NCBI RefSeq assembly: GCF_023055435.1
Contig: NW_025963783.1
Location: 620,001 to 684,000 of the forward strand
Reading direction: 5' to 3'
Length of the DNA stretch: 64,000 bases
Source of the DNA: Haliotis rufescens
Taxonomy: Eukaryota
The notes beneath the pieces are model-generated. The model was given only the letters and a program-made list of their open reading frames with translations, was not told where the DNA came from and ran no database searches. Each line of letters opens with the position of its first letter. The stretch's first letter is position 1. The translations under genes were made by a program, and so were the position numbers. Of the stretch, positions 1 to 64,000 are shown in pieces.

Positions 1-1050
1 CTTGGCCATCTTTTCAGGCTTCATTTCAGTTTTCACTCGCTCGATGTGTTTCTCAGTGGCGTCATCCAGTTGGTCCAGGAGTTGTCGTTCCTTCTTCTTT
101 ATGGCTTCTGTGACTGTCTGGATTATGGATCGGATCTGACACTGAACGGTGACTCTGTTCTTTATTACCTCAGTCCGTTTGGTTTCTAAATCTGTTAGCA
201 AACTGTCTGTTGCTTGTAAATGAGACGCTAGTCTTTCCTTAACTCCTGTAACACAGCTGATCAGTTCTGGCATAACGGATTCAAACGGTAAAATTGTGAT
301 ACAGGATCACTTTCTGTGATACAGGATGCAACAGGATTGACATTGCAGTTTCTTACAATCTTTGCAGTAGAACTGCATGCTTTGATCTGGATGTTGCTTA
401 CAGAATGGTTTGCGTCTTTGGTTGATTTTGACCTCTGTGGACAAGTCAGATTCGTCATGGTGACGAGTGGCAGGAATACGTCTGTGAGCCTTCTGGCATC
501 CCTCACAAAGACTGATGTCACAGTCAGCACACCAAGCAGTAGCTGGAGGTGCCGCTCCTTCATCACCACATAGGATGCACTTCGGGGTATCTGCAAGTAT
601 ACATACAAATGTGTCAGTTATTTTTCAACAATAGAACTATAATGTTACGAAATAACCTTTAACCTTTCAATGTGCATACAAGGAATTCACAAACCAGGGA
701 TATGAAGAACGTAGCAATGTTAGGATGAGTTCAGCACTGGTAGCCTATTCGGAAACACCTTTTGTCTTGGGATTAAATGAATCCAAGAGACCCTGAATCA
801 AAAAGCTGGGTTTCACCTCCTGTGCCCACTGTTCAACTGGCCTGAGTGAGTTGACTACTTTGGTCATCTTACGACAGAATGGACAGAGGAGAGACTTGGC
901 ACTGATGGCTTCTGGTCTGGTTTCAGTGTAGCTAACGACACATTTCCGACAAAATGTGTGATAACACACAAGTGTACAGGGGTCATCAAAGACGTCCATG
1001 CAGATGCTGCACGTCAAGAAGTTGTCTGTCAATTGTCGGTGCACTGTCAT
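1..1050 (-). pseudogene. TRIM-B1 (RING-B1-B2-CC-NHL family), premature stop after B-box2 (~191 aa); runs off the window start
   Basis: Exon 1050-759 encodes a C3HC4 RING (CSIC..C.H.FC..C..CPFC). GT-AG phase-1 intron 758-591. Exon 2 from 590 reads DTPKCILCGDEG..WCADCDISLCEGCQKAH (B-box1), then B-box2. An 11-nt insertion replacing 5 nt creates TGA at 309-307. Confidence 0.9.
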
Positions 1051-1314
1051 CTAAAATGTTAAGAGAGTAGATATGATACAACGATCTTTAAAGACATGAA
1101 GTAGTTTGTGCTCATGTTCCTCCGACACATGTTCATATTCCAATGCCTATCAATGACAACAATGCTGAACAAAATATAAAGGCGGTCAGTAAGTGAGAGC
1201 TCAGTTCGTGAGTTACAGTTTTGTGGATGAAAATATTAATGCCTGAAAATAGCTCTCATATCACAGTTCCCAAATAATCACTCCACAATACAAAGACAGA
1301 GTTATGTTTTGGAA

Positions 1315-1379
1315 CGCGTTATTGCGTTATTGAGCGAATCCCTTAAGGTGCACATGTGTGTCTATTGGATGCATGTGTA

Positions 1380-1459
<80 letters not shown>

Positions 1460-2010
1460 CACAGAGAGAGAGAATGGATCTGAATGTGTTTATGTATATA
1501 TGTGGCTGCTTGTACTTAATTCATGCCGGTTTCATAGTGCTAGCACACTGAGACACCATGCCGCATTTTACTATTAAAAGTGAGTGAGTGAGTTGGGTGT
1601 AACGTCACTTTTAACATTATTCCAGTTATATCAGGCGTGTCAGCTTAATGTGGGAGGAGAGCCCGAAGTCATGCAGGCCTTAGACGTTTACCACTTCGGT
1701 GAAACCCACGAGCATGGGTATGGTGCTGACAATCCCAGAAACATAATCGGGGCGAACCGGGATTCGAACCCACAATCATAGGTTTCTGACGTGCCCAAAG
1801 GACGCAACTGTGCACAGCGAATCACGGCGTCGTAGACGACTGGGCCACGCGTGCCCATTTAACATGAATACCACACTCCGACACAATATACTGACTCCAA
1901 GCCGACCAGTTCTTGTCTTAGCTCCTTAATGCCGAGGATGTGGCCAGGGATCAGACTAGACACCTTCTGCTGTCTGGGCAGTCGCTCTATCCACTAGACT
2001 ACGGAGACAG
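1315..2010 (-). mobile_element. Degraded tRNA-derived SINE (same family as 37030-37389) with a second SINE nested at ~1579-1857 and a (GT)n/(GA)n microsatellite at 1381-1472
   Basis: Pieces match the 37 kb SINE (tggctgcttgtact, gctagc.cactgagacaccatgccgca, ctgactcc..gccgaccagt, cgctctatccactagac). The nested element has a B-box-like ggattcgaacc and a (tgag)n tail. Repeated at ~11990-12720, ~40020-40856 and ~52615-53200. Confidence 0.7.
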
Positions 2011-2299
2011 TCTCAGTTGCTATGAAAACATAAACATGATTATTGAGATAATGTCATGAGAATAATATATGTACCTAGATATTGTCAATGAAAGGCACCT
2101 GTCATGGTTTGCAAGACAGTCAGATGTTTGTAATTGAAGTATTAATTGATACATGTTAACAAGAGCTGTAACCATGAACCTGATGGTGCAATTTCAGTCC
2201 TGTGTCACTAATAGTAATGTCAGAAAATGCTGTCCAATAGGAAGACAATGTACAATACAACACACAGAAATTATACCTCGACACAGAAACAAAGAAAAT

Positions 2300-2720
2300 A
2301 CCACTTCACTATGATGTAGCACCAGACAACATGCTTGCTCAGTAATCAAGAAAATACCTTTAGCTTCATCAGATGTCTCCTCTAACCATTCTTCTGGACT
2401 GACTGTCTGTCTCGGTATTGTAAGAGGCGGGGCTGTACACTGACACAGGCTGCTCATAAACGCTCTCACGCAGCTAGCTGGTCACCATATGTTGCAATAT
2501 CGATAGTAAATGCAGTATAACATTTGTATTGTGCATGTTTTTTGTATGACTGCACACATATTGCATCTGAGGCGATGTTTGGTGGGCGGAAGTGTTGTAA
2601 TATGTCGAGAATTCAATCAAACTGAGTATTTACAAGTTCAACTTTTGAGTTCATGCAAAAGATTCCATTTTGCGAAAGGGTTTAAATGCTTTACCAAATA
2701 TCCTGAAACAAAGGAATGCT
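2300..2720 (-). pseudogene. Degraded fragment resembling DUF6589-type (GDQLT-motif, probably transposon-derived) proteins
   Basis: Broken minus-strand translation FVSGYLVKHLNPFAKW..KYSV*LNSR..TLP..NMCAVIQ..IATYGDQLAA*ERL*AA..RQTVSPEEWLE. Motif order matches my recollection of the family; not verified by search. Also at ~13010-13470 and ~41150-41575. Confidence 0.4.
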
Positions 2721-3451
2721 AGTGGATGTTGAAGCACATGTTGTATCGTGTGAAGGTATGTATATTTCAATATTACAATTACTATAAGTTACAAACAGGG
2801 CCCATTCTCAGACATTAAGCTGATTAGCCGTTATATTGCTGAATTATTGTTCAAAGAGCAGTCAATAAAACTTAATGACGACATTATGATGTAGCTGCTT
2901 GTCTATCGGTTCAAATATTGATTTGTATTGTTCACGTCAGGTATCACGAGAATTGCAATATTTTTTATGACGTAATGTATTCTGGTGACCGAAAACATGA
3001 GTGTCGCTCATATCTCCTCATGCAGTTTCATAAAAAAACTCCTGCCATCAATAGTAAGCTCAAAGAGGGTACAATTATTGAAAGACATAGACGTGTTAAC
3101 AATTTACAAAAATGAACCCTTGTAAACCAAGGTGACCACAAGCTGCCTTTACATACTAGTACAACCCGTGTGGACGTGTATCACTTTCTGCATAGAGCAT
3201 TGTTTGGACGATGTGTTTGCATTGATTTAGTTTGAACTTGTGTTTTTAATTTATTGCAATTTCATTTATAAATTTGTAAAGTTTGTTTTGGCCGCAGGTT
3301 TATATCACTGTTTAGTGTAGAATAAATAACGTGTGGGGTGTAGTGTATACTGTATAGCGTGTATATAATGTGCTGGCGAGTTTTACCAAGTACAATGTCT
3401 ACAAGTTTTTCGTAATCCTAGTGTTTCAATGTCATCCTGTTTCACTGCAAG

Positions 3452-3580
3452 GGGCAACAGTACGTCACGCGCTTCCGGCGACCTGTGTCGACAAGTGGAG
3501 CAACTGTGACTCCTACCCTCACTCGTGTGCGCCAGTGTACAAAGACTGGGCGTCCGCCAACTGTGCCCGCTTCTGCGTCT
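3452..3580 (+). pseudogene. ShKT-domain terminal exon, cassette 1 (last Cys and stop deleted)
   Basis: CVDKWSNCDSYPHSCAPVYKDWASANCARFC followed by a 14-nt deletion relative to the other copies, so the frame reads on to 3672. Confidence 0.8.
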
Positions 3581-4723
3581 TGGAATCTGTACCGAGAAGA
3601 GGAGGGACGCATATAGTCTGCACTACGAAATTTTGTTGCTGTAAACACATATTAAATGACAATGTCAGATGACATCAACATACGTCGAATATATTGCCTC
3701 CAAACAAGGTTATTATTAGAGAGTGGGCCTTTCTCTTTACTAATCTAGCTGGTAAACCAGGGATACTGTCTCAGTTAGAGCCCACGGTAGCCTTTATGAG
3801 TTTCGGGTAATTGGCTTCAACAGATTTACATTGACCGCAGACACAGAGAAGATGAATTTGAAAGAATGTTTTCTCAATTAGATTTGTAACAGCTGATCTC
3901 CTTCGGTATCAAGATTGATGAACGTACGTTACACGCAGGACCAACATGGCTACAGAGGGGGAGGATGTTGTGGGATGGGGCTGGGTTGAGGCGTATTGGG
4001 AGTAGTTTGTGTGTTTGTAATGGATACCCGCATGCAGTGTAATGAAACCCAACCAGTCACTCCTTGTTTTATTCCCTAAACATCGAAAACAGGGAAACAA
4101 CAAGTGTTATCTTTTAACGTGTTGTGCTATGACGCTGCCAAAGGATCGAAAGCTCAAAAGTTAGCTGTGCAGAGTTGCTGTGCGGAATTCATGCTTTGCC
4201 TTGATTATGATGCTTTTGCTGCCCGCACCATGCCCGTGCCTGTAGTTTCCCAACCTGTTTAACTGAAACGCCTTTCAAAGTTTACCAAAACTCACTCGCT
4301 GAAAGACTTTAACAGCGCCTAATTAACAGTATTTGAGTTACATCACGTCGACAGAGTGTTTGTGGTCGGACTCGATGTAGTTAATAGACGTTTGCAACTT
4401 TGGTGAAACCCACGTGCACAGGTATGGTGCTGACAACCCTAGAAACAATCAGGGCGAATCCGTGATCCGAACTAACGACATCAGGCATGGTCTAAGGGAA
4501 GCAACTCTGCACAGTCTATTACGCGCCTTACACAACTGAGCTCCTAGTTGGGAACTGAGCCAAACTGAATGGAATCAAATATTCTTTACATTACTTTTGA
4601 CTCATGTGATTCATGCATAGGAAATGTAGGATGATCATATAGGAATCGAATAAGTCAATTCTTTCAAATAGTTCAATAAATTACAGATACACTGATAAAC
4701 AATAAATAGACGACAAACATCAG

Positions 4724-4945
4724 GAAAACGAAACACTGTTGTGGAGTATACACTGGACGCGTCCCTGTTTGTCAGTCGCTATCAGTGTTTCACCTGCAGT
4801 GACTAGGCTGGATACCAGTATGTGTGCATCAGACAACGCATATCAGTTGACCGACCCGCCCCTCGACACGCCAGGACACAGTCAACATGGCGTCAGGCAG
4901 ACTGGAAGAATGAGAGGTTAAAACCACTGACAATTAAAGGTAATG
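4724..4945. promoter_or_regulatory. Putative bidirectional promoter and 5' non-coding exons of the TRIM-B/TRIM-A pair
   Basis: GAAAACGAAAC (IRF-E/ISRE-like) at 4724-4734. Minus-strand donor CAG|GTGAAA at 4794/4793. GC box ccgcccc at ~4855. YY1-like aacatggcg at ~4884. Plus-strand donor AAG|GTAATG at 4939/4940. Both TRIM ATGs are immediately preceded by an AG acceptor. The block recurs at ~15577, ~28023, ~43284 and ~57066. Confidence 0.5.
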
Positions 4946-5209
4946 TAAGCATTGGCAACATGGAAGTTTGTTTGACGTCCCGTATATACTTGATCAGTGT
5001 GACATGCCACAGGTATATGGAAGGTGTAAAAATAGCTTCATACTTCCTGGTTGTACATGGTCGTATGGTCCCTGCGTGTGCTGTATTATAAGATTGAGTT
5101 ATAGTGTCAGCAATATCGATCCAGATCCATTGTCAAAACTTGTTATTATTTAAAGTAACAGATGAAAGTGTTATTTAAACTACACGAGTCCATCTATTCC
5201 TAGAATAGA

Positions 5210-5330
5210 AGGGCGGATCAAGCATTTCTGGGGAGGGGTCCAAAATATCCAAATCCTCGTTCAGATAAGTTTACTTAAAAGAAAGAGGAGGGGGACCCTG
5301 GACACCCCCACCCCTCCCTGGGTCAGCCAA
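5210..5330. mobile_element. Small MITE-like element
   Basis: Imperfect terminal inverted repeats gggcggatcaag ... ctgggtcagcc around G- and C-rich arms. Copies at ~16107, ~44013 and a partial copy at ~57634. Confidence 0.45.
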
Positions 5331-6044
5331 CAGAATCAAAGATTCTACTTTCGTTATGCAAATGTACTGGAATGAGTCATGTCCATATATAAGCATTTTA
5401 CGGACGTTTCAACATGATTGAGCTGGCGGTGGTTCATGCATCGGGTGTTACACAATACTGAAACTTGTCGTAAATTTGCGATGTCCTGAAACCAACCAAC
5501 CAACCAATCGGTCAACAAATCAATCAGTATGTTTTCATGATACGGATGAGGCCAAAGGCCGGGTTGTTACAAGTTCTCAGAGCATAACAAATGAACAAAT
5601 ATATTATGGATTCTGTGCAATATTTTGCAAAATTTGTTTACACGTCCATTGTGGTAAAACTAGTGATTTAGATACTATTTTCTGAACTAATTATACATTT
5701 TGACATCATATGTTGCAACTTGTAGTGCAAAATCTCTTAAAATATTTGCACAATGCCACTTTCAATAAAAAAATCACTTGAGCTATAACGAGTCCAGAAA
5801 AAGATAGCAAACTTATGTCAAATTACAATTAGAAGATCATTAATGGTCTACTATTAAAGTAGTCTTGAATATGCAGTTAGTTAGTGTCAGTGTAAGTGTA
5901 GTAATTTACTTTGTTGGAGCTGGACAAGTCATTACTTAAAATTATGATGATAAATCTTTCACTTCACCTCACCTGAAAATATGTAATTCACAAAATGGTC
6001 AAAATCTAAAATTGTTTGTTCATAAATATGTTTTACTATTACAG

Positions 6045-8458
6045 ATGGCGATGCACAAGACATTGACAAACAATTTACTGACTTGCAGCATCTGCATGGA
6101 CGTCTTTGATGACCCCTGTACACTTGTGTGTTATCACACCTTTTGTCGGAAATGTGTCGTTAGCTACACTGAAACCAGACCAGAAGCCATCAGTGCCAAG
6201 TCTCTCCTCTGTCCATTCTGTCGTAAGATGACCAAAGTAGCCAACTCAAACAGGCCAGTTGAAGAGTGGACACAGGAGGTGAAACCCAGCTTCTTGATTC
6301 AGGGTCTCATGGATTCCTTCGCTCCCTGCAGTCAAGGTATAAGTATACACCAGAGACCATGGTGGTTGGACTTCCACTCAATCCATATATTTTTAATTCA
6401 TCTTAAACACAGGCAACAGTATTTACCCATCTATGACAGACTCGTTTTTGTCCTAACATTACTTGAATATCTCTGTCATTTCTTTCAGTGGCACACTATT
6501 AGACCTGCAGTCAATCCTGTAACATATTTTCTCGTTTGCTTTTGAGACAAATTATTGATTTTCATGATGTTATTGACCTTGTCTAGTCACAATGACACTG
6601 TAATATTAACGCCTTTATTTTTGCATACGAACACAAAAATACATTTTTCAATTTTGTTGTTGTATTAAATTAATTTTGTAATTTTCAAGTTCATAGAATT
6701 ATATTTTTAGTGATATTCTAACATGTCTTCGCAAGAATGACTTTTAAGGTTTTTAAGACGAGTGCTGCTTGTAGGTTTTTTTATTACCAGTTGATACATG
6801 TAGGTATATTTTTTAACAGGTACTGTATTTTCTTTGTTGGAATTCCAAGATGAACCAACCTAAACGTGAAATGTGTACTTGATTATTCCAGTTATAGCAT
6901 CGCGTGTCAGTTTGATGAGTGTGGAAAACTTGATCCGATGTCAAATATCACTTTGGTGAAACCCATGAGCACAAGAATGGTACCGACATACCATGAAACA
7001 TAATGAAGGCGACTCTGGGATTTGAGGGATGCAGATGTGCAGATTTAGAAGACTGGGCCCCTCGTGCCCCTTAAATGGGTACTAAAGGAAAGGATAAATG
7101 TCTTTATAAAGATTATGCAAATAGGTGCTCTTATATTCATATTTCCTATTCATATGAAGCACTTTCTATATTTCTCTGTACACCACCTTAAATATTATCT
7201 ATGTCAGCATAATACATGTGTATATTTTTTTATCAGGAACAAATAACTGCAACTTATGTGATGAGGACGGGGAGACAACTCCAGCCAATGCTTGGTGCGT
7301 CGAATGTAATGTCTCGCTCTGTAATGGATGCCTGAAGGCACATAGACGTATCCCTGCCTCCCGTCACCATGACGTATCTGACTTGTCAAGGGATGTCAAG
7401 GTAAAGAAAAGACGCAAACCTATGTGTAAAGAACATCCAGATCAGAGGATTCAGTTCTACTGCAAGGACTGTAAGAAACTACAATGTCAATCTTGTTGCA
7501 TTTTACATCACAGAAAGTGTTAGTCCATTGTCTCGCTTGTATCTGTGTTGCCTGAAATGCAAAACACTCTTCAAACTGTGAAACAGAAACTAGAGTCTGA
7601 TTTAGCAACATCAAACACTCGCCTTGCAAAGAAGGAAGCACAATGTACTGAAATTAATGAGAACAAGTCAAGCCTTCAGTCTCAGGTCCGATCAGCAACC
7701 CACACCGCCATTGACTTGATAAAGAAGAAGGAAAGACAACTCCTGGAACAGATAGATGACGTGACAGAGAAACAAATAGGACAGATGAAAGGAGACATTA
7801 AGCGTGAGGAGATGGCCAGGCAGATGATTCGTCAACACTCGGAGTTGCTGGGCAGAGCTCTGGAGTCTGAGAGTGACGTGGACATCTGTGAGATGTATCT
7901 GTGGAGTGAGTCGGAAGAGGCAGCCACTGTGTGTGTCCCAGAGTCAGGTATGGAGGATGTATCTGGGGGCAAGGCTTGTTTCTTACATAATCGTTTTTTG
8001 ATGTGTGGGCCACTAAACGATCTACACTTGGGTGTGATTGATATCTTTGTTGAAGATGTTTTTGATTCTACATCTACAGCAGTTCTGTATGCCACAGTGG
8101 ACATACAGGCAGAAGATGATAAGAAGAAACCCAATGCTTATGACGTGGCAGTGGATTCGTACCTGGCAGAGTCCTCTGTCTGACTCCTCATGGGGATGTT
8201 GTGTTCACGTATCAGCCTAAACAACAGTGGCCTTTCTCTGGTGGAATCACTGAGACCAAAACAGGACATATCCTGGTTATAGATTGCAATGCAAAATGTG
8301 TGATTCAACTCAGCGCTTCTGGGACGTTTGTGAGGAAAGTGTTGACGTCACGTGATGGTATTACATCTCCGCATGGTCTCTACCTGTCTGAAAGTCAGCA
8401 CCTGTATGTCACCGATCGTGACTGTCTGAAGATCTACAGATTTACAAGAAACACCTAA
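6045..8458 (+). pseudogene. TRIM-A1; nonsense after B-box2 (~192 aa) plus a frameshifting deletion in the NHL domain
   Basis: Exons 6045-6336 and 7237-8458 (GT-AG, phase 1). GAG>TAG at 7521-7523. A 436-nt deletion (relative to A3) at microhomology ggcagtg, 8147-8153. Confidence 0.92.
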
Positions 8459-10323
8459 GATGTGGAAGCATATCGATTGTACCTGATAGAATCCGTCACC
8501 ATCTGAGTGACAATAGTTTATGTAAATATGAATTTCCAATACAAGAGAACAATCAGTCTAGACTGTCCGCCGAAACAGATACAAATTTGACGTGAAGTGC
8601 AAAATAGTTATGAAATTTATATGAATGGAACACTGATATTGAGTGATGACACCAGGTGTTCGCGAAAAGGGTAAGCATGTCCGGCCCTATCGGTAGCACT
8701 CGACAATCACACAATTTGCATGACAAAGGAAGTATTTGTCCCTGACGCGGCACAGATGTACTCGTAACGTGAGACGGCGGCCTGTAAACAAACCAGACAA
8801 TCAAGTGATCGATGAACCAGAATATCCATTGAAACGTTAGTGCATTAACTGATTTTGTTGAAACTAATCAAACCGATACGTTAATTTTAACCTACGAATT
8901 AAGTGCACTGATTCTGCTACTTAAAAGAAAGAAGAACGTTTAATAACATTTATGTGAGGCAGTGATTGGGGGATGCGCAGTTTTATTGTGCGCACGCCAG
9001 GTTTTCGCGATGTTGTGTCTGACATTGATGTGGAGCTGTGAGACATCGATGTGGTATATGTGAACAATGAATGCACAGAGCTGGAATTGTCACCCGTCAA
9101 ACAAATATTCCGTCACTGAATGTGCATGTATTACGTGTATATTTAAGTTAGCGGGGAGGGGAGGGGAGGGCGGATTTCGGGCAAGAGCAAAGGTCACCAA
9201 CAACGTGTGCCAGTTGTTGGAGGCGACTTAATGGATCAGGTGACCTGGTTGATTGTACGTCATCGTATCCCAAATACATGGATCGATGCTCATGATATCA
9301 ATCACTGGACTATCTGACCACACTGGATTAACTACAGCCCACCATCATATAGCTGGAATATTGCCGAGTGCTGCTACGAACAACAAACAAACAATTGGCG
9401 CACATGTTTTTGTGGCATGAAAGCGACTTCTGGAAAGTAAATCCTTGTTGCCTCGTGAAGTATATAATTATATATTTGTAAATACAATAGAACTCTGATA
9501 TATACACCTTTAACCACTTCCTGTCAGTTTAAGTGTATTTGTAAACATTTACTTGCATATCCAGGTGTTTACATTTCTGTCATAATAAAAGTGCAGTCAC
9601 TACCTTTGTACAGTTTGTCTTTCTTGTTTAAATGAATACATAACACACACCACACCACTATGGAACCCGTTCTACGAAGTGAACTTATGTTAAAAGATGT
9701 GAAAAGGGATCGTTTCAGCACTTGGTTTCTCCGTGGAACACGACGCATGTCTTTGTAACAAACATCAGTAAACGCTTTGTGATGTGAAGGGAGAAATGGT
9801 GGTTAAAATCTCATGTGACCCCGTTACTTACAAATACATATTGTTTTCATATATATTGATGCTGTTTTGTTCATTCATCCAAGGACAAGTTTAGAAAACA
9901 TGAGCGATCACAACACTGCCGACAAGCTTGTTAATTTACATATACTTATAATCCCATGAAACAGTCGTGAATGCCATGGTTATCTATCAGAAATATGGAA
10001 AATAGTTTACAGAAATACATCCGTTTCATCGACAGTATTAGTACCTCGCCAAGGCTCTGCACTCACTATATATCCATCACTATCCCCCATCAATATAACA
10101 TTCTCGTCCCATAATGCCGACCTTATAGTTCTGGCCCACTGAGATACCACGCCGCAGTATAACGTGGCTGCACACAGTCACATTTAACTGACACCGAGGC
10201 TGTCAGCCTTGTTTTATCACCTCAAAATAGTAATCGAATCACGCCAAAGCCAAAATATACAACACTATAAATACAATAGTTTTTATGCACATGTCAATAC
10301 AAAGGGGGACACAGCTTAACAAA

Positions 10324-11635
10324 AGGATGTCCACACAGGGAGGCGACCCGGATCCTGCTGTCAGGGTAGTCGGTTTCATGGCCGTCAGACCAAAGTACTT
10401 CTTCCTCGTTGAAATGTATGATTGGAGAATAAGGTCAGGGTTCACCTCAATCACTATTATCTCCCTTGTCTCGGGAAGGGTCACGGCCATGTGATGGGCA
10501 TTAAGTTTTGCAATCCGCCGAGGGGGGCTCTGAACAGAGAGCTTACTCTGACAGGGTTGAGTATTGCGTGTGTAGAAGGATTTGACGCACTTGTTATTAT
10601 CAGTTACAACTATGGTCTGTACCGCCTTCATTGAACACTGCCACGTCATAAACATGAGGTAAACTTGTCTCATCTTCTGTTTGTATGTCCACTGTGTCGT
10701 GCAGAACTGATGTCGATGTAGAATCAAACACATCTTCATATATGGTATCAATTTTACCCAAGCTCACCTCGTGTATATTGTTAGAGATATCTTCACAATC
10801 ATGCATAAAACATACTTTCTCTCTCAGTTCATATTTTATATCTGAATCTGGGTCGTATACGGTGGGAAACTGCTCTGACTCACACCACAGGTACATCTCA
10901 TAGATGTCCATTTGACTTCCAGTTGACATTGCAGTTTCTTACAATCTTTGCAGTAGAACTGCATGCTTTGATCTGGATGTTGCTTACAGAATGGTTTGCG
11001 TCTTTGGTTGATTTTGACCTCTGTGGACAAGTCAGATACGTCATGGTGACGAGTGGCAGGAATACGTCTGTGAGCCTTCTGGCATCCCTCACAAAGACTG
11101 ATGTCACAGTCAGCACACCAAGCAGTAGCTGGAGGTGCCGCTCCTTCATCACCACATAGGATGCACTTCGGGGTATCTGCAAGTATACATACAAATGTGT
11201 CAGTTATTTTTCAACAATAGAACTATAATATTACGAAATAACCTTTAACCTTTCAATGTACATACAAGGAATTCACAAACCAGGGATAGAAGAACGTAGC
11301 AATGCTAGGATGAGTTCAACACTGGTAGCCTATTCGGAAATACCTTTTGTCTTGGGATTAAATGAATCCAAGAGACTCTGAATCAAAAAGCTGGGTTTCA
11401 CCTCCTGTGCCCACTCTTCAACTGGCCTGTTTGAGTTGACTACTTTGGTCATCTTTCTACAGAATGGACAGAGGAGAGACTTGGCACTGATGGCTTCTGG
11501 TCTGGTTTCAGTGTAGCTAACGACACACTTCCGACAAAATGTGTGATAACATACCAGTGTACAGGGGTCATCAAAGACGTCCATGCAGATGCTGCACGTC
11601 AAGAAGTTGTCCGTCAATTGTCGGTGCACTGCCAT
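10324..11635 (-). pseudogene. TRIM-B2; several deletions
   Basis: RING exon 11635-11344 is intact; exon 2 starts at 11176. A 376-nt frameshifting deletion at ~10922, small deletions at ~10590-10617, and ~630 nt covering the C-terminal NHL blades and 3' flank deleted at ~10324. Confidence 0.92.
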
Positions 11636-12018
11636 CTAAAATGTTAAAATAAAAATATTGGCATTCTCAACTTAACATCATACACCTTTTCATCCATAAG
11701 AACCCATTTTTGTTTTTGAATGATATACGGGCAGTTTTATCAATAATGAACTCACAGAGAGTAGATATGATACAACGATCTTTAAAGACATGAAGTAGTT
11801 TTTGCTCATGTTCCTCCGACACATTTTCATGTTCCAATGCCTATCAATGACAACAATGCTGAACGACATATAAAGGCGGTCAGTAAGTGAGAGCTCAGTT
11901 CATGAGTTACAGTTTTGTGGATGAAAATATTAATGCTTCACAGTTCCCAAATAATCACTCCACAATACAAAGACAAAGTTATGTTTTGGAACGCGTAATT
12001 GGGTTATTGTTTGTCTAT

Positions 12019-12181
12019 NNNNNNNNNNNNNNNNNNNNNNNNNNNNNNNNNNNNNNNNNNNNNNNNNNNNNNNNNNNNNNNNNNNNNNNNNNNNNNNNNN
12101 NNNNNNNNNNNNNNNNNNNNNNNNNNNNNNNNNNNNNNNNNNNNNNNNNNNNNNNNNNNNNNNNNNNNNNNNNNNNNNNNN
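12019..12181. other. N-gap at the cassette microsatellite (also 24855-25073, 40095-40312, 52669-52864)
   Basis: All four N runs occupy the position of the (GT)n tract that is resolved in cassette 1. Confidence 0.9.
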
Positions 12182-14204
12182 GACTGGATGTGAATGTGTT
12201 TCTGTATGTATGTGGCTGCTTGTACTTAATTAATGCCGGTTTCATAGTGCTAGCCCACTGAAACACCATGCCGCATTTTAACAGGAAAAGTGAGTGAGTG
12301 AGTTAGGTGTAACATCGCTTTTAACATTATTCCAGTTATATCAGGCGTGTCTGCTTAATGTGGGAGGAAAGCCCGAAGTGATGCAGGCCTTAGACCTTTA
12401 CCACTTCGGTGAAACCCACGAGCATGGGTATGGTGCTGACAATCTTAGAAACATAATTGGGTCGAACCGGGATTCGAACCCACAATCATAGGTTTCTGAC
12501 GTGCCCAAAGGACGCAACTGTGCACAGCGAATCACGGCGCCTTAGACGACTGGGCCACGCGTGCCCATTTAACATGAATACCACACTCCGACACAATATA
12601 CTGACTCCAAGCCAACCAGTTCTTGTCTTAGCTCCTTAATGCCGCGGATGTGGCCGCGGATCGGACTACAGACCTTCTGTTGTCTGGGCAGTCGCTCTAT
12701 CCACTAGACTACGGAGACAGTCTCAGTTGCTATGAAAACATAAACATGACCAATGGTTATTGAGATAATGTCATGAGAATAATATATGTACCTAGATATT
12801 GTCAATGAAAGGCACCTGTCACGGTTTGCAAGACAGTCAGATGTTTGTAATTGAAGTATTGATTGATACATGTTAAGAAGAGCTGTAACCATGAACCTGA
12901 TGATCCAGTTTCAGTCCTGTACGTGTCACTAATAGTAATGTCAGAAAATGCTGTCCAATAGGAAGACAATGTACAATACAACAAACAGAAATTATACCTC
13001 GACACAGAAACAAAGAAAATACCCTTCACTATGATGTAGCACCAGACAACATACTTGCTCAGTAATCAAGAAAATACCTTTAGCTTCGTCAGATGTCTCC
13101 TCCAACCATTCTGCTGGACTGACTGTCTGTCTCGGTATTGTAAGAGGCGGGGCTGTACACTGACACAGGCTGCTCATAAACGCTCTCACACAACTAAGTG
13201 TATTGTGTACATAACGACTTTCTGAGCTAGTTGGTCACCATATGTTGCAATATCGATAGTTAATGCAGTATAACATTTGTAATGTGCATGTCTTTGTATG
13301 ACTGCACACATATTGCATCTGAGGCGATGTTTGGTGGGCGGAAGTGTTGTAATATGTCGAGAATTCAATCAAACTGAGTATTTACAAGTTCAATTTTTGA
13401 GTTCATGCAAAAGATTCCATTTTGCGAAAGGGTTTAAATGCTTTACCAAATATCCTGAAACAAAGGAATGCTAGTGGATGTTGAAGCACATGTTGTATCG
13501 TGTGAAGGTATGTATATTTCAATATTACAATTACTATAAGTTACAAACAGGGCCCATTCTCAGACATTAAGCTGATTAGCCGTTATATTGCTGAATTATT
13601 GTTCAAAGAGCAGTCAATAAAACTTAATGACGACATTATGATGTAGCTGCTTGTCTATCGGTTCAAATATTGATTTGTATTGTTCACGTCAGGTATCATG
13701 AGAATTGCAATATTTTTTATGACGTAATGCATTCTGGTGACCGAAAACATGAGTGTCGCTCATATCTCCACATGCAGTTTCATAAAAAAAACTCCTGCCA
13801 TCAATAGTAAGCTCAAAGAGGGTACAATTATTGAAAGACATAGACGTGTTTACAATTTACAAAAATGAACCCTTGTAAACCAAGGTGACCACAAGCTGCC
13901 TTTACATACTAGTACAACCCGTGTGGACGTGTATCACTTTCTGCATAGAGCATTGTTTGGACGATGTGTTTGCATTGATTTAGTTTGAACTTGTGTTTTT
14001 AATTTATTGCAATTTCATTTATAAATTTGTAAAGTTTGTTTTGGCCGCAGGTTTATATCACTGTTTAATGTAGAATAAATAACGTGTGGGGTGTGGTGTA
14101 TACTGTATAGCGTGTATATAATGTGCTGGTGAGTTTTACCAATTACAATGTCTACAAGTATTTCGTAATCCTAGTGTTTCAATGTTATCCTGTTTCACTG
14201 CCAG

Positions 14205-14341
14205 GGGCAACAGTACGTCACACGCTGCCGGCGACCTGTGTCGACAAGTGGAGCAACTGTGACTCCAACCCTCACTCGTGTGCGCCAGTGTGCAAAGACT
14301 GGGCGTCCGCCAACTGTGCCCGCTTCTGCAACTTGTGTTGA
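14205..14341 (+). CDS. ShKT-domain terminal exon, cassette 2 (orphan; extra Cys)
   Basis: Acceptor ttcactgccag, then GATVRHTLPATCVDKWSNCDSNPHSCAPVCKDWASANCARFCNLC*. Six-Cys ShKT spacing ending CxxxCxxC. Confidence 0.7.
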
Positions 14342-15817
14342 GCGTCTTGGAATCTGTACCGAGAAGATGAGGGACGCATGGAGTCTGCACTGCGAGATTT
14401 TGTTGCTGTAAACACATATTAAATGACAATGTCAGATGACATCAACATACGTCGAATATATTGCCTCCAAACAAGGCTATTATCAGAGAGTTGGCCTTTC
14501 TCTTTACTAATCTAGCTGGTAAACCAGGGATACTGTCTCAGTTAGAGCCCACGGTAGCCTTTATGAGTTTAGGGTAATTGGTTTCAACAGATTTACATTG
14601 ACCGCAGACACAGAGAAGATGAATTTGAATGAATGTTTTCTCAATTAGATTTGTAACAGCTGATCTCCTTCGGTATCAAGATTGATGAACGTACGTTACA
14701 CGCAGGACCAACATGGCTACAGAGGGGGAGGATGTTTTGGGCTGGGGCTGGGTTGAGGGGTATTGGGAGTAGTGTGTGTGTGTGTGTGTGTGGAGGGGAG
14801 GGGGGGGGGGGGTGTGTGTAGATGGGAGAGGGGGAAGGGAAACACTTTGCTCCAGTTTGTAATGGATACCCGCATGCAGTGTAATGAAACCCAACCAGTC
14901 ACTCCTTGTTTTATTCCCTAAACATCGAGCGCCAGGCAGGGAAACAACAAGTGTTATCTTTTAACGTGTTGTGCTATGATGCTGCCAAAGGATCGAAGGC
15001 TCAAAAGTTAGCTGTGCAGAGTTGCTGTGCGGAATTCCAGCTTTGCCTTGATTATGATGTTTTTGCTGCCCGCACCATGCCCGTGCCTGTAGTTTCCCCA
15101 CCTGTTTAACTGAAACAGCTTTCAAAGTTTACCAAAACTCACTCGCTGAAAGACTTTAACAGCGCTTAATTAACAGTATTTCAGTTACATCACGCCGGCA
15201 GAGTGTTTGTGGTCGGACTCGATGTAGTTAATAGACGTTTGCAACTGTGGTGAAACCCACGTGCACAGGTATGGTGCTGACAACCCTAGAAACAATCAGG
15301 GCGAATCTGTGATCCGAACTGACGACATCAGGCATGGTCTAAGGGAAGCAACTCTGCACAGTCTATTACGCGCCTTACACAACTGAGCTCCTAGTGGGGA
15401 ACTGAGCCAAACTATATGGAATCAAATATTCTTTACATTACTTTTGACTCATGTGATTCATGCATAGGAAATGTAGGATGATCATATAGGAATCGAATAA
15501 GTCAATTCTTTCAAATAGTTCAATAAATTACAGATACACTGATAAACAATAAATAGACGACAAAAACAAACATCAGGAAAACGAAACACTGTTGTGGATT
15601 ATACACTGGACGCGTCCCTGCATGTCAGTCGCTATCAGTGTTTCACCTGCAGTGACTAGGCTGGATACCAGTATGTGTGCATCAGATAACGCATAGCAGC
15701 TGACGGACCCGCCCCTCGACACAGTCGACATGGCGTCGGGCAGACTGGAAGAATGAGAAGTTAAAACTACTGACAATTAAAGGTAATGTAAGCATTGGCA
15801 ACATGGAAGTTTGTTTG

Positions 15818-15898
15818 ACGTCCCGTATATACTTGATCAGTGTGACGTCCCGTATATACTTGACGAGTGTGACGTCCTGTATATACTTGATCAGTGTG
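15818..15898. repeat. 27-bp VNTR, 3 units
   Basis: gacgtcccgtatatacttgatcagtgt repeated three times. Confidence 0.9.
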
Positions 15899-17039
15899 AC
15901 ATGCCACAGGTATATGGAAGGTGTGAAAATAGCTTCATACTTCCTGGTTGTACATGGTCGTATGGTCCCTGCGTGTGCTGTATTATAAGATTGAGTTATA
16001 GTGTCAGCAATATCGATCCAGATCCATTGTCAAAACTTGTTTTTATTTAAAGTAACAGATGCCAGTGTTATAACACTACACAGGCCCATCTATTCCTAGA
16101 ATAGAAGGGCGGATCAAGCATTTCTGGGGAGGGGTCCAACATATCCAAATCCTCATTCAGATAAGTTTACTGCCTACACAATTTGTTTTTAAAAGAAAGA
16201 GGAGGGGGACCTTGGGCACCCCCCACATCTCCCTGGGTCAGCCAATAGAATCAAAGGTTCTAATTTCGTTATGCAAATGTGCTGGAATGAGTCCATATAT
16301 AAGCATTTTACGGACGTTTCAACATGATTGAGCTGGCGGTGGTTCATGCATCGGGTGTTACACAATACTGAATACGGGTTGTTACAAGTTCTCAGAGCAT
16401 AACAAATGAACAAATATATTATTATGGATTCTGTGCAATATTTTGCAAAATTTGTTTACATGTCCATTGTGGTAAAACTAGTGATTTAGATACTATTTTC
16501 TGAACTAATTATACATTTTGACATCATTTGTTGCAACTTGTACGAAATCCAATTTCTCTCAAAATATTTGCACAATGCCACTTTCAATAATAAATCACGT
16601 GAGCTATAACGGAGTCCAGAAAAAGATAGCAAACTTATGTCAAATTACAATTAGAAGATAATGTTCTACTATTAAAGTAGTCTTGAATATGGTCCTGCAC
16701 CATGACTGTGGAATATATGTATTTTATAAAACCAAAACCTATCTAGTTTTATATAAAAACAGTTCTAGCCAACTCTCACAATCCCTATGAAATCAGCATC
16801 AGGAAAATTAATTGTTTTTATTGAAGAAGAGAGAAATGTTATGTGTAATAAAATATTACAAAAATGATGTATTAGTTTGTCTCAGTGTTAGTGTAGTAAT
16901 TGGCTTTGTTGGAGCTGGACGAGTCATTACTTAAAATTATGATGATAAATCTTTTACTTCACCTCAACTGAAAATATGTAATGCACAAAAGGGTCAAAAT
17001 CTAAAATTGTTTGTTCATAAATATGTTTTACTATTACAG

Positions 17040-19923
17040 ATGGCGATGCACAGGACATTGACAGACAATTTATTGACGTGCAGCATCTGCATGGACGTCT
17101 TTGATGACCCCTGTACACTTGTGTGTTATCACACATTTTGTCGGAAATGTGTCGTTAGCTACACTGAAACCAGACCAGAAGCCATCAGTGCCAAGTCTCT
17201 CCTCTGTCCATTCTGTCGTAAGATGACCAAAGTAGCCAATTCAAACAGGCCAGTTGAAGAGTGGGCACAGGAGGTGAAACCCAGCTTCTTGATTCAGGGT
17301 CTCATGGATTCCTTCGCTCCCTGCAGTCAAGGTATAAGTATACACCAGAGACCAAGGTGGTTGGACTTCCACTCAATCCATATAGTTTTAATTCATCTTC
17401 AACACAGGCAACAGTATTGTCCCATCTATGAGAGACTCGTTTTTGTCCTAACATTACTTGAATATCTCTGTCATTTCTTTCAGTGGCACACTATTAGACC
17501 TGCAGTCAATCCTGTAACATATTTTCTCGTTTGCTTCTGAGACAAATGATTGATTCTCATGATTTTGAAGTGAGGTAATTGACCTTGTCTGGTCACAATG
17601 CCATGTAATGTCAACGCCGTTATTATTGCATACGAACACAAAAATACATTTCTCAATTTATTGTTGTATCAACAGAATTTTGTTATTATCAAGTTCATAG
17701 ACTTATATTTTTAGTGACATTCTAACATGTCTTCGCAAGAATGACTTTTAAGCTTTAAAGACGAATGCTGCTTGCAGGGTTTTTTTATTACTAGTTGATA
17801 GGTACTGTATTTTTTAAACAGGTACTGTATTTTCTATGTTGGAAAACCAAAACGAACCAACCTAAACGTAAAATGTGTACTTGAGTATTCCAGTTATAGC
17901 ATCGCGTGTCAGTTTGATGAGTGTGGAAAACTCGATCCGATGTCAAATGTCACTTTGGTGAAACCCACGAGCACAAGAATGGTGCGGACATACCATGAAA
18001 CATAATGAGGGCGACTCTGGGATTTGAGGGATGCAGATATGCAGATTTAGAAGACTGCGCCACTGGTGCCCCTTAAATGGGTACTGATAAGGAAAGGATA
18101 AATGTCTTTATAAAGATGACGCAAACAGGTGGTCATTTATTCATATTGATAGGTTTTATATTCATGTGGAGCACTTTCTTCGTGCATCCTAACATAACCT
18201 ATATTTCTCTGTAAACAACATTAGATATAAACCATGTCAACATAATACATGTGTATATTTCTTTTTAGGAACAAATAACTGCAACTTATGTGATGATGAC
18301 GGGGAGGCAACTCTGGCTACATCTTGGTGTTCTGACTGTGACGTCTCGCTGTGTGGTGGATGTCTTAAGGCCCATGTTCGTAATCCTGCCTCCCGTCACC
18401 ATGACGTATCTGACTTGTCAAGGGATGTCAAGGTGAAGAAAAGACGCAAACCTATGTGTAAAGAACATCCAGATCAGAGGATTCAGTTCTGCTGCAAGGA
18501 ATGTAAGAAACTACAATGTCAATCGTGTTGCATCTTGTATCACAGAAAATGTGAGTCCATTGTCTCGCTTGAATCTGTGTTGCCTAAAATGCAAAACACT
18601 CTTCAAACTGTGAAACAGAAACTAGAGACTGATTTAGCAACATCAAACACTCGCCTTGCAAAGAAGGAAGCAAAATGTACTGAAATTAATGAGAACAAGT
18701 CAAGCCTTCAGTCTCAGGTCCGATCAGCAACCCACACCGCCATTGACTTGATAAAGAAGAAGGAAAGACAACTCCTGGAACAAATAGATGACGTCACAGA
18801 GAAACAAATAGGACAGATGAAAGGAGACATTAAGCGTGAGGAGATGGCCAGGCAGATGATTCGTCAACACTCGGAGTTGCTGGGCAGAGCTCTGGAGTCT
18901 GAGAGTGACGTGGTCATCTGTGAGATGTATCTGTGGAGTGAGTCGGAGGAGGCAGCCACTGTGTGTGTCCCGGAGTCAGGTATGGAGGATGTATCTGGGG
19001 GCAAGGCTTGTTTCATACACGATCGTCATCTGATGTGTGAGGAACTAAACGATCTACACTTGGGTGTGGTTGATATCATTGTTGGTGATGTTTTTGATTC
19101 TACATCTACAGCAGTTCTGTATGACACAGTGGACATACAGGCAGAAGATGATAAGAAGAAACCCAATGCTCTTGACGTGGCAGTGTTTGTTGTCGACAAC
19201 ACAGACACCATAGTTGTGACAGATTGTGACAACAAGTGTGTGAAATCCTTCTACAAAAGAAACAAGAAGTCATGTCAGAGTAAGCTGGGGGTACAAAGCG
19301 CTCCTCGATGTATTGCAAAATTAAACAATAATAAAATGGCTGTGACTCTCCATGGCACTAAGGAAATAATAATAGTAGAAGTGAAGCCTGAACTGGTTCT
19401 TCAATCATCCATCTCCACAAGGAAGGGGTACTACGGTCTGACATCCCTGACACCGACAACCCTGGCAGCAGGATCCGGGGATCCTCCCTGTGTGGACATC
19501 CTGGACATGACGGGGAATGTGTTGAGGACCCTGGATCCTGTCACAGATGGAGAGAGTCTTGCATCAGCTCCTTGGTTCCTCAGTACCACCAGGCAGGGTA
19601 ACATCCTCGTGTCTTACCTTGGATACGCTCACAGGGTCCTCTGTTTGACTCCTCATGGAGATGTTGTGTTCAGGTATCATCCTACACAGCAGTGGCCTTT
19701 CTTTGCTGGAATCACTGAAACCAACACAGGACATATCCTGGTTATAGATTACAATGCACAATGTGTGATTCAACTCAGCGCTTCTGGGACGTTTGTGAGG
19801 GAAGTCTTGACGTCACGTGATGGTATTACATCTCCGTATGGTCTCTACCTGTCTGAAAGTCAGCACCTGTATGTCATCGATGATGACTGTGTGAAGATCT
19901 ACAGTTTTACAGGAAACACCTAA
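17040..19923 (+). CDS. TRIM-A2: intact TRIM-NHL E3 ubiquitin ligase-like protein, 648 aa (RING, 2 B-boxes, coiled coil, NHL propeller)
   Basis: Exons 17040-17331 and 18269-19923 total 1947 nt with no internal stop. NHL blades show P.DVAV...IVVTD..NK and P.GL.....LYV.D motifs. Confidence 0.93.
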
Positions 19924-22519
19924 GATGTGGATGCATAACGATTGTACCTGATAGAATCCGTCACCATCTGAGTGACAATAGTTTATGTAAATATGAATTT
20001 CCAATACAAGTGAACAATCAGTCCAGACTGTCCGCCGAAACAGATTAAAATTTGACGTTAAGTGCAAAATAGTTGTGAAATTTATATGGATGGACCAGTG
20101 ATATTGAGTGATGATACCAGGTAGTCGCGAAAAGGGTAAGCATGTCCGACCCTATCGGTAGCACTCGACAATCACACAATTTACATGACAAAAGAAGTAT
20201 TTGTCCCTGACGCGGCACAGCTGTACTCGTATCGCGAGACGGCGACCTGTAAACAAACCAGACAATCAAGTGATCGATGAACCAGAATATCCAGTGACAC
20301 GTTAGTGCAGTAACTGATTTTGTTGAAACTAATGAAACCGATACGTTAAATATACCCTACGAATTAAATGCACCGATTCTGCTTCTTAAAAGAAAGAAGA
20401 ACGTTTAAGAACTATTATGAGAGGCAGTGGTTGGGGGATGCGTTTTTATTGTGCCCACACCAGGGGTTCGCGATGTTTGTGTCTGACATTGGTGTGGAGC
20501 TGTGAGACATCAATATGGTGAATGTGAATAATGAATGTACAGAACTGGAATTGTCACTCGTCACACAAATATTCCGTTATTAAATGTGCATGTATTACGT
20601 GTATATTTAAGTTAGCGGGGAGGGGAGGGCGGATTTTGGGTAAAAGCAAAGGTCACCAACAACGCGTGCCATGTTGGAGGCGACTTAATGGATAAGGTGA
20701 CCTGGTTAATTTGCACGTCATCGTATCCCAAATACATGGATCGATGCTCATGATGTCAGTCACTGGACTATCTGACCAGACTCGATTAATTACAGACCAC
20801 CCTCATATAGCTGGAATATTGCCGAGTGCTGCGACGAACAACAAACAAACAAAATCTGAGCGAATGTCTGTTCATCGACACCAACTACAACACTGCCGAC
20901 AAGCTGGTTAATTTACACATGCTTATAATCCCACGAAACAGTCGTGAATGCCATGGTTATCTATCAGAAGTATGGAAAATAGTTTACAGAACTACATCCG
21001 TTTCATCGACAGTATTAATACCTCGCCAAGGCTCTGAACTCACTATATACCTCTGGGGACAGATAACACGTACTTCTTCGTTGCCCAAAGGTTATTCCTC
21101 GAAATTATCAGTTTGTTTCAATCGGTAAAACGGTATATGATTGGCTACGGATGTGTCGTGAATTGCCAAAAGAATCCTATATAGCATATATGTCTCTGTT
21201 CTCGATATACTATTCTGCCTAGATCATACAAATATAAATGGCAAATGTTTCCGTATCTTATTTTTAACCGTTTATTTGGCGCAGAATAGACTTGTGATTA
21301 AGATTGCTAAACCTATAGATGCAAGTGCGACATCCGCGTAGAAGCAGGCTGTAGTTTCTCTAATGGCAGCTATGTTTCAATAAAAAAGTCATCAATTATA
21401 TATGACAATGTCCATTCTTTACTTTCACATTTGATTTACCCGGGGTATTTATGTTTATTGCTATATCTCAGATTCTGTTTTGTCTCTCAATGCGAGGTGT
21501 TATGGTTCAGTTTTCACCCGTGTTTTGTTGTCGGGAACACCAGTGACGTCATCAACTGTTGTAATGTTTGGCAGAGTAAGAGATGGGCTTTATACATTGT
21601 ATCCATGCGGGCACTAGGACCCATGCCTCTGGCGAGACAAGCCAAGCTTTAATTACTAGTCTACCCCTCCTTTACGACCAACCCCTCCCGCGCCTTCTGG
21701 AAGATCTGTGTTTGAATCTTCAGAAACCAATGCTTGTCGTATGAGGCCACACACGGGATCGGGTGGTCAGGCTCGCTGACTTGGTTGATGCATGTCACCG
21801 TATTCCAATCGATCGATGGTCACGATGTTAATCACTGGAACTTCAGACCGCGGTCTTGTAGCTTGAAGAGTGTTGAGTGCCGCGTTAATGAACCTACCGT
21901 CCAACCAACCAACAAACAGTAAACTGTAGAAATAAGTGACTGATATATTAAGGTGTAATGAAGAAATTAAGCTTTTCTCATTTTGACGTGACAGTTTGAC
22001 TCCGTTGGATACAGATTCGTGAGATTCACTCACTGGACCTACATACCGCCATCTTGTAGCTGGAAGAGTGTTGAGTGCGACGTTAATCAACCTACCGTCC
22101 AACCTGTCAGCCTCGTTTTATCCCCTTATTAAAGAAATGGAAGTAATCGAATCACGTCATAACAACCGAGCGATAAATGGCAAAAATAAACAACACTGTA
22201 AATATTATAGTTTTTATGCACATGTCAATACAAAAGGGGACACAGCTGAACAAAATGATTTTATTTTACCTTAGAAAAAAAATATTGTTTCGTAAACATA
22301 TTGTTTTATAACAATGCGCTTGCGTCCCCTGTGCATCTATCATTACCTCATCATCACGATCGAACACAGTCACAGTCATCGGACCACGGAAGTAGGAGTA
22401 AACACACCTACATTGGCTTCACACTGGTTGTGTTTCTCAATCACGTTATATAACTGAAACACTATTCAAAGTGAGATCTATACAAAATCATTCACTCGTT
22501 CATTCACCGAGATCACCCT

Positions 22520-24622
22520 TCATGTACATCTTGGTTTGGTGCGTGTTATAAACCTGTAGACCATCACACAGTGGCGGTTGGTGACGTACAGACGCCTCCG
22601 CTTATCAAAGTACAGGCCATAAGGGAAAGTGATGCCATCCCTTGACGTCAGAACGTCTCTCAACCAAGTGCCTGAACTACTCAAATGAACCACTTTGTTT
22701 GACATGTCGTCAACAACAAGCATGTCGCCTGTGTGTGTTCCTTTGATGCCTGTGGGTACATAATTTAACACAACATCTCCGTTTGGTGTCATACATAGGA
22801 CATGACTTCTTGGGGCATGACTGCATGACACTAGGATGTAACCTTGACTGGTGGTTTATAGGAATAAAGGATCTGATACAAGGGTTCCCCCATCTGTGAC
22901 ACGATTCAGCGTCCTCAACACATTCCCCGCCATGTCCAGGATGTCCACACAGGGAGGCGACCCGGATCCTGCTGCCAGGGTAGTCGATGTCAGGGCTGTC
23001 AGACCAAAGTACTTCTTCCTCGTTGAAACGTATGATTGAAGAACAAGGTCAGGGTTCACTTCAATCACTATTATCTCCCTTGTCTCGGGAAGGGTCACGG
23101 CCATGTGATGGGCATTAAGTTTTGCAATCCGCCGAGGGGAGCTCTGAACAGAGAGCTTACTCTGACAGGGTTGAGTATTGCGTGTGTAGAAGGATTTGAC
23201 GCACTTGTTGTTATTATCAGTTACAACTATGGTGTCTGTACCGCCTTCATTGAACACTGCCACGTCATAAACATGAGGTAAACTTGTCTCATCTTCTGTT
23301 TGTATGTCCACTGTGTCGTGCAGAACTGATGTCGATGTAGAATCAAACACATCTTCATATATGGTATCAATTTCACCAAGCTCACCTCGTGAATATTGTT
23401 ACAGATCTCTACACAATCATGCATAAAACATACTTTCTCTTTCAGTTCATATTTTATATCTGAATCTGGGCCGTATACTGTAGGAAACTCCTCTGACTCA
23501 TACCACAGGTACATCTCATAGATGTCCATTTCACTTCCAGACTCCAGAGCTCTGTCTATCATCACAGAGTGATGACTTATCATCTGCTTGGCCATCTCTT
23601 CAGACTTTATTTCAGTTTTCAATCGCTCGATCTGTTTCTCAGTGGCGTCATCCAATTGGTCCAGGAGTTGTCGTTCCTTCTTCATTGTGGCTTCTGTGAC
23701 TGTCTGGATTGTGGATCGGATCTGACACTGAACGGTGACTCTGTTCTTCATTACCTCAGTCCGTTTGGTTTCTAAATCCGTTAGCAAACTGTCTGTTGCT
23801 TGTAAATGAGACGCTAGTCTTTCCTTAACTCTTGTAACACAGCTGATCAGTTCTGGCATAACAGATTCAAACGGTAGAATTGCCTCACACTTTCTGTGAT
23901 ACAGGAACCAAAAGGATTGACATTGCAGTTTCTTACAATCTTTGCAGTAGAACTGCATGCTTTGATCTGGATATTGCTTACAGAATGGTTTGCGTTTTTG
24001 GTTGATTTTGACCTCTGTGGACAGGTCAGATACGTCATGGTGACGAGTGGCAGGAATACGTCTGTGAGCCTTCTGGCATCCCTCACAAAGACTGATGTCA
24101 CAGTCAGCACACCAAGCAGTGGCTGGAGGTGCCGCTCCTTTATCACTGCATAGGATGCACTTCGGGGTATCTGCAAGTATACATACAAATGTGTCAGTTA
24201 TTTTTCAACAATAGAACTATAATATTACGAAATAACCTTTAACCTTTCAATGTGCATACAAGGAATTCACAAACCAGGGATATAAGGAACGTAGCAATGT
24301 TAGGATGAGTTCAACACTGGTAGCCTATTCGGAAATACCTTATGTCTTGGGATTTAAAGAATCAGGGAGACCTTGACTCAAAAAGCTTGGTTTCACCTCC
24401 TGTGCCCACTCTTTAACTGGCCTGTTTGAGTTGCCTACTTTGGTTATCTTACGACAGAATGGACAGAGGAGAAACTTGGCACTGATGGCTTCTGGTCTGG
24501 TTTAAGTGTAGCTAACGGCACACTTCTTACAAAATCTTACACATAAGTGTACAGGGGTCATCAAGGACCATGCAGATGCTGCACGTCAGGAAGTTGTCTG
24601 TCAATTGTCAGTGCACTGCCAT
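22520..24622 (-). pseudogene. TRIM-B3; full-length but heavily disabled
   Basis: CGA>TGA at codon 5; upstream acceptor AG>CG; indels in the RING exon (24622-24339). Exon 2 (24170-22520) has CC>FW in B-box2, a frameshift at ~23375, a stop at 22856 and an in-frame deletion at ~22748. Confidence 0.92.
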
Positions 24623-25894
24623 CGAAAATGTTAAAATAACAATATTGGAATCATCAACTTAACATCATACACATTTTCATCTACAAGAACTCATTTTTGT
24701 TTGTGAATGGTATACACTGTATGTTTCATCAATAATGTACTCACAGAGAGTAGATATGGATACAAGATCGTTAAAGACATGAAGTAGTTTGTTGTGTGCT
24801 AATGTACCTCCAACACAAGTTCCTGTTCCAATGCCTATCAATGACAACAATCTTNNNNNNNNNNNNNNNNNNNNNNNNNNNNNNNNNNNNNNNNNNNNNN
24901 NNNNNNNNNNNNNNNNNNNNNNNNNNNNNNNNNNNNNNNNNNNNNNNNNNNNNNNNNNNNNNNNNNNNNNNNNNNNNNNNNNNNNNNNNNNNNNNNNNNN
25001 NNNNNNNNNNNNNNNNNNNNNNNNNNNNNNNNNNNNNNNNNNNNNNNNNNNNNNNNNNNNNNNNNNNNNNNNNGTGTGGCCGCTTGTACTTGATTAATGC
25101 CGGTTTCATAGTGCTAGCCCACTGAGACACCATGCCGCAGTTTAACATTCCTGAGGAATGACGGTTGATGGTTGGGGCAGGATTCGCCAGACTTTTCGCT
25201 AAGACCTTCCATCATCACAATAAAACACATGCTCCTGGTATAGTCATTTTTGCCGCGATTTCCTGTAAATATGGCAAGGTTGAGTCGCTTTTCCTTGCAG
25301 AGGGCAATCAGAACAAAAAACACTCATTGTCACATACCAGCCATATATATATTCACTAATTCAATAATTGAAATATGAAAACTCCCATCTTGACGATTTA
25401 AGCAACGACAGCACCGACGACGACCACAACACCACCTCCTCCCGTCTGTGAGGACAAACTATCAACACGCAGCATCCCTTAGTCTGCGCCAAGACTTGCC
25501 GCCTGTGTAGTAAGTCAGCTCACGACAATACTCTGATAATACTTGTATACATGTACATGTGGTTTCATGTGTGGATAATCATGTCAGTCTGGTCTGATTT
25601 CAGTATAAGTAAAATACAAATGTCCTAAGATGAGCTGTATAATTTACTCAACAGGTTTCATGAATGTGGTTTTCAGGAGTCAATGCTTAAAGTCTGGAGT
25701 CAATGAAGATAGTTCCTAGATTATGTAATAAGCCACATCTAAGACTGACATTACGGGTCAAGGTGGCTCGCACCTACAACTGATGTTGTAAAGCTAACGT
25801 CTTATGTATGTGATAATTGTCTCTCCACGTGAACTTCCTACCATTCTTTCACTGGCTTTCGTTCTATCTTTTTGTCTGTCTGTCTCTGTCCGTT

Positions 25895-25924
25895 TCTGTC
25901 TGTCTGTCTGTCTGTCTGTCTGCC

Positions 25925-25978
<54 letters not shown>
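25895..25978. repeat. (TGTC)n microsatellite; (CT)n at the equivalent site ~54940-55012
   Basis: Direct observation. Confidence 0.9.
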
Positions 25979-26493
25979 GCCCATCACTTCGGGCTTTCCT
26001 CCCACATTAAGCTGACACGTCGCGATATAACTGGAATACTGTTAAAAGCGGCGTTAAACCCAACTCACTCACTCACTCACTCACTCTCTCTCGCCCCATA
26101 TCCCACTCTCTCCACCTCTCCCCCCAATACCCCAATTTCTCTACTCAGGATCATTCTAAATGTCTACATGATTCCAATTCCAGACGAGACGACAGTGGCG
26201 GTAACACGACCAACAAGGGCATTTACTGGTAGGCATCCATTAAAGTCCAGTTCTGCTACTCCTTACATCAAATACTGACATATTATAAACTGACATTTTG
26301 TTCTCACACGAGGGATACGGGACGTCGGTATGTAGTGTGTAGTGTGTAGAAGATATAGTGCATTGTTTAATGTGTGTGGTGTGTGGTGTATGTTGTTTGG
26401 GGTGTAGTGTGTAGATATTGTGCTAAGTTGCAAAATGTGTGTGGTGTGTGATGTGGTTTGTAATGTGTATAGTTTGGGGTGTAGTGTGTATAT

Positions 26494-26657
26494 CTCCGAG
26501 CCGACCAGTCCTTGTTTTAGCCCCTGAACGCCGAGTGCCACGCAGAGTAACAACAAGTACCATCTTTTAACGTCTTTTGGTATGACGCGGCCGGGGATCG
26601 AAACCTGAACATTCCAGTCTCCTGGCTGACGCTCTACCACTAGACCACAGAGGCGAT
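26494..26657 (-). mobile_element. 5' half of the tRNA-derived SINE (also 55424-55587)
   Basis: Reverse complement shows A box tggtctagtgg, B box gtttcgatcc, then gtcataccaaaagacgttaaaagatggtac as in the 37 kb copy. Confidence 0.8.
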
Positions 26658-29088
26658 CCGTTAATACTGTGGACGTGCATCACCTTCTGCATTGATTTAG
26701 TTTGAACTTGCGTTTTCAAATTTTTCAAATTTCATTTGTAAATTTGTTGAGATTCTTTTGGCCGCTTGTTTATATAGTGTTTAGTGTAGAATACTTAACG
26801 TGTGGCGTGCAGTGTTTATTGTATAGCGTGTAGGACATAATATCCCAGTAAATAATGGGCCGAGGAGTTTTCTCTTTCCAGTCCGTTCCACAACATGAAG
26901 TAAGAAACCAATTACAATGTCAAAAAGTATTTCGTAATCCTACGGTGTTTTTAATGTCATCCTGCCAGGGCTACAGTACATCACACGCTGCCGGCGACCT
27001 GTGTCGACAAGTGGAGCAACTGTGACTCCTACCCTCACTCGTGTGCGCCAGTGTACAAAGACTGGGCGTCCGCCAACTGTGCCAGCTTCTGCAACTTGTG
27101 TTGAGCGTCTTGGAATCTGTACCGAGAAGATGAGGGACGCATGGAGTCTGCACTGCGAGATTTTGTTACACATATTAAATGACAAGGTCAAATGACATCA
27201 ACATACGTCGAATATATTGCCTCAAAGGCTATTATCAGAGAGTGGGCCTTTCTCTTTACTAATCTAAACCCCATATACTGTCTCAGTTAGTGTCCCTGGT
27301 AAAACAAAAACAACAGCCTTTATGAGTTTAGGGTAATTGGTTTCAAAATATTTACATTGACCGCAGACACAGAGTAGATAAAGTTGAAGAATGTTTTCTC
27401 AATTAGAAGGCTCAAAAGTTAGCTGTGCAGAATTGCTGTACTTTGCTTCAGGCCCAGATCCTATAATCGTGGTCGGGAATTCCAGCTTTGCATTGATTAT
27501 GATGTTTTTGCTGCCCGCACCATGCCCGTGCCTGTAGTTTCCCCACCTGATTAACTGAAACGCCTTTCAAAGTTTACCAAAACTCACTCGCTGATACACT
27601 TTAACACCGCTTAATTAACAGTATTTCAGTTACATCACGTCGACATAGTGTTTGTGGCCGGACTCGATATAGTAAATAGACGTTTGCAACTTTGGTGAAA
27701 CCCACGTGCACAGGTATGGTGCTGACAACCCTAGAAACAACCAGGGCGAATCTGTGATCCGAACTAACGACATCAGGCATGGTCTAAGGGAAGCAACTCT
27801 GCACAGTCTATTAAGCCCCTTACACAACTGAGCTCCCAGTGGGGAACTAAGCCAAACTGAATGGAATCACATATCTTTTACATTACTTTTGACTCATGTG
27901 AATCATGCATAGAAAACGTAGGATGATCATATAGGAATCGAATAAGTCAATTCTTTCAAATAGTTCAATAAATTACAGATACACTGATAAACCATAAATA
28001 GACGACAAAAATCAAACATCAAGAAAACGAAGCACTGTTGTTGAGTATACACTGGACGCGTCCTTGCATGTCAGTCGCTATCAGTGTTTTACCTGCAGTG
28101 ACTAGACTGGTTACCAGTATGTGCGCATCAGACAACGCATACCAGTTTAGAGAACCGCCTCTCGACACGCCTGGACACAGTCGACATGGCGTCAGGCAGA
28201 CTGGAAGAATGAGAGGTTAAAACACTGACAATTCAAGGTAATGTGAGCATTGGCAGCATGCAAGTTTGTTTGACTTCCCGTATATATACTTGATCAGTGT
28301 GACGTGGGGTGTTACACAATACTGAAACTTGTAAACTTGCAATGTCCTGAAACCAGCCAACCAACCAACCAACCAATCAGTCAACAAATCAATCAGTATG
28401 TTTTCATGATGCGGGTGAGGCCAACGGCCGGGTTGTTACAAGTTCTCAGAGCATAACAAATGAACAAATATATTCTTATGGATTCTGTGCAATATTTTGC
28501 AAAATTTGTTAACATTTCCATTGTGGTAGAACTAGTGATTTAGATACTCTTTTCTAAACTAATTATAAATTTTGACATCATTTGTTGCATCTTGTACAAA
28601 ATCTAAGTTCTCTTAAAATATTTGCACAATGCCTATTTCAATAAATAAATCACGTGAGCTATAACGGAGTCCAGAAAAAGATAGCAAACTTATGTCAAAT
28701 TACAATTAGAAGAGAATGTTCTACTATCAAAGTAGTCTTGAATATGCACCATGACTGTGGAATATATGTATTTTATAAAAACAAAACCTATCTAGTTTTA
28801 TATAAAATTAGTTCTAGCCAGCTCTAACAATCCCTATGAAATCAGCATCAGGAAAATTAATTGTTTTTATTTAATAAGAGAGAAATGTTATGTGTAATAA
28901 AATATTACAAAGACGATGTATTAGTCTGCCTCAGTGTTAGTGTAGTAATTGGCTTTGTTGGAGCTGGACAAGTCATTACTTAAAATTATGATGATAAATC
29001 TTTCACTTCACCTCAACTGAAAATATGTAATTCACAAAAGGGTCAAAATCTAAAATTGTTTGTTCATAAATATGTTTTACTATTACAG

Positions 29089-31817
29089 ATGGCGATGCAC
29101 AAGACATTAACAGACAATTGCTTGACTTGCAGCATCTGCATGGACGTCTTTGATGACCCCTGTGTGTTATCACACATTTTGTCGGAAGTGTGTCGTTAGC
29201 TACACTGAAACCAGACCAGAAGCCATCAGTGCCAAGTCTCTCCTCTGTCCATTCTGTCGTAAGATGACCAAAGTAGCCAACTCAAACAGGCCAGTTGAAG
29301 AGTGGGCACAGGAGGTGAAACCCAGCTTCTTGATTCAGGGTCTATTGGATTCCTTCGCTCCCTGCAGTCAAGGTATAAGGAGACATTAGAGACCATGGTG
29401 GTTGGACTTCCACTCAATCCATATAGTTTTAATTCTATGACGGACTCGTTTTTGTCCTAACATTACTTGAATATCTCTGTCATTTCTTTCAGTGGCACAC
29501 TATTAGACCTGCAGTCAATCCGGTAAGATATTTTCTCGTTTGCTTCTGAAACAAATTATTGATTCTCATGATTTTGAAGCAATGTTATTGACCTTGTCTG
29601 GTCACAATGCCACGTATTTAACGCCTTTATTATTGCATACGAACACAAAAATACATTTTTCAATTTATTGTTGTATCAACTGAATTTTGTAATTTTCAAG
29701 TTCATAGAATTATATTTATGGTGACATTCTAACATGTCTTCGCAAGAATGACTTTTAAGCTTCTAAAAACGAGTGCTGCTTGCAGGTGTTTTTATTACCA
29801 GTTGATAGGTACATTTTATTGTGGAAAACTCGATCAGTTGTCAAATGTCACTTTGGTGAAACCCATGGGCACAAGGATTGCGCCGACATACCATGAAACA
29901 TGATGAGGGCAACCCTGGGATTTGAGGGATACAGATATGCAGATTTAGACGACTGCGCCCCTGTTTCCCCTTAAATTGGTACTGAAAAAGGGAAGGATAA
30001 ATGTCTTTATAAAGATGACGCAAATAGGTGGTCTTATATTCATATTTCCTATTCATGTGAAGCACTTTCTAAGTGCATCCTAATAGAACCTATATTTCTT
30101 TGTACACCACCTTAAATATTATTTATATCAGCATAATACATGTGTATATTTCTTTTCAGGAACAAATAACTGCAACTTTTGTGACGAGGACGGGGAGACA
30201 ACTCCAGCCAATGCTTGGTGCGTCGAATGTAATGTCTCGCTCTGTGATGGATGCCTGAAGGCACATAGAAGTATCCCTGCCACCCGTCACCATGACGTAT
30301 CTGACTTGTCAAGGGATGTCAAGGTAAAGACAAGACGCAAACCTATGTGTAAAGAACATCCAGATCAGAGGATGCAGTTCTACTGCAAGGACTGTAAGAA
30401 ACTACAATGTCAATCGTGTTGCATCTTGTATCACAGAAAGTGTGAGCCCATTGTCTCGCTTGAATCTGTGTTGCCTGAAATGCAAAACACTCTTCAAACT
30501 GTGCAACAGAAACTAGAGGCTTATTTGGCAACATCAAACACTCGCCTTGCAAAGAAGGAAGCAAAATGTACTGAAATTAATGAGAACAAGTCAAGCCTTC
30601 AGTCTCAGGTCCGATCAGGAACCCAGGCCGCCATTGACTTGATAAAGAAGAAGGAAAGACAACTCCTGGAACAAATAGATGACGTCACAGAGAAACAAAT
30701 AGGACAGCTGAAAGGGGACATGAAGCGTGAGGAGATGGCCAGGCAGATGATTCGTCAACACTCGGAGTTGCTGGGCAGAGCTCTGGAGTCTGAGAGTGAC
30801 GTGGACATCTGTGAGATGTATCTGTGGAGTGAGTCGAAGGAGGCAGCCACTGTGTGTGTCCCAGAGTCAGGTATGGAGGATGTATCTGGGGGCAAGGCTT
30901 GTTTCATACACGATCGTCATCTGATGTGTGAGAAACTAAACGATCTACACTTGGGTGTGATTGATATCATTGTTGAAGATGCTTTTGATTCTCCATCAAC
31001 AGCAGTTCTGTATGACACAGTGGACATACAGGCAGAAGATGATGAGAAGAAACCCAATGCTTTTGACGTGGCAGTGTTTGTTGTCGACAACACAGACACC
31101 ATAGTTGTGACAGATCGTGAAAACAAATGTGTGAAATCCTTCTACAAAAGAAACAAGAAGTCATGTCAGAGTAAGCTGGAGGTACAAAGCGCCCCTCTAC
31201 GTATTGCAAATTTAAACAACAATAAAATGGCTGTGACTCTCCCTAACACTAAGAAAATAATAATAGTAGAAGTGAAGCCTGAACTGGTTCTTCAATCATC
31301 TATCTCTACAAGGCAGAGGCATGTGGGTCTGACATCCCTGACACCGACAACCCTGGCAGCAGGATCACTGGATCCTCCCTGTGTGGACATCCTGGACATG
31401 GCGGGGAATGGGTTGAGGACCCTCGATCCTGTCACAGATGGAGGGAGACTTGTATCAGATCGTTCGTTCCTCAGTACCACCAGGCAGGGTAACATCCTCG
31501 TGTTCGGCAGTGGATACGGAGCTGGCAGAGTCCTCTGTCTGACTCCTCATGGAGATGTTGTGTTCAGGTATCGGCCTAAACAGCTGAATCCTTTCCCTCG
31601 TGGAATCACTGAAACCAACACAGAACATATCCTGGTTATAGATCGCAGAGCAAAATGTGTGATTCAACTCAGCGCTTCTGGGACGTTTGTGAGGGAAGTC
31701 TTGACGTCACGTGATGGTATTACATCTCCGCATGGTCTCTACCTGTCTGAAAGTCAGCACCTGTATGTCATCGATGATGACTGTCTGAAGATCTACAGAT
31801 TTACAAGAAACAACTAA
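29089..31817 (+). pseudogene. TRIM-A3; 8-nt frameshift in the RING exon, exon 2 fully open
   Basis: Exon 29089-29372 is 284 nt versus 292 in the other copies; tgtacact is lost at ~29163, giving TAG at 29197-29199. Exon 2 (30160-31817) has no stop. Confidence 0.9.
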
Positions 31818-33309
31818 GATGTGGAAGCATAACGATTGTTCCTGATAGAATCCCTCACTATCTGAGTGACAATAGTTGTAAATATGACTTTCATATACAA
31901 GTGAAAAATCAGTCTACATTGTCCGCTGAAACATATTAAAATTTGACGTAAAGTGCAAAATAGTTATGAAATTTATATGAATGGACCAGGGATATTGAGT
32001 GATGACACCAGGTGTTCGCGATGCGTTAATTTTAACCTACGAATTAAGTGCACCGATTCTGCTTCTTAAAAGAAAGAAGAACGTTTAAGAACTATTATGT
32101 GGGGCAGTGGTTGGGGGGTGCACAGTTTTATTGAGCCCACACCAGGTGTTCGCGATGTTTGTGTTACGTCGCTCAATGAATACTATCTATAACCGATATC
32201 CCGATGTCGGGTATTGTGTAATTTCACCCGTCGGGGCTACGGATAAAGGGAAATTAAGTGACTTAATGTCGTCCTTGACAGTGCAAAAACGTGGGATCAG
32301 GAAAGCCACCGTTTTCTAAAAAACATTGAATATACAACTTGCAACTCGGCAGTACGGATTATCTGCCCCTCGTGAATTACTGTTGACGTGACCCGTGACG
32401 ATCCAGGGTAGAATAGGTCTTCAGCAACCGACTAACGGGATCCGGTTCTCAGGCTCGCTGTCTTGGTTGATGCAGGTCATCGTATCCCAAATGGGTAGAT
32501 CGATACTCATGATGTCAATCACTGAATCGCGTGGTTAGGATCGCTTATGTTAGTAGGTTTGTCAGCACCATACCCTCGTGGGTTTCAATAAAATGGTAAA
32601 ACCGACACCTGCATCATTTCGTGTTTTCCTCCCACATTAAGCTGACAGGCCATGCTATTACTGGAATATTGTTCAGAGCGGCGTTGAACCCAACCCACTC
32701 ACTCACTCCGATTTCCCCTCCTGTCCTGTATATGGCTGATGCTTTTTGTTTGAGTGTTTATTCCCCACTCATTCAAAAATATACATGATTGTTTGTTATG
32801 TTATAGTATAGTTATAGTCCGGCTAACAGTCGAGGTATTAACATCACGAGCATCGATATTCCCATCTGAAATACGTTGACATGCAACTGCGAACCTGACC
32901 GCCAGATCCCTATAGTCGCCTCTTACGACGTGCATGGGTTGCCGAAGTCCAGTTCCAACCCGGATCACTTCGTAGGACATACATGACGATAGAACACACG
33001 TATCGCATTGTCTGATACAAACAACAGCAGTGACAAATAACCACACGTGATAGTGAATTAACCAGGCCCGGCCTTGAACCTGTAAGATAACCAAATCATG
33101 TGTACCAAATAGATATATGTGGGTGGGAGAGAATATTATTTTAAGTCTATGTTTAGCGATTATCCAGCAATATTGCCATAGCAAACCAAAATAATTGGCA
33201 TCACACATTGTCCCCATACTAGGGAGGACCGTTAGCTCACTGGCATCCGTGCACAATTTTAATGTTTCAACATGGTGTACTGTCAGCAATCGGGCGGTGC
33301 AAAGCTATC

Positions 33310-33575
33310 TGGTTGGTTGGTTTGTTGTTTAACGCCGCACTCAGCAATATTCCAGCTATATGACGGCGGTCTGTAAATAATCGAGTCTGGACCAGACAAT
33401 CCCGTGATTGATATCATGAGCATCGATCCATGCAATTGGGATACGATGACATGAACCATGACAGCGAGCCTGTCCACCCGATCCTGTTAGTCGCCTCTTA
33501 CGACAAGCATAGTCACCTTTTACGGCAAGTATGGGTTGCTGAAGACCTGTTCTACCCCGGATCTTCACGGGTCGC
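33310..33575. mobile_element. Dispersed SINE-like repeat family (cagcaatattccagctatatgacggcggtctgtaaataatcg...)
   Basis: Diverged copies in both orientations at ~9210-9395, 20670-20850, 21700-21920, 32390-32540, 33795-33930, 34900-35135, 35790-35970, 48530-48700, 61655-61830 and 63120-63330, most ending in (aaac)n. Confidence 0.75.
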
Positions 33576-33989
33576 AAGGGTACCTGACTAGCATACATTC
33601 TTAATATAAGAGGGCCACGTTGCAACATAAATGACCGCATTTTCAAACTAACTGAGTAGGTGGACGCAGACGAAGAAATAGCGTGAGACACTATGAAGCT
33701 TGAACGTGGCTGCCATTACGAATACTAAACTACAAGTTAGATAAGTGTCCCTGTGGAACTGTTTCACCACAGGGCGTGAACAACGGAATGGTGGTTTGTT
33801 TGTTTGTTGTTTAACGCCGCACTCACAAATATTCCAGCTATATGGCAGCGGTCTGTAAATATTCCAGTCTGGACAAGACAATCCAGTGATTGATATTATG
33901 AGCATCGATCAACGAAATAAGGATACAATGACTTACAGGGTCCGGACTAGCTGAGGGTAAACTGTACCATTGCGTACCATTGTATACCA

Positions 33990-34870
33990 CTGTATACGGC
34001 TCCGAACTTTTGGGATACGAAGTCGTGGAGAGTTCAGACTAAGTATATAAAAAGAATTCTGTATCTGCCTCTGATTTCTTGTAATGATGCTGTTCTTGGA
34101 GAAAGTAGTCGACCTCTATTATTTCTCACCTATATATTCTCACCTATGTGACAAAATGTGTAAAATATTTGGATAAACTAGTCACAGTGAATAATGGCCG
34201 ACTTCCGAAGCAAACGTCACTAATGCTGTATGGATTGGATTGCGTAAACAGAACTTCCTGGGCCACTAAAATAAAACATATCTTATTCCAGTTTGGCTTT
34301 GGCTTTGGCTACGCCTGGATTATGCAAGATGTTGGAAATGTTTATCTTTTTATATCTCAGTTTAAGCAACGTGTATCTGATTACAACATCCAACGATGGT
34401 ATTCATCAATATAATCAAATCCAAAGCTAATGGCATATTCAACCTTCAAATCAGTTTTACAGACCGAAGTATATCTTACACAGGTCGACTCTGCACTACT
34501 GAAACAAGCGTTGTCAAGATTGATATGTGGCTGTCATCAGTTGATGGTTGGGGCAGACGCAAAGGCGTCGATCCAGAATGTAGATATTGTCTCCGATTAA
34601 ATATTAGTCAAGGGGAAAATGAATATTATTTTGCACTTGTATGCCCTGCTTAATGATTTAAGATATTGATCCATTGATCCTAAATACTTTGTAAATCCCT
34701 CACTGGAATCCTGTGTTAGCCAGATGTCATCTAATCATAAACCTACTTCTGTACAGCTATCAAAATTCATATTGAATGCAGTGAAATTGTAAAAGTCACT
34801 TTATGAGTAATTGTATTCCTGTAATGTTATGTTCTCTGGGCCTGTGGCCTCTAACTTGAAGTAAAGGTGT
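33990..34870 (+). mobile_element. 3' fragment of a non-LTR retrotransposon ORF2 (clade uncertain, RTE-X/L2-like)
   Basis: Broken frame reads NDAVLGE..KCVKY..RLPKQ..SWATKIKHILFQFGFG..FKQRVSD..W..CRYC..ENEYYFALVCP, typical of the post-RT region and degenerate C-terminal zinc knuckle. Confidence 0.75.
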
Positions 34871-36539
34871 TGTCCGTATATCACTGTGTACCACCATTCC
34901 GTAGACCAGGTCTTCAGCAACCCATACTTGCGTAAAAGGTGACTATGCTTGTCGTAAGAGGCGATCAGGTGGTCAGGCTCGCTGACTTGGTTGATGCATG
35001 TCATCATATCCCAAATGGGTGGATCGATACTCATGATGTGAATTACTGGATTTTCTGGTCCAGACTCGATTATTTACAGACCCTCGTCATATAGCTGGAA
35101 TGTTGCTGAGTGTGGCGTTAAAGAACAAACAAAAATCAATCGTAATCGAAACGCCGCACGATGTATTTTACTTGCGCTTCCAGGAGATGTAACGTCAATG
35201 TATTGAGTGAAGCGTTCATAAAAAACATATGTGAATTTACTGAGCATTGGGTGTAGGGTGCGATCAACAAGCTTGCTGATATCGTGTTATTCCTCCAACC
35301 ACATATATTGTATACATTCCAACCTCATGTGTTTACTACCTGTAAGCAAGTGTTGTGTTACTTCAAAGTATGAAAAATATAGTCAATGAAATGTACAAAA
35401 CGTAGATCCCCTGTAGTGCAATAGAAACCTGACTTCTTACAAACCAGTGGGTGAGAAACCCATTTGAGATAACTGGTATAATACATATGTATGAGATCGA
35501 ATTCCAGGCCCGTGACTGGCTACTCTATGGTAATGACCTAAGGTCAGATTAGAACGTGCTACTTTCCTGATTGCAATTCATAAGTTACTCGTGCTTCGGT
35601 CAAATTCACCTGCGTCTGTGCCGAGTTTTTACGGTTTTTGAGTGTCAATTCTTTGTTTTTTCTAGTTTGCATTGTCTTGGTCGCCTTGATAATCCACAGA
35701 TATGGCAGAGAGTTTTATTGTGGGGGGTCAGTAGGTATGGGCAGTAGGCAGAATGCCGGATGACGTCACAAATAACCGATGTGTAATGTTGCTTGTTTGT
35801 TGTTTATCGCCGCACTCACCAATATTCCAGCTATATGACGGCGGTCTGTAAATAATCGGACCAGAGAATAGAGTGATTGATATCATGAGCATCGATCCAT
35901 GCAATTTGGATACCATGACATGCATCAACCAAGTCAGCGAGCCTGACCACCTGATCCCGTTAGTCGCCAAGGTGATCATGAGAATTCGATGCTCAAATGG
36001 TGCGATGTTGGAGTGTGTAAGAATCAGATTGATGAATTCATGTCTGTCGTGTAGTAATCTTTGTACATTCATCGATTCAAGCAAACATTACGTTACGACG
36101 CGCATCGTTAAACAGAAAAGCGTGTCAAACTGTCTACACACTAATACTGTGATATCCCTCGACTTATGTAGTCCATTATACAGTTTGATGATGTATTGCT
36201 GTCTTTTGATGACATTAAAGTAGCTATGGACAAAATCTGTTTAACAGTGCCCGCACAACGTCTATATAGGGACTGTATGGTGTATCGCATATATCGATAG
36301 TCAGAGAACGTTTCACATTCGTATGGAAGTAATTTACTGCTGTCAGTCTTTGTTGACACGAATATGTTTTTCTCATCTCTAAAACCCACAAACGATTGTT
36401 TATGTTTTTGTCTCACGGAAGAAATCGCGAATGTTTTCGTCATACGACGTCGTCGCCTATGGTGGTCGCCATTTTTGTGAAGCTATACGAGATACGGACA
36501 GCGATCTGACTGGATATCATTAGCCTGCCCCACCAGTGG

Positions 36540-37800
36540 CCCCTGTCACAAACACATGCAAAGGCAAGTCACTTTCCTCCGGAAAAATAAGATACGGGAA
36601 CATATGGTACATGTCAAAATAGGGAATTGCATTGGACAACATTCTTGTCACTGATGCGTCACATTTGGAAATGTCCTCCACATAAATCCTAAGTCTACCA
36701 TAAATCTTTGAAAGCTTTGCCGAGGCCTTGAATAGTGTGACCTAGATCAAACAACTTCAGAACAAGAGTCTTATGACACTTTTGTAGTAAGAGCATGTCC
36801 GATTGTTCCTCAAAAGCTGTGAAATGTAGACACCAAAGGCTGAAGCTGCAGGAATATTGCTAGACAATATTTGAAAGTTGGAGTCATCCCTCTTACACAG
36901 CCTTTTGGTGAGTGTTTTATCGCCCAGAATCTTTATACAAAGATCTAAATATGAACCAGATGAGCCGATCTCACTGGTCTCCATTATTTCTAATTCAGGG
37001 GGGTAAATCAGTGGAAGGATAGTGGTTATTGAGGTGAGGTGAGGTGAAATTGGGTTTAACGTCGCGTCCAAGATTATTGCACTTATATAGCGACGTGCAT
37101 GCACGTGTGTGTGTGTGTGTGGCTGCTTGTACTAGTCCGGACTGATGCCGATTTATAGTGCTAGCTCACTGAGATACCATGCCGCAGTTTAACATGAATA
37201 CCCTACTCAGACACAGTATACTGACTCCGAGCCGACCAGTCCTTGTTTTAGACCCTTAATCCCGAGCGCCAGACAGGGTAACAACAAGTACCATCTTTTA
37301 ACGTCTTTTGGTATGACGCGGCGGGGGATCGAACCCTGGACCTTCCGCTCTCCGGGCGGACGCTCTACCACAAGACCACGGAGGCGGTGATGGTTAATGA
37401 ACAATTAAAGATCATCGATATACCTGAAGCACAATTAGTGCCCATGGGAATGTTATCAATGAGGAAGTCCAGCATTCACACACATTGTTTTCTCAGTAAA
37501 CTTCAGATGACATTTGCTTCCGTTATTGACAAATTGCCCTGAACCTCTGAAGACAGATATGTGACCACGTTTTGTATGGATCAAGGAATGCAGTTTTTCC
37601 TTAAGTTTGTCATGTGGGGTAGTGATATACAAAGTTGACAAATCAAATGTGTTGACAGAACTGATTTTTGCTGTTTTCTGAGATTGTGGAATTCACATGG
37701 TATTGATTTCACTTTCACTCTAATTCTTTCTGTGAATATCTATAAAGAAATTTATTTATTGTATTAAGGATTATGGTAAATCTTTGAGACAGGGATTTGG
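36540..37800 (-). mobile_element. Penelope-like retroelement RT fragment, split by a SINE
   Basis: FDLSTLYITTPHDKLKEKL, IPMGTNCA, FRYIDDL, IYPPELE..SYLDL..KRDD, SNIPAASAFGVYISQLLR. Confidence 0.8.
37030..37389 (-). mobile_element. Full-length tRNA-derived SINE (Meta/MESC-like core)
   Basis: Pol III A box TGGTCTTGTGG, B box GTTCGATCC, core GTCATACCAAAAGACGTTAAAAGATGGTAC, (CACCT)n tail. Possible target duplication tggttattga/tggttaatga. Confidence 0.85.
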
Positions 37801-38034
37801 AGGTATAATTTCTGGAGCCAGGAATAGCTCTCTCTTTGTACGGACTTTTATTGAAAAAAGGGACGGGCATGTCTTCAGGTTATAGAGTGAAGCCAAACGT
37901 TCTGATGCGTGGTTTGGACAAATTTCTTCAGTTAACAAGCTGGCATTTTATGTGGCATTTTTGGTATGTCACTTATACCAATGTCTGTGATCAAACAATT
38001 AAGGTGGTTATGCTTACATATTATGGTGATGTTA

Positions 38035-39642
38035 TGCCTGAACTGCTCAAATGAACCACTTTGTTTGACATGTCGTCAACAACAAGCATGTCGCCTGTGT
38101 TTGTTCCAGTTCCAGTGATTAAGCATTAAGTTTTGCAATCCGCCGAGGGGGGCTCTGAACAGAGAGCTTACTCTGACAGGGTTGAGTATTGCGTGTGTAG
38201 AAGGATTTGACGCACTTGTTGTTATTATCAGTTACAACTATGGTGTCTGTACCGCCTTCATTGAACACTGCCACGTCATAAACATGAGGTAAACTTGTCT
38301 CATCTTCTGTTTGTATGTCCACTGTGTCGTGCAGAACTGATGTCGATGTAGAATCAAACACATCTTCATATATGGTATCAATTTCACCCAAGCTTACCTC
38401 GTTTATATTGTTACAGATCTCTTCACAATCATGCTTAAAACATACTTTCTCTCTCAGTTCATATTTTATATCTGAATCTGAGTCGTATACTGTAGGAAAC
38501 TCCTCTGACTCACACCACAGGTACATCTCATAGATGTCCATTTCACTTCCAGACTCCAGAGCTCTGTCTATCATCACAGAGTGATGACTTATCATCTGCT
38601 TGGCCATCTCTTCAGACTTCATTTCAGTTTTCAGTCGCTCGATATGTTTCTCAGTGGCGTCATCCAGTTGGTCCAGGAGTTGTCGTTCCTTCTTCTTTAT
38701 GGCTTCTGTGACTGTCTGGATTGTGGATCGGATCTGACACTGAACGGTGACTCTGTTCTTTATTACCTCAGTCCGTTTGGTTTCTAAATCTGTTAGCAAA
38801 CTCTCTGTTGCTTGTAAATGAGACGCTAGTCTTTCCTTAACTCCTGTAACACAGCTGATCAGTTCTGGCATAACGGATTCAAACGGTAGAATTGCCTCAC
38901 ACTTTCTGTGATACAAGATGCAACAGGATTGACATTGCAGTTTCTTACAATCTTTGCAGTAGAACTGCATGCTTTGATCTGGATGTTGCTTACAGAATGG
39001 TTTGCGTCTTTGGTTGATTTTGACCTCTGTGGACAGGTCAGATACGTCATGGTGACGAGTGGCAGGAATACGTCTGTGAGCCTTCTGGCATCCCTCACAA
39101 AGACTGATGTTACAGTCAGCACACCAAGCAGTGGCTGGAGGTGCCGCTCCTTCATCACTACATAGGATGCACTTCGGGGTATCTGCAAGTATACATACAA
39201 ATGTGTCAGTTATTTTTCAACACAAGAACTATAATATTACGAAATAACCTTTAACCTTTCAATGTACAGACGAGGAATTCACAAACCGGGGATATGAACA
39301 ATGTAGCTATGTTAGGATGAGTTCAACACTGGTAGCCTATTCGGAAATACCTTTTGTCTTGGGATTAAATGAATCCAAGAGACCCTGAATCAAAAAGCTT
39401 GGTTTCACCTCCTGTGCCCACTCTTCAACTGGCCTGTTTGAGTCGGCTACTTTGGTCATCTTTCTACAGAATGGACAGAGGAGAGACTTGGCACTGATGG
39501 CTTCTGGTCTGGTTTTAGTGTAGCTAATGACACATTTCCGACAAAATGTGTGATAACACACAAGTGTACAGGGGTCATCAAAGACGTCCATGCAGATGCT
39601 GCACGTCAAGAAGTTGTCTGTCAATTGTCGGTGCACTGCCAT
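38035..39642 (-). pseudogene. TRIM-B4; open for 451 aa, truncated in the second NHL blade
   Basis: Exons 39642-39351 and 39182-38119 (stop after IAKLNA, created by a ~390-nt deletion). A residual NHL piece at 38035-38118 abuts TE-derived DNA. Confidence 0.9.
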
Positions 39643-40425
39643 CTAAAATGTTAAAATAAAAATATTGGCATTCTCAACTTAACATCATACACCTTTTAAT
39701 CCATAAGAACCTATTTTTGTTTTTGATTGATATACGGGCAGTTTTATCAAAAATGAACTCACAGAGAGTAGATATGATACAACGATCTTTAAAGACATGA
39801 AGTAGTTTGTTATGTGCTCATGTTGCTCCGACACATGTTCATGTTCCACTGTCTATCAATGACAACAATGTTGAACAACATATAAAAGCGGTCAGTAAGT
39901 GGGAGCTCAGTTCGTGAGTTACAGTTTTGTGGATGAAAATATTAATGCTTGAAAATAGCTCAGTGTCATTTCACAGTTCCCAAATAATCACTCCACAATA
40001 CAAAGACAAAGTTATGTTTTGGAACGCGTTATTGCGTTATTGCGCGAATCCCTTAGGGTGCACATGTGTGTCTGTGTGTTTATTGGATGCATGTNNNNNN
40101 NNNNNNNNNNNNNNNNNNNNNNNNNNNNNNNNNNNNNNNNNNNNNNNNNNNNNNNNNNNNNNNNNNNNNNNNNNNNNNNNNNNNNNNNNNNNNNNNNNNN
40201 NNNNNNNNNNNNNNNNNNNNNNNNNNNNNNNNNNNNNNNNNNNNNNNNNNNNNNNNNNNNNNNNNNNNNNNNNNNNNNNNNNNNNNNNNNNNNNNNNNNN
40301 NNNNNNNNNNNNATGTGAATGTGTTTCTGTATGTGTGTTTATGTATGTGGCTGCTTGTACTTAATGCCGGTTTCATGTTGCTAGCCCACTATGCATTGAG
40401 ACACCATACCGCATTTTAACATGAA

Positions 40426-40703
40426 AGTGAGTGAGTGAGTTGGGTGTAACGCTGCTTTTAACAGTATTCCAGTTATATCAGGCGTGTCAGCTTAATGTGG
40501 GAGGAATTCCCGAAGTGATGCAGATCTCAGACGTTTACCACTTCGGTAAAACCCACGAGCATGGGTATGGTGCTGACAATCCTAGAAACATAATCGGGGC
40601 GAACCGGGATTCGAACCCACAATCATAAGTTTCTGACGTGCCCAAGGGACGCTACTGTGCACAGCGAATCACGGCGCCTTAGATGACTGGGCCACCCGTG
40701 CCC
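40426..40703 (-). mobile_element. Nested SINE with clear target-site duplication
   Basis: Flanked on both sides by tttaacatgaa; (tgag)n tail; ggattcgaacc B-box-like motif. Confidence 0.75.
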
Positions 40704-42317
40704 CTTTAACATGAATTCCACACTCCGACACAATATACTGACTCCAAGCCAACCAGTTCTTGTCTTAGCTCCTTAATGCCGAGCATGTGGCCGGGGATCG
40801 GACTACAGACCTTCTGCTGTCTGGGCAGTCGCTCTATCCACTAGACCACGGAGACAGTCTCAGTTGCTATGAAAACATAAACATGACCAATGATTATTGA
40901 GATAATGTCATGAGAATAATATATGTACCTAGATATTGTCAATGAAAGGCACCTGTCACGGTTTGCAAGACAGTCAGATGTTTGTAATTGAAGTATTGAT
41001 TGATACATGTTTAGAAGAGCTGTAACCATGAACCTGATGATCCAGTTTCAGTCCTGTGTCACTAATAGTAATGTCAGAAAATGCTGTCCAATAGGAAGAC
41101 AATGTACAATACAACAAACAGAAATTATACCTCGACACAGAAACAAAGAAAATACCACTTCACTATGATGTAGCACCAGACAACATACTTGCTCGGTAAT
41201 CAAGAAAATACCTTTAGCTTCGTCAGATGTCTCCTCCAACCATTCTGCTGGACTGACTGTCTGTCTCGGTATTGTAAGAGGCGGGGCTGTACACTGACAC
41301 AGGCTGCTCATAAACGCTCTCACGCAGCTAGCTGGTCACCATATGTTGCAATATCGATAGTTAATGCAGTATAACATTTGTATTGTGCATGTTTTTTGTA
41401 TGACTGCACACATATTGCACCTGAGGCGATGTTTGGTGGGCGGAAGTGTAGTAATATGTCGGGAATTCAATCAAACTGAGTATTTACAAGTTCAACTTTT
41501 GAGTTCATGCAACAGATTCCATTTTGCGAAAGGGTTTAAATGCTTTACCAAATATCCTGAAACAAAGGAATGCTAGTGGATGTTGAAGCGCATGTTGTAA
41601 TTTGGGCCACTATCGTGTGAAGGTATGTATATTTCAATATTACAATTACTATAAGTTACAAACAGGGCCCATTCTCAGACATTAAGCTGATAAGCAGTTA
41701 TATTGCTGAATTATTGTTCAAAGAGCAGTCAATAAAATTTAATGACGACATTATGATGTAGCTGCTTGTCTATCGGTTCAATATTGATTTGTATTGTTCA
41801 CGTCAGGTATCATGAGAATTGCAATATTGTTTATGACGTAATGCATTCTGGTGACCGAAAACATGAGTGTCGCTCATATCTCAACATGCAGTTTCATAAA
41901 AAAACTCCTGTCATCAATAGTAAGCTCAAAGAGGGTACAATTATTGAAAGACATAGACGTGTTAACAATTTACAAAAATGAACCCTTGTAAACCAAGGTG
42001 ACCACAAGCTGCCTTTACATACTAGTACAACCCGTGTGGACGTGTATCACTTTCTGCATAGAGCATTGTTTGGACGATGTGTTTGCATTGATTTGGTTTG
42101 AACTTGTGTTTTTAATTTATTGCAATTTCATTTATAAATTTGTAAAGTTTGTTTTGGCCGCAGGTTTATATCACTGTTTAATGTAGAATAAATAACGTGT
42201 GGGGTGTAGTGTATACTGTATAGCGTGTATATAATGTGCTGGTGAGTTTTACCAAGTACAATGTCTACAAGTATTTCGTATTCCTAGTGTTTCAATGTCA
42301 TCCTGTTTCACTGCCAG

Positions 42318-42454
42318 GGGCAACAGTACGTCACGCGCTGCCGGCGACCTGTGTCGACAAGTGGAGCAACTGTGACTCCTACCCTCACTCGTGTGCGCCA
42401 GTGTACAAAGACTGGGCGTCCGCCAACTGTGCCCGCTTCTGCAACTTGTGCTGA
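42318..42454 (+). CDS. ShKT-domain terminal exon, cassette 4 (intact, orphan)
   Basis: GATVRHALPATCVDKWSNCDSYPHSCAPVYKDWASANCARFCNLC* after a ctgccag acceptor. Confidence 0.72.
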
Positions 42455-43532
42455 GCGTCTTGGAATCTGTACCGAGAAGAGGAGAGACGCATAGAGTCTG
42501 CACTGCGAGATTTTGTTGCTGTAAACACATGGGAGAGGGGGGAAGGGAAGCACTTTGCTGCAGTTTGTAATGGATACCCGCATGCAGTGTAATGAAACCC
42601 AACCAGTCACTCCTTGTTTTATTCCCTAAACATCGAGCGCCAGGCAGGGAAACAACAAGTGTTATCTTTTAACGTGTTGTGCTATGACGCTGCCAAAGGA
42701 TCGAAGGCTCAAAAGTTAGCTGTGCAGAGTTGCTGTGCGGAATTCCAGCTTTGCCTTGATTATGATGTTTTTGCTGCCCGCACCTTACCGTGCCTGTAGT
42801 TTCCACACCTGTTTAACTGAAACAGCTTTCAAAGTTTACCAAAACTCACTCGCTGAAAGACTTTAACAGCGCTTAATTAACAGTATTTCAGTTACATATG
42901 GCCGGCAGAGTGTTTGTGGTCGGACTCGATGTAGTTAATAGACGTTTGCAACTGTGGTGAAACCCACGTGCACAGGTATGGTGCTGACAACCCTAGAAAC
43001 AATCAGGGCGAATCTGTGATCCGAACTGACGACATCAGGCATGGTCTAAGGGAAGCAACTCTGCACAGTCTATTACGCGCCTTACACAACTGAGCTCCTA
43101 GTGGGGAACTGAGCCAAACTGAATGGAATCAAATATTCTTTACATTACTTTTGACTCATGTGATTCATGCATAGGAAATGTAGGATGATCATATCGGAAT
43201 CGAATAAGTCAATTCTTTCAAATAGTTCAATAAATTACAGATACACTGATGAACAATAAATAGACGACAAAAACAAACATCAGGAAAACGAAACACTGTT
43301 GTGGAGTATACACTGGACGCGTCCCTGCATGTCAGTCGCTATCAGTGTTTCACCTGCAGTGACTAGGCTGGATACCAGTATGTGTGCATCAGATAACGCA
43401 TAGCAGCTGACCGACCCGCCCCTCGACACGCCAGGACACAGTCGACATGGCGTCGGGCAGACTGGAAGAATGAGAGGTTAAACCACTGACAAGTAAAGGT
43501 AATGGGAGCATTGGCAACATGGAAGTTTGTTT

Positions 43533-43775
43533 GACGTCCCGCATATACTTGATCAGTGTGTCGTCCCGTATATACTTGATGAGTGTGACGTCCAGTATAT
43601 ACTTGATCAGTGCGACGTCCAGTATATACTTGATCAGTGCGACGTCCCGTATATACTTGATCAGTGTGTCGTCCCGTATATACTTGATCAGTGTGTCGTC
43701 CCGTATATACTTGATCAGTGTGACGTCCAGTATATATTTGATCAGTGCGACGTCCCGTATATACTTGATGAGTGT
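43533..43775. repeat. 27-bp VNTR, 9 units
   Basis: Nine tandem gacgtcc(c/a)gtatatacttgat(c/g)agtg(t/c) units. Confidence 0.93.
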
Positions 43776-45055
43776 GACATGCCACAGGTGTATGGAAGGG
43801 GTGAAAATAGCTTCATACTTCCTGGATGTACATGGTCGTATAGTTTCTGCGTGGGCTTTATTATAAGATTTAGTTACAGTTTATTTTGAACGTTGCATCA
43901 GCAAAGTGTCAGCAATATAGATCCAGATCCATTGTCAAAACTTGTTTTTATTTAAAGCAACAGATGTCAGTGTTATTTACACAACACGAGTCCATCTATT
44001 CCTAGAATAGAAGGGCGGATCAAGCATTTCTGGGGAGGGGTCCAACATATCCAAATCTTCGTTCAGATAAGTTTACTGCCTACACAATTTGTCTTTAAAA
44101 GAAAGAGGAGGGGGACCTTTGGACACCCCCCACCCCTCCCTGGGTCAGCCAACAGAATCAAAGATTCTACTTTCGTTATGCAAATGTACTGGAATGAGTC
44201 ATGGCCATATATAAGCATTTTACGGAAGTTTCAACATGATTGAGCTGGCGGTGGTTCATGCATGGGGTGTTACACAATACTGAAACTTGTCGTAAACTTG
44301 CGATGTCCTGAAACCAACCAACCAACCAGCCAATCAGTCAACAAATCAATCAGTATGTTTTCATGATACGGTTGAGGCCAAAGGCCGGGTTGTTACCAGT
44401 TCTCAAAGCATAACAAATGAACAACTATATTATTATGGATTCTGTGCAATATTTTGCAAAATTTGTTTACATGTCCATTGTGGTAAAAGTAGTGATTTAG
44501 ATACTATTTTCTGAACTAATTATACATTTTGACATCATTTGTTGCAACTTGTACAAAATCTAAGTTCTCTTAAAATATTTGCACAATGCCTCTTTCAATA
44601 AAAGAATCACGTGAGCTATAACAGAGTCCAGAAAGAGCAAGGCAAACTTATGTCAAATTACAATTAGAAGATCATTAATGGTCTACTACTAAAGTAGTCT
44701 TGAATATGGTCCTGCACCATGACTGTGGAATATATGTATTTTATAAAAACAAAACCTATTTAGTTTTATATAAAAACAATTCTAGCCAGCTCTAACAATC
44801 CCTATGAAATCAGCATCAGGAACATTAATTGTTTTTATTTAAGAAGAGAGAAATGTTATGTGTAATAAAATATTACAAAGACGATGTATTAGTCTGTCTC
44901 AGTGTTAGTGTAGTAATTGGCTTTGTTGGAGCTGGACGAGTAATTACTTGAAATTATGATGATAAATCTTTTACTTCACCTCAACTGAAAATATATAATT
45001 CACAAAAGGGTCAAAATCTAAATTGTTTGTTCATAAATATGTTTTACTATTACAG

Positions 45056-47823
45056 ATGGCGATGCACAGGACATTGACAGACAATTTCCTGACTTGCAGC
45101 ATCTGCATGGACGTATTTGATGACCCCTGTACACTTGTGTGTTATCACACATTTTGTCGGAAATGTGTCGTTAGCTACACTGAAACCAGACCAGAAGCCA
45201 TCAGTGCCAAGTCTCTCCTCTGTCCATTCTGTCGTAAGATGACTAAAGTAGCCGACTCAAACAGGCCAGTTGAAGAGTGGGCACAGGAGGTGAAACCAAG
45301 CTTCTTGATTCAGGGTCTCATGGATTCCTTCGCTCCCTGCAGTCAAGGTATAAGTATACACCAGAGACCATGGTGGTTGCACTTCCACTCAATCCATATG
45401 GTTTTAATTCATCTTCAACACAGGCAACAGTATTTACCCATCTATGACATACTCGTTTTTGTCCTAACATTACTTGAATATCTCTGTCATTTCTTTCAGT
45501 GGCACACTATTAGGCCTGCAGTTAATCCTGTAACATATTTGCTCGTTTGCTTCTTAGACAAAGTATTGATTCTCATGATTTTGAAGTAATGTCATTGACC
45601 TTGTCTGGTCACAATGCCACGTAATGTTAACGCCTTTCTTATTGCATACGAACACAAAAATACATTTTTCAATTTATTGTTGTATCGACTTTTTATTACC
45701 AGTTGATAGGTACGTTTTATTAACAGGTACTGTATTTTCTATGTTGGAAAACCAAAATGAACCAACCTAAACGTGAAATGTGTACTTGAGTATTCCAGTT
45801 ATAGCATCGCATGTCAGTTTGATGAGTGTGGAAAACTTGATCCGATGTCAAATGTCACTTTGGTGAAACCCACGAGCACAATAATGGTGCGGACATACCA
45901 TGAACATAATGAGGGCGACTCTTGGATTTGTAGGATGCAGACATGCAGATTAAGAAGGGCGCGCCACTGGTGCCCCTTAAATGGGTACTGATAAAGGAAA
46001 GGATAAATGTCTTTATAAAGATGACGCAAATAGGTGCTCTAATATTCATATTTCCTATTCATGTGAAGCACTTTCTAAGTACATCCTAACATAACCTATA
46101 TTTCTCTGTAAACAACCTTAAATATAAACCATGTCAACATAATACATGTGTATATTTCTTTTTAGGAACAAATAACTGCAACTTATGTGATGATGATGGG
46201 GAGGCAACTCCAGCTACATCTTGGTGTTCTGACTGTGAAGTCTCGCTGTGTGGTGGATGTCTTAAGGCCCATGTTCGTAATCCTTCCTCCCGTCACCATG
46301 ACGTATCGGACATGTCAAGGGATGTCAAGGTGAAGAAAAGACGCAAACCTCTGTGTAAAGAACATCCAGATCAGAGGATGCAGTTCTACTGCAAGGACTG
46401 TAAGAAACTACAATGTCAATCGTGTTGCACCTTGTATCACAGAAAGTGTGAGTCCATTGTCTCGCTTGAATCTGTGTTGCCTGAAATGCAAAACACTCTT
46501 CAAACTGTAAAACAGAAACTAGAGACTGATTTAGCAACATCAAACACTCGCCTTGCAAAGAAGGGAGCACAATGTACTGAAATTAATGAGAACAAGTCAA
46601 GCCTTCAGTCTCAGGTCCGATCAGCAACCCACACCGCCATTGACTTGATAAAGAAGAAGGAGAGACAACTCTTGGAGCAAATAGATGTCATCACAGAGAA
46701 ACAAATAGGACAGCTGAAAGGAGACATGAAGCGTGAGGCGATTGCCAGGCAGATGATTCGTCAACACTCGGAGTTGCTGGGCAGAGCTCTGGAGTCTGAG
46801 AGTGACGTGGACATCTGTGAGATGTATCTGTGGAGTGAGTCGGAGGAGGCAGCCACTGTGTCTGTCCCAGAGTCAGGTATGGAGGATGTATCTGGGGGCA
46901 AGGCTTGTTTCATACACGATCGTCATCTGATGTGTGGGAAACTAAACGATCTACACTTGGGTGTGATTGATATCATTGTTGAAGATGTTTTTGATTCTAC
47001 ATCTACAGCAGTTCTGTATGACACAGTGGACATGCAGGCAGAAGATGATAAGGAAAAACCCAGTCCTTTTGACGTGGCAGTGTTTGTTGTCGACAACACA
47101 GACACCATAGTTGTCACAGATTATGACAACAAGTGTGTGAAATCCTTCTACAAAAGAAACAAGAAGTCATGTCAGAGTAAGCTGGGGGTACAAAGCGCTC
47201 CTCTATGTATTGCAAAATGAAACAATAATAAAATGGCTGTGACTCTCCATGGCACTAAGGAAATAATAATAGTAGAAGTGAAGCCTGAACTGGTTCTTCA
47301 ATCATCCATCTCTACAAGGAAGGTGTATGTGGGTCTGACATCCCTGACACCGACAACCTTGGCAGCAGGATCACTGGATCCTCCCTGTGTGGATATCTTG
47401 GACATGGCGGGGAATGTGTTGAAGACCCCGGATCCTGTCACAGATGGAGAGAAACTTGTATCAGATCCTTGGTTCCTCAGTACCACCAGGCAGGGTAACA
47501 TCCTCATGTCTTGCGGGGAATACGGAGCTCGCAGTGTCCTCTGTCTGACTCCTCATGGAGATGTTGTGTTCAGGTATCAGCCTACACAGCCGTGGCCTTC
47601 CCTTCGTGGAATCACTGAAACCAACACAGGACATATCCTGGTTATATATCTCAATGCAAATTGTGTGTTTCAACTCAGCGCTTCTGGGACGTTTGTGAGG
47701 AAAGTGTTGACGTCACGTGATGGTATTACATCTCCGCATAGTCTCTGCCTGTGTGAAAGTCAGCACCTGTATGTCATCGATGATGACTGTTTGAAGATCT
47801 ACAGATTTACAAGAAACACCTAA
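45056..47823 (+). pseudogene. TRIM-A4; single nonsense codon in the second NHL blade (448 aa product)
   Basis: Exons 45056-45347 and 46166-47823. TTA>TGA at 47218-47220, after which the frame continues to the normal stop. Confidence 0.9.
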
Positions 47824-50473
47824 GATGTGGATGCATAACGATTGTTCCTGAAAGAATCCGTCACCATCTGTGTGACAATAGTTTATGTAAATATGAATTT
47901 CCAATACAAGAGAACATCAGTCCAGACTGTCCGCCGAAACAGATTAAAATTTGACGTGAAGTGCAAAATAGTTATGAAATTTATATGAATGGAACACTGA
48001 TATTGAGTGATGACACCAGGTGTTCGCGAAAAGGGTAAGCATGTCCGGCCCTATCGGTAGCTTTCGCCAATCACACAATTTTCATGACAAAAGAAGTATT
48101 TGTCCCTGACGCGGCACAGCTGTACTCGTATCGTGAGACGGCGGCCTGTAAACAAACCAGAAAATCAAGTGATCGATGAACCAGAAATTCCAGTGACACG
48201 TTAGTGCATTAACTGATTTTGTTAAAACTAATAAAACCGATACGTTAATTTTAACCTACGAATTAAAACGTTTAAGAACTATTATGTGGGTCAGTGGTTG
48301 GGGGGTGCGCAGTTTTATTGTGCCCACACCAGGTGTTCGCGATGTTTGTGACAATGATGTGGAGCTGTGAGGTGTATGTGAACAATGAATGCACAGAACT
48401 GGAATTGTCACCCGTCAAACAAATATTCCGTTACTGAATGCGGATGTATTACGTGTATATTTAAGTTAGCGGGGAGGGGAGGGCGGATTTCGGCAAAGAG
48501 CAAAGGTCACCAACAACGTGTGCCAGTTGTTCGAGGCGACTTAATGGATCAAGTGACCTGGTTGATTGTATGTCATCGTATCCCAAATACATAGATCGAT
48601 GCTCATGCTGTCAATCACTGGACTTTCTGACCAGACTCGATTAATTACAGACCAACGTCATATAGCTTGAATATTGCCGAGTGCTGCGACGAACAACAAA
48701 CAGACAATTGGAGCGCATTTTTTTGTGGCATGTAAGCAACTGCTGGAAAGTAAAGCCTTTTTGCCTCGTGAAGTATATAATCATATATTTGTAAATACAA
48801 TAAAACTCTGATAATTAAACCATTAACCACTTCCTGTCAGTTTAAGTGTTTTTATAACCATTTACATGCATATCCAGGTGTTTACATTTCTGTCATAATA
48901 AAAGTGCTGACACTACCTTTGTACAGATTGTCTTTCTTGTTTAAATGAATACATAACACACACCACACCACTATGGAACCCGTTCTACGACGGGAATTTA
49001 TGTTAAAAGATGTGAAAAGGGATCGTTTCAGCACTTGGTTTCTCCGTGGAACACGACGCATGTCTTTGTAACAAACATCAGTAAACGCTTTGTGATGTGA
49101 AGGGAGAAATGGTGGTTAAAATCTCATGTGACCTCGTTACTTACAAATACATATTGTTTCCATATATATTGATGCTGTTTTGTTCATTCATCCAAGGACA
49201 AGTTTAGAAAACATGAGCGATCACAACACTGCCGACAAGCTTGTTAATTTACATATACTTATTATCCCATGAAACAGTCGTGAATGCCATGGTTATCTAT
49301 CAGAAGTATGGAAAATAGTTTACAGAAAAACATCCGTTTCATCGACTGTATTAGTACCTCGCCAAGGCTCTGCACTCACTATATGCCACTGGGAACAGAT
49401 AACACGTACTTTCTCGTTGCCCAAAGGTTATTTCTGTAAATAATAAGTTTGCTTCACCGGTAAAACGGTATATGATCGGTTACGGATGTTTCGTGAATTG
49501 TAAACAGAATCCTACACAGCATATATGCTTCTGTTCTCGAAATAATATTCTGCCCAGATCATACACATATAAATGGCAAATGTTTCCGTTTATTTGACGT
49601 AGAATATGCTTGTGATTAAGGGTGCTAAACCTACAGATGCAAGGGTCACATCCGCGTAGAAGCAGGTTGTAGTTTCTCTAATTGCAGGTATGTTTCAATT
49701 AAAAAGTCACCAATTACATATGACAGTGTTCCTTCTTCAATTGCACATTTGATTTTCCAGGGGTGTTTATTGCTTTTTCTCAAATTCTGTTGAGACATTC
49801 GATGTAAGGTGTTATTTGTGTTAATGTGAACCCAGTTTTCACCCGTGTTTCGTTGTCGGGAACAACAGTGACGTCATCAGCTGTTTAATGTTTGGCAGAG
49901 TAAGAAGTAGTCACGCATACAACAGTAAACATTATGTTACTATGATTTTAGGCCACGGGGGACACCAGAAATGGGCTTCATACATTGAATCCATGCGGGG
50001 ACTAGGACCTGTGACCTGTGAACGCTCTAACTACTAGTCTACCCCTCCTTCACCCATCTACTACCCATCCGTGTACCCATCACAGCCTCCCACATCCCCC
50101 ACCAATATAACATTCTCGTCCCATAATGCCGGCTTTATAGTTCTAGCCCACTGAGATACCACGCCGCAGTATAACGTGGCTGCACACAGTCAGCCTTGTT
50201 TTATCACCTCAAAATAGTAATCGAATCACGCCAAAGCCAAAATATACAACACTTTAAATACAATAGTTGTTATGCACATGTCAATACAAAGGGGGACACA
50301 GCTTAACAAAATGATTTTATTTTACCTTCCAAAAGTTAATGTTTCGTAAACATGTTGTTTCATTACAATGCGCTTTCGTCCTCTGTGCATCTATCATCAT
50401 CTGTCACCTCATCATCAGGATCGAACACAGTCACAGCCCTCGGACCACGGAAGTAGCAGTAAACACGCCTACA

Positions 50474-52231
50474 CTATTCAAAATGACCGAGATCACTCTT
50501 CATGTCCTCTTGGTTTGGTGCGTAGAACCTGTAGACCATCACACAGTGGCGGTTGGTGACGTACAGATGCCTCAGCTTATCAAAGTACAGGCCATAAGGG
50601 AAAGTGATGCCATCCCTTGACGTCAGTACGTCTCTCAACCATGTGCCTGAACTACTCAAATGAACCACTTTGTTTGACATGTCGTCAACAACAAGCATGT
50701 CGCCTGTGTTTGTTCCAGTGATGCCGCATGGATTCATTGCTCGGTGTTGTCCTGTGGGTACATAATTAAACACAACATCTCCGTTTGGTGTCATACATAG
50801 CAAATGACTTCTTGGGGCATGACTGCAAGACACCAGGATGTAACCTTGACTGGTGGTAGATAGGAATAAAGGATCTGATACAAGGATTCCCCCATCTGTG
50901 ACACGATTCAGCGTCCTCAATACATTCCCCGCTATGTCCAGGATGTCCACACAGGGAGGCGACCCGGATCCTGCTGCCAGGGTAGTCGGAGTCAGGGCTG
51001 TCAGACCAAAGTACTTCTTCCTCGTTGAAATGTATGATTGAAGAACAAGGTCAGGGTTCACTTCAATCACTATTATCTCCCTTGTCTCGGGAAGGGTCAC
51101 GGCAATGTGATGGGCACTAAGTTTTGCAATCCGCCGAGGGGGGCTCTGAACAGAGAGCTTACTCTGAAATGGTTGAGTATTGCGTGTGTAGAAGGATTTG
51201 ACGCACTTGTTGTTATTATCAGTTACAGCTATGGTGTCTGTACCACCTTCATTGAACACTGCCACGTCATAAACATGAGGTAAACTTGTCTCATCTTCTG
51301 TTTGTATGTCCACTGTGTCGTGCAGAACTAATGTCGATGTAGAATGAAACATATCTTCATATATGGTCTTAATTTCACCCAAGCTTACCTCGTGTATATT
51401 GTTACAGATCTCTTCACAATCATTCATAAAACATACTTTCTCTCTCAGTTCATATTTTATAACAGATTCAAACGGTAGAATTGCCTCACACTTTCTGTGA
51501 TACAAGATGCAACAGGATTGACATTGCAGTTTCTTACAATCTTTGCAGTAGAACTGCATGCTTTGATCTGGATGTTGCTTACAGAATGGTTTGCGTCTTT
51601 GGTTGATTTTGACCTCTGTGGACAGGTCAGATACGTCATGGTGACGAGTGGCAGGAATACGTCTGTGAGCCTTCTGGCATCCCTCACAAAGACTGATGTC
51701 ACAGTCAGCACACCAAGCAGTGGCTGGAGGTGCCGCTCCTTCATCACTGCATAGGATGCACTTCGGGGTATCTGCAAGTATACATACAAATGTGTCAGTT
51801 ATTTTTCAACAATAGAACTATAATATTACGAAATAACCTTTAACCTTTCAATGTACATACGAGGAATTCACAAACCAGGGATATGAACAACGTAAATATG
51901 TTAGGATGAGTTCAGCACTGGTAGCCTATTCGGAAATACCTTTTGTCTTGGGATTAAATGAATCCAAGAGACCCTGAATCAAAAAGCTGGGTTTCACCTC
52001 CTGTGCCCACTCTTCAACTGGCCTGTTTGAGTTGACTACTTTGGTCATCTTTCGACAGAATGGACAGAGGAGAGACTTGGCACTGATGGCTTCTGGTCTG
52101 GTTTTAGTGTAGCTAACGACACATTTCCGACAAAATGTGTGATAACACACAAGTGTACAGGGTTCATCAAAGACGTCCATGCAGATGCTGCACGTCAAGA
52201 ACTTGTCTGTCAATTGTCGATGCACTGCCAT
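50474..52231 (-). CDS. TRIM-B5: open 529-aa ORF, RING-B1-B2-NHL lacking the coiled coil
   Basis: Exons 52231-51940 and 51771-50474 total 1590 nt with no internal stop. In-frame 402-nt deletion at ~51460 (FESV|IKYE). A small frameshift at ~50523 alters only the tail. Confidence 0.85.
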
Positions 52232-53389
52232 CTAAAATGTTAAAATAAAAATATTGGCATTCTCAACTTAACATCATACACCTTTTCATCCATAAGAACC
52301 CATTTTTGTTTTTGATTGATATACGGGCAGTTTTTCAATAATGAACTCACAGAGAGTAGATATGGATACAAGATCATTACAAGACATGAGGTAGCTTGTT
52401 GTGTGCTCATGTACCTCCAGCACATGTCCATGTTCCAATGCCTAATTATGACTACAATCCTTAACCACATATAAAAGCAGTCAATACGTGATTGGTCAGT
52501 TCATGAGTTACAGTTTTGTGGATGAAAATATTAATGCTTGAAAATAGCTCAGTGTCATTTCACAGTTCCCAAATAATCACTCCACGCTACAAAAGCAAAG
52601 TTATGTTTTGGAAAGCGTTATTGCGTGAATCCCTTAAGGTGGATGTGTGTGTGTCTGTGTGTTTATTGNNNNNNNNNNNNNNNNNNNNNNNNNNNNNNNN
52701 NNNNNNNNNNNNNNNNNNNNNNNNNNNNNNNNNNNNNNNNNNNNNNNNNNNNNNNNNNNNNNNNNNNNNNNNNNNNNNNNNNNNNNNNNNNNNNNNNNNN
52801 NNNNNNNNNNNNNNNNNNNNNNNNNNNNNNNNNNNNNNNNNNNNNNNNNNNNNNNNNNNNNNNNTTAATGTCGGTTTCATATAGCTAGCCAACTGAGACA
52901 CCATGCCGCAGTTTAACGTGAATAGTGAGTGAGTGAGTTGGGATTAACGCCAGTTTTAACAGTATTCCAGTTATATCACGCGTCAGTTAATTTGGGAGGA
53001 AAGCCCGAAGTGATGCAGATCTCAGACCTTTACCTCTTCTGTGAAACCCACGAGCACGGGTACGGTGCTGACAAACCTAGAAACATAATTGGGGCGAACC
53101 GGGATTCGAATCCCCAATCAAAGGTTTCTGGCGTGCCCAAGGGATGCAACTCTGCACAGGGAACTGCATCCCCTTAGACGACTGGGGCACCCGCGCCCCC
53201 CGTGACCGTACATGTGGCCCGGTATTGATATTCAAAGGTGGCCTTAATAATTCCAACGTGATGCGGATAAAAATTCAACAGTACTTTATAGGATATATTT
53301 TGGATGAAATATGCTGATTTATTATATCTTTCTACCAAACATATCCCGACCGTCGCTAACACATACATTCTTTGTCTTAACTTCTCTAT

Positions 53390-54175
53390 CCATGGGGCTT
53401 TTGTTGCAAAACGTGGTGACAAAAGGTAAAGTCACACGTCCATCTTCAGAGGTTCAAGACATTTTGTCAAAAAATGAAGGCAAATGCCATCTGAAGTCTC
53501 CTGAGAAACAATGTGTGAGATGCTGGACTTCCTTGTTGATAACATCTATGTAAACCTTTTGTAAGATTTAGGTAAGAAGAAGGCATCCCCACGTGTGCCA
53601 ATTGTGCTCCTCTTCTTACTGATCTCTTCCTTTATGCAAATAAATAGTACACTCTTCTTTCATTAGGAAAGTCAACATAATGTTATTTGGCCAGGAAGTT
53701 CAATTAATGCCTCAGGTATATCGATGATCTGATATCCTTCAATAACCATCAAGTAGCCAATTCCCTTCCACTGATTTACCCACCTGAACCATAATTAAAC
53801 CGCCTCATCTGTTTCATGTTTAGATCTATGCATAAAGATTCAGAGCGCAAAACATTCATCTCAAGACTGTATTGCAATATTCCTGCAGCTCCAGTTTTTG
53901 GTGTTTACATCTCACAGCTTTTGAGGAACAATCGAGCATGTTCTTTGTACCAAGAGCGTGATACGACTCTTGCTCACAAGTTGTTTGATCAAGGTTACCA
54001 CATTCATGGCCTCATGAAGCGTTCAAAACGTTCTATGGTAGATATATGAAGGACATTTCCAAATTTGACGCATCGGTGACGATAATGATGTCCAATGCAA
54101 TTCCTTGTTTTGACTTGTAACATGTTCCCGTGTTTGTTATGTGAACAGTTGACTTGCCTTTGCATGTGTTTTTGA
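53390..54175 (+). mobile_element. Penelope-like retroelement RT fragment
   Basis: GIP..ANCAPLLTDLFLYA, RYIDDL, LIYPPE, NIPAAPVFGVYISQLLR..RACS; homologous to 36540-37800. Confidence 0.8.
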
Positions 54176-54402
54176 CGGTTGGGGCAGGATTCGCCAGACT
54201 TTTCGCTAAGACCTTCCACCATCAGAATATAACACATGCTCATGATGTAGTCATTTCAGCCGAGATTTCCTGTGAATATGGCAAGGTTGTGTCGCTTTTC
54301 CTTGCAGAGGGCGATCAGAACAAAAAACACTCATTGTCTCATATTAGCCATTTAGCTAATTCAATAATTGAAATGTGAAAAGTCCCATCTTGACGATTTA
54401 AG

Positions 54403-54939
54403 CAACGACAGCACCGACGACGACCACAACACCGCCTACTCCCGTCTGTGAGGACAAACTCACAACATGTAGCATCTATAAGTCTGTCTGCAAGTCGGAC
54501 ACACAACAGAGGTGGGGGTTGCTGAACTGCGCCAAGACTTGCCGCCTGTGTCAGCTCACTACGATGCACTGATACTACCTGTACACATGTACATGTGTAT
54601 TCATGTGTGGATAATCATGTCATTCTGGTCTGATTTCAGTATAAGTAAAATACAAATGTCCTAAGATGAGCTGTATAATTTACTCAACCGGTTTCATGAA
54701 TGTGGTTTTCAGGAGTCAATGCTTAAAGTCTGGAGTCAATGAAGATAGTTCCTAGATTATGTAATAAGCCACATCTCAGGAATATTAGAATGAGTCTAAG
54801 ACTGACATGACGTGTCAAGGTGGCTCGCACCTACAACTGATGTTGTAAAGCTAACGTCTTATGTATGTGATAATTGTCTCTCCACATGAACTACCTACCA
54901 TTCTTTCACTGGCTTTCCTTCTATCTTTTTGTCTGTCTG

Positions 54940-54988
<49 letters not shown>

Positions 54989-56056
54989 CTCTCTCTCTCT
55001 CCCTCTCTCTCTCGCCCCATATCCCACTCTCTCTACCTCTCCCCCCGATACCCCAATCTCTCTACTCAGGATCATTCTAAATGTCTACGTGATTCCAACT
55101 CCAGACGAGACGACAGTGGCGGTAACACGACCAACAAGGGCATTTACTGGTAGGCATCCATTAAAGTCCAGTTCTGCTACTCCTTACATCAAATACTGAC
55201 ATATTATAAACTGACATTTTGTTCTCACACGAGGGATACGGGACGTCGGTGTGTAGTGTGTAGTGTGTAGAAGATACAGTGCATTGTTTAATGTGTGTGG
55301 TGTGTGGTGTGTGGTGTATGTTGTTTGGGGTGTAGTGTGTAGATATTGTGCTAAGTTGCAAAATGTGTGTGGTGTGTGATGTGTAGTGTGTAATGTGTAT
55401 AGTTTGGGGTGTAGTGTGTTTATCTCCGAGCCGACCAGTCCTTGTTTTAGCCCCTGAACGCCGAGTGCCAGGCAGAGTAACAACAAGTACCATCTTTTAA
55501 CGTCTTTTGGTATGACGCTCCCGGGGATCGAAACCCGAACATTCCACTCTCCTGGCTGACGCTCTACCACTAGACCACAGAGGCGATCCGTTAATGCTGT
55601 GGACGTGCATCACCTTCTGCATAGAGCATTATTAGGACGATATGTTTGCATTGATTTAGTTTCAACTTGCGTTTTCAATTTTTTTAAATTTCATTTGTTG
55701 AGATTCTTTTGGCCGATTGTTTATATAGTGTTTAGTGTAGAATACTTAACGTGTGGCGTGCATTGTTTATTGTAAAGCGTGAAGGACATAATATCCCAGT
55801 AAATAATGGGCCGAGGAGTTTTCTCTTTCCAGTCCGTTCCACAACATGAAGTTTCTTACCAATTACAATGTCAAAAAGTATTTCGTAGTCCTACAGTGTT
55901 TTAAATGTCATCCTGCCAGGGGCTACAGTACGTCACACGCTGCCGGCGACCTGTGTCGACAAGTGGAGCAACTGTGACTCCTACACTCACTCGTGTGCGC
56001 CAGTGTACAAAGACTGGGCGTCCGCCAACTGTGCCCGCTTCTGCAACTTGTGTTGA
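54403..56056 (+). pseudogene. Three-exon 3' fragment of a multi-ShKT gene, cassette 5
   Basis: 54403-54551 reads TTAPTTTTTPPTPVCEDKLTTCSIYKSVCKSDTQQRWGLLNCAKTCRLC (complete ShKT; donor deleted). Linker exon 55105-55149. Terminal ShKT exon 55920-56056. Confidence 0.75.
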
Positions 56057-56424
56057 GCGTCTTGGAATCTGTACTTAGAAGAGGAGGGACGCATGGACTC
56101 TGCACTGCGAGATTTTGTTGCTGTATTACACATATTAAATGACAATGTCAGATGACATCAACATACGTCGAATATATTGCCTCAAAGGCTATTATCAGAG
56201 AGTGGGCCTTTCTCTTTATTTATCTAAACCCTGGATACTGTCTCAGTTAGAGTCCCTGGTAAAACAAAACAACAGCCTTTATGAGTTTAGGGTAATTAGT
56301 TTCACCATAATTACATTGACCGCAGACACAGAGAAGTTAAAGTTAAAAGAATGTTTACTCAATTAGACTTGTAACAGCTGATCTCCTTTGGTATTACGAT
56401 TGATGAACGTACGTGTGTGTGTGT

Positions 56425-56456
<32 letters not shown>

Positions 56457-57319
56457 GAAGGCTCAAAAGTTAGCTGTGCAGAGTTGCTGTACTTTGCTTC
56501 ATGCCAGGATCCTATAATCGTGGTCGAGAATTCCACCTTTGCCTTGATTATGATGTTTTTGCTGCCCGCACCATGCCCGTGCCTGTAGTTTCCCCACCTG
56601 TTCAACGGAACCACCTTTCAAAGTTTACCAAAACTCACTCGCTGATACACTTTAACACCGCTTAATTAACAGTATTTCAGTTACATCACGTCGACAGAGT
56701 GTTTGTGGCCGGACTCGATGTAGTAAATAGACGTTTGCAACTTGGGTCAAACCCACGTGCACAGGTATGGTGCTGACAACCCAAGAAACAATCAGGGCGA
56801 AACTGTGATACGAACTGACGACATCAGGCATGGTCTAAGGGAAGCAACTCTGCACAGTCTATTACGCGCCTTACACAACTGAGCTCCCAGTGGGGAATTG
56901 AGCCAAACTGAATGGAATCAAATATTCTTTACATTACTTTTGACTCATGTGATTCATGCACAGAAAATGTAGGATGATCATATAGGAATCAAATAAGCCA
57001 ATTCTTTCAAATAGTTCAATAAATTACAGATAACTGATAAACAATAAATAGACGACAAACATCAAGAAAACGAAGTACTGTTGTGGAGTTTACTCTGGAC
57101 ACGTCCCTCCATGTCAGTCGCGATCAATGTTTTACCTGCAGCGACTAGACTGGTTACCAGTATGTGCGCATCAGACAACGCATACCAATTGAGCAAACCG
57201 CCTCTTAACACGTCACAATCGACACAGCCGACATGGCGTCAGGTAGACAGGAAGAATGAGAGGTTAAAACTACTGACAATTAAAGGTAATGTGAGCATTG
57301 GCAACATGCAAGTTTGTTT

Positions 57320-57400
57320 GACGTCCCGCATAAACTTGATCAGTGTGACGTCCAGTATATACTTGATCAGTGTGACGTCCCGTATATACTTGATCATTGT
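57320..57400. repeat. 27-bp VNTR, 3 units
   Basis: Same unit as 43533-43775. Confidence 0.88.
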
Positions 57401-58162
57401 GACATGCCACAGGTATATGGAAGGGGTGAAAATAGCTTCATACGTCCTGGTTGTACATGGTCGTATGGTCCCTGCGTGCTGTTTATAAGATTGAGTTATA
57501 GTTTATTTTGAACATTGCAACAGCAAAATGTCAGCAATATCGATCCAGATCCATTGTCAAAACTTGTTTTTATTAAAGTAACAGATGTCAGTGTAATTTA
57601 CACTACACGAGTCCATCTATTCCTAGAATAGTAGGGCGGATCAAGCATTCTGTCTGGGGAGGGGTCCAACATATCCAAATCCTCGTTCAGATAAGTTTAC
57701 TGCCTACACAATTTGTTTTTAAAAGGAAGAGGAGGGGGGCCCTGGAAACCCCACCCCCCCCCCCCCCCCCCCCCCCTTTCGTTATGGTCTACTATTCAAG
57801 TAGTCTTGAATATGGTCCTGCACCATGACTGTGGAATATATGCATTTTATAAAAACAAAACCTGTCTAGTTTCATATAAAAACAGTTCTAGCCAGCTCTA
57901 ACAATCCCTCTGAAATCAGCATCACGAAAATTAATTGTTTTTATTTAAGAAGAGAGAACTGTTATGTGTAATAAAATATTACAAAGACGATGTATTAGTC
58001 TGTCACAGTGTAAGTGTAGTAATTAGCTTTGTTGGAGCTGGACAAGTCATTACTTAAAATTATGATGATAAGTCTTTCACTTCACCTCAACTGAAACTAT
58101 GTAATTCACAAAAGGGTCAAAATCTAAAATTGTTTGTTCATAAATATGTTTTACTATTACAG

Positions 58163-60890
58163 ATGGCGATGCACAAGACATTGACAGACAATTTCCTGAC
58201 TTGCAGCATCTGCATGGACGTCTTTGATGACCCCTGTACACTTGTGTGTTATCACACATTTTGTCGGAAATGTGTCGTTAGCTACACTGAAACCAGACCA
58301 GAAGCCATCAGTGCCAAGTCTCTCCTCTGTCCATTCTGTCGTAAGATGACCAAAGTAGTCAACTCAAACAGGCCAGTTGAAGAGTGGGCACAGGAGGTGA
58401 AACCCAGCTTCTTGATTCAGGGTCTCATGGATTCCTTCGCTCCCTGCAGTCAAGGTATAAGTATACACCAGAGACCATGGTGGTTGGACTTCCACTCAAT
58501 CCATATAGTTTTAATTCATCTTCAACACAGGCAACAGTATTGTCCCATCTATGACAGACTCGTTCTTGTCCTTGAATAGCTCTGTCATTTCTTTCAGTGG
58601 CACACTATTAGGCCTGCAGTCAATCCTGTAACATATTTGCTCGTTTGCTTCTGAGACAAAGTTTTGATTCTCATGATTTTGAAGTAATGTTATTGACCTT
58701 GTCTGGTAACAATGCCACATAATGTTAACGCCTTTCTTATTGCATACGAACACAAAAATACATTTTTCAATTTATTGTTGTATCGACTTTTTATTACGAG
58801 TTGATAGGTACGTTTTATTAACAGGTACTGTATTTTCTATGTTGGAAAACCAAAATGAACCAACCTAAACAAGAAATGTGTATTTGAGTATTCCAGTTAT
58901 AGCATCGCATGTCAGTTTGATGAGTGTGGAAAACTTGATCCGATGTCAAATGTCACTTGGGTGAAACCCACGAGCACAAGAATGGTGCCGACATACCATG
59001 AAACATAATGAGGACGACTCTGGGATTTGTGGGATGCAGACATGCAGATTTAGAAAACTGCGTCACTGGTGCCCCTTAAATGGGTACTGATAAAGGAAAG
59101 GATAAATGTCTTTATAAAGATGACGCAAAAAGGTGCTCTTATATTCATATTTTCTGTTCATGTGAAGCACTTTCTAAGTACATCCTAACATAACCTATAT
59201 TTCTCTGTAAACAACCTTAAATATGAATCATGTTGACATAATACATGTGTATATTTCTTTTTTAGTAACAAATAACTGCAACTCATGTCATGATGATGGG
59301 GAGGCAACTCTGGCTACATCTTGGTGTTCTGACTGTGAAGTCTCGCTGTGTGGTGGATGTCTTAAGGCCTATGCTCGTAATCCTGCCTTCCGTCACCATG
59401 ACGTATCTGACTTGTCAAGGGATGTCAAGGTGAAGAAAAGACGGAAACCCATGTGTAAAGAACATCCAGATCAGAGGATGCAGTTCTACTGCAAGGACTG
59501 TAAAAAACTACAATGTCAATCGTGTTGCCTCTTGTATCACAGAAAGTGTGAGTCCATTGTCTCGCTTGAATCTGTGTTGCCTGAAATGCAAAACACTCTT
59601 CAAACTGTAAAGCAGAAACTAGAGACTGATTTAGCAACATCAAACACTCGCCTTGCAAAGAAGGAAGCACAATGTACTGAAATTAACGAGAACAAGTCCA
59701 GCCTTCAGTCTCAGGTCCGATCAGCAACCCACACCGCCATTGACTTGATAAAGAAGAAGGAAAGACAACTCCTGGAACAGATAGATGACGTCACAGAGAA
59801 ACAAATAGGACAGCTGAAAGGAGACATGAAGCGTGAGGAGATGGCCAGGCAGATGATTCGTCAACACTCGGAGTTGCTGGGCAGAGCTCTGGAGTCTGAG
59901 AGTGACGTGGACATCTGTGAGATGTATCTGTGGAGTGAGTCGGAGGAGGCAGCCACTGTGTGTGTCCCAGAGTCAGGTATGAAGGATGTATCTGGGGGCA
60001 AGGCTTGTTTCATACACGATCGTCATCTGATGTGTGAGGAACTAAACGATCTACACTTGGGTGTGATTGATATCATGTTTGAAGATGTTTTTGATTCTAC
60101 ATCTACAGCAGTTCTGTATGACACAGTGGACATACAGGTAGAAGATGATAAGAAGAAACCCTATGCTTTTGACGTGGCAGTATTTGTTGTTGACAACACA
60201 GACACCATAGTTGTAACAGATTATGGCCACAAGTGTGTGAAATCCTTCTACAAAAGAAACAAGAAGTCATGTCAGAGTAAGCTGGGTGTACAAAGCGCCC
60301 CTTTATGTATTGCAAAATTAAACAACAATAAAATGGCTGTGACTATCCTTAACAGTAAAGAGATAATAATAGTAGAAGTGAAGCCTGAACTGGTTCTTCA
60401 ATCATCCATCTCTACAAGGAAGGGGTATGTGGGTCTGACATCCCTGACACCGACAACCCTGGCAGCAGGATCCGTGTCTCCTCCCTGTGTGGACATCCTG
60501 GACATGGCGGGGATTGTGTTGAGGACCCTGGATCCTGTCACAGATGGAGAGATACTTGTATCAGATCCTTACTTTCTCAGTACCACCAGGCAGGGTAACA
60601 TCCTCGTGTCTTGCTGTGAAGAGGAAGCTGGCAGAGTCCTCTGTTTAACTCCTCATGGAGATGTTGTGTTCAGGTATCAGCCTATCCAGCAGTGGCCTTG
60701 CCTTCGTGGAATCACTGAAACCAACACAGGACATATCCTGGTTATAGAATGCAATGTAAATTGTGTGTTTCAACTCAGCGCTTCTGGGACGTTTGTGAGG
60801 GAAGTGTTGACGTCACGTGATGGTTTTATCCGCATAGTCTCTACCTGTCTGAAAGTCAGCACCTGTATGTCACCGATTATGACTGTGTAA
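58163..60890 (+). CDS. TRIM-A5: 638-aa ORF with frameshifted last NHL blade
   Basis: Exons 58163-58454 and 59266-60890. A net 4-nt loss at ~60825 replaces the last blade (ancestral stop at 60917-60919). B-box1 His>Tyr (CLKAYAR). Confidence 0.8.
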
Positions 60891-63800
60891 AGATCTACAG
60901 ATTTACAAGAAACACCTAAGATGTGGATGCATAACGATTGTTCCTGATAGAATCCGTCACCATCTGAGTGACAATAGTTTATGTAAATAAGAGAACAATC
61001 TTTCTAGAGTGTCCACCGAAACAGTTAAAATTTGACGTAAAGTGCTAAATAGTTATGAAATTTATATGAATGGACCACTGATATTGAGTGATGACTCCAG
61101 GTGTTCGCGAAAAGGGTAAGCATGCCTGGCCCTATCGGTAGCACTCGCCAATCACACAATTTTAATGAATAAGGAGGTATTTGTCCCTGACGCGGCAATG
61201 CTGTACTCGTATCGTGAGACGGCGGCCTGTAAACAAACCAGACAATCAAGTGATCGATGAACCAGAAAATCCAGTGACACGTTAGTGGATTAACTGATTT
61301 TGTTGAAACTAATAAAACCGATACGTTAATTTTAACCTTCAAATTAAGGGCACCGATTCTGCTTCTTAAAAGAATGAAGAACGTTTAAGAACTATTATGT
61401 GAGGCAGTGGTTGGGGGTGCGCAGTTTTATTGTGCCCACACCAGGTGTTCGCGATGTTTGTGTCTGACATTGATGTGGAGCTGAGAGACATCAGTGTGGT
61501 ATATGTGAACAATGAATGCACAGAACTGGAATTGTCACCCGTCACACAAATATTCCGTTATTGAATGTGCATGTATAACGTGTATATTTAAGTTAGCGGG
61601 GAGGGCGGATTTTGGGAACGAGCAAAGGTCACCAACAACGCGTGCCAGTTGTTGGAGGCGACCTAATGGATCAGGTGACCTGGTTGAGTGCATGTCATCG
61701 TATCCCAAATACATAGATCGATGCTCATAATGTCAATCACTGGACTTTCTGACCAGACTCGATTAATTACAGACCACCCTCATATAGCTGGAATATTGCC
61801 GAGTGCTGCGACGAAAAAAACAACAACAATTGGCGACTGCTGGAAAGTTAAGCCTTATTGCCTCGTGAAGTATATAATCATATATTTGTAAATACAATAA
61901 AACTCTGATAATTAAACCATTAACCACTTCCTGTCAGTTTAAGTGTATTTGTAAAAATTTACATGCATATCCAGGTGTTTACATTTCTGTCATAACAAAA
62001 GTGCAGTCACTACCTTTGTACAATTTTTTTCTTGTTTAAATGAATACATAACACACACCACACCACTATGGAACCCGTTCTACGACGGGAATTTATGTTA
62101 AAAGATGTGAAAAGAGATCGTTTCCGCGGTTGATTCTTTTCTTTGAACACGACGCATGTCTTTGTAACAAACATCAGTTAACGCTGTGTGATGTAAAGGG
62201 AGAAATGGTGGTTAAAATCTCATGTTCCCCCCGTTACTTACAAATACATATTGTTTCCATATATATTGATGCTGTTTTGTTCATTCATCCAAGGACAAGT
62301 TTAGAAAATCTGAGCGAATGTGTCTGTTCGTCGACACCAACCACAACACTGCCGACATAATCCCACGAAACAGTCGTGAAGCCATGGTTATCTATCAAAA
62401 CTATGGAAAATACATCCGTTTCATCGACAGTATTAGTACCTCGCCAAGGCTCTGAACTCACTTTATACCACTTGGCACAGATAACACGTACTTCTTCGTT
62501 GCCCAAAGGTTATTTCTCTAAATTATCAGTTTGTATCAATCGGTAAAACGGTATATGATTGGCTACGGGTGTGTCATGAATTGCCAACAGAATCCTACAT
62601 AGCATATATGTCTCTGTTCTCGAAATAATATTCTGCCTTGATCAAAAAAATATAAATGGCAAATGTTTCCATATCTTATTTTAAACCGTTTATTTGGTGC
62701 AGAAGAGACTTGTGATTAAGATTGCTAAGCCTATAGATGCAAGTGCGACATCCGCGTAGAAGCAGGCTGTAGTTTCTCTAATGGCAGATATGTTTCAATG
62801 AAAAAAGTCACCAATTATATATGACAATGTCCATTCATTTCACATTTGATTTACCAGGGGTATTTGTGTTTATTGGTATATCTCAGATTCTGTTTTGTCT
62901 CTCAATGCGAGATGTTATGGTTCAGTTTTCACCCGTGTTTCATTGCCGGGAACAACAGTGACGTCATCAACTGTTTGAATGTTTGGCAGAGTAAGAGATG
63001 GGCTTTATACATTGTTTCCATGCAGGCACTAGGACCCAAGCATCTGGCGTGACAAGCCAAGCTTTAACTACTCGTCTACCCCACCTTTACGGCCAACCCC
63101 TCCCGCGCCTTCTGGAAGATCTGTGTTTGAATCTTCAGAAACCCATGCTTGTAAGAGTTGACAAACGGGATAGGGTGGTCAGGGTCGCTGACTTGGTTGA
63201 TGCATGTCACCGTATTCCAATCGATCAATGGTCATGTTAATCACTGGAACTTCAGACCGCCGTCTTGTAGCTTGAAGAGTGTTGAGAGCGGCGTTAATGA
63301 ACCTACCGTCCAACCAACCAACAAACAGTAAACAGTAGCAAGAGGTGACTAATATATTAAGGTGTTATGAAGAAATGAAGCTTTTCTCATTTTGACGTGA
63401 CAGTTTGACTCCGTTGGATACAGATTCGTGAGGTATTAGTGATTTGTTTGTTTGTTTGTTGTTTATCGCCGCACTCACCCACTTGACCTGCAGACCGGCG
63501 TCTTGTAGCTGGAAAAGTGGAGTGCGACGTTAATCAACCTACCGTCCAACCTGTCAGCCTCGTTTTATCCCCTTATAAAAGAAATGGAAGTAATCGAATC
63601 ACGTCAAAACAACCGAGCGATAAATGGCAAAATTAAACAACACTGTAAATACAATAGTTTTTATGCACATGTCAATACAAAAGGGGACACAGGTGAACAA
63701 TATGATTTAATTTTTCTTTAGAAAAAGTTATTGGTTCGTAAACATATTGTTTCATAACAATGCGCTTGCGTCCCCTGTGCATCTATCATTACCTCATCAT

Positions 63801-63967
63801 CAGGATCGAACACAGTCAGTTTTCGGACCACGGAAGTAGGAGTAAACACACCTACATTGACTTCACACTGGTTGTGTTTCTCAATCTCGTTATATATATA
63901 ACTGAAACACTATTCAAAGGGAGATCTATACAAAATCATTCAGTCGTTCATTCACCGAGACCACCCT

Positions 63968-64000
63968 TCATGTACATCTTGGTTTGGTGCGTGTTATGAA
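63968..64000 (-). CDS. 3' end of TRIM-B6; the array continues beyond the window
   Basis: Matches the B3 end (FITRTKPRCT*) and its downstream flank. Confidence 0.85.
   Translation of the reverse strand, partial: FITRTKPRCT

What the first reader, a model, noticed from the sequence alone, without database searches (positions are those of the whole stretch)
1..64000. Tandem array of head-to-head TRIM-NHL gene pairs: candidate animal analogue of paired sensor/helper immune receptors
Seen: the amplified unit is always the pair (B minus, A plus, ATGs 4.5-5.9 kb apart), at least five times. A and B share only about half their residues in the coiled coil by eye, so they are old paralogues kept linked. 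Known: TRIMs dimerise through the coiled coil and many are antiviral E3 ligases; plant NLR pairs (RRS1/RPS4, RGA4/RGA5, Pik-1/Pik-2) are head-to-head with a variable sensor and a conserved helper. Inference: a co-regulated A/B heterodimeric immune module undergoing birth-and-death. I know of no description of such a paired TRIM system but cannot search.
Basis: partly seen in the sequence, partly recalled or inferred. Interest (0 to 1): 0.9.

Follow-up and report, generated by a model that had tools for sequence, protein, structure and literature searches.

The report
Amplified two-gene TRIM-NHL cassette in abalone
The red abalone genome carries a cassette of two oppositely oriented TRIM-NHL ubiquitin-ligase genes copied 14 times, one type evolving fast and the other conserved, but most copies are dead and nothing shows the two must work as a pair.

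Summary
The window (Haliotis rufescens, unplaced scaffold C5) has five head-to-head B(-)/A(+) TRIM-NHL pairs with ATGs 4.5-5.9 kb apart. The array runs on to 7 A + 7 B. A second, gap-free array of 7 + 7 lies on chromosome-scale contig C79.

A and B are old paralogues: dS is about 0.65, coiled-coil identity is 45%, and the split predates the Haliotis crown. The cassette was amplified recently (dS about 0.06).

- **Birth-and-death is clear.** 21 of 28 copies carry stops, frameshifts, large deletions or lost splice sites.
- **Selection is strongly asymmetric.** The propeller loops of A have dN/dS of about 1.9-2.6. The propeller of B has about 0.16.
- **An obligate pair is not supported.** None of 12 head-to-head pairs has both members intact. 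Three intact genes sit at array edges with no partner. H. rubra and H. asinina have B but no detectable A. Probable RNA contig sets show A without B in 3 of 4.
- **The heterodimer test is weak.** It scored 0.56 against a best control of 0.00 and cannot discriminate within a family.

The spacer also holds conserved ShK-domain exons. The scan had noted related features on this and a neighbouring window.

The parts
1..1050 (-). B0 (C5 copy B_c5_1): RING exon 1050-759 and the start of the large exon from 590 downwards, which runs off the window's left end. Broken by an 8-bp insertion and 2-bp deletion at codons 192-194 and by several 3' deletions.
6045..8458 (+). A1: RING exon 6045-6336, large exon 7237-8458. 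Pseudogene with TAG at codon 193 and deletions of 360, 63 and 10 bp.
10154..11635 (-). B1: RING exon 11635-11344 (open), large exon 11176-10154. Heavily degraded, with a 376-bp deletion removing the coiled coil and many further indels.
12019..12181 (.). N run in the spacer, 384 bp upstream of the B1 ATG. Its flanks are colinear with gap-free units.
17040..19923 (+). A2: the only intact gene in the window (648 aa; NCBI LOC124110440). RING exon 17040-17331 (phase 1, GT donor), intron, large exon 18269-19923 (AG acceptor). It encodes B-box 1, B-box 2, the coiled coil, a disordered linker and a six-bladed NHL propeller.
22520..24622 (-). B2: RING exon 24622-24339 (3- and 5-bp deletions, stops), large exon 24170-22520 (1-bp deletion at codon 362, 27-bp deletion, stop). 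Pseudogene.
24855..25073 (.). N run in the spacer, 233 bp upstream of the B2 ATG.
29089..31817 (+). A3: RING exon 29089-29372 with an 8-bp deletion at codon 25 (frameshift inside the RING). The large exon 30160-31817 is open.
32021..38120 (.). Extra segment found only in this unit. It truncates B3. Part of it (32507-36283) is 93% identical to C79:1237927-1241640, outside the other array. No Pfam domain was found in its ORFs.
38125..39642 (-). B3: RING exon 39642-39351 (open). The large exon from 39182 is truncated after about codon 452, so the propeller is lost.
40095..40312 (.). N run in the spacer, 453 bp upstream of the B3 ATG.
45056..47823 (+). A4: RING exon 45056-45347, large exon 46166-47823 with an in-frame TGA at codon 449 (47218-47220).
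50474..52231 (-). B4: RING exon 52231-51940, large exon 51771-50474. A 402-bp in-frame deletion removes the coiled coil, and a 4-bp deletion changes the last residues. The ORF is open (529 aa) but has no dimerisation helix.
52669..52864 (.). N run in the spacer, 438 bp upstream of the B4 ATG. Its flanks match one C79 spacer at 97.5% and 98.8%, colinearly.
58163..60919 (+). A5: RING exon 58163-58454, large exon 59266-60919 with a 4-bp deletion at codon 618 (frameshift in the last propeller blade) and H133Y at an invariant B-box 1 position.
3439..3582 (+). ShK-domain exon (type 2) in the B0/A1 spacer, on the same strand as A. Homologous exons lie at 14177-14338, 26970-27101, 42305-42451 and 55889-56053. 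A second ShK exon (type 1) lies at 54402-54569.

Best explanation
This is a birth-and-death tandem array of a cassette of about 13 kb. The cassette holds two old, oppositely oriented TRIM-NHL paralogues plus one or two ShK-domain exons. An ancestral inverted duplication, older than the Haliotis crown group, gave A and B. Much later the whole segment was amplified by unequal crossing-over into two arrays of seven cassettes each. Because the repeat period spans both genes, every duplication copies both, so the amplified unit being always the pair follows from mechanics and needs no selection for pairing. After amplification most copies decayed independently. Three A copies and three or four B copies remain intact. 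A is a RING E3 ligase whose NHL propeller loops are under diversifying selection, which fits a target-recognition surface in conflict with a pathogen or another fast-evolving ligand (inferred). B is a conserved paralogue under purifying selection that also exists alone in other abalone. Shown: gene structure, domain fold, copy number, lesions, selection asymmetry and relative ages. Inferred: E3 activity, an immune role, and independence of A and B function.
For: - **Identity and structure.** The species is H. rufescens. A2 equals LOC124110440 at 100%. Pfam finds a RING, two B-boxes and weak PML_CC and NHL matches. The AF2 model (pLDDT 79.7) has a helix at 198-322 and a propeller at 378-647. 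The best Foldseek hits are the NHL domains of TRIM2, TRIM3, Thin, Mei-P26, TRIM71 and Brat, with target TM about 0.8.
- **Array layout.** Two arrays of 7 A + 7 B alternate strictly.
- **Unusual orientation.** Other TRIM-NHL clusters in this genome are same-strand arrays.
- **Relative ages.** dS(A,B) is 0.6-0.75 in the large exon against 0.05-0.09 within a type. In the tree, A is sister to a B clade that includes H. rubra and H. asinina.
- **Decay.** Lesions differ between copies. The intact copies were checked for ATG, GT and AG signals.
- **No coupling of integrity.** 0 of 12 head-to-head pairs have both members intact. The intact genes B_c5_6, B_c79_1 and A_c79_7 sit at array edges with no head-to-head partner.
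- **No co-evolution signal.** The A and B distance matrices are uncorrelated under either pairing (r = 0.06 and -0.13). RING-exon identity between A and B is 89.8% for partners and non-partners alike.
- **Selection.** NHL omega for A is 1.86 [1.09-4.17] in intact copies. For A loops it is 1.93 [1.14-3.59] over all copies and 2.59 [1.16-9.75] in intact copies. For B it is 0.16 [0.07-0.32].
- **Expression.** A-type contigs are present in four probable RNA sets and B-type in only one. In X3 the A contigs match the intact copy A_c79_2 at 17 of 17 diagnostic positions.
Against: - The variable-A and conserved-B asymmetry is what a sensor/helper pair would show.
- The coiled coils of A and B are predicted to pair. 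The ipSAE score is 0.56 and the best of 3 controls is 0.00, which the tool rates as weak support. By the tool's calibration, 51 of 78 solved complexes and 2 of 108 mismatched pairs reached its pass mark. However, only 5 of those 78 solved complexes scored 0.60 or under, as did all 4 mismatches that passed (of 180, counting the harder ones). The three runs agree in at least 96% of contacts, and the partner's pLDDT is at least 85.
- The RING exon has a lower dS between A and B (0.27 against about 0.65). This shows past sequence exchange between the two genes and so a long physical association.
- Both types are retained in H. cracherodii on one chromosome.
- A helper could act in trans, so broken neighbours do not exclude cooperation.
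- Only one individual's assembly was examined. Part of the C5 array is joined across gaps.
Confidence: 0.6

Rival explanations
1. One reading: A and B form a co-regulated heteromeric immune module. A is the variable sensor and B the conserved helper, analogous to head-to-head plant NLR pairs. In a looser form, a few intact B copies serve several A copies in trans.
For: Propeller evolution is asymmetric, with A omega 1.9-2.6 in loops and B omega about 0.16. The paralogues are old yet still adjacent. The A-B coiled-coil prediction has weak support, 0.56 against a best control of 0.00, with the calibration caveats given under the best explanation. Past exon-1 homogenisation is indicated by dS 0.27. 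Heteromultimeric TRIM cooperation between adjacent paralogues is known for TRIM5alpha and TRIM34 (PMC7179944).
Against: 0 of 12 head-to-head pairs have both members intact, and intact genes at array edges lack a partner. The only open B in the window lacks the coiled coil. No A-type protein was found in H. rubra or H. asinina, although B is present there. A was seen without B in 3 of 4 probable RNA contig sets. The spacer is 4.5-5.9 kb, holds ShK exons, and both genes have upstream non-coding exons. The complex test cannot tell which family member binds.
Confidence: 0.12
2. Assembly artefact. The C5 array would be a mis-scaffolded or uncollapsed haplotype version of the C79 array. The copy number and the many lesions in the window would then not describe a separate locus.
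For: C5 is an unplaced 1.03-Mb scaffold. N runs recur at the same place in four consecutive units. Both arrays have exactly seven cassettes. One block of about 16 kb is 96.5-98% identical between the arrays.
Against: The flanks of the C5 array do not match the C79 flanks. The closest A and B relatives between the arrays are not in colinear order, and most differ by 5-8% for A. The gap flanks are colinear with gap-free units. The C79 array has no N at all and shows the same cassette and the same kind of decay. The finding therefore stands even if C5 were discounted.
Confidence: 0.1
3. A non-immune role. Like the canonical TRIM-NHL proteins Brat, Mei-P26, LIN-41/TRIM71 and TRIM2/3, A and B would bind RNA or cytoskeletal targets. 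The fast evolution of A would then reflect another conflict (reproductive, or against transposon RNA), or relaxed constraint in a redundant array.
For: The closest solved folds are RNA-binding NHL domains. No induction or infection data were available. Strand residues of A have omega of about 0.9, so some relaxation is present.
Against: Loop omega exceeds 1, with a lower confidence bound of 1.14-1.16, also in the intact copies. Relaxation alone does not give that. Large lineage-specific arrays with pseudogenes are typical of defence-type TRIMs (established knowledge; for example the TRIM5 and TRIM22 dynamics in PMC2151084, listed but not read).
Confidence: 0.15

Closest known systems
TRIM-NHL proteins (class VII TRIMs: TRIM2, TRIM3, TRIM32, TRIM71/LIN-41, Brat, Mei-P26, Thin/Abba, Wech)
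   Same: The order RING, B-box 1, B-box 2, coiled coil and six-bladed NHL propeller. The propeller superposes on the TRIM2 and TRIM3 NHL domains at target TM about 0.8.
   Different: There is no filamin/Ig domain between the coiled coil and the propeller; a disordered linker of about 50 residues sits there instead. These genes belong to a lineage-specific expansion of hundreds of copies (774 candidates), not to the conserved single-copy developmental genes. The A propeller is under diversifying selection.
Mammalian TRIM5/TRIM6/TRIM22/TRIM34 cluster (TRIM5alpha with TRIM34)
   Same: Adjacent TRIM paralogues. One is under strong positive selection in its C-terminal recognition domain. There is gene gain and loss between species, and cooperation between two neighbouring paralogues is documented (PMC7179944).
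   Different: The recognition domain there is PRY-SPRY, not NHL. That cluster is not a repeated two-gene cassette. Cooperation has been shown experimentally there and not here.
Head-to-head plant NLR pairs (RRS1/RPS4, RGA4/RGA5, Pik-1/Pik-2)
   Same: Divergent orientation of two paralogous receptors, one variable and one conserved (reviewed in PMC9528088, listed but not read; otherwise established knowledge).
   Different: The protein family is unrelated. Plant pairs are retained jointly intact and are genetically co-dependent. Here no head-to-head pair is jointly intact, and no integrated decoy domain is seen.
Tandem immune-gene expansions in molluscs
   Same: A large lineage-specific tandem array with pseudogenes in a mollusc genome. 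Expansion of innate immune gene families in oysters is documented (PMC4346834, seen).
   Different: I found no description of a two-gene inverted TRIM cassette in the library searched. The other TRIM-NHL clusters of this genome are same-strand arrays.

Membership tests
TRIM-NHL (class VII tripartite-motif E3 ligases) | N-terminal C3HC4 RING finger | tested here: met
   Pfam zf-C3HC4 and zf-RING_UBOX match with E 1e-8 to 3e-9. All zinc ligands are kept in the intact copies.
TRIM-NHL (class VII tripartite-motif E3 ligases) | One or two B-box zinc fingers followed by a coiled coil | tested here: met
   Pfam B-box and ANCHR-like B-box hits, plus a weak PML_CC hit. The AF2 model has two B-box folds and a helix at 198-322.
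TRIM-NHL (class VII tripartite-motif E3 ligases) | C-terminal six-bladed NHL beta-propeller | tested here: met
   Pfam NHL is only weak at 25 bits. However, the model's propeller (pLDDT above 90) matches the TRIM2, TRIM3, Thin, Mei-P26, TRIM71 and Brat NHL domains at E 1e-11 to 1e-14.
TRIM-NHL (class VII tripartite-motif E3 ligases) | Filamin/Ig domain before the NHL domain (present in TRIM2, TRIM3 and TRIM71 but not in all members) | tested here: not met
   Residues 323-370 are disordered in the model, and no filamin hit appears in Pfam. This feature is not required for the class.
TRIM-NHL (class VII tripartite-motif E3 ligases) | E3 ubiquitin-ligase activity | not testable with these tools
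   Needs an in vitro ubiquitination assay.
Paired sensor/helper immune receptors (plant NLR-pair logic) | Head-to-head orientation with a short shared promoter region | tested here: inconclusive
   The orientation is met. The spacer is 4.5-5.9 kb, both ATGs follow acceptors so the transcription start sites are unknown, and ShK exons lie between the genes.
Paired sensor/helper immune receptors (plant NLR-pair logic) | Both members retained intact together | tested here: not met
   0 of 12 head-to-head pairs are jointly intact. Only one tail-to-tail neighbour pair (B_c79_7 with A_c79_7) is.
Paired sensor/helper immune receptors (plant NLR-pair logic) | Variable sensor and conserved helper | tested here: met
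   NHL omega is 1.86 for A against 0.16 for B. 51 of 278 A sites have three or more residue states, against 9 of 286 B sites.
Paired sensor/helper immune receptors (plant NLR-pair logic) | Physical hetero-complex and genetic co-dependence | tested here: inconclusive
   Complex prediction gave weak support: 0.56 against a best control of 0.00. A pass does not tell which family member binds. Co-dependence cannot be tested here.
Paired sensor/helper immune receptors (plant NLR-pair logic) | Linkage conserved across species | not testable with these tools
Only protein-level presence is known: A and B in H. cracherodii, and B only in H. rubra and H. asinina.
Birth-and-death multigene family | Tandem duplicates, frequent independent pseudogenisation, and copy content that differs between species | tested here: met
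   There are 28 copies, and 21 are broken at differing positions. The copy phylogeny is star-like. H. cracherodii has one A and one B in the 90% protein clusters.

The most novel reading that the evidence does not exclude
The cassette is a working two-component TRIM system. Diversified A ligases recognise targets through hypervariable propeller loops and need the conserved B paralogue for signalling or stability, as a coiled-coil heteromer in cis or in trans. This would be an animal TRIM counterpart of sensor/helper receptor pairs. The conserved ShK-domain exons may be a third co-amplified component.
Probability: 0.12. Interest if true: 0.85.

Novelty: new variant of a known kind. Interest (0 to 1): 0.5.

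Why it matters
Abalone suffer from herpesvirus and withering-syndrome epidemics, and the red abalone is a conservation and aquaculture species. A recently amplified, partly decayed array has one ligase type under positive selection at its propeller loops. That makes it a concrete candidate for a fast-evolving intracellular recognition or restriction system in a mollusc. More generally, it shows how a two-gene cassette can mimic a paired-receptor architecture by duplication mechanics alone. It also gives a testable case: three intact A copies and three or four intact B copies, with known positions. This lets one ask whether TRIM paralogues cooperate as sensor and partner outside vertebrates.

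Tried and rejected
- **Haplotig test.** The C5 flanks hit only dispersed repeats and contig C592, not the C79 flanks. I rejected a simple haplotig.
- **Co-duplication signal.** The A and B distance matrices were uncorrelated under both pairings, so no pair-level history could be recovered.
- **Pair-specific RING-exon conversion.** Partners are no more alike than non-partners, 89.8% against 89.8%. Only an older, general homogenisation is supported.
- **Complex prediction.** The verdict was weak support, 0.56 against a best control of 0.00. The tool states that such a pass is more often wrong than right unless likely beforehand, that it may come from memory of solved TRIM dimers, and that it does not tell which family member binds. 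I do not count it as evidence for a specific A-B pair.
- **RNA evidence.** Only Logan contig sets guessed to be RNA were available. They show presence, not level or absence.
- **Ancestral unit from array edges.** The edge homologies overlap, so I draw no conclusion on whether the first duplicated unit was the convergent or the divergent pair.
- **Literature.** Seven searches found no description of a paired TRIM cassette. Several returned noise, for example NHL read as lymphoma.
- **Extra segment at 32-38 kb.** Pfam found no domain in its ORFs.
- **Search hygiene.** No typed or joined spliced model was sent to any search tool. Searches used window references exon by exon or database protein ids. 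Exons were joined only inside local scripts for translation and dN/dS.
Full report
**What is there**

The window is Haliotis rufescens (red abalone) DNA, at positions 620001-684000 of an unplaced 1.03-Mb scaffold (C5) in a 1.33-Gb assembly. A self-comparison shows repeat units of 12-15 kb that are 90-96% identical. Each unit carries two TRIM-type genes on opposite strands.

Both genes share one structure:
- a 292-nt RING exon in phase 1, whose ATG directly follows a polypyrimidine-AG acceptor, so there must be a non-coding exon further upstream;
- one large exon of about 1.65 kb encoding B-box 1, B-box 2, the coiled coil, a linker and the C-terminal domain.

Pfam finds the RING and B-boxes clearly and the NHL repeat only weakly. 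An AlphaFold2 model of the intact copy A2 has mean pLDDT 79.7. It shows a long helix at 198-322, a disordered stretch at 323-370 and a confident beta-propeller at 378-647. The best Foldseek matches for the propeller are the NHL domains of TRIM2, TRIM3, Thin, Mei-P26, TRIM71 and Brat, with target TM about 0.8. These are therefore TRIM-NHL proteins without a filamin domain.

**The observation**

The five head-to-head pairs are real. Coiled-coil identity between A and B is 45%.

The array continues on both sides of the window to 7 A + 7 B (C5:601.7-686.1 kb). A second array of 7 + 7, in the opposite orientation and without a single N, lies at C79:1,135,185-1,224,850 on a 32.8-Mb contig. The flanks of the two arrays do not match, and their closest copies are not in colinear order. 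I therefore treat them as two loci.

Other TRIM-NHL clusters of this genome are same-strand arrays. The inverted cassette is special to this subfamily.

**The gaps**

The four N runs lie 233-453 bp upstream of the B start codons. They are in the spacer, and no reading frame crosses them. Four of the five head-to-head junctions in the window do cross a gap.

I tested continuity by mapping 400 bp on each side onto gap-free units. Both flanks land colinearly in one spacer each time, with an implied missing piece of about 50-450 bp. I neither looked up nor filled the missing letters. Gap-free junctions in the window (1-6545), elsewhere on C5 and at all six C79 junctions show the same arrangement.

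**Age and history**

Synonymous divergence between A and B is 0.6-0.75 over the large exon. Within A or within B it is 0.05-0.09. The A/B split is thus roughly ten times older than the amplification.

In a protein tree rooted with other Haliotis TRIM-NHLs, the A clade (H. rufescens and H. cracherodii) is sister to a B clade. That B clade contains H. rufescens, H. cracherodii, H. rubra and H. asinina. The split therefore predates the Haliotis crown.

Searches with A found no A-type protein in H. rubra or H. asinina; their best hits are B orthologues at 53-54% identity. H. cracherodii has one A and one B on one chromosome in the 90% protein clusters.

The RING exon has a lower A-B dS of 0.27. 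This points to an intermediate-age homogenisation of exon 1. Head-to-head partners are no more alike there than non-partners.

**Decay**

I projected every copy on an intact reference and listed its lesions.

| Type | Intact copies | Notes |
|---|---|---|
| A | A2 of the window (648 aa), A_c79_2, A_c79_7 (649 aa each) | All invariant zinc ligands kept |
| B | B_c79_1 (656 aa), B_c79_7 (655 aa) | Fully intact |
| B | B_c5_6 (648 aa) | Just right of the window; 8-residue deletion in the last blade |
| B | B_c79_6 (664 aa) | Altered C-terminal end; H189Q at an invariant B-box 2 histidine |
| B | B4 of the window (529 aa) | Open, but has lost the whole coiled coil |

All the other copies carry stops, frameshifts, large deletions, a broken RING exon or a lost acceptor, mostly at different positions.

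No head-to-head pair out of 12 has both members intact. Three of the intact genes (B_c5_6, B_c79_1, A_c79_7) sit at array edges with no head-to-head partner at all. The only jointly intact neighbours (B_c79_7 with A_c79_7) are tail-to-tail. The pairwise distance matrices of A and of B are uncorrelated under either pairing.

**Selection**

The two genes evolve very differently.

| Region and set | dN/dS [95% bootstrap interval] |
|---|---|
| A propeller, three intact copies | 1.86 [1.09-4.17] |
| A propeller, all 14 copies | 1.23 [0.88-1.81] |
| A inter-strand loops, all 14 | 1.93 [1.14-3.59] |
| A inter-strand loops, intact | 2.59 [1.16-9.75] |
| A strands, all 14 | 0.92 |
| B propeller, intact copies | 0.16 [0.07-0.32] |
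| B propeller, all 14 copies | 0.37 |

The excess in A is concentrated in the inter-strand loops, so it is more than relaxation.

**Expression**

No run on record as RNA held the sequence. Several small contig sets guessed to be RNA did. I laid four of them on A2's large exon through B2's large exon.

- All four cover the A exon and about 0.6 kb beyond its stop.
- Some contigs begin at the acceptor (18267).
- The intergenic 21.0-21.6 kb is nearly empty, which argues for RNA.
- B is covered in only one set (X3). There, a contig runs off unlike sequence at B's acceptor.
- Contigs show presence, not absence or level, so this is only weak evidence against strict co-expression.
- In X3 the A contigs carry the letters of the intact C79 copy A_c79_2 at 17 of 17 diagnostic positions and never those private to window A2. 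Expression of the window's own copies is therefore not shown.

**Heterodimer**

I sent one job with B-box 2 plus coiled coil of A and of B. The verdict was weak support: score 0.56, best of 3 controls 0.00.

The tool's own counts for its pass mark are 51 of 78 solved complexes and 2 of 108 mismatched pairs. However, only 5 of those 78 solved complexes scored 0.60 or under, as did all 4 mismatches that passed. The three runs agree in at least 96% of contacts, and the partner's pLDDT is at least 85.

The tool also warns that a pass may reflect memory of solved TRIM dimers and does not tell which family member binds. The result shows compatibility, not specificity.

**The spacer**

Every head-to-head spacer holds a ShK-domain exon on A's strand, 2.1-2.9 kb upstream of A's ATG. 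All six cysteines are kept in nearly all copies. Some spacers hold a second ShK exon.

Together with the upstream non-coding exons, this means the spacer is not a simple compact bidirectional promoter. Start sites could not be mapped here.

**Reading**

The strict co-amplification of A and B is what unequal crossing-over gives once the repeat period spans both genes. It needs no selection for pairing. The pattern of decay, the unpartnered intact genes, B without A in other abalone, and A without B in transcript sets all argue against an obligate cis pair.

The selection asymmetry, the long adjacency and the weak complex result keep a looser, trans-acting sensor/partner model alive at about one in eight.

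I found no description of such a cassette in the paper library. The nearest animal precedent for cooperating neighbouring TRIM paralogues is TRIM5alpha with TRIM34 (PMC7179944).

**Limits**

- Only one individual's assembly was examined.
- dN/dS is from pairwise counts with bootstrap, not site models.
- Searches were made by reference or by database protein id.

Noticed in passing
window 3439-3582, 14177-14338, 26970-27101, 42305-42451, 54402-54569, 55889-56053 (+): ShK-domain exons (Pfam PF01549, 27-30 bits) with all six cysteines conserved lie in every head-to-head spacer, on A's strand. A second type occurs only in the longer spacers. The same two exons also lie beyond the right edge of the C79 array (about 1227.6 and 1230.3 kb). 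They may be a third co-amplified gene or a relic.
   Followed up: partly
window 32021-38120: An extra 6-kb segment is present only in this unit and truncates B3. Part of it is 93% identical to C79:1237927-1241640, outside the other array. Its ORFs have no Pfam domain.
   Followed up: partly
window codon 193 of A1 (about 7521-7523) and C5 copy A_c5_1; B0 at about window 310: Two neighbouring A copies share the same GAG to TAG stop at codon 193, at the end of B-box 2. The B copy lying between them has an 8-bp insertion and 2-bp deletion at codons 192-194. This could be shared descent, gene conversion or coincidence.
   Followed up: partly
A copies, codons 99-201 (window A2 18271-18579): Among A copies the B-box region has dS 0.22-0.28, against 0.05-0.08 elsewhere. 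Two old B-box 1 sequence types therefore coexist in the array. Neither is recently derived from B (dS to B is about 0.7).
   Followed up: partly
window 20630-20829 and 21630-21829: Two short stretches in the A2-B2 tail-to-tail spacer have summed contig depths of 30,000-180,000 in all four contig sets, with many go-back joints. They are a highly repeated, probably transcribed element.
   Followed up: no
window 25817-26640, 43363-43889, 54851-55570, 57239-57511: Low-complexity and microsatellite-like tracts (CT/GT-rich, short tandem units) give long spurious ORFs in the spacers. The N runs sit next to such tracts.
   Followed up: no
C79:1202783-1204920 (B_c79_6): An otherwise open B copy has H189Q at a B-box 2 histidine that is invariant in 63 family members, and a 1-bp deletion that extends the C-terminus. 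It is probably impaired.
   Followed up: partly
runs X9, X11, X13, X14 (organisms B-E): Contig sets of four other coded organisms hold about a third of the 31-mers of A2's large exon. A-type genes are therefore present at a few percent divergence in several close relatives.
   Followed up: partly

What the first reader, a model, noticed from the sequence alone, without database searches (positions are those of the whole stretch)
39351..45347. RING exon homogenised between A and B, with pair-private shared variants (arm-to-arm gene conversion)
The core ~80 RING-exon residues differ at only 3 positions between A4 and B4, although their introns are unrelated and the coiled coils are far diverged. 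The default is GCC AAC (VAN) in A and GTC AAC (VVN) in B. B4 and A4 uniquely share GCC GAC (VADS), and both have aaaccaagc (also in B3). A5 carries the B-type VVNS like its partner B5. This points to two-way conversion between inverted partners, keeping the E3/dimerisation module identical while the sensor end diverges.
Basis: partly seen in the sequence, partly recalled or inferred. Interest (0 to 1): 0.78.

Follow-up and report, generated by a model that had tools for sequence, protein, structure and literature searches.

The report
Shared RING-exon core in paired TRIM genes
Two diverged, back-to-back immune-type ubiquitin-ligase genes, repeated many times in an invertebrate genome, carry an almost identical 210-base stretch because DNA was copied between them; this is a clear but ordinary case of gene conversion, and it is not shown to be limited to neighbouring partners.

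Summary
The sequence facts hold. A4 (45056-45347, +) and B4 (39351-39642, -) are the RING exons of a head-to-head TRIM-NHL pair, one of five pairs in the window. G000 holds at least 27 such exons (13 A, 14 B) on two contigs. Exon nt 40-248 has no fixed A/B difference. All 15 fixed differences lie in nt 6-17 and 273-289. A-B synonymous divergence is 0.08 in the core, against 1.4 and 0.5 at the exon ends and 0.5-0.8 in exon 2. Selection alone is therefore excluded, and gene conversion between A and B types is well supported. One copy (a4 on C79) carries B upstream flank inside an A exon. The edges of the tract also differ between sister copies.

The "pair-private" claim is weaker. GAC occurs in 7 of 27 copies and CCA in 5 of 27. 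Only the three-site haplotype is limited to A4 and B4. Partner tests over 12 pairs are not significant (P 0.17-0.38). Core divergence is about as large as non-coding divergence between units, so most homogenisation is as old as the array. Eight of ten window copies are broken or truncated, which weakens the functional reading. Cross-polishing could not be tested because only contigs were available. Another scan note (s1-805634) reports the same thing in the neighbouring unit.

The parts
39351..39642 (-). B4 RING exon (292 nt, phase-1 donor; acceptor AG directly before the ATG)
   Evidence: Pfam zf-C3HC4 / zf-RING_UBOX on its translation
39395..39603 (-). B4 homogenised core (exon nt 40-248)
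   Evidence: No fixed A/B difference here in 27 copies; core dS A-B 0.079
45056..45347 (+). A4 RING exon (292 nt, phase-1 donor GT at 45348; acceptor AG directly before the ATG)
   Evidence: closest solved chains are TRIM2/TRIM3 RING constructs
45095..45303 (+). A4 homogenised core (exon nt 40-248); C197, G199 and A243 lie at 45252, 45254 and 45298
40095..40312 (.). Run of N in the spacer between B4 and A4, outside both exons
   Evidence: not bridged by any listed contig piece
759..1050 (-). B1 RING exon
6045..6336 (+). A1 RING exon
11344..11635 (-). B2 RING exon
17040..17331 (+). A2 RING exon (A2 is the only window copy with both coding exons open)
24339..24622 (-). B3 RING exon, broken (3-nt and 5-nt deletions, stop codons)
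29089..29372 (+). A3 RING exon, broken (8-nt deletion)
51940..52231 (-). B5 RING exon
58163..58454 (+). A5 RING exon (T197, as in 6 of 14 B copies)
38119..39213 (-). B4 exon 2 (B-box 1, B-box 2, coiled coil, start of NHL); it ends early at about residue 367 of the A5 reference
46144..47823 (+). A4 exon 2 (B-boxes, coiled coil, NHL), with one in-frame stop at reference codon 351

Best explanation
The window is part of a tandem array of units 11-15 kb long. Each unit is a head-to-head pair of diverged TRIM-NHL genes (B on minus, A on plus).

Non-allelic gene conversion has overwritten the middle of the 292-nt RING exon between the two gene types. This is homologous-recombination repair that uses a paralogous RING exon as template. 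It leaves a shared core (nt 40-248) bounded by type-specific exon ends and by unrelated introns.

The exon is an island of homology. I infer that tracts cannot run into the unrelated flanks and need some matching sequence at each end, so the outer 30-45 nt escape and keep diverging.

The bulk of the homogenisation is about as old as the array. It was followed by several separate later transfers. B-to-A transfers are the clearly visible ones. The exchange is array-wide rather than limited to the two genes of a pair.

Shown: the homogenised core, its synonymous identity, the leaky and copy-specific edges, and one chimeric copy. Inferred: the repair mechanism, the edge effect, and the timing.
For: 1. 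Ten RING exons lie in the window. G000 has 27 at 86% identity or more, 13 on C5 and 14 on C79, out of 41 scored matches.
2. There are 18 fixed A/B differences among the 10 window copies and 15 among 26 genome copies (a4 left out). All lie in nt 6-30 and 249-289, and none in nt 31-248. The chance of that under even spread is 1e-9, uncorrected for choosing the limits afterwards.
3. Over 143 A-B pairs, dS is 0.079 in the core, 1.45 in codons 1-13 and 0.52 in codons 83-97. In exon 2 dS is 0.52-0.81 in 12 of 12 ORF comparisons. The 5' end has dN 0.18 with saturated dS. That is what selection without conversion looks like in this same exon.
4. Mean core difference is 2.0% for A-A, 4.5% for B-B and 3.7% for A-B. 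On the core tree the A/B label needs 5 changes, so neither type forms one side of a branch.
5. In a4, A exon nt 1-67 is followed by about 330 nt of B-type upstream flank and a B-type exon start, and the sequence returns to A type by nt 249.
6. Sister copies differ at the edges. A0 and a6 have introns 97.6% alike. A0 has the B state at nt 30, 34 and 39, and a6 has the B state at nt 249. A2 differs from a3 in the same way at nt 14, 34 and 39.
7. Twelve core sites are polymorphic in both types against 5.4 expected (P 0.0016), and 11 of them share the same two alleles.
Against: - Core A-B dS (0.079) is no lower than non-coding divergence between units. That is about 7% in A introns and about 9.5% in B flanks. 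The level of identity alone therefore does not require recent or continuing conversion.
- B-B core dS (0.093) equals the B flank divergence.
- The AU test does not reject A as one clade in the core (p 0.18). The A/B label is still clustered there: 5 changes against a shuffled mean of 9.3.
- Without the three broken RING exons (a4, A3, B3) the overlap of polymorphic sites is 5 against 3.3 expected (P 0.21).
- Core A-B distances follow neither partnership nor the relatedness of units (r -0.11).
- The phase of variants inside a core that is near-identical in 27 copies may be mis-assembled. No raw DNA reads were available to check this. The a4 chimera could also be an assembly join.
Confidence: 0.66

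Rival explanations
1. Conversion runs in both directions specifically between the two inverted genes of one pair (arm to arm). Each pair therefore shares private variants.
For: - The haplotype C197-G199-A243 occurs only in A4 and B4 (2 of 27 copies).
- On contig C5, 3 of 3 A-singleton alleles that also occur in B are carried by the partner (A3 G108, A4 A243, A5 T197). The chance of that is 0.044.
- A4-B4 and A5-B5 are closer than those copies' mean distance to the other type.
Against: - Over 12 pairs the summed partner distance is 90 against a permuted mean of 93.5, P 0.17.
- With nt 31-248 it is 112 against 113.5, P 0.38. On informative sites it is 71 against 72.7, P 0.37.
- Over both contigs there are 4 partner hits of 7 against 2.3 expected, P 0.14.
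- There is no effect of physical distance (Spearman 0.05, P 0.62).
- The single variants are spread over many copies.
- The arms are not a palindrome. Outside the exon core the inverted homology is only 72-75%.
- In 4 of the 5 window pairs the two partners are separated by a run of N.
Confidence: 0.1
2. There was one event only. The exon core was replaced once in the ancestral unit just before the array expanded, and nothing was exchanged afterwards. The shared variants and odd edges are recurrent mutations or assembly mis-phasing.
For: - Core A-B dS (0.079) matches the non-coding divergence between units.
- G199 lies in a CpG.
- Without a4, A3 and B3 the site overlap is not significant.
- The AU test does not reject A as one clade.
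Against: - Between the sisters A0 and a6, three switches to the B state fall within 10 nt. About 0.24 changes are expected there at their 2.4% intron divergence.
- A2, a1 and a6 show the same kind of switch.
- The a4 copy carries B-specific flank.
- Eleven of the 12 doubly polymorphic sites share both alleles.
- Core distances do not follow unit relatedness, which strict co-inheritance would predict.
Confidence: 0.15
3. Purifying selection on the RING domain alone keeps the core alike, with no DNA transfer.
For: The core encodes the zinc-binding RING and the segment after it. Core dN/dS is about 0.3.
Against: - Synonymous sites are homogenised too: pS is 0.075 in the core, against 0.64 and 0.37 at the ends of the same exon.
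- The 5' end is conserved as protein (2 of 13 residues differ between A4 and B4) yet saturated at silent sites.
- RING exons of other family members in the same genome are only 77-79% identical.
Confidence: 0.02
4. The shared core is an artefact of assembly or cross-polishing.
For: - Ten near-identical cores in 64 kb are hard to assemble.
- A4's private T at 45244 is read as C in the contigs of all 4 runs laid.
- Raw reads were not available.
Against: - Reads from sequence about 70% identical would not cross-map, so polishing cannot create a 209-nt shared core with sharp, in-frame, type-specific ends in all 27 copies.
- An independent individual's contig joins the B-type upstream sequence to core nt 1-156 with 2 differences (X5 record 25).
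- Fine-scale variant phase may still be affected.
Confidence: 0.03

Closest known systems
SIGLEC11 / SIGLEC16 (and SIGLEC5 / SIGLEC14) paired receptors: partial gene conversion between head-to-head paralogues
   Same: In both cases two diverged paralogues lie head to head a few kb apart. PMC5701461 gives about 9 kb for SIGLEC11/16 (passage read). Here the spacing is 5.4 kb. In both, conversion is confined to the 5' coding part while the rest of the genes stays different.
   Different: There the converted block is about 3 kb and includes introns and several exons. Here it is about 210 nt strictly inside one exon. Here the pair is also repeated at least 13 times, and exchange is not shown to be partner-specific. 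Whether A and B have opposite functions is unknown.
Concerted evolution and partial gene conversion in young primate TRIM clusters
   Same: This is also a TRIM gene family in segmental and tandem duplications with inverted copies. PMC3228819 (passages read) reports a recombination breakpoint between the RING and B-box 2 coding parts, and a suspected conversion between tail-to-tail copies.
   Different: Those are RING-B30.2 TRIMs of vertebrates, and the authors judged conversion 'not extensive'. Here the genes are TRIM-NHL-like, in an invertebrate-type genome. The RING core is homogenised across two types that differ by dS 0.5-0.8 elsewhere.
Arm-to-arm gene conversion in large palindromes, such as those of the human Y chromosome (recalled; no call)
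   Same: Both involve inverted repeats on one chromosome exchanging sequence without crossing over.
   Different: Palindrome arms are long and nearly identical throughout, including non-coding DNA. Here only 209-218 nt are alike and the remaining inverted homology is 72-75%. Partner specificity is not shown.
Class VII TRIM-NHL ligases (TRIM2, TRIM3, TRIM71, Brat)
   Same: The domain order is RING, B-box 1, B-box 2, coiled coil, NHL. The best solved relatives are TRIM2/TRIM3 RING (E 1e-9) and TRIM2 NHL (E 1.5e-10).
   Different: No filamin domain was detected. The genes form a large tandem array with many broken copies, unlike the single-copy conserved vertebrate genes.

Membership tests
Non-allelic (interlocus) gene conversion / concerted evolution | A segment between paralogues that is far less diverged than the flanking homologous sequence | tested here: met
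   A-B difference is 3.7% in the core, against 10-50% per 60-nt window of exon 2. There are 15-18 fixed differences in the outer 74 nt of the same exon.
Non-allelic (interlocus) gene conversion / concerted evolution | Silent sites are homogenised too, so selection on the protein cannot explain it | tested here: met
   dS is 0.079 in the core, against 1.45 and 0.52 at the exon ends and 0.52-0.81 in exon 2.
Non-allelic (interlocus) gene conversion / concerted evolution | The tree of the segment conflicts with the tree of the flanks | tested here: inconclusive
   On the core tree the A/B label needs 5 changes and no starred branch separates the types. The AU test does not reject A as one clade (p 0.18), and the label is still clustered compared with shuffles.
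Non-allelic (interlocus) gene conversion / concerted evolution | Mosaic copies with different tract ends, and polymorphisms shared between paralogues | tested here: met
   The edges of A0, A2, a1, a6 and b2 differ, and a4 is a chimera. Twelve sites are polymorphic in both types against 5.4 expected (P 0.0016). This weakens to P 0.21 without the three broken copies.
Non-allelic (interlocus) gene conversion / concerted evolution | Copies verified by reads that reach unique flanks | not testable with these tools
   Only Logan contigs and miRNA reads were on offer. The contigs break inside the repeat.
Palindrome-type arm-to-arm conversion | Long inverted arms that are nearly identical, non-coding sequence included | tested here: not met
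   The inverted pairs are 319 nt at 89%, 905 nt at 72% and 151 nt at 75%. The introns and the spacer are unrelated.
Palindrome-type arm-to-arm conversion | Exchange preferentially between the two arms of one unit | tested here: not met
   Partner permutation tests give P 0.17, 0.38 and 0.37 over 12 pairs. Tail-to-tail neighbours give P 0.98.
TRIM-NHL (class VII TRIM) E3 ligases | RING, B-box(es) and coiled coil in that order | tested here: met
   Pfam finds zf-C3HC4 / zf-RING_UBOX on exon 1, and ANCHR-like B-box, zf-B_box and a weak PML_CC match on exon 2.
TRIM-NHL (class VII TRIM) E3 ligases | C-terminal NHL beta-propeller | tested here: met
   Pfam NHL scores 26 bits in A2, above the cut-off of 20. 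TRIM2 and TRIM3 NHL chains match at E 1.5e-10 to 6e-10.
TRIM-NHL (class VII TRIM) E3 ligases | Filamin/ABP280 repeat between the coiled coil and NHL | tested here: not met
   No filamin family appears among the Pfam hits at E 0.01 or better.

The most novel reading that the evidence does not exclude
The A and B proteins of a pair work together as a hetero-oligomeric ligase, comparable to head-to-head sensor/helper immune receptor pairs. On this reading, conversion of the RING core is retained by selection because both partners must present the same RING dimer interface and the same E2-binding face, while their coiled coils and NHL propellers specialise. The shared core would then mark a paired-TRIM immune module in an invertebrate.
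Probability: 0.07. Interest if true: 0.7.

Novelty: new member of a known kind. Interest (0 to 1): 0.3.

Why it matters
This is a clean, well-bounded example of exon-internal concerted evolution in an expanded invertebrate TRIM family. The same exon supplies its own control: its ends are conserved as protein but saturated at silent sites.

For annotation and phylogeny of such families there is a practical consequence. RING-exon trees will mislead, and domain-wise trees are needed.

For genome assembly, the locus marks a place where about 27 near-identical 210-nt cores can be mis-phased.

It does not by itself reveal a new mechanism.

Tried and rejected
- Partner-specific exchange was tested four ways: all core sites, informative sites, tail-to-tail neighbours and physical distance. 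It was also tested with A-singleton alleles. None was significant over both contigs.
- Co-inheritance of A and B cores with their unit showed no correlation (r -0.11).
- GC-biased conversion: the core has GC 0.47 and GC3 0.50, against 0.46 and 0.47 in exon 2. There is no signal.
- The read-level test of cross-polishing was not possible. The 24 listed runs are Logan contigs, apart from three miRNA libraries. The four runs laid gave short contigs that break in the repeat, and none bridges the N run.
- Literature searches listed no paper on RING-exon-limited conversion in an invertebrate TRIM array. I read only the listings, plus passages of PMC3228819 and PMC5701461, so I make no claim of absence. 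PMC9732051 was seen in a listing only. Supplements were not consulted.
- The names Rozen 2003, Walsh 1987 and Teshima & Innan 2004, and the idea of a minimal homology length for conversion, are recalled and come from no call.
The exons were searched apart.
- I did not identify the species.
- The 'B up' matrix, and the sister pairs B4~b0 and B6~b1 drawn from it, are withdrawn. One search replaces that matrix.
Full report
**What is there.** The window is G000 contig C5, 620001-684000, from a 1.33-Gb genome. It holds ten copies of a 292-nt RING exon, five on each strand. They form five head-to-head pairs: B on the minus strand and A on the plus strand, 5-6 kb apart, in units of 11-15 kb. Each exon starts directly after a splice acceptor and ends at a phase-1 donor. 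A second exon encodes B-box 1, B-box 2, a coiled coil and NHL repeats. The closest solved chains are the TRIM2/TRIM3 RING and NHL domains. No filamin domain was found. I searched the exons apart and made no joined spliced model.

**The gap.** The N run at 40095-40312 lies in the spacer, 453-670 nt upstream of the B4 start codon and outside both exons. No listed contig piece bridges it. Its continuity is therefore untested, and the B4-A4 neighbourhood depends on it. Units 2, 3 and 5 have an N run at the matching place.

**The observation in the window.**
- A4 (45056-45347) and B4 (39351-39642) differ at 27 of 292 nt. Only 6 of those lie in nt 40-248.
- They differ at 9 of 97 residues. Two of those lie between residues 7 and 88.
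- Upstream sequences and introns do not align between A and B.
- Among the ten copies, 18 sites are fixed between A and B. All lie in nt 6-30 and 249-289.

**The wider set.** G000 holds at least 27 such exons at 86% identity or more. There are 13 on C5, so the array runs past both ends of the window. There are 14 on C79, in the opposite orientation. One further fragment and 13 family members at 77-79% identity were also scored (41 matches scored out of 185 candidates). By their exon ends the 27 are 13 A and 14 B.
- With a4 left out, 15 sites are fixed, all in nt 6-17 and 273-289.
- Mean core difference (nt 40-248) is 2.0% for A-A, 4.5% for B-B and 3.7% for A-B.

**Selection or conversion.** A3, a4 and B3 have indels in the exon and were left out of this count. 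Over 143 A-B pairs, dS is 0.079 in the core, 1.45 in codons 1-13 and 0.52 in codons 83-97. In exon 2, dS is 0.52-0.81 and dN is 0.20-0.34 in all 12 ORF comparisons. A-B identity in exon 2 ranges from 0.51 to 0.90 per 60-nt window. It is clearly not met. The 5' end of the exon is conserved as protein but saturated at silent sites. That shows what selection alone produces here.

**Direct footprints of transfer.**
- Copy a4 (C79, 1182233) has A-type upstream sequence and A exon nt 1-67. About 330 nt of B-type upstream flank follow, then a B-type exon start with B-enriched alleles up to nt 180. The sequence returns to A type by nt 249.
- A0 and a6 are sisters by intron (97.6% identical). A0 has the B state at nt 30, 34 and 39, and a6 has the B state at nt 249.
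- A2, whose sister is a3 (97.4%), has the B state at nt 14, 34 and 39. Copy a1 has it at nt 34 and 39.
- Twelve core sites are polymorphic in both types against 5.4 expected (P 0.0016), and 11 of them share both alleles. The excess fades to P 0.21 when a4, A3 and B3 are dropped.
- A-to-B transfer rests on single sites only (b2 T30, b6 C276, G199 in B4 and B6).

**Results against the 'pair-private, arm-to-arm' reading.**
- G199 is in 7 of 27 copies and lies in a CpG. A243 is in 5 of 27. T197 is in 6 of 14 B copies. Only the three-site haplotype is limited to A4 and B4.
- Over 12 complete pairs, partners are not closer than random A-B pairs: P 0.17, and P 0.38 and 0.37.
- Tail-to-tail neighbours (P 0.98) and physical distance (P 0.62) show nothing either.
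- A-singleton alleles that also occur in B hit the partner in 4 of 7 cases against 2.3 expected (P 0.14). On C5 alone it is 3 of 3 (P 0.044). That is a hint, not a result.

**Timing.** Core A-B dS (0.079) is about the same as the non-coding divergence between units. That is about 7% in A introns and about 9.5% in B flanks. B-B core dS is 0.093. Most of the homogenisation is therefore about as old as the array, with sporadic later transfers. On the core tree the A/B label needs 5 changes, which is still fewer than shuffles give. The AU test does not reject A as one clade (p 0.18). Core distances do not follow unit relatedness.

**State of the genes.**
- The RING exon is open in 8 of 10 window copies. 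A3 and B3 are broken.
- Across both exons only A2 is fully open.
- B5 is open but lacks the coiled coil.
- The other copies are damaged as follows:
  - A1 has a stop and deletions.
  - A4 has an in-frame stop.
  - A5 has a 4-nt deletion near the end.
  - B1 has an in-frame stop after B-box 2 and runs off the window.
  - B2 has deletions.
  - B4 ends early.
- A selective purpose for the shared core is therefore unproven.

**Reads.** Only Logan contigs and miRNA libraries were on offer. The four runs laid gave short contigs.
- One contig of another individual joins B-type upstream sequence to core nt 1-156 with 2 differences.
- A4's private T at 45244 reads C in all four runs.
- Two runs guessed to be RNA hold A-type exon ends.
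- Cross-polishing could not be tested.

**Comparison and verdict.** This is partial gene conversion between head-to-head paralogues. SIGLEC11/16 is a known case (PMC5701461, passage read), and there are hints of it in primate TRIM clusters (PMC3228819, passages read). Here it is confined to about 210 nt inside one exon and is repeated across a large invertebrate TRIM-NHL array. It is a new member of a known kind and of modest interest.

Noticed in passing
L013 (G000 C79, about 1182233-1182886): A-type RING exon copy a4 is interrupted after nt 67 by about 330 nt of B-type upstream flank plus a B-type exon start. It also has a 7-nt deletion at nt 38-44. It is either a direct footprint of B-to-A templated repair or an assembly join.
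   Followed up: partly
G000 C79 1135185-1224850: A second array of 7 A and 7 B RING exons lies in the opposite orientation. Its closest relatives on C5 (97-98% in introns) are not in the same order. It is therefore either a rearranged haplotype or a paralogous array.
   Followed up: partly
window 42320-42454 (+): An ShK-domain exon (Pfam PF01549, E 1.3e-6) lies in the spacer between B4 and A4. It ends in a stop codon. It is covered by contigs of two runs guessed to be RNA (records 15 and 21).
   Followed up: partly
window 40351-40750 and 42951-43150: Very high-copy, tRNA-like SINE sequence lies in the spacer. Summed contig depth is 1e4 to 4e6 in all four runs, and many joints run between the two copies.
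   Followed up: no
window 43530-43790: A tandem array of units about 30 nt long lies in the spacer upstream of A4. It produces spurious long ORFs on both strands.
   Followed up: no
window 59496-59555 (A5 exon 2, B-box 2) and 60450-60510: A-B identity rises to 0.90-0.94 and 0.87-0.93 here, against about 0.65 around. In B-box 2 the few differences are fixed silent changes. These may be older or rarer conversion tracts, or simply strong constraint.
   Followed up: partly
window 12019-12181, 24855-25073, 40095-40312, 52669-52864: Four runs of N each sit at the matching place upstream of a B RING exon. The copy of the genome reached by the genome search has letters there, so these may be a mask rather than gaps. 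The letters were not read.
   Followed up: no
window 7545-8183 (A1) and 3-640 (B1): A1 has an in-frame stop at reference codon 95, right after B-box 2. B1 has a 6-nt insertion with an in-frame TGA at the same point.
   Followed up: partly
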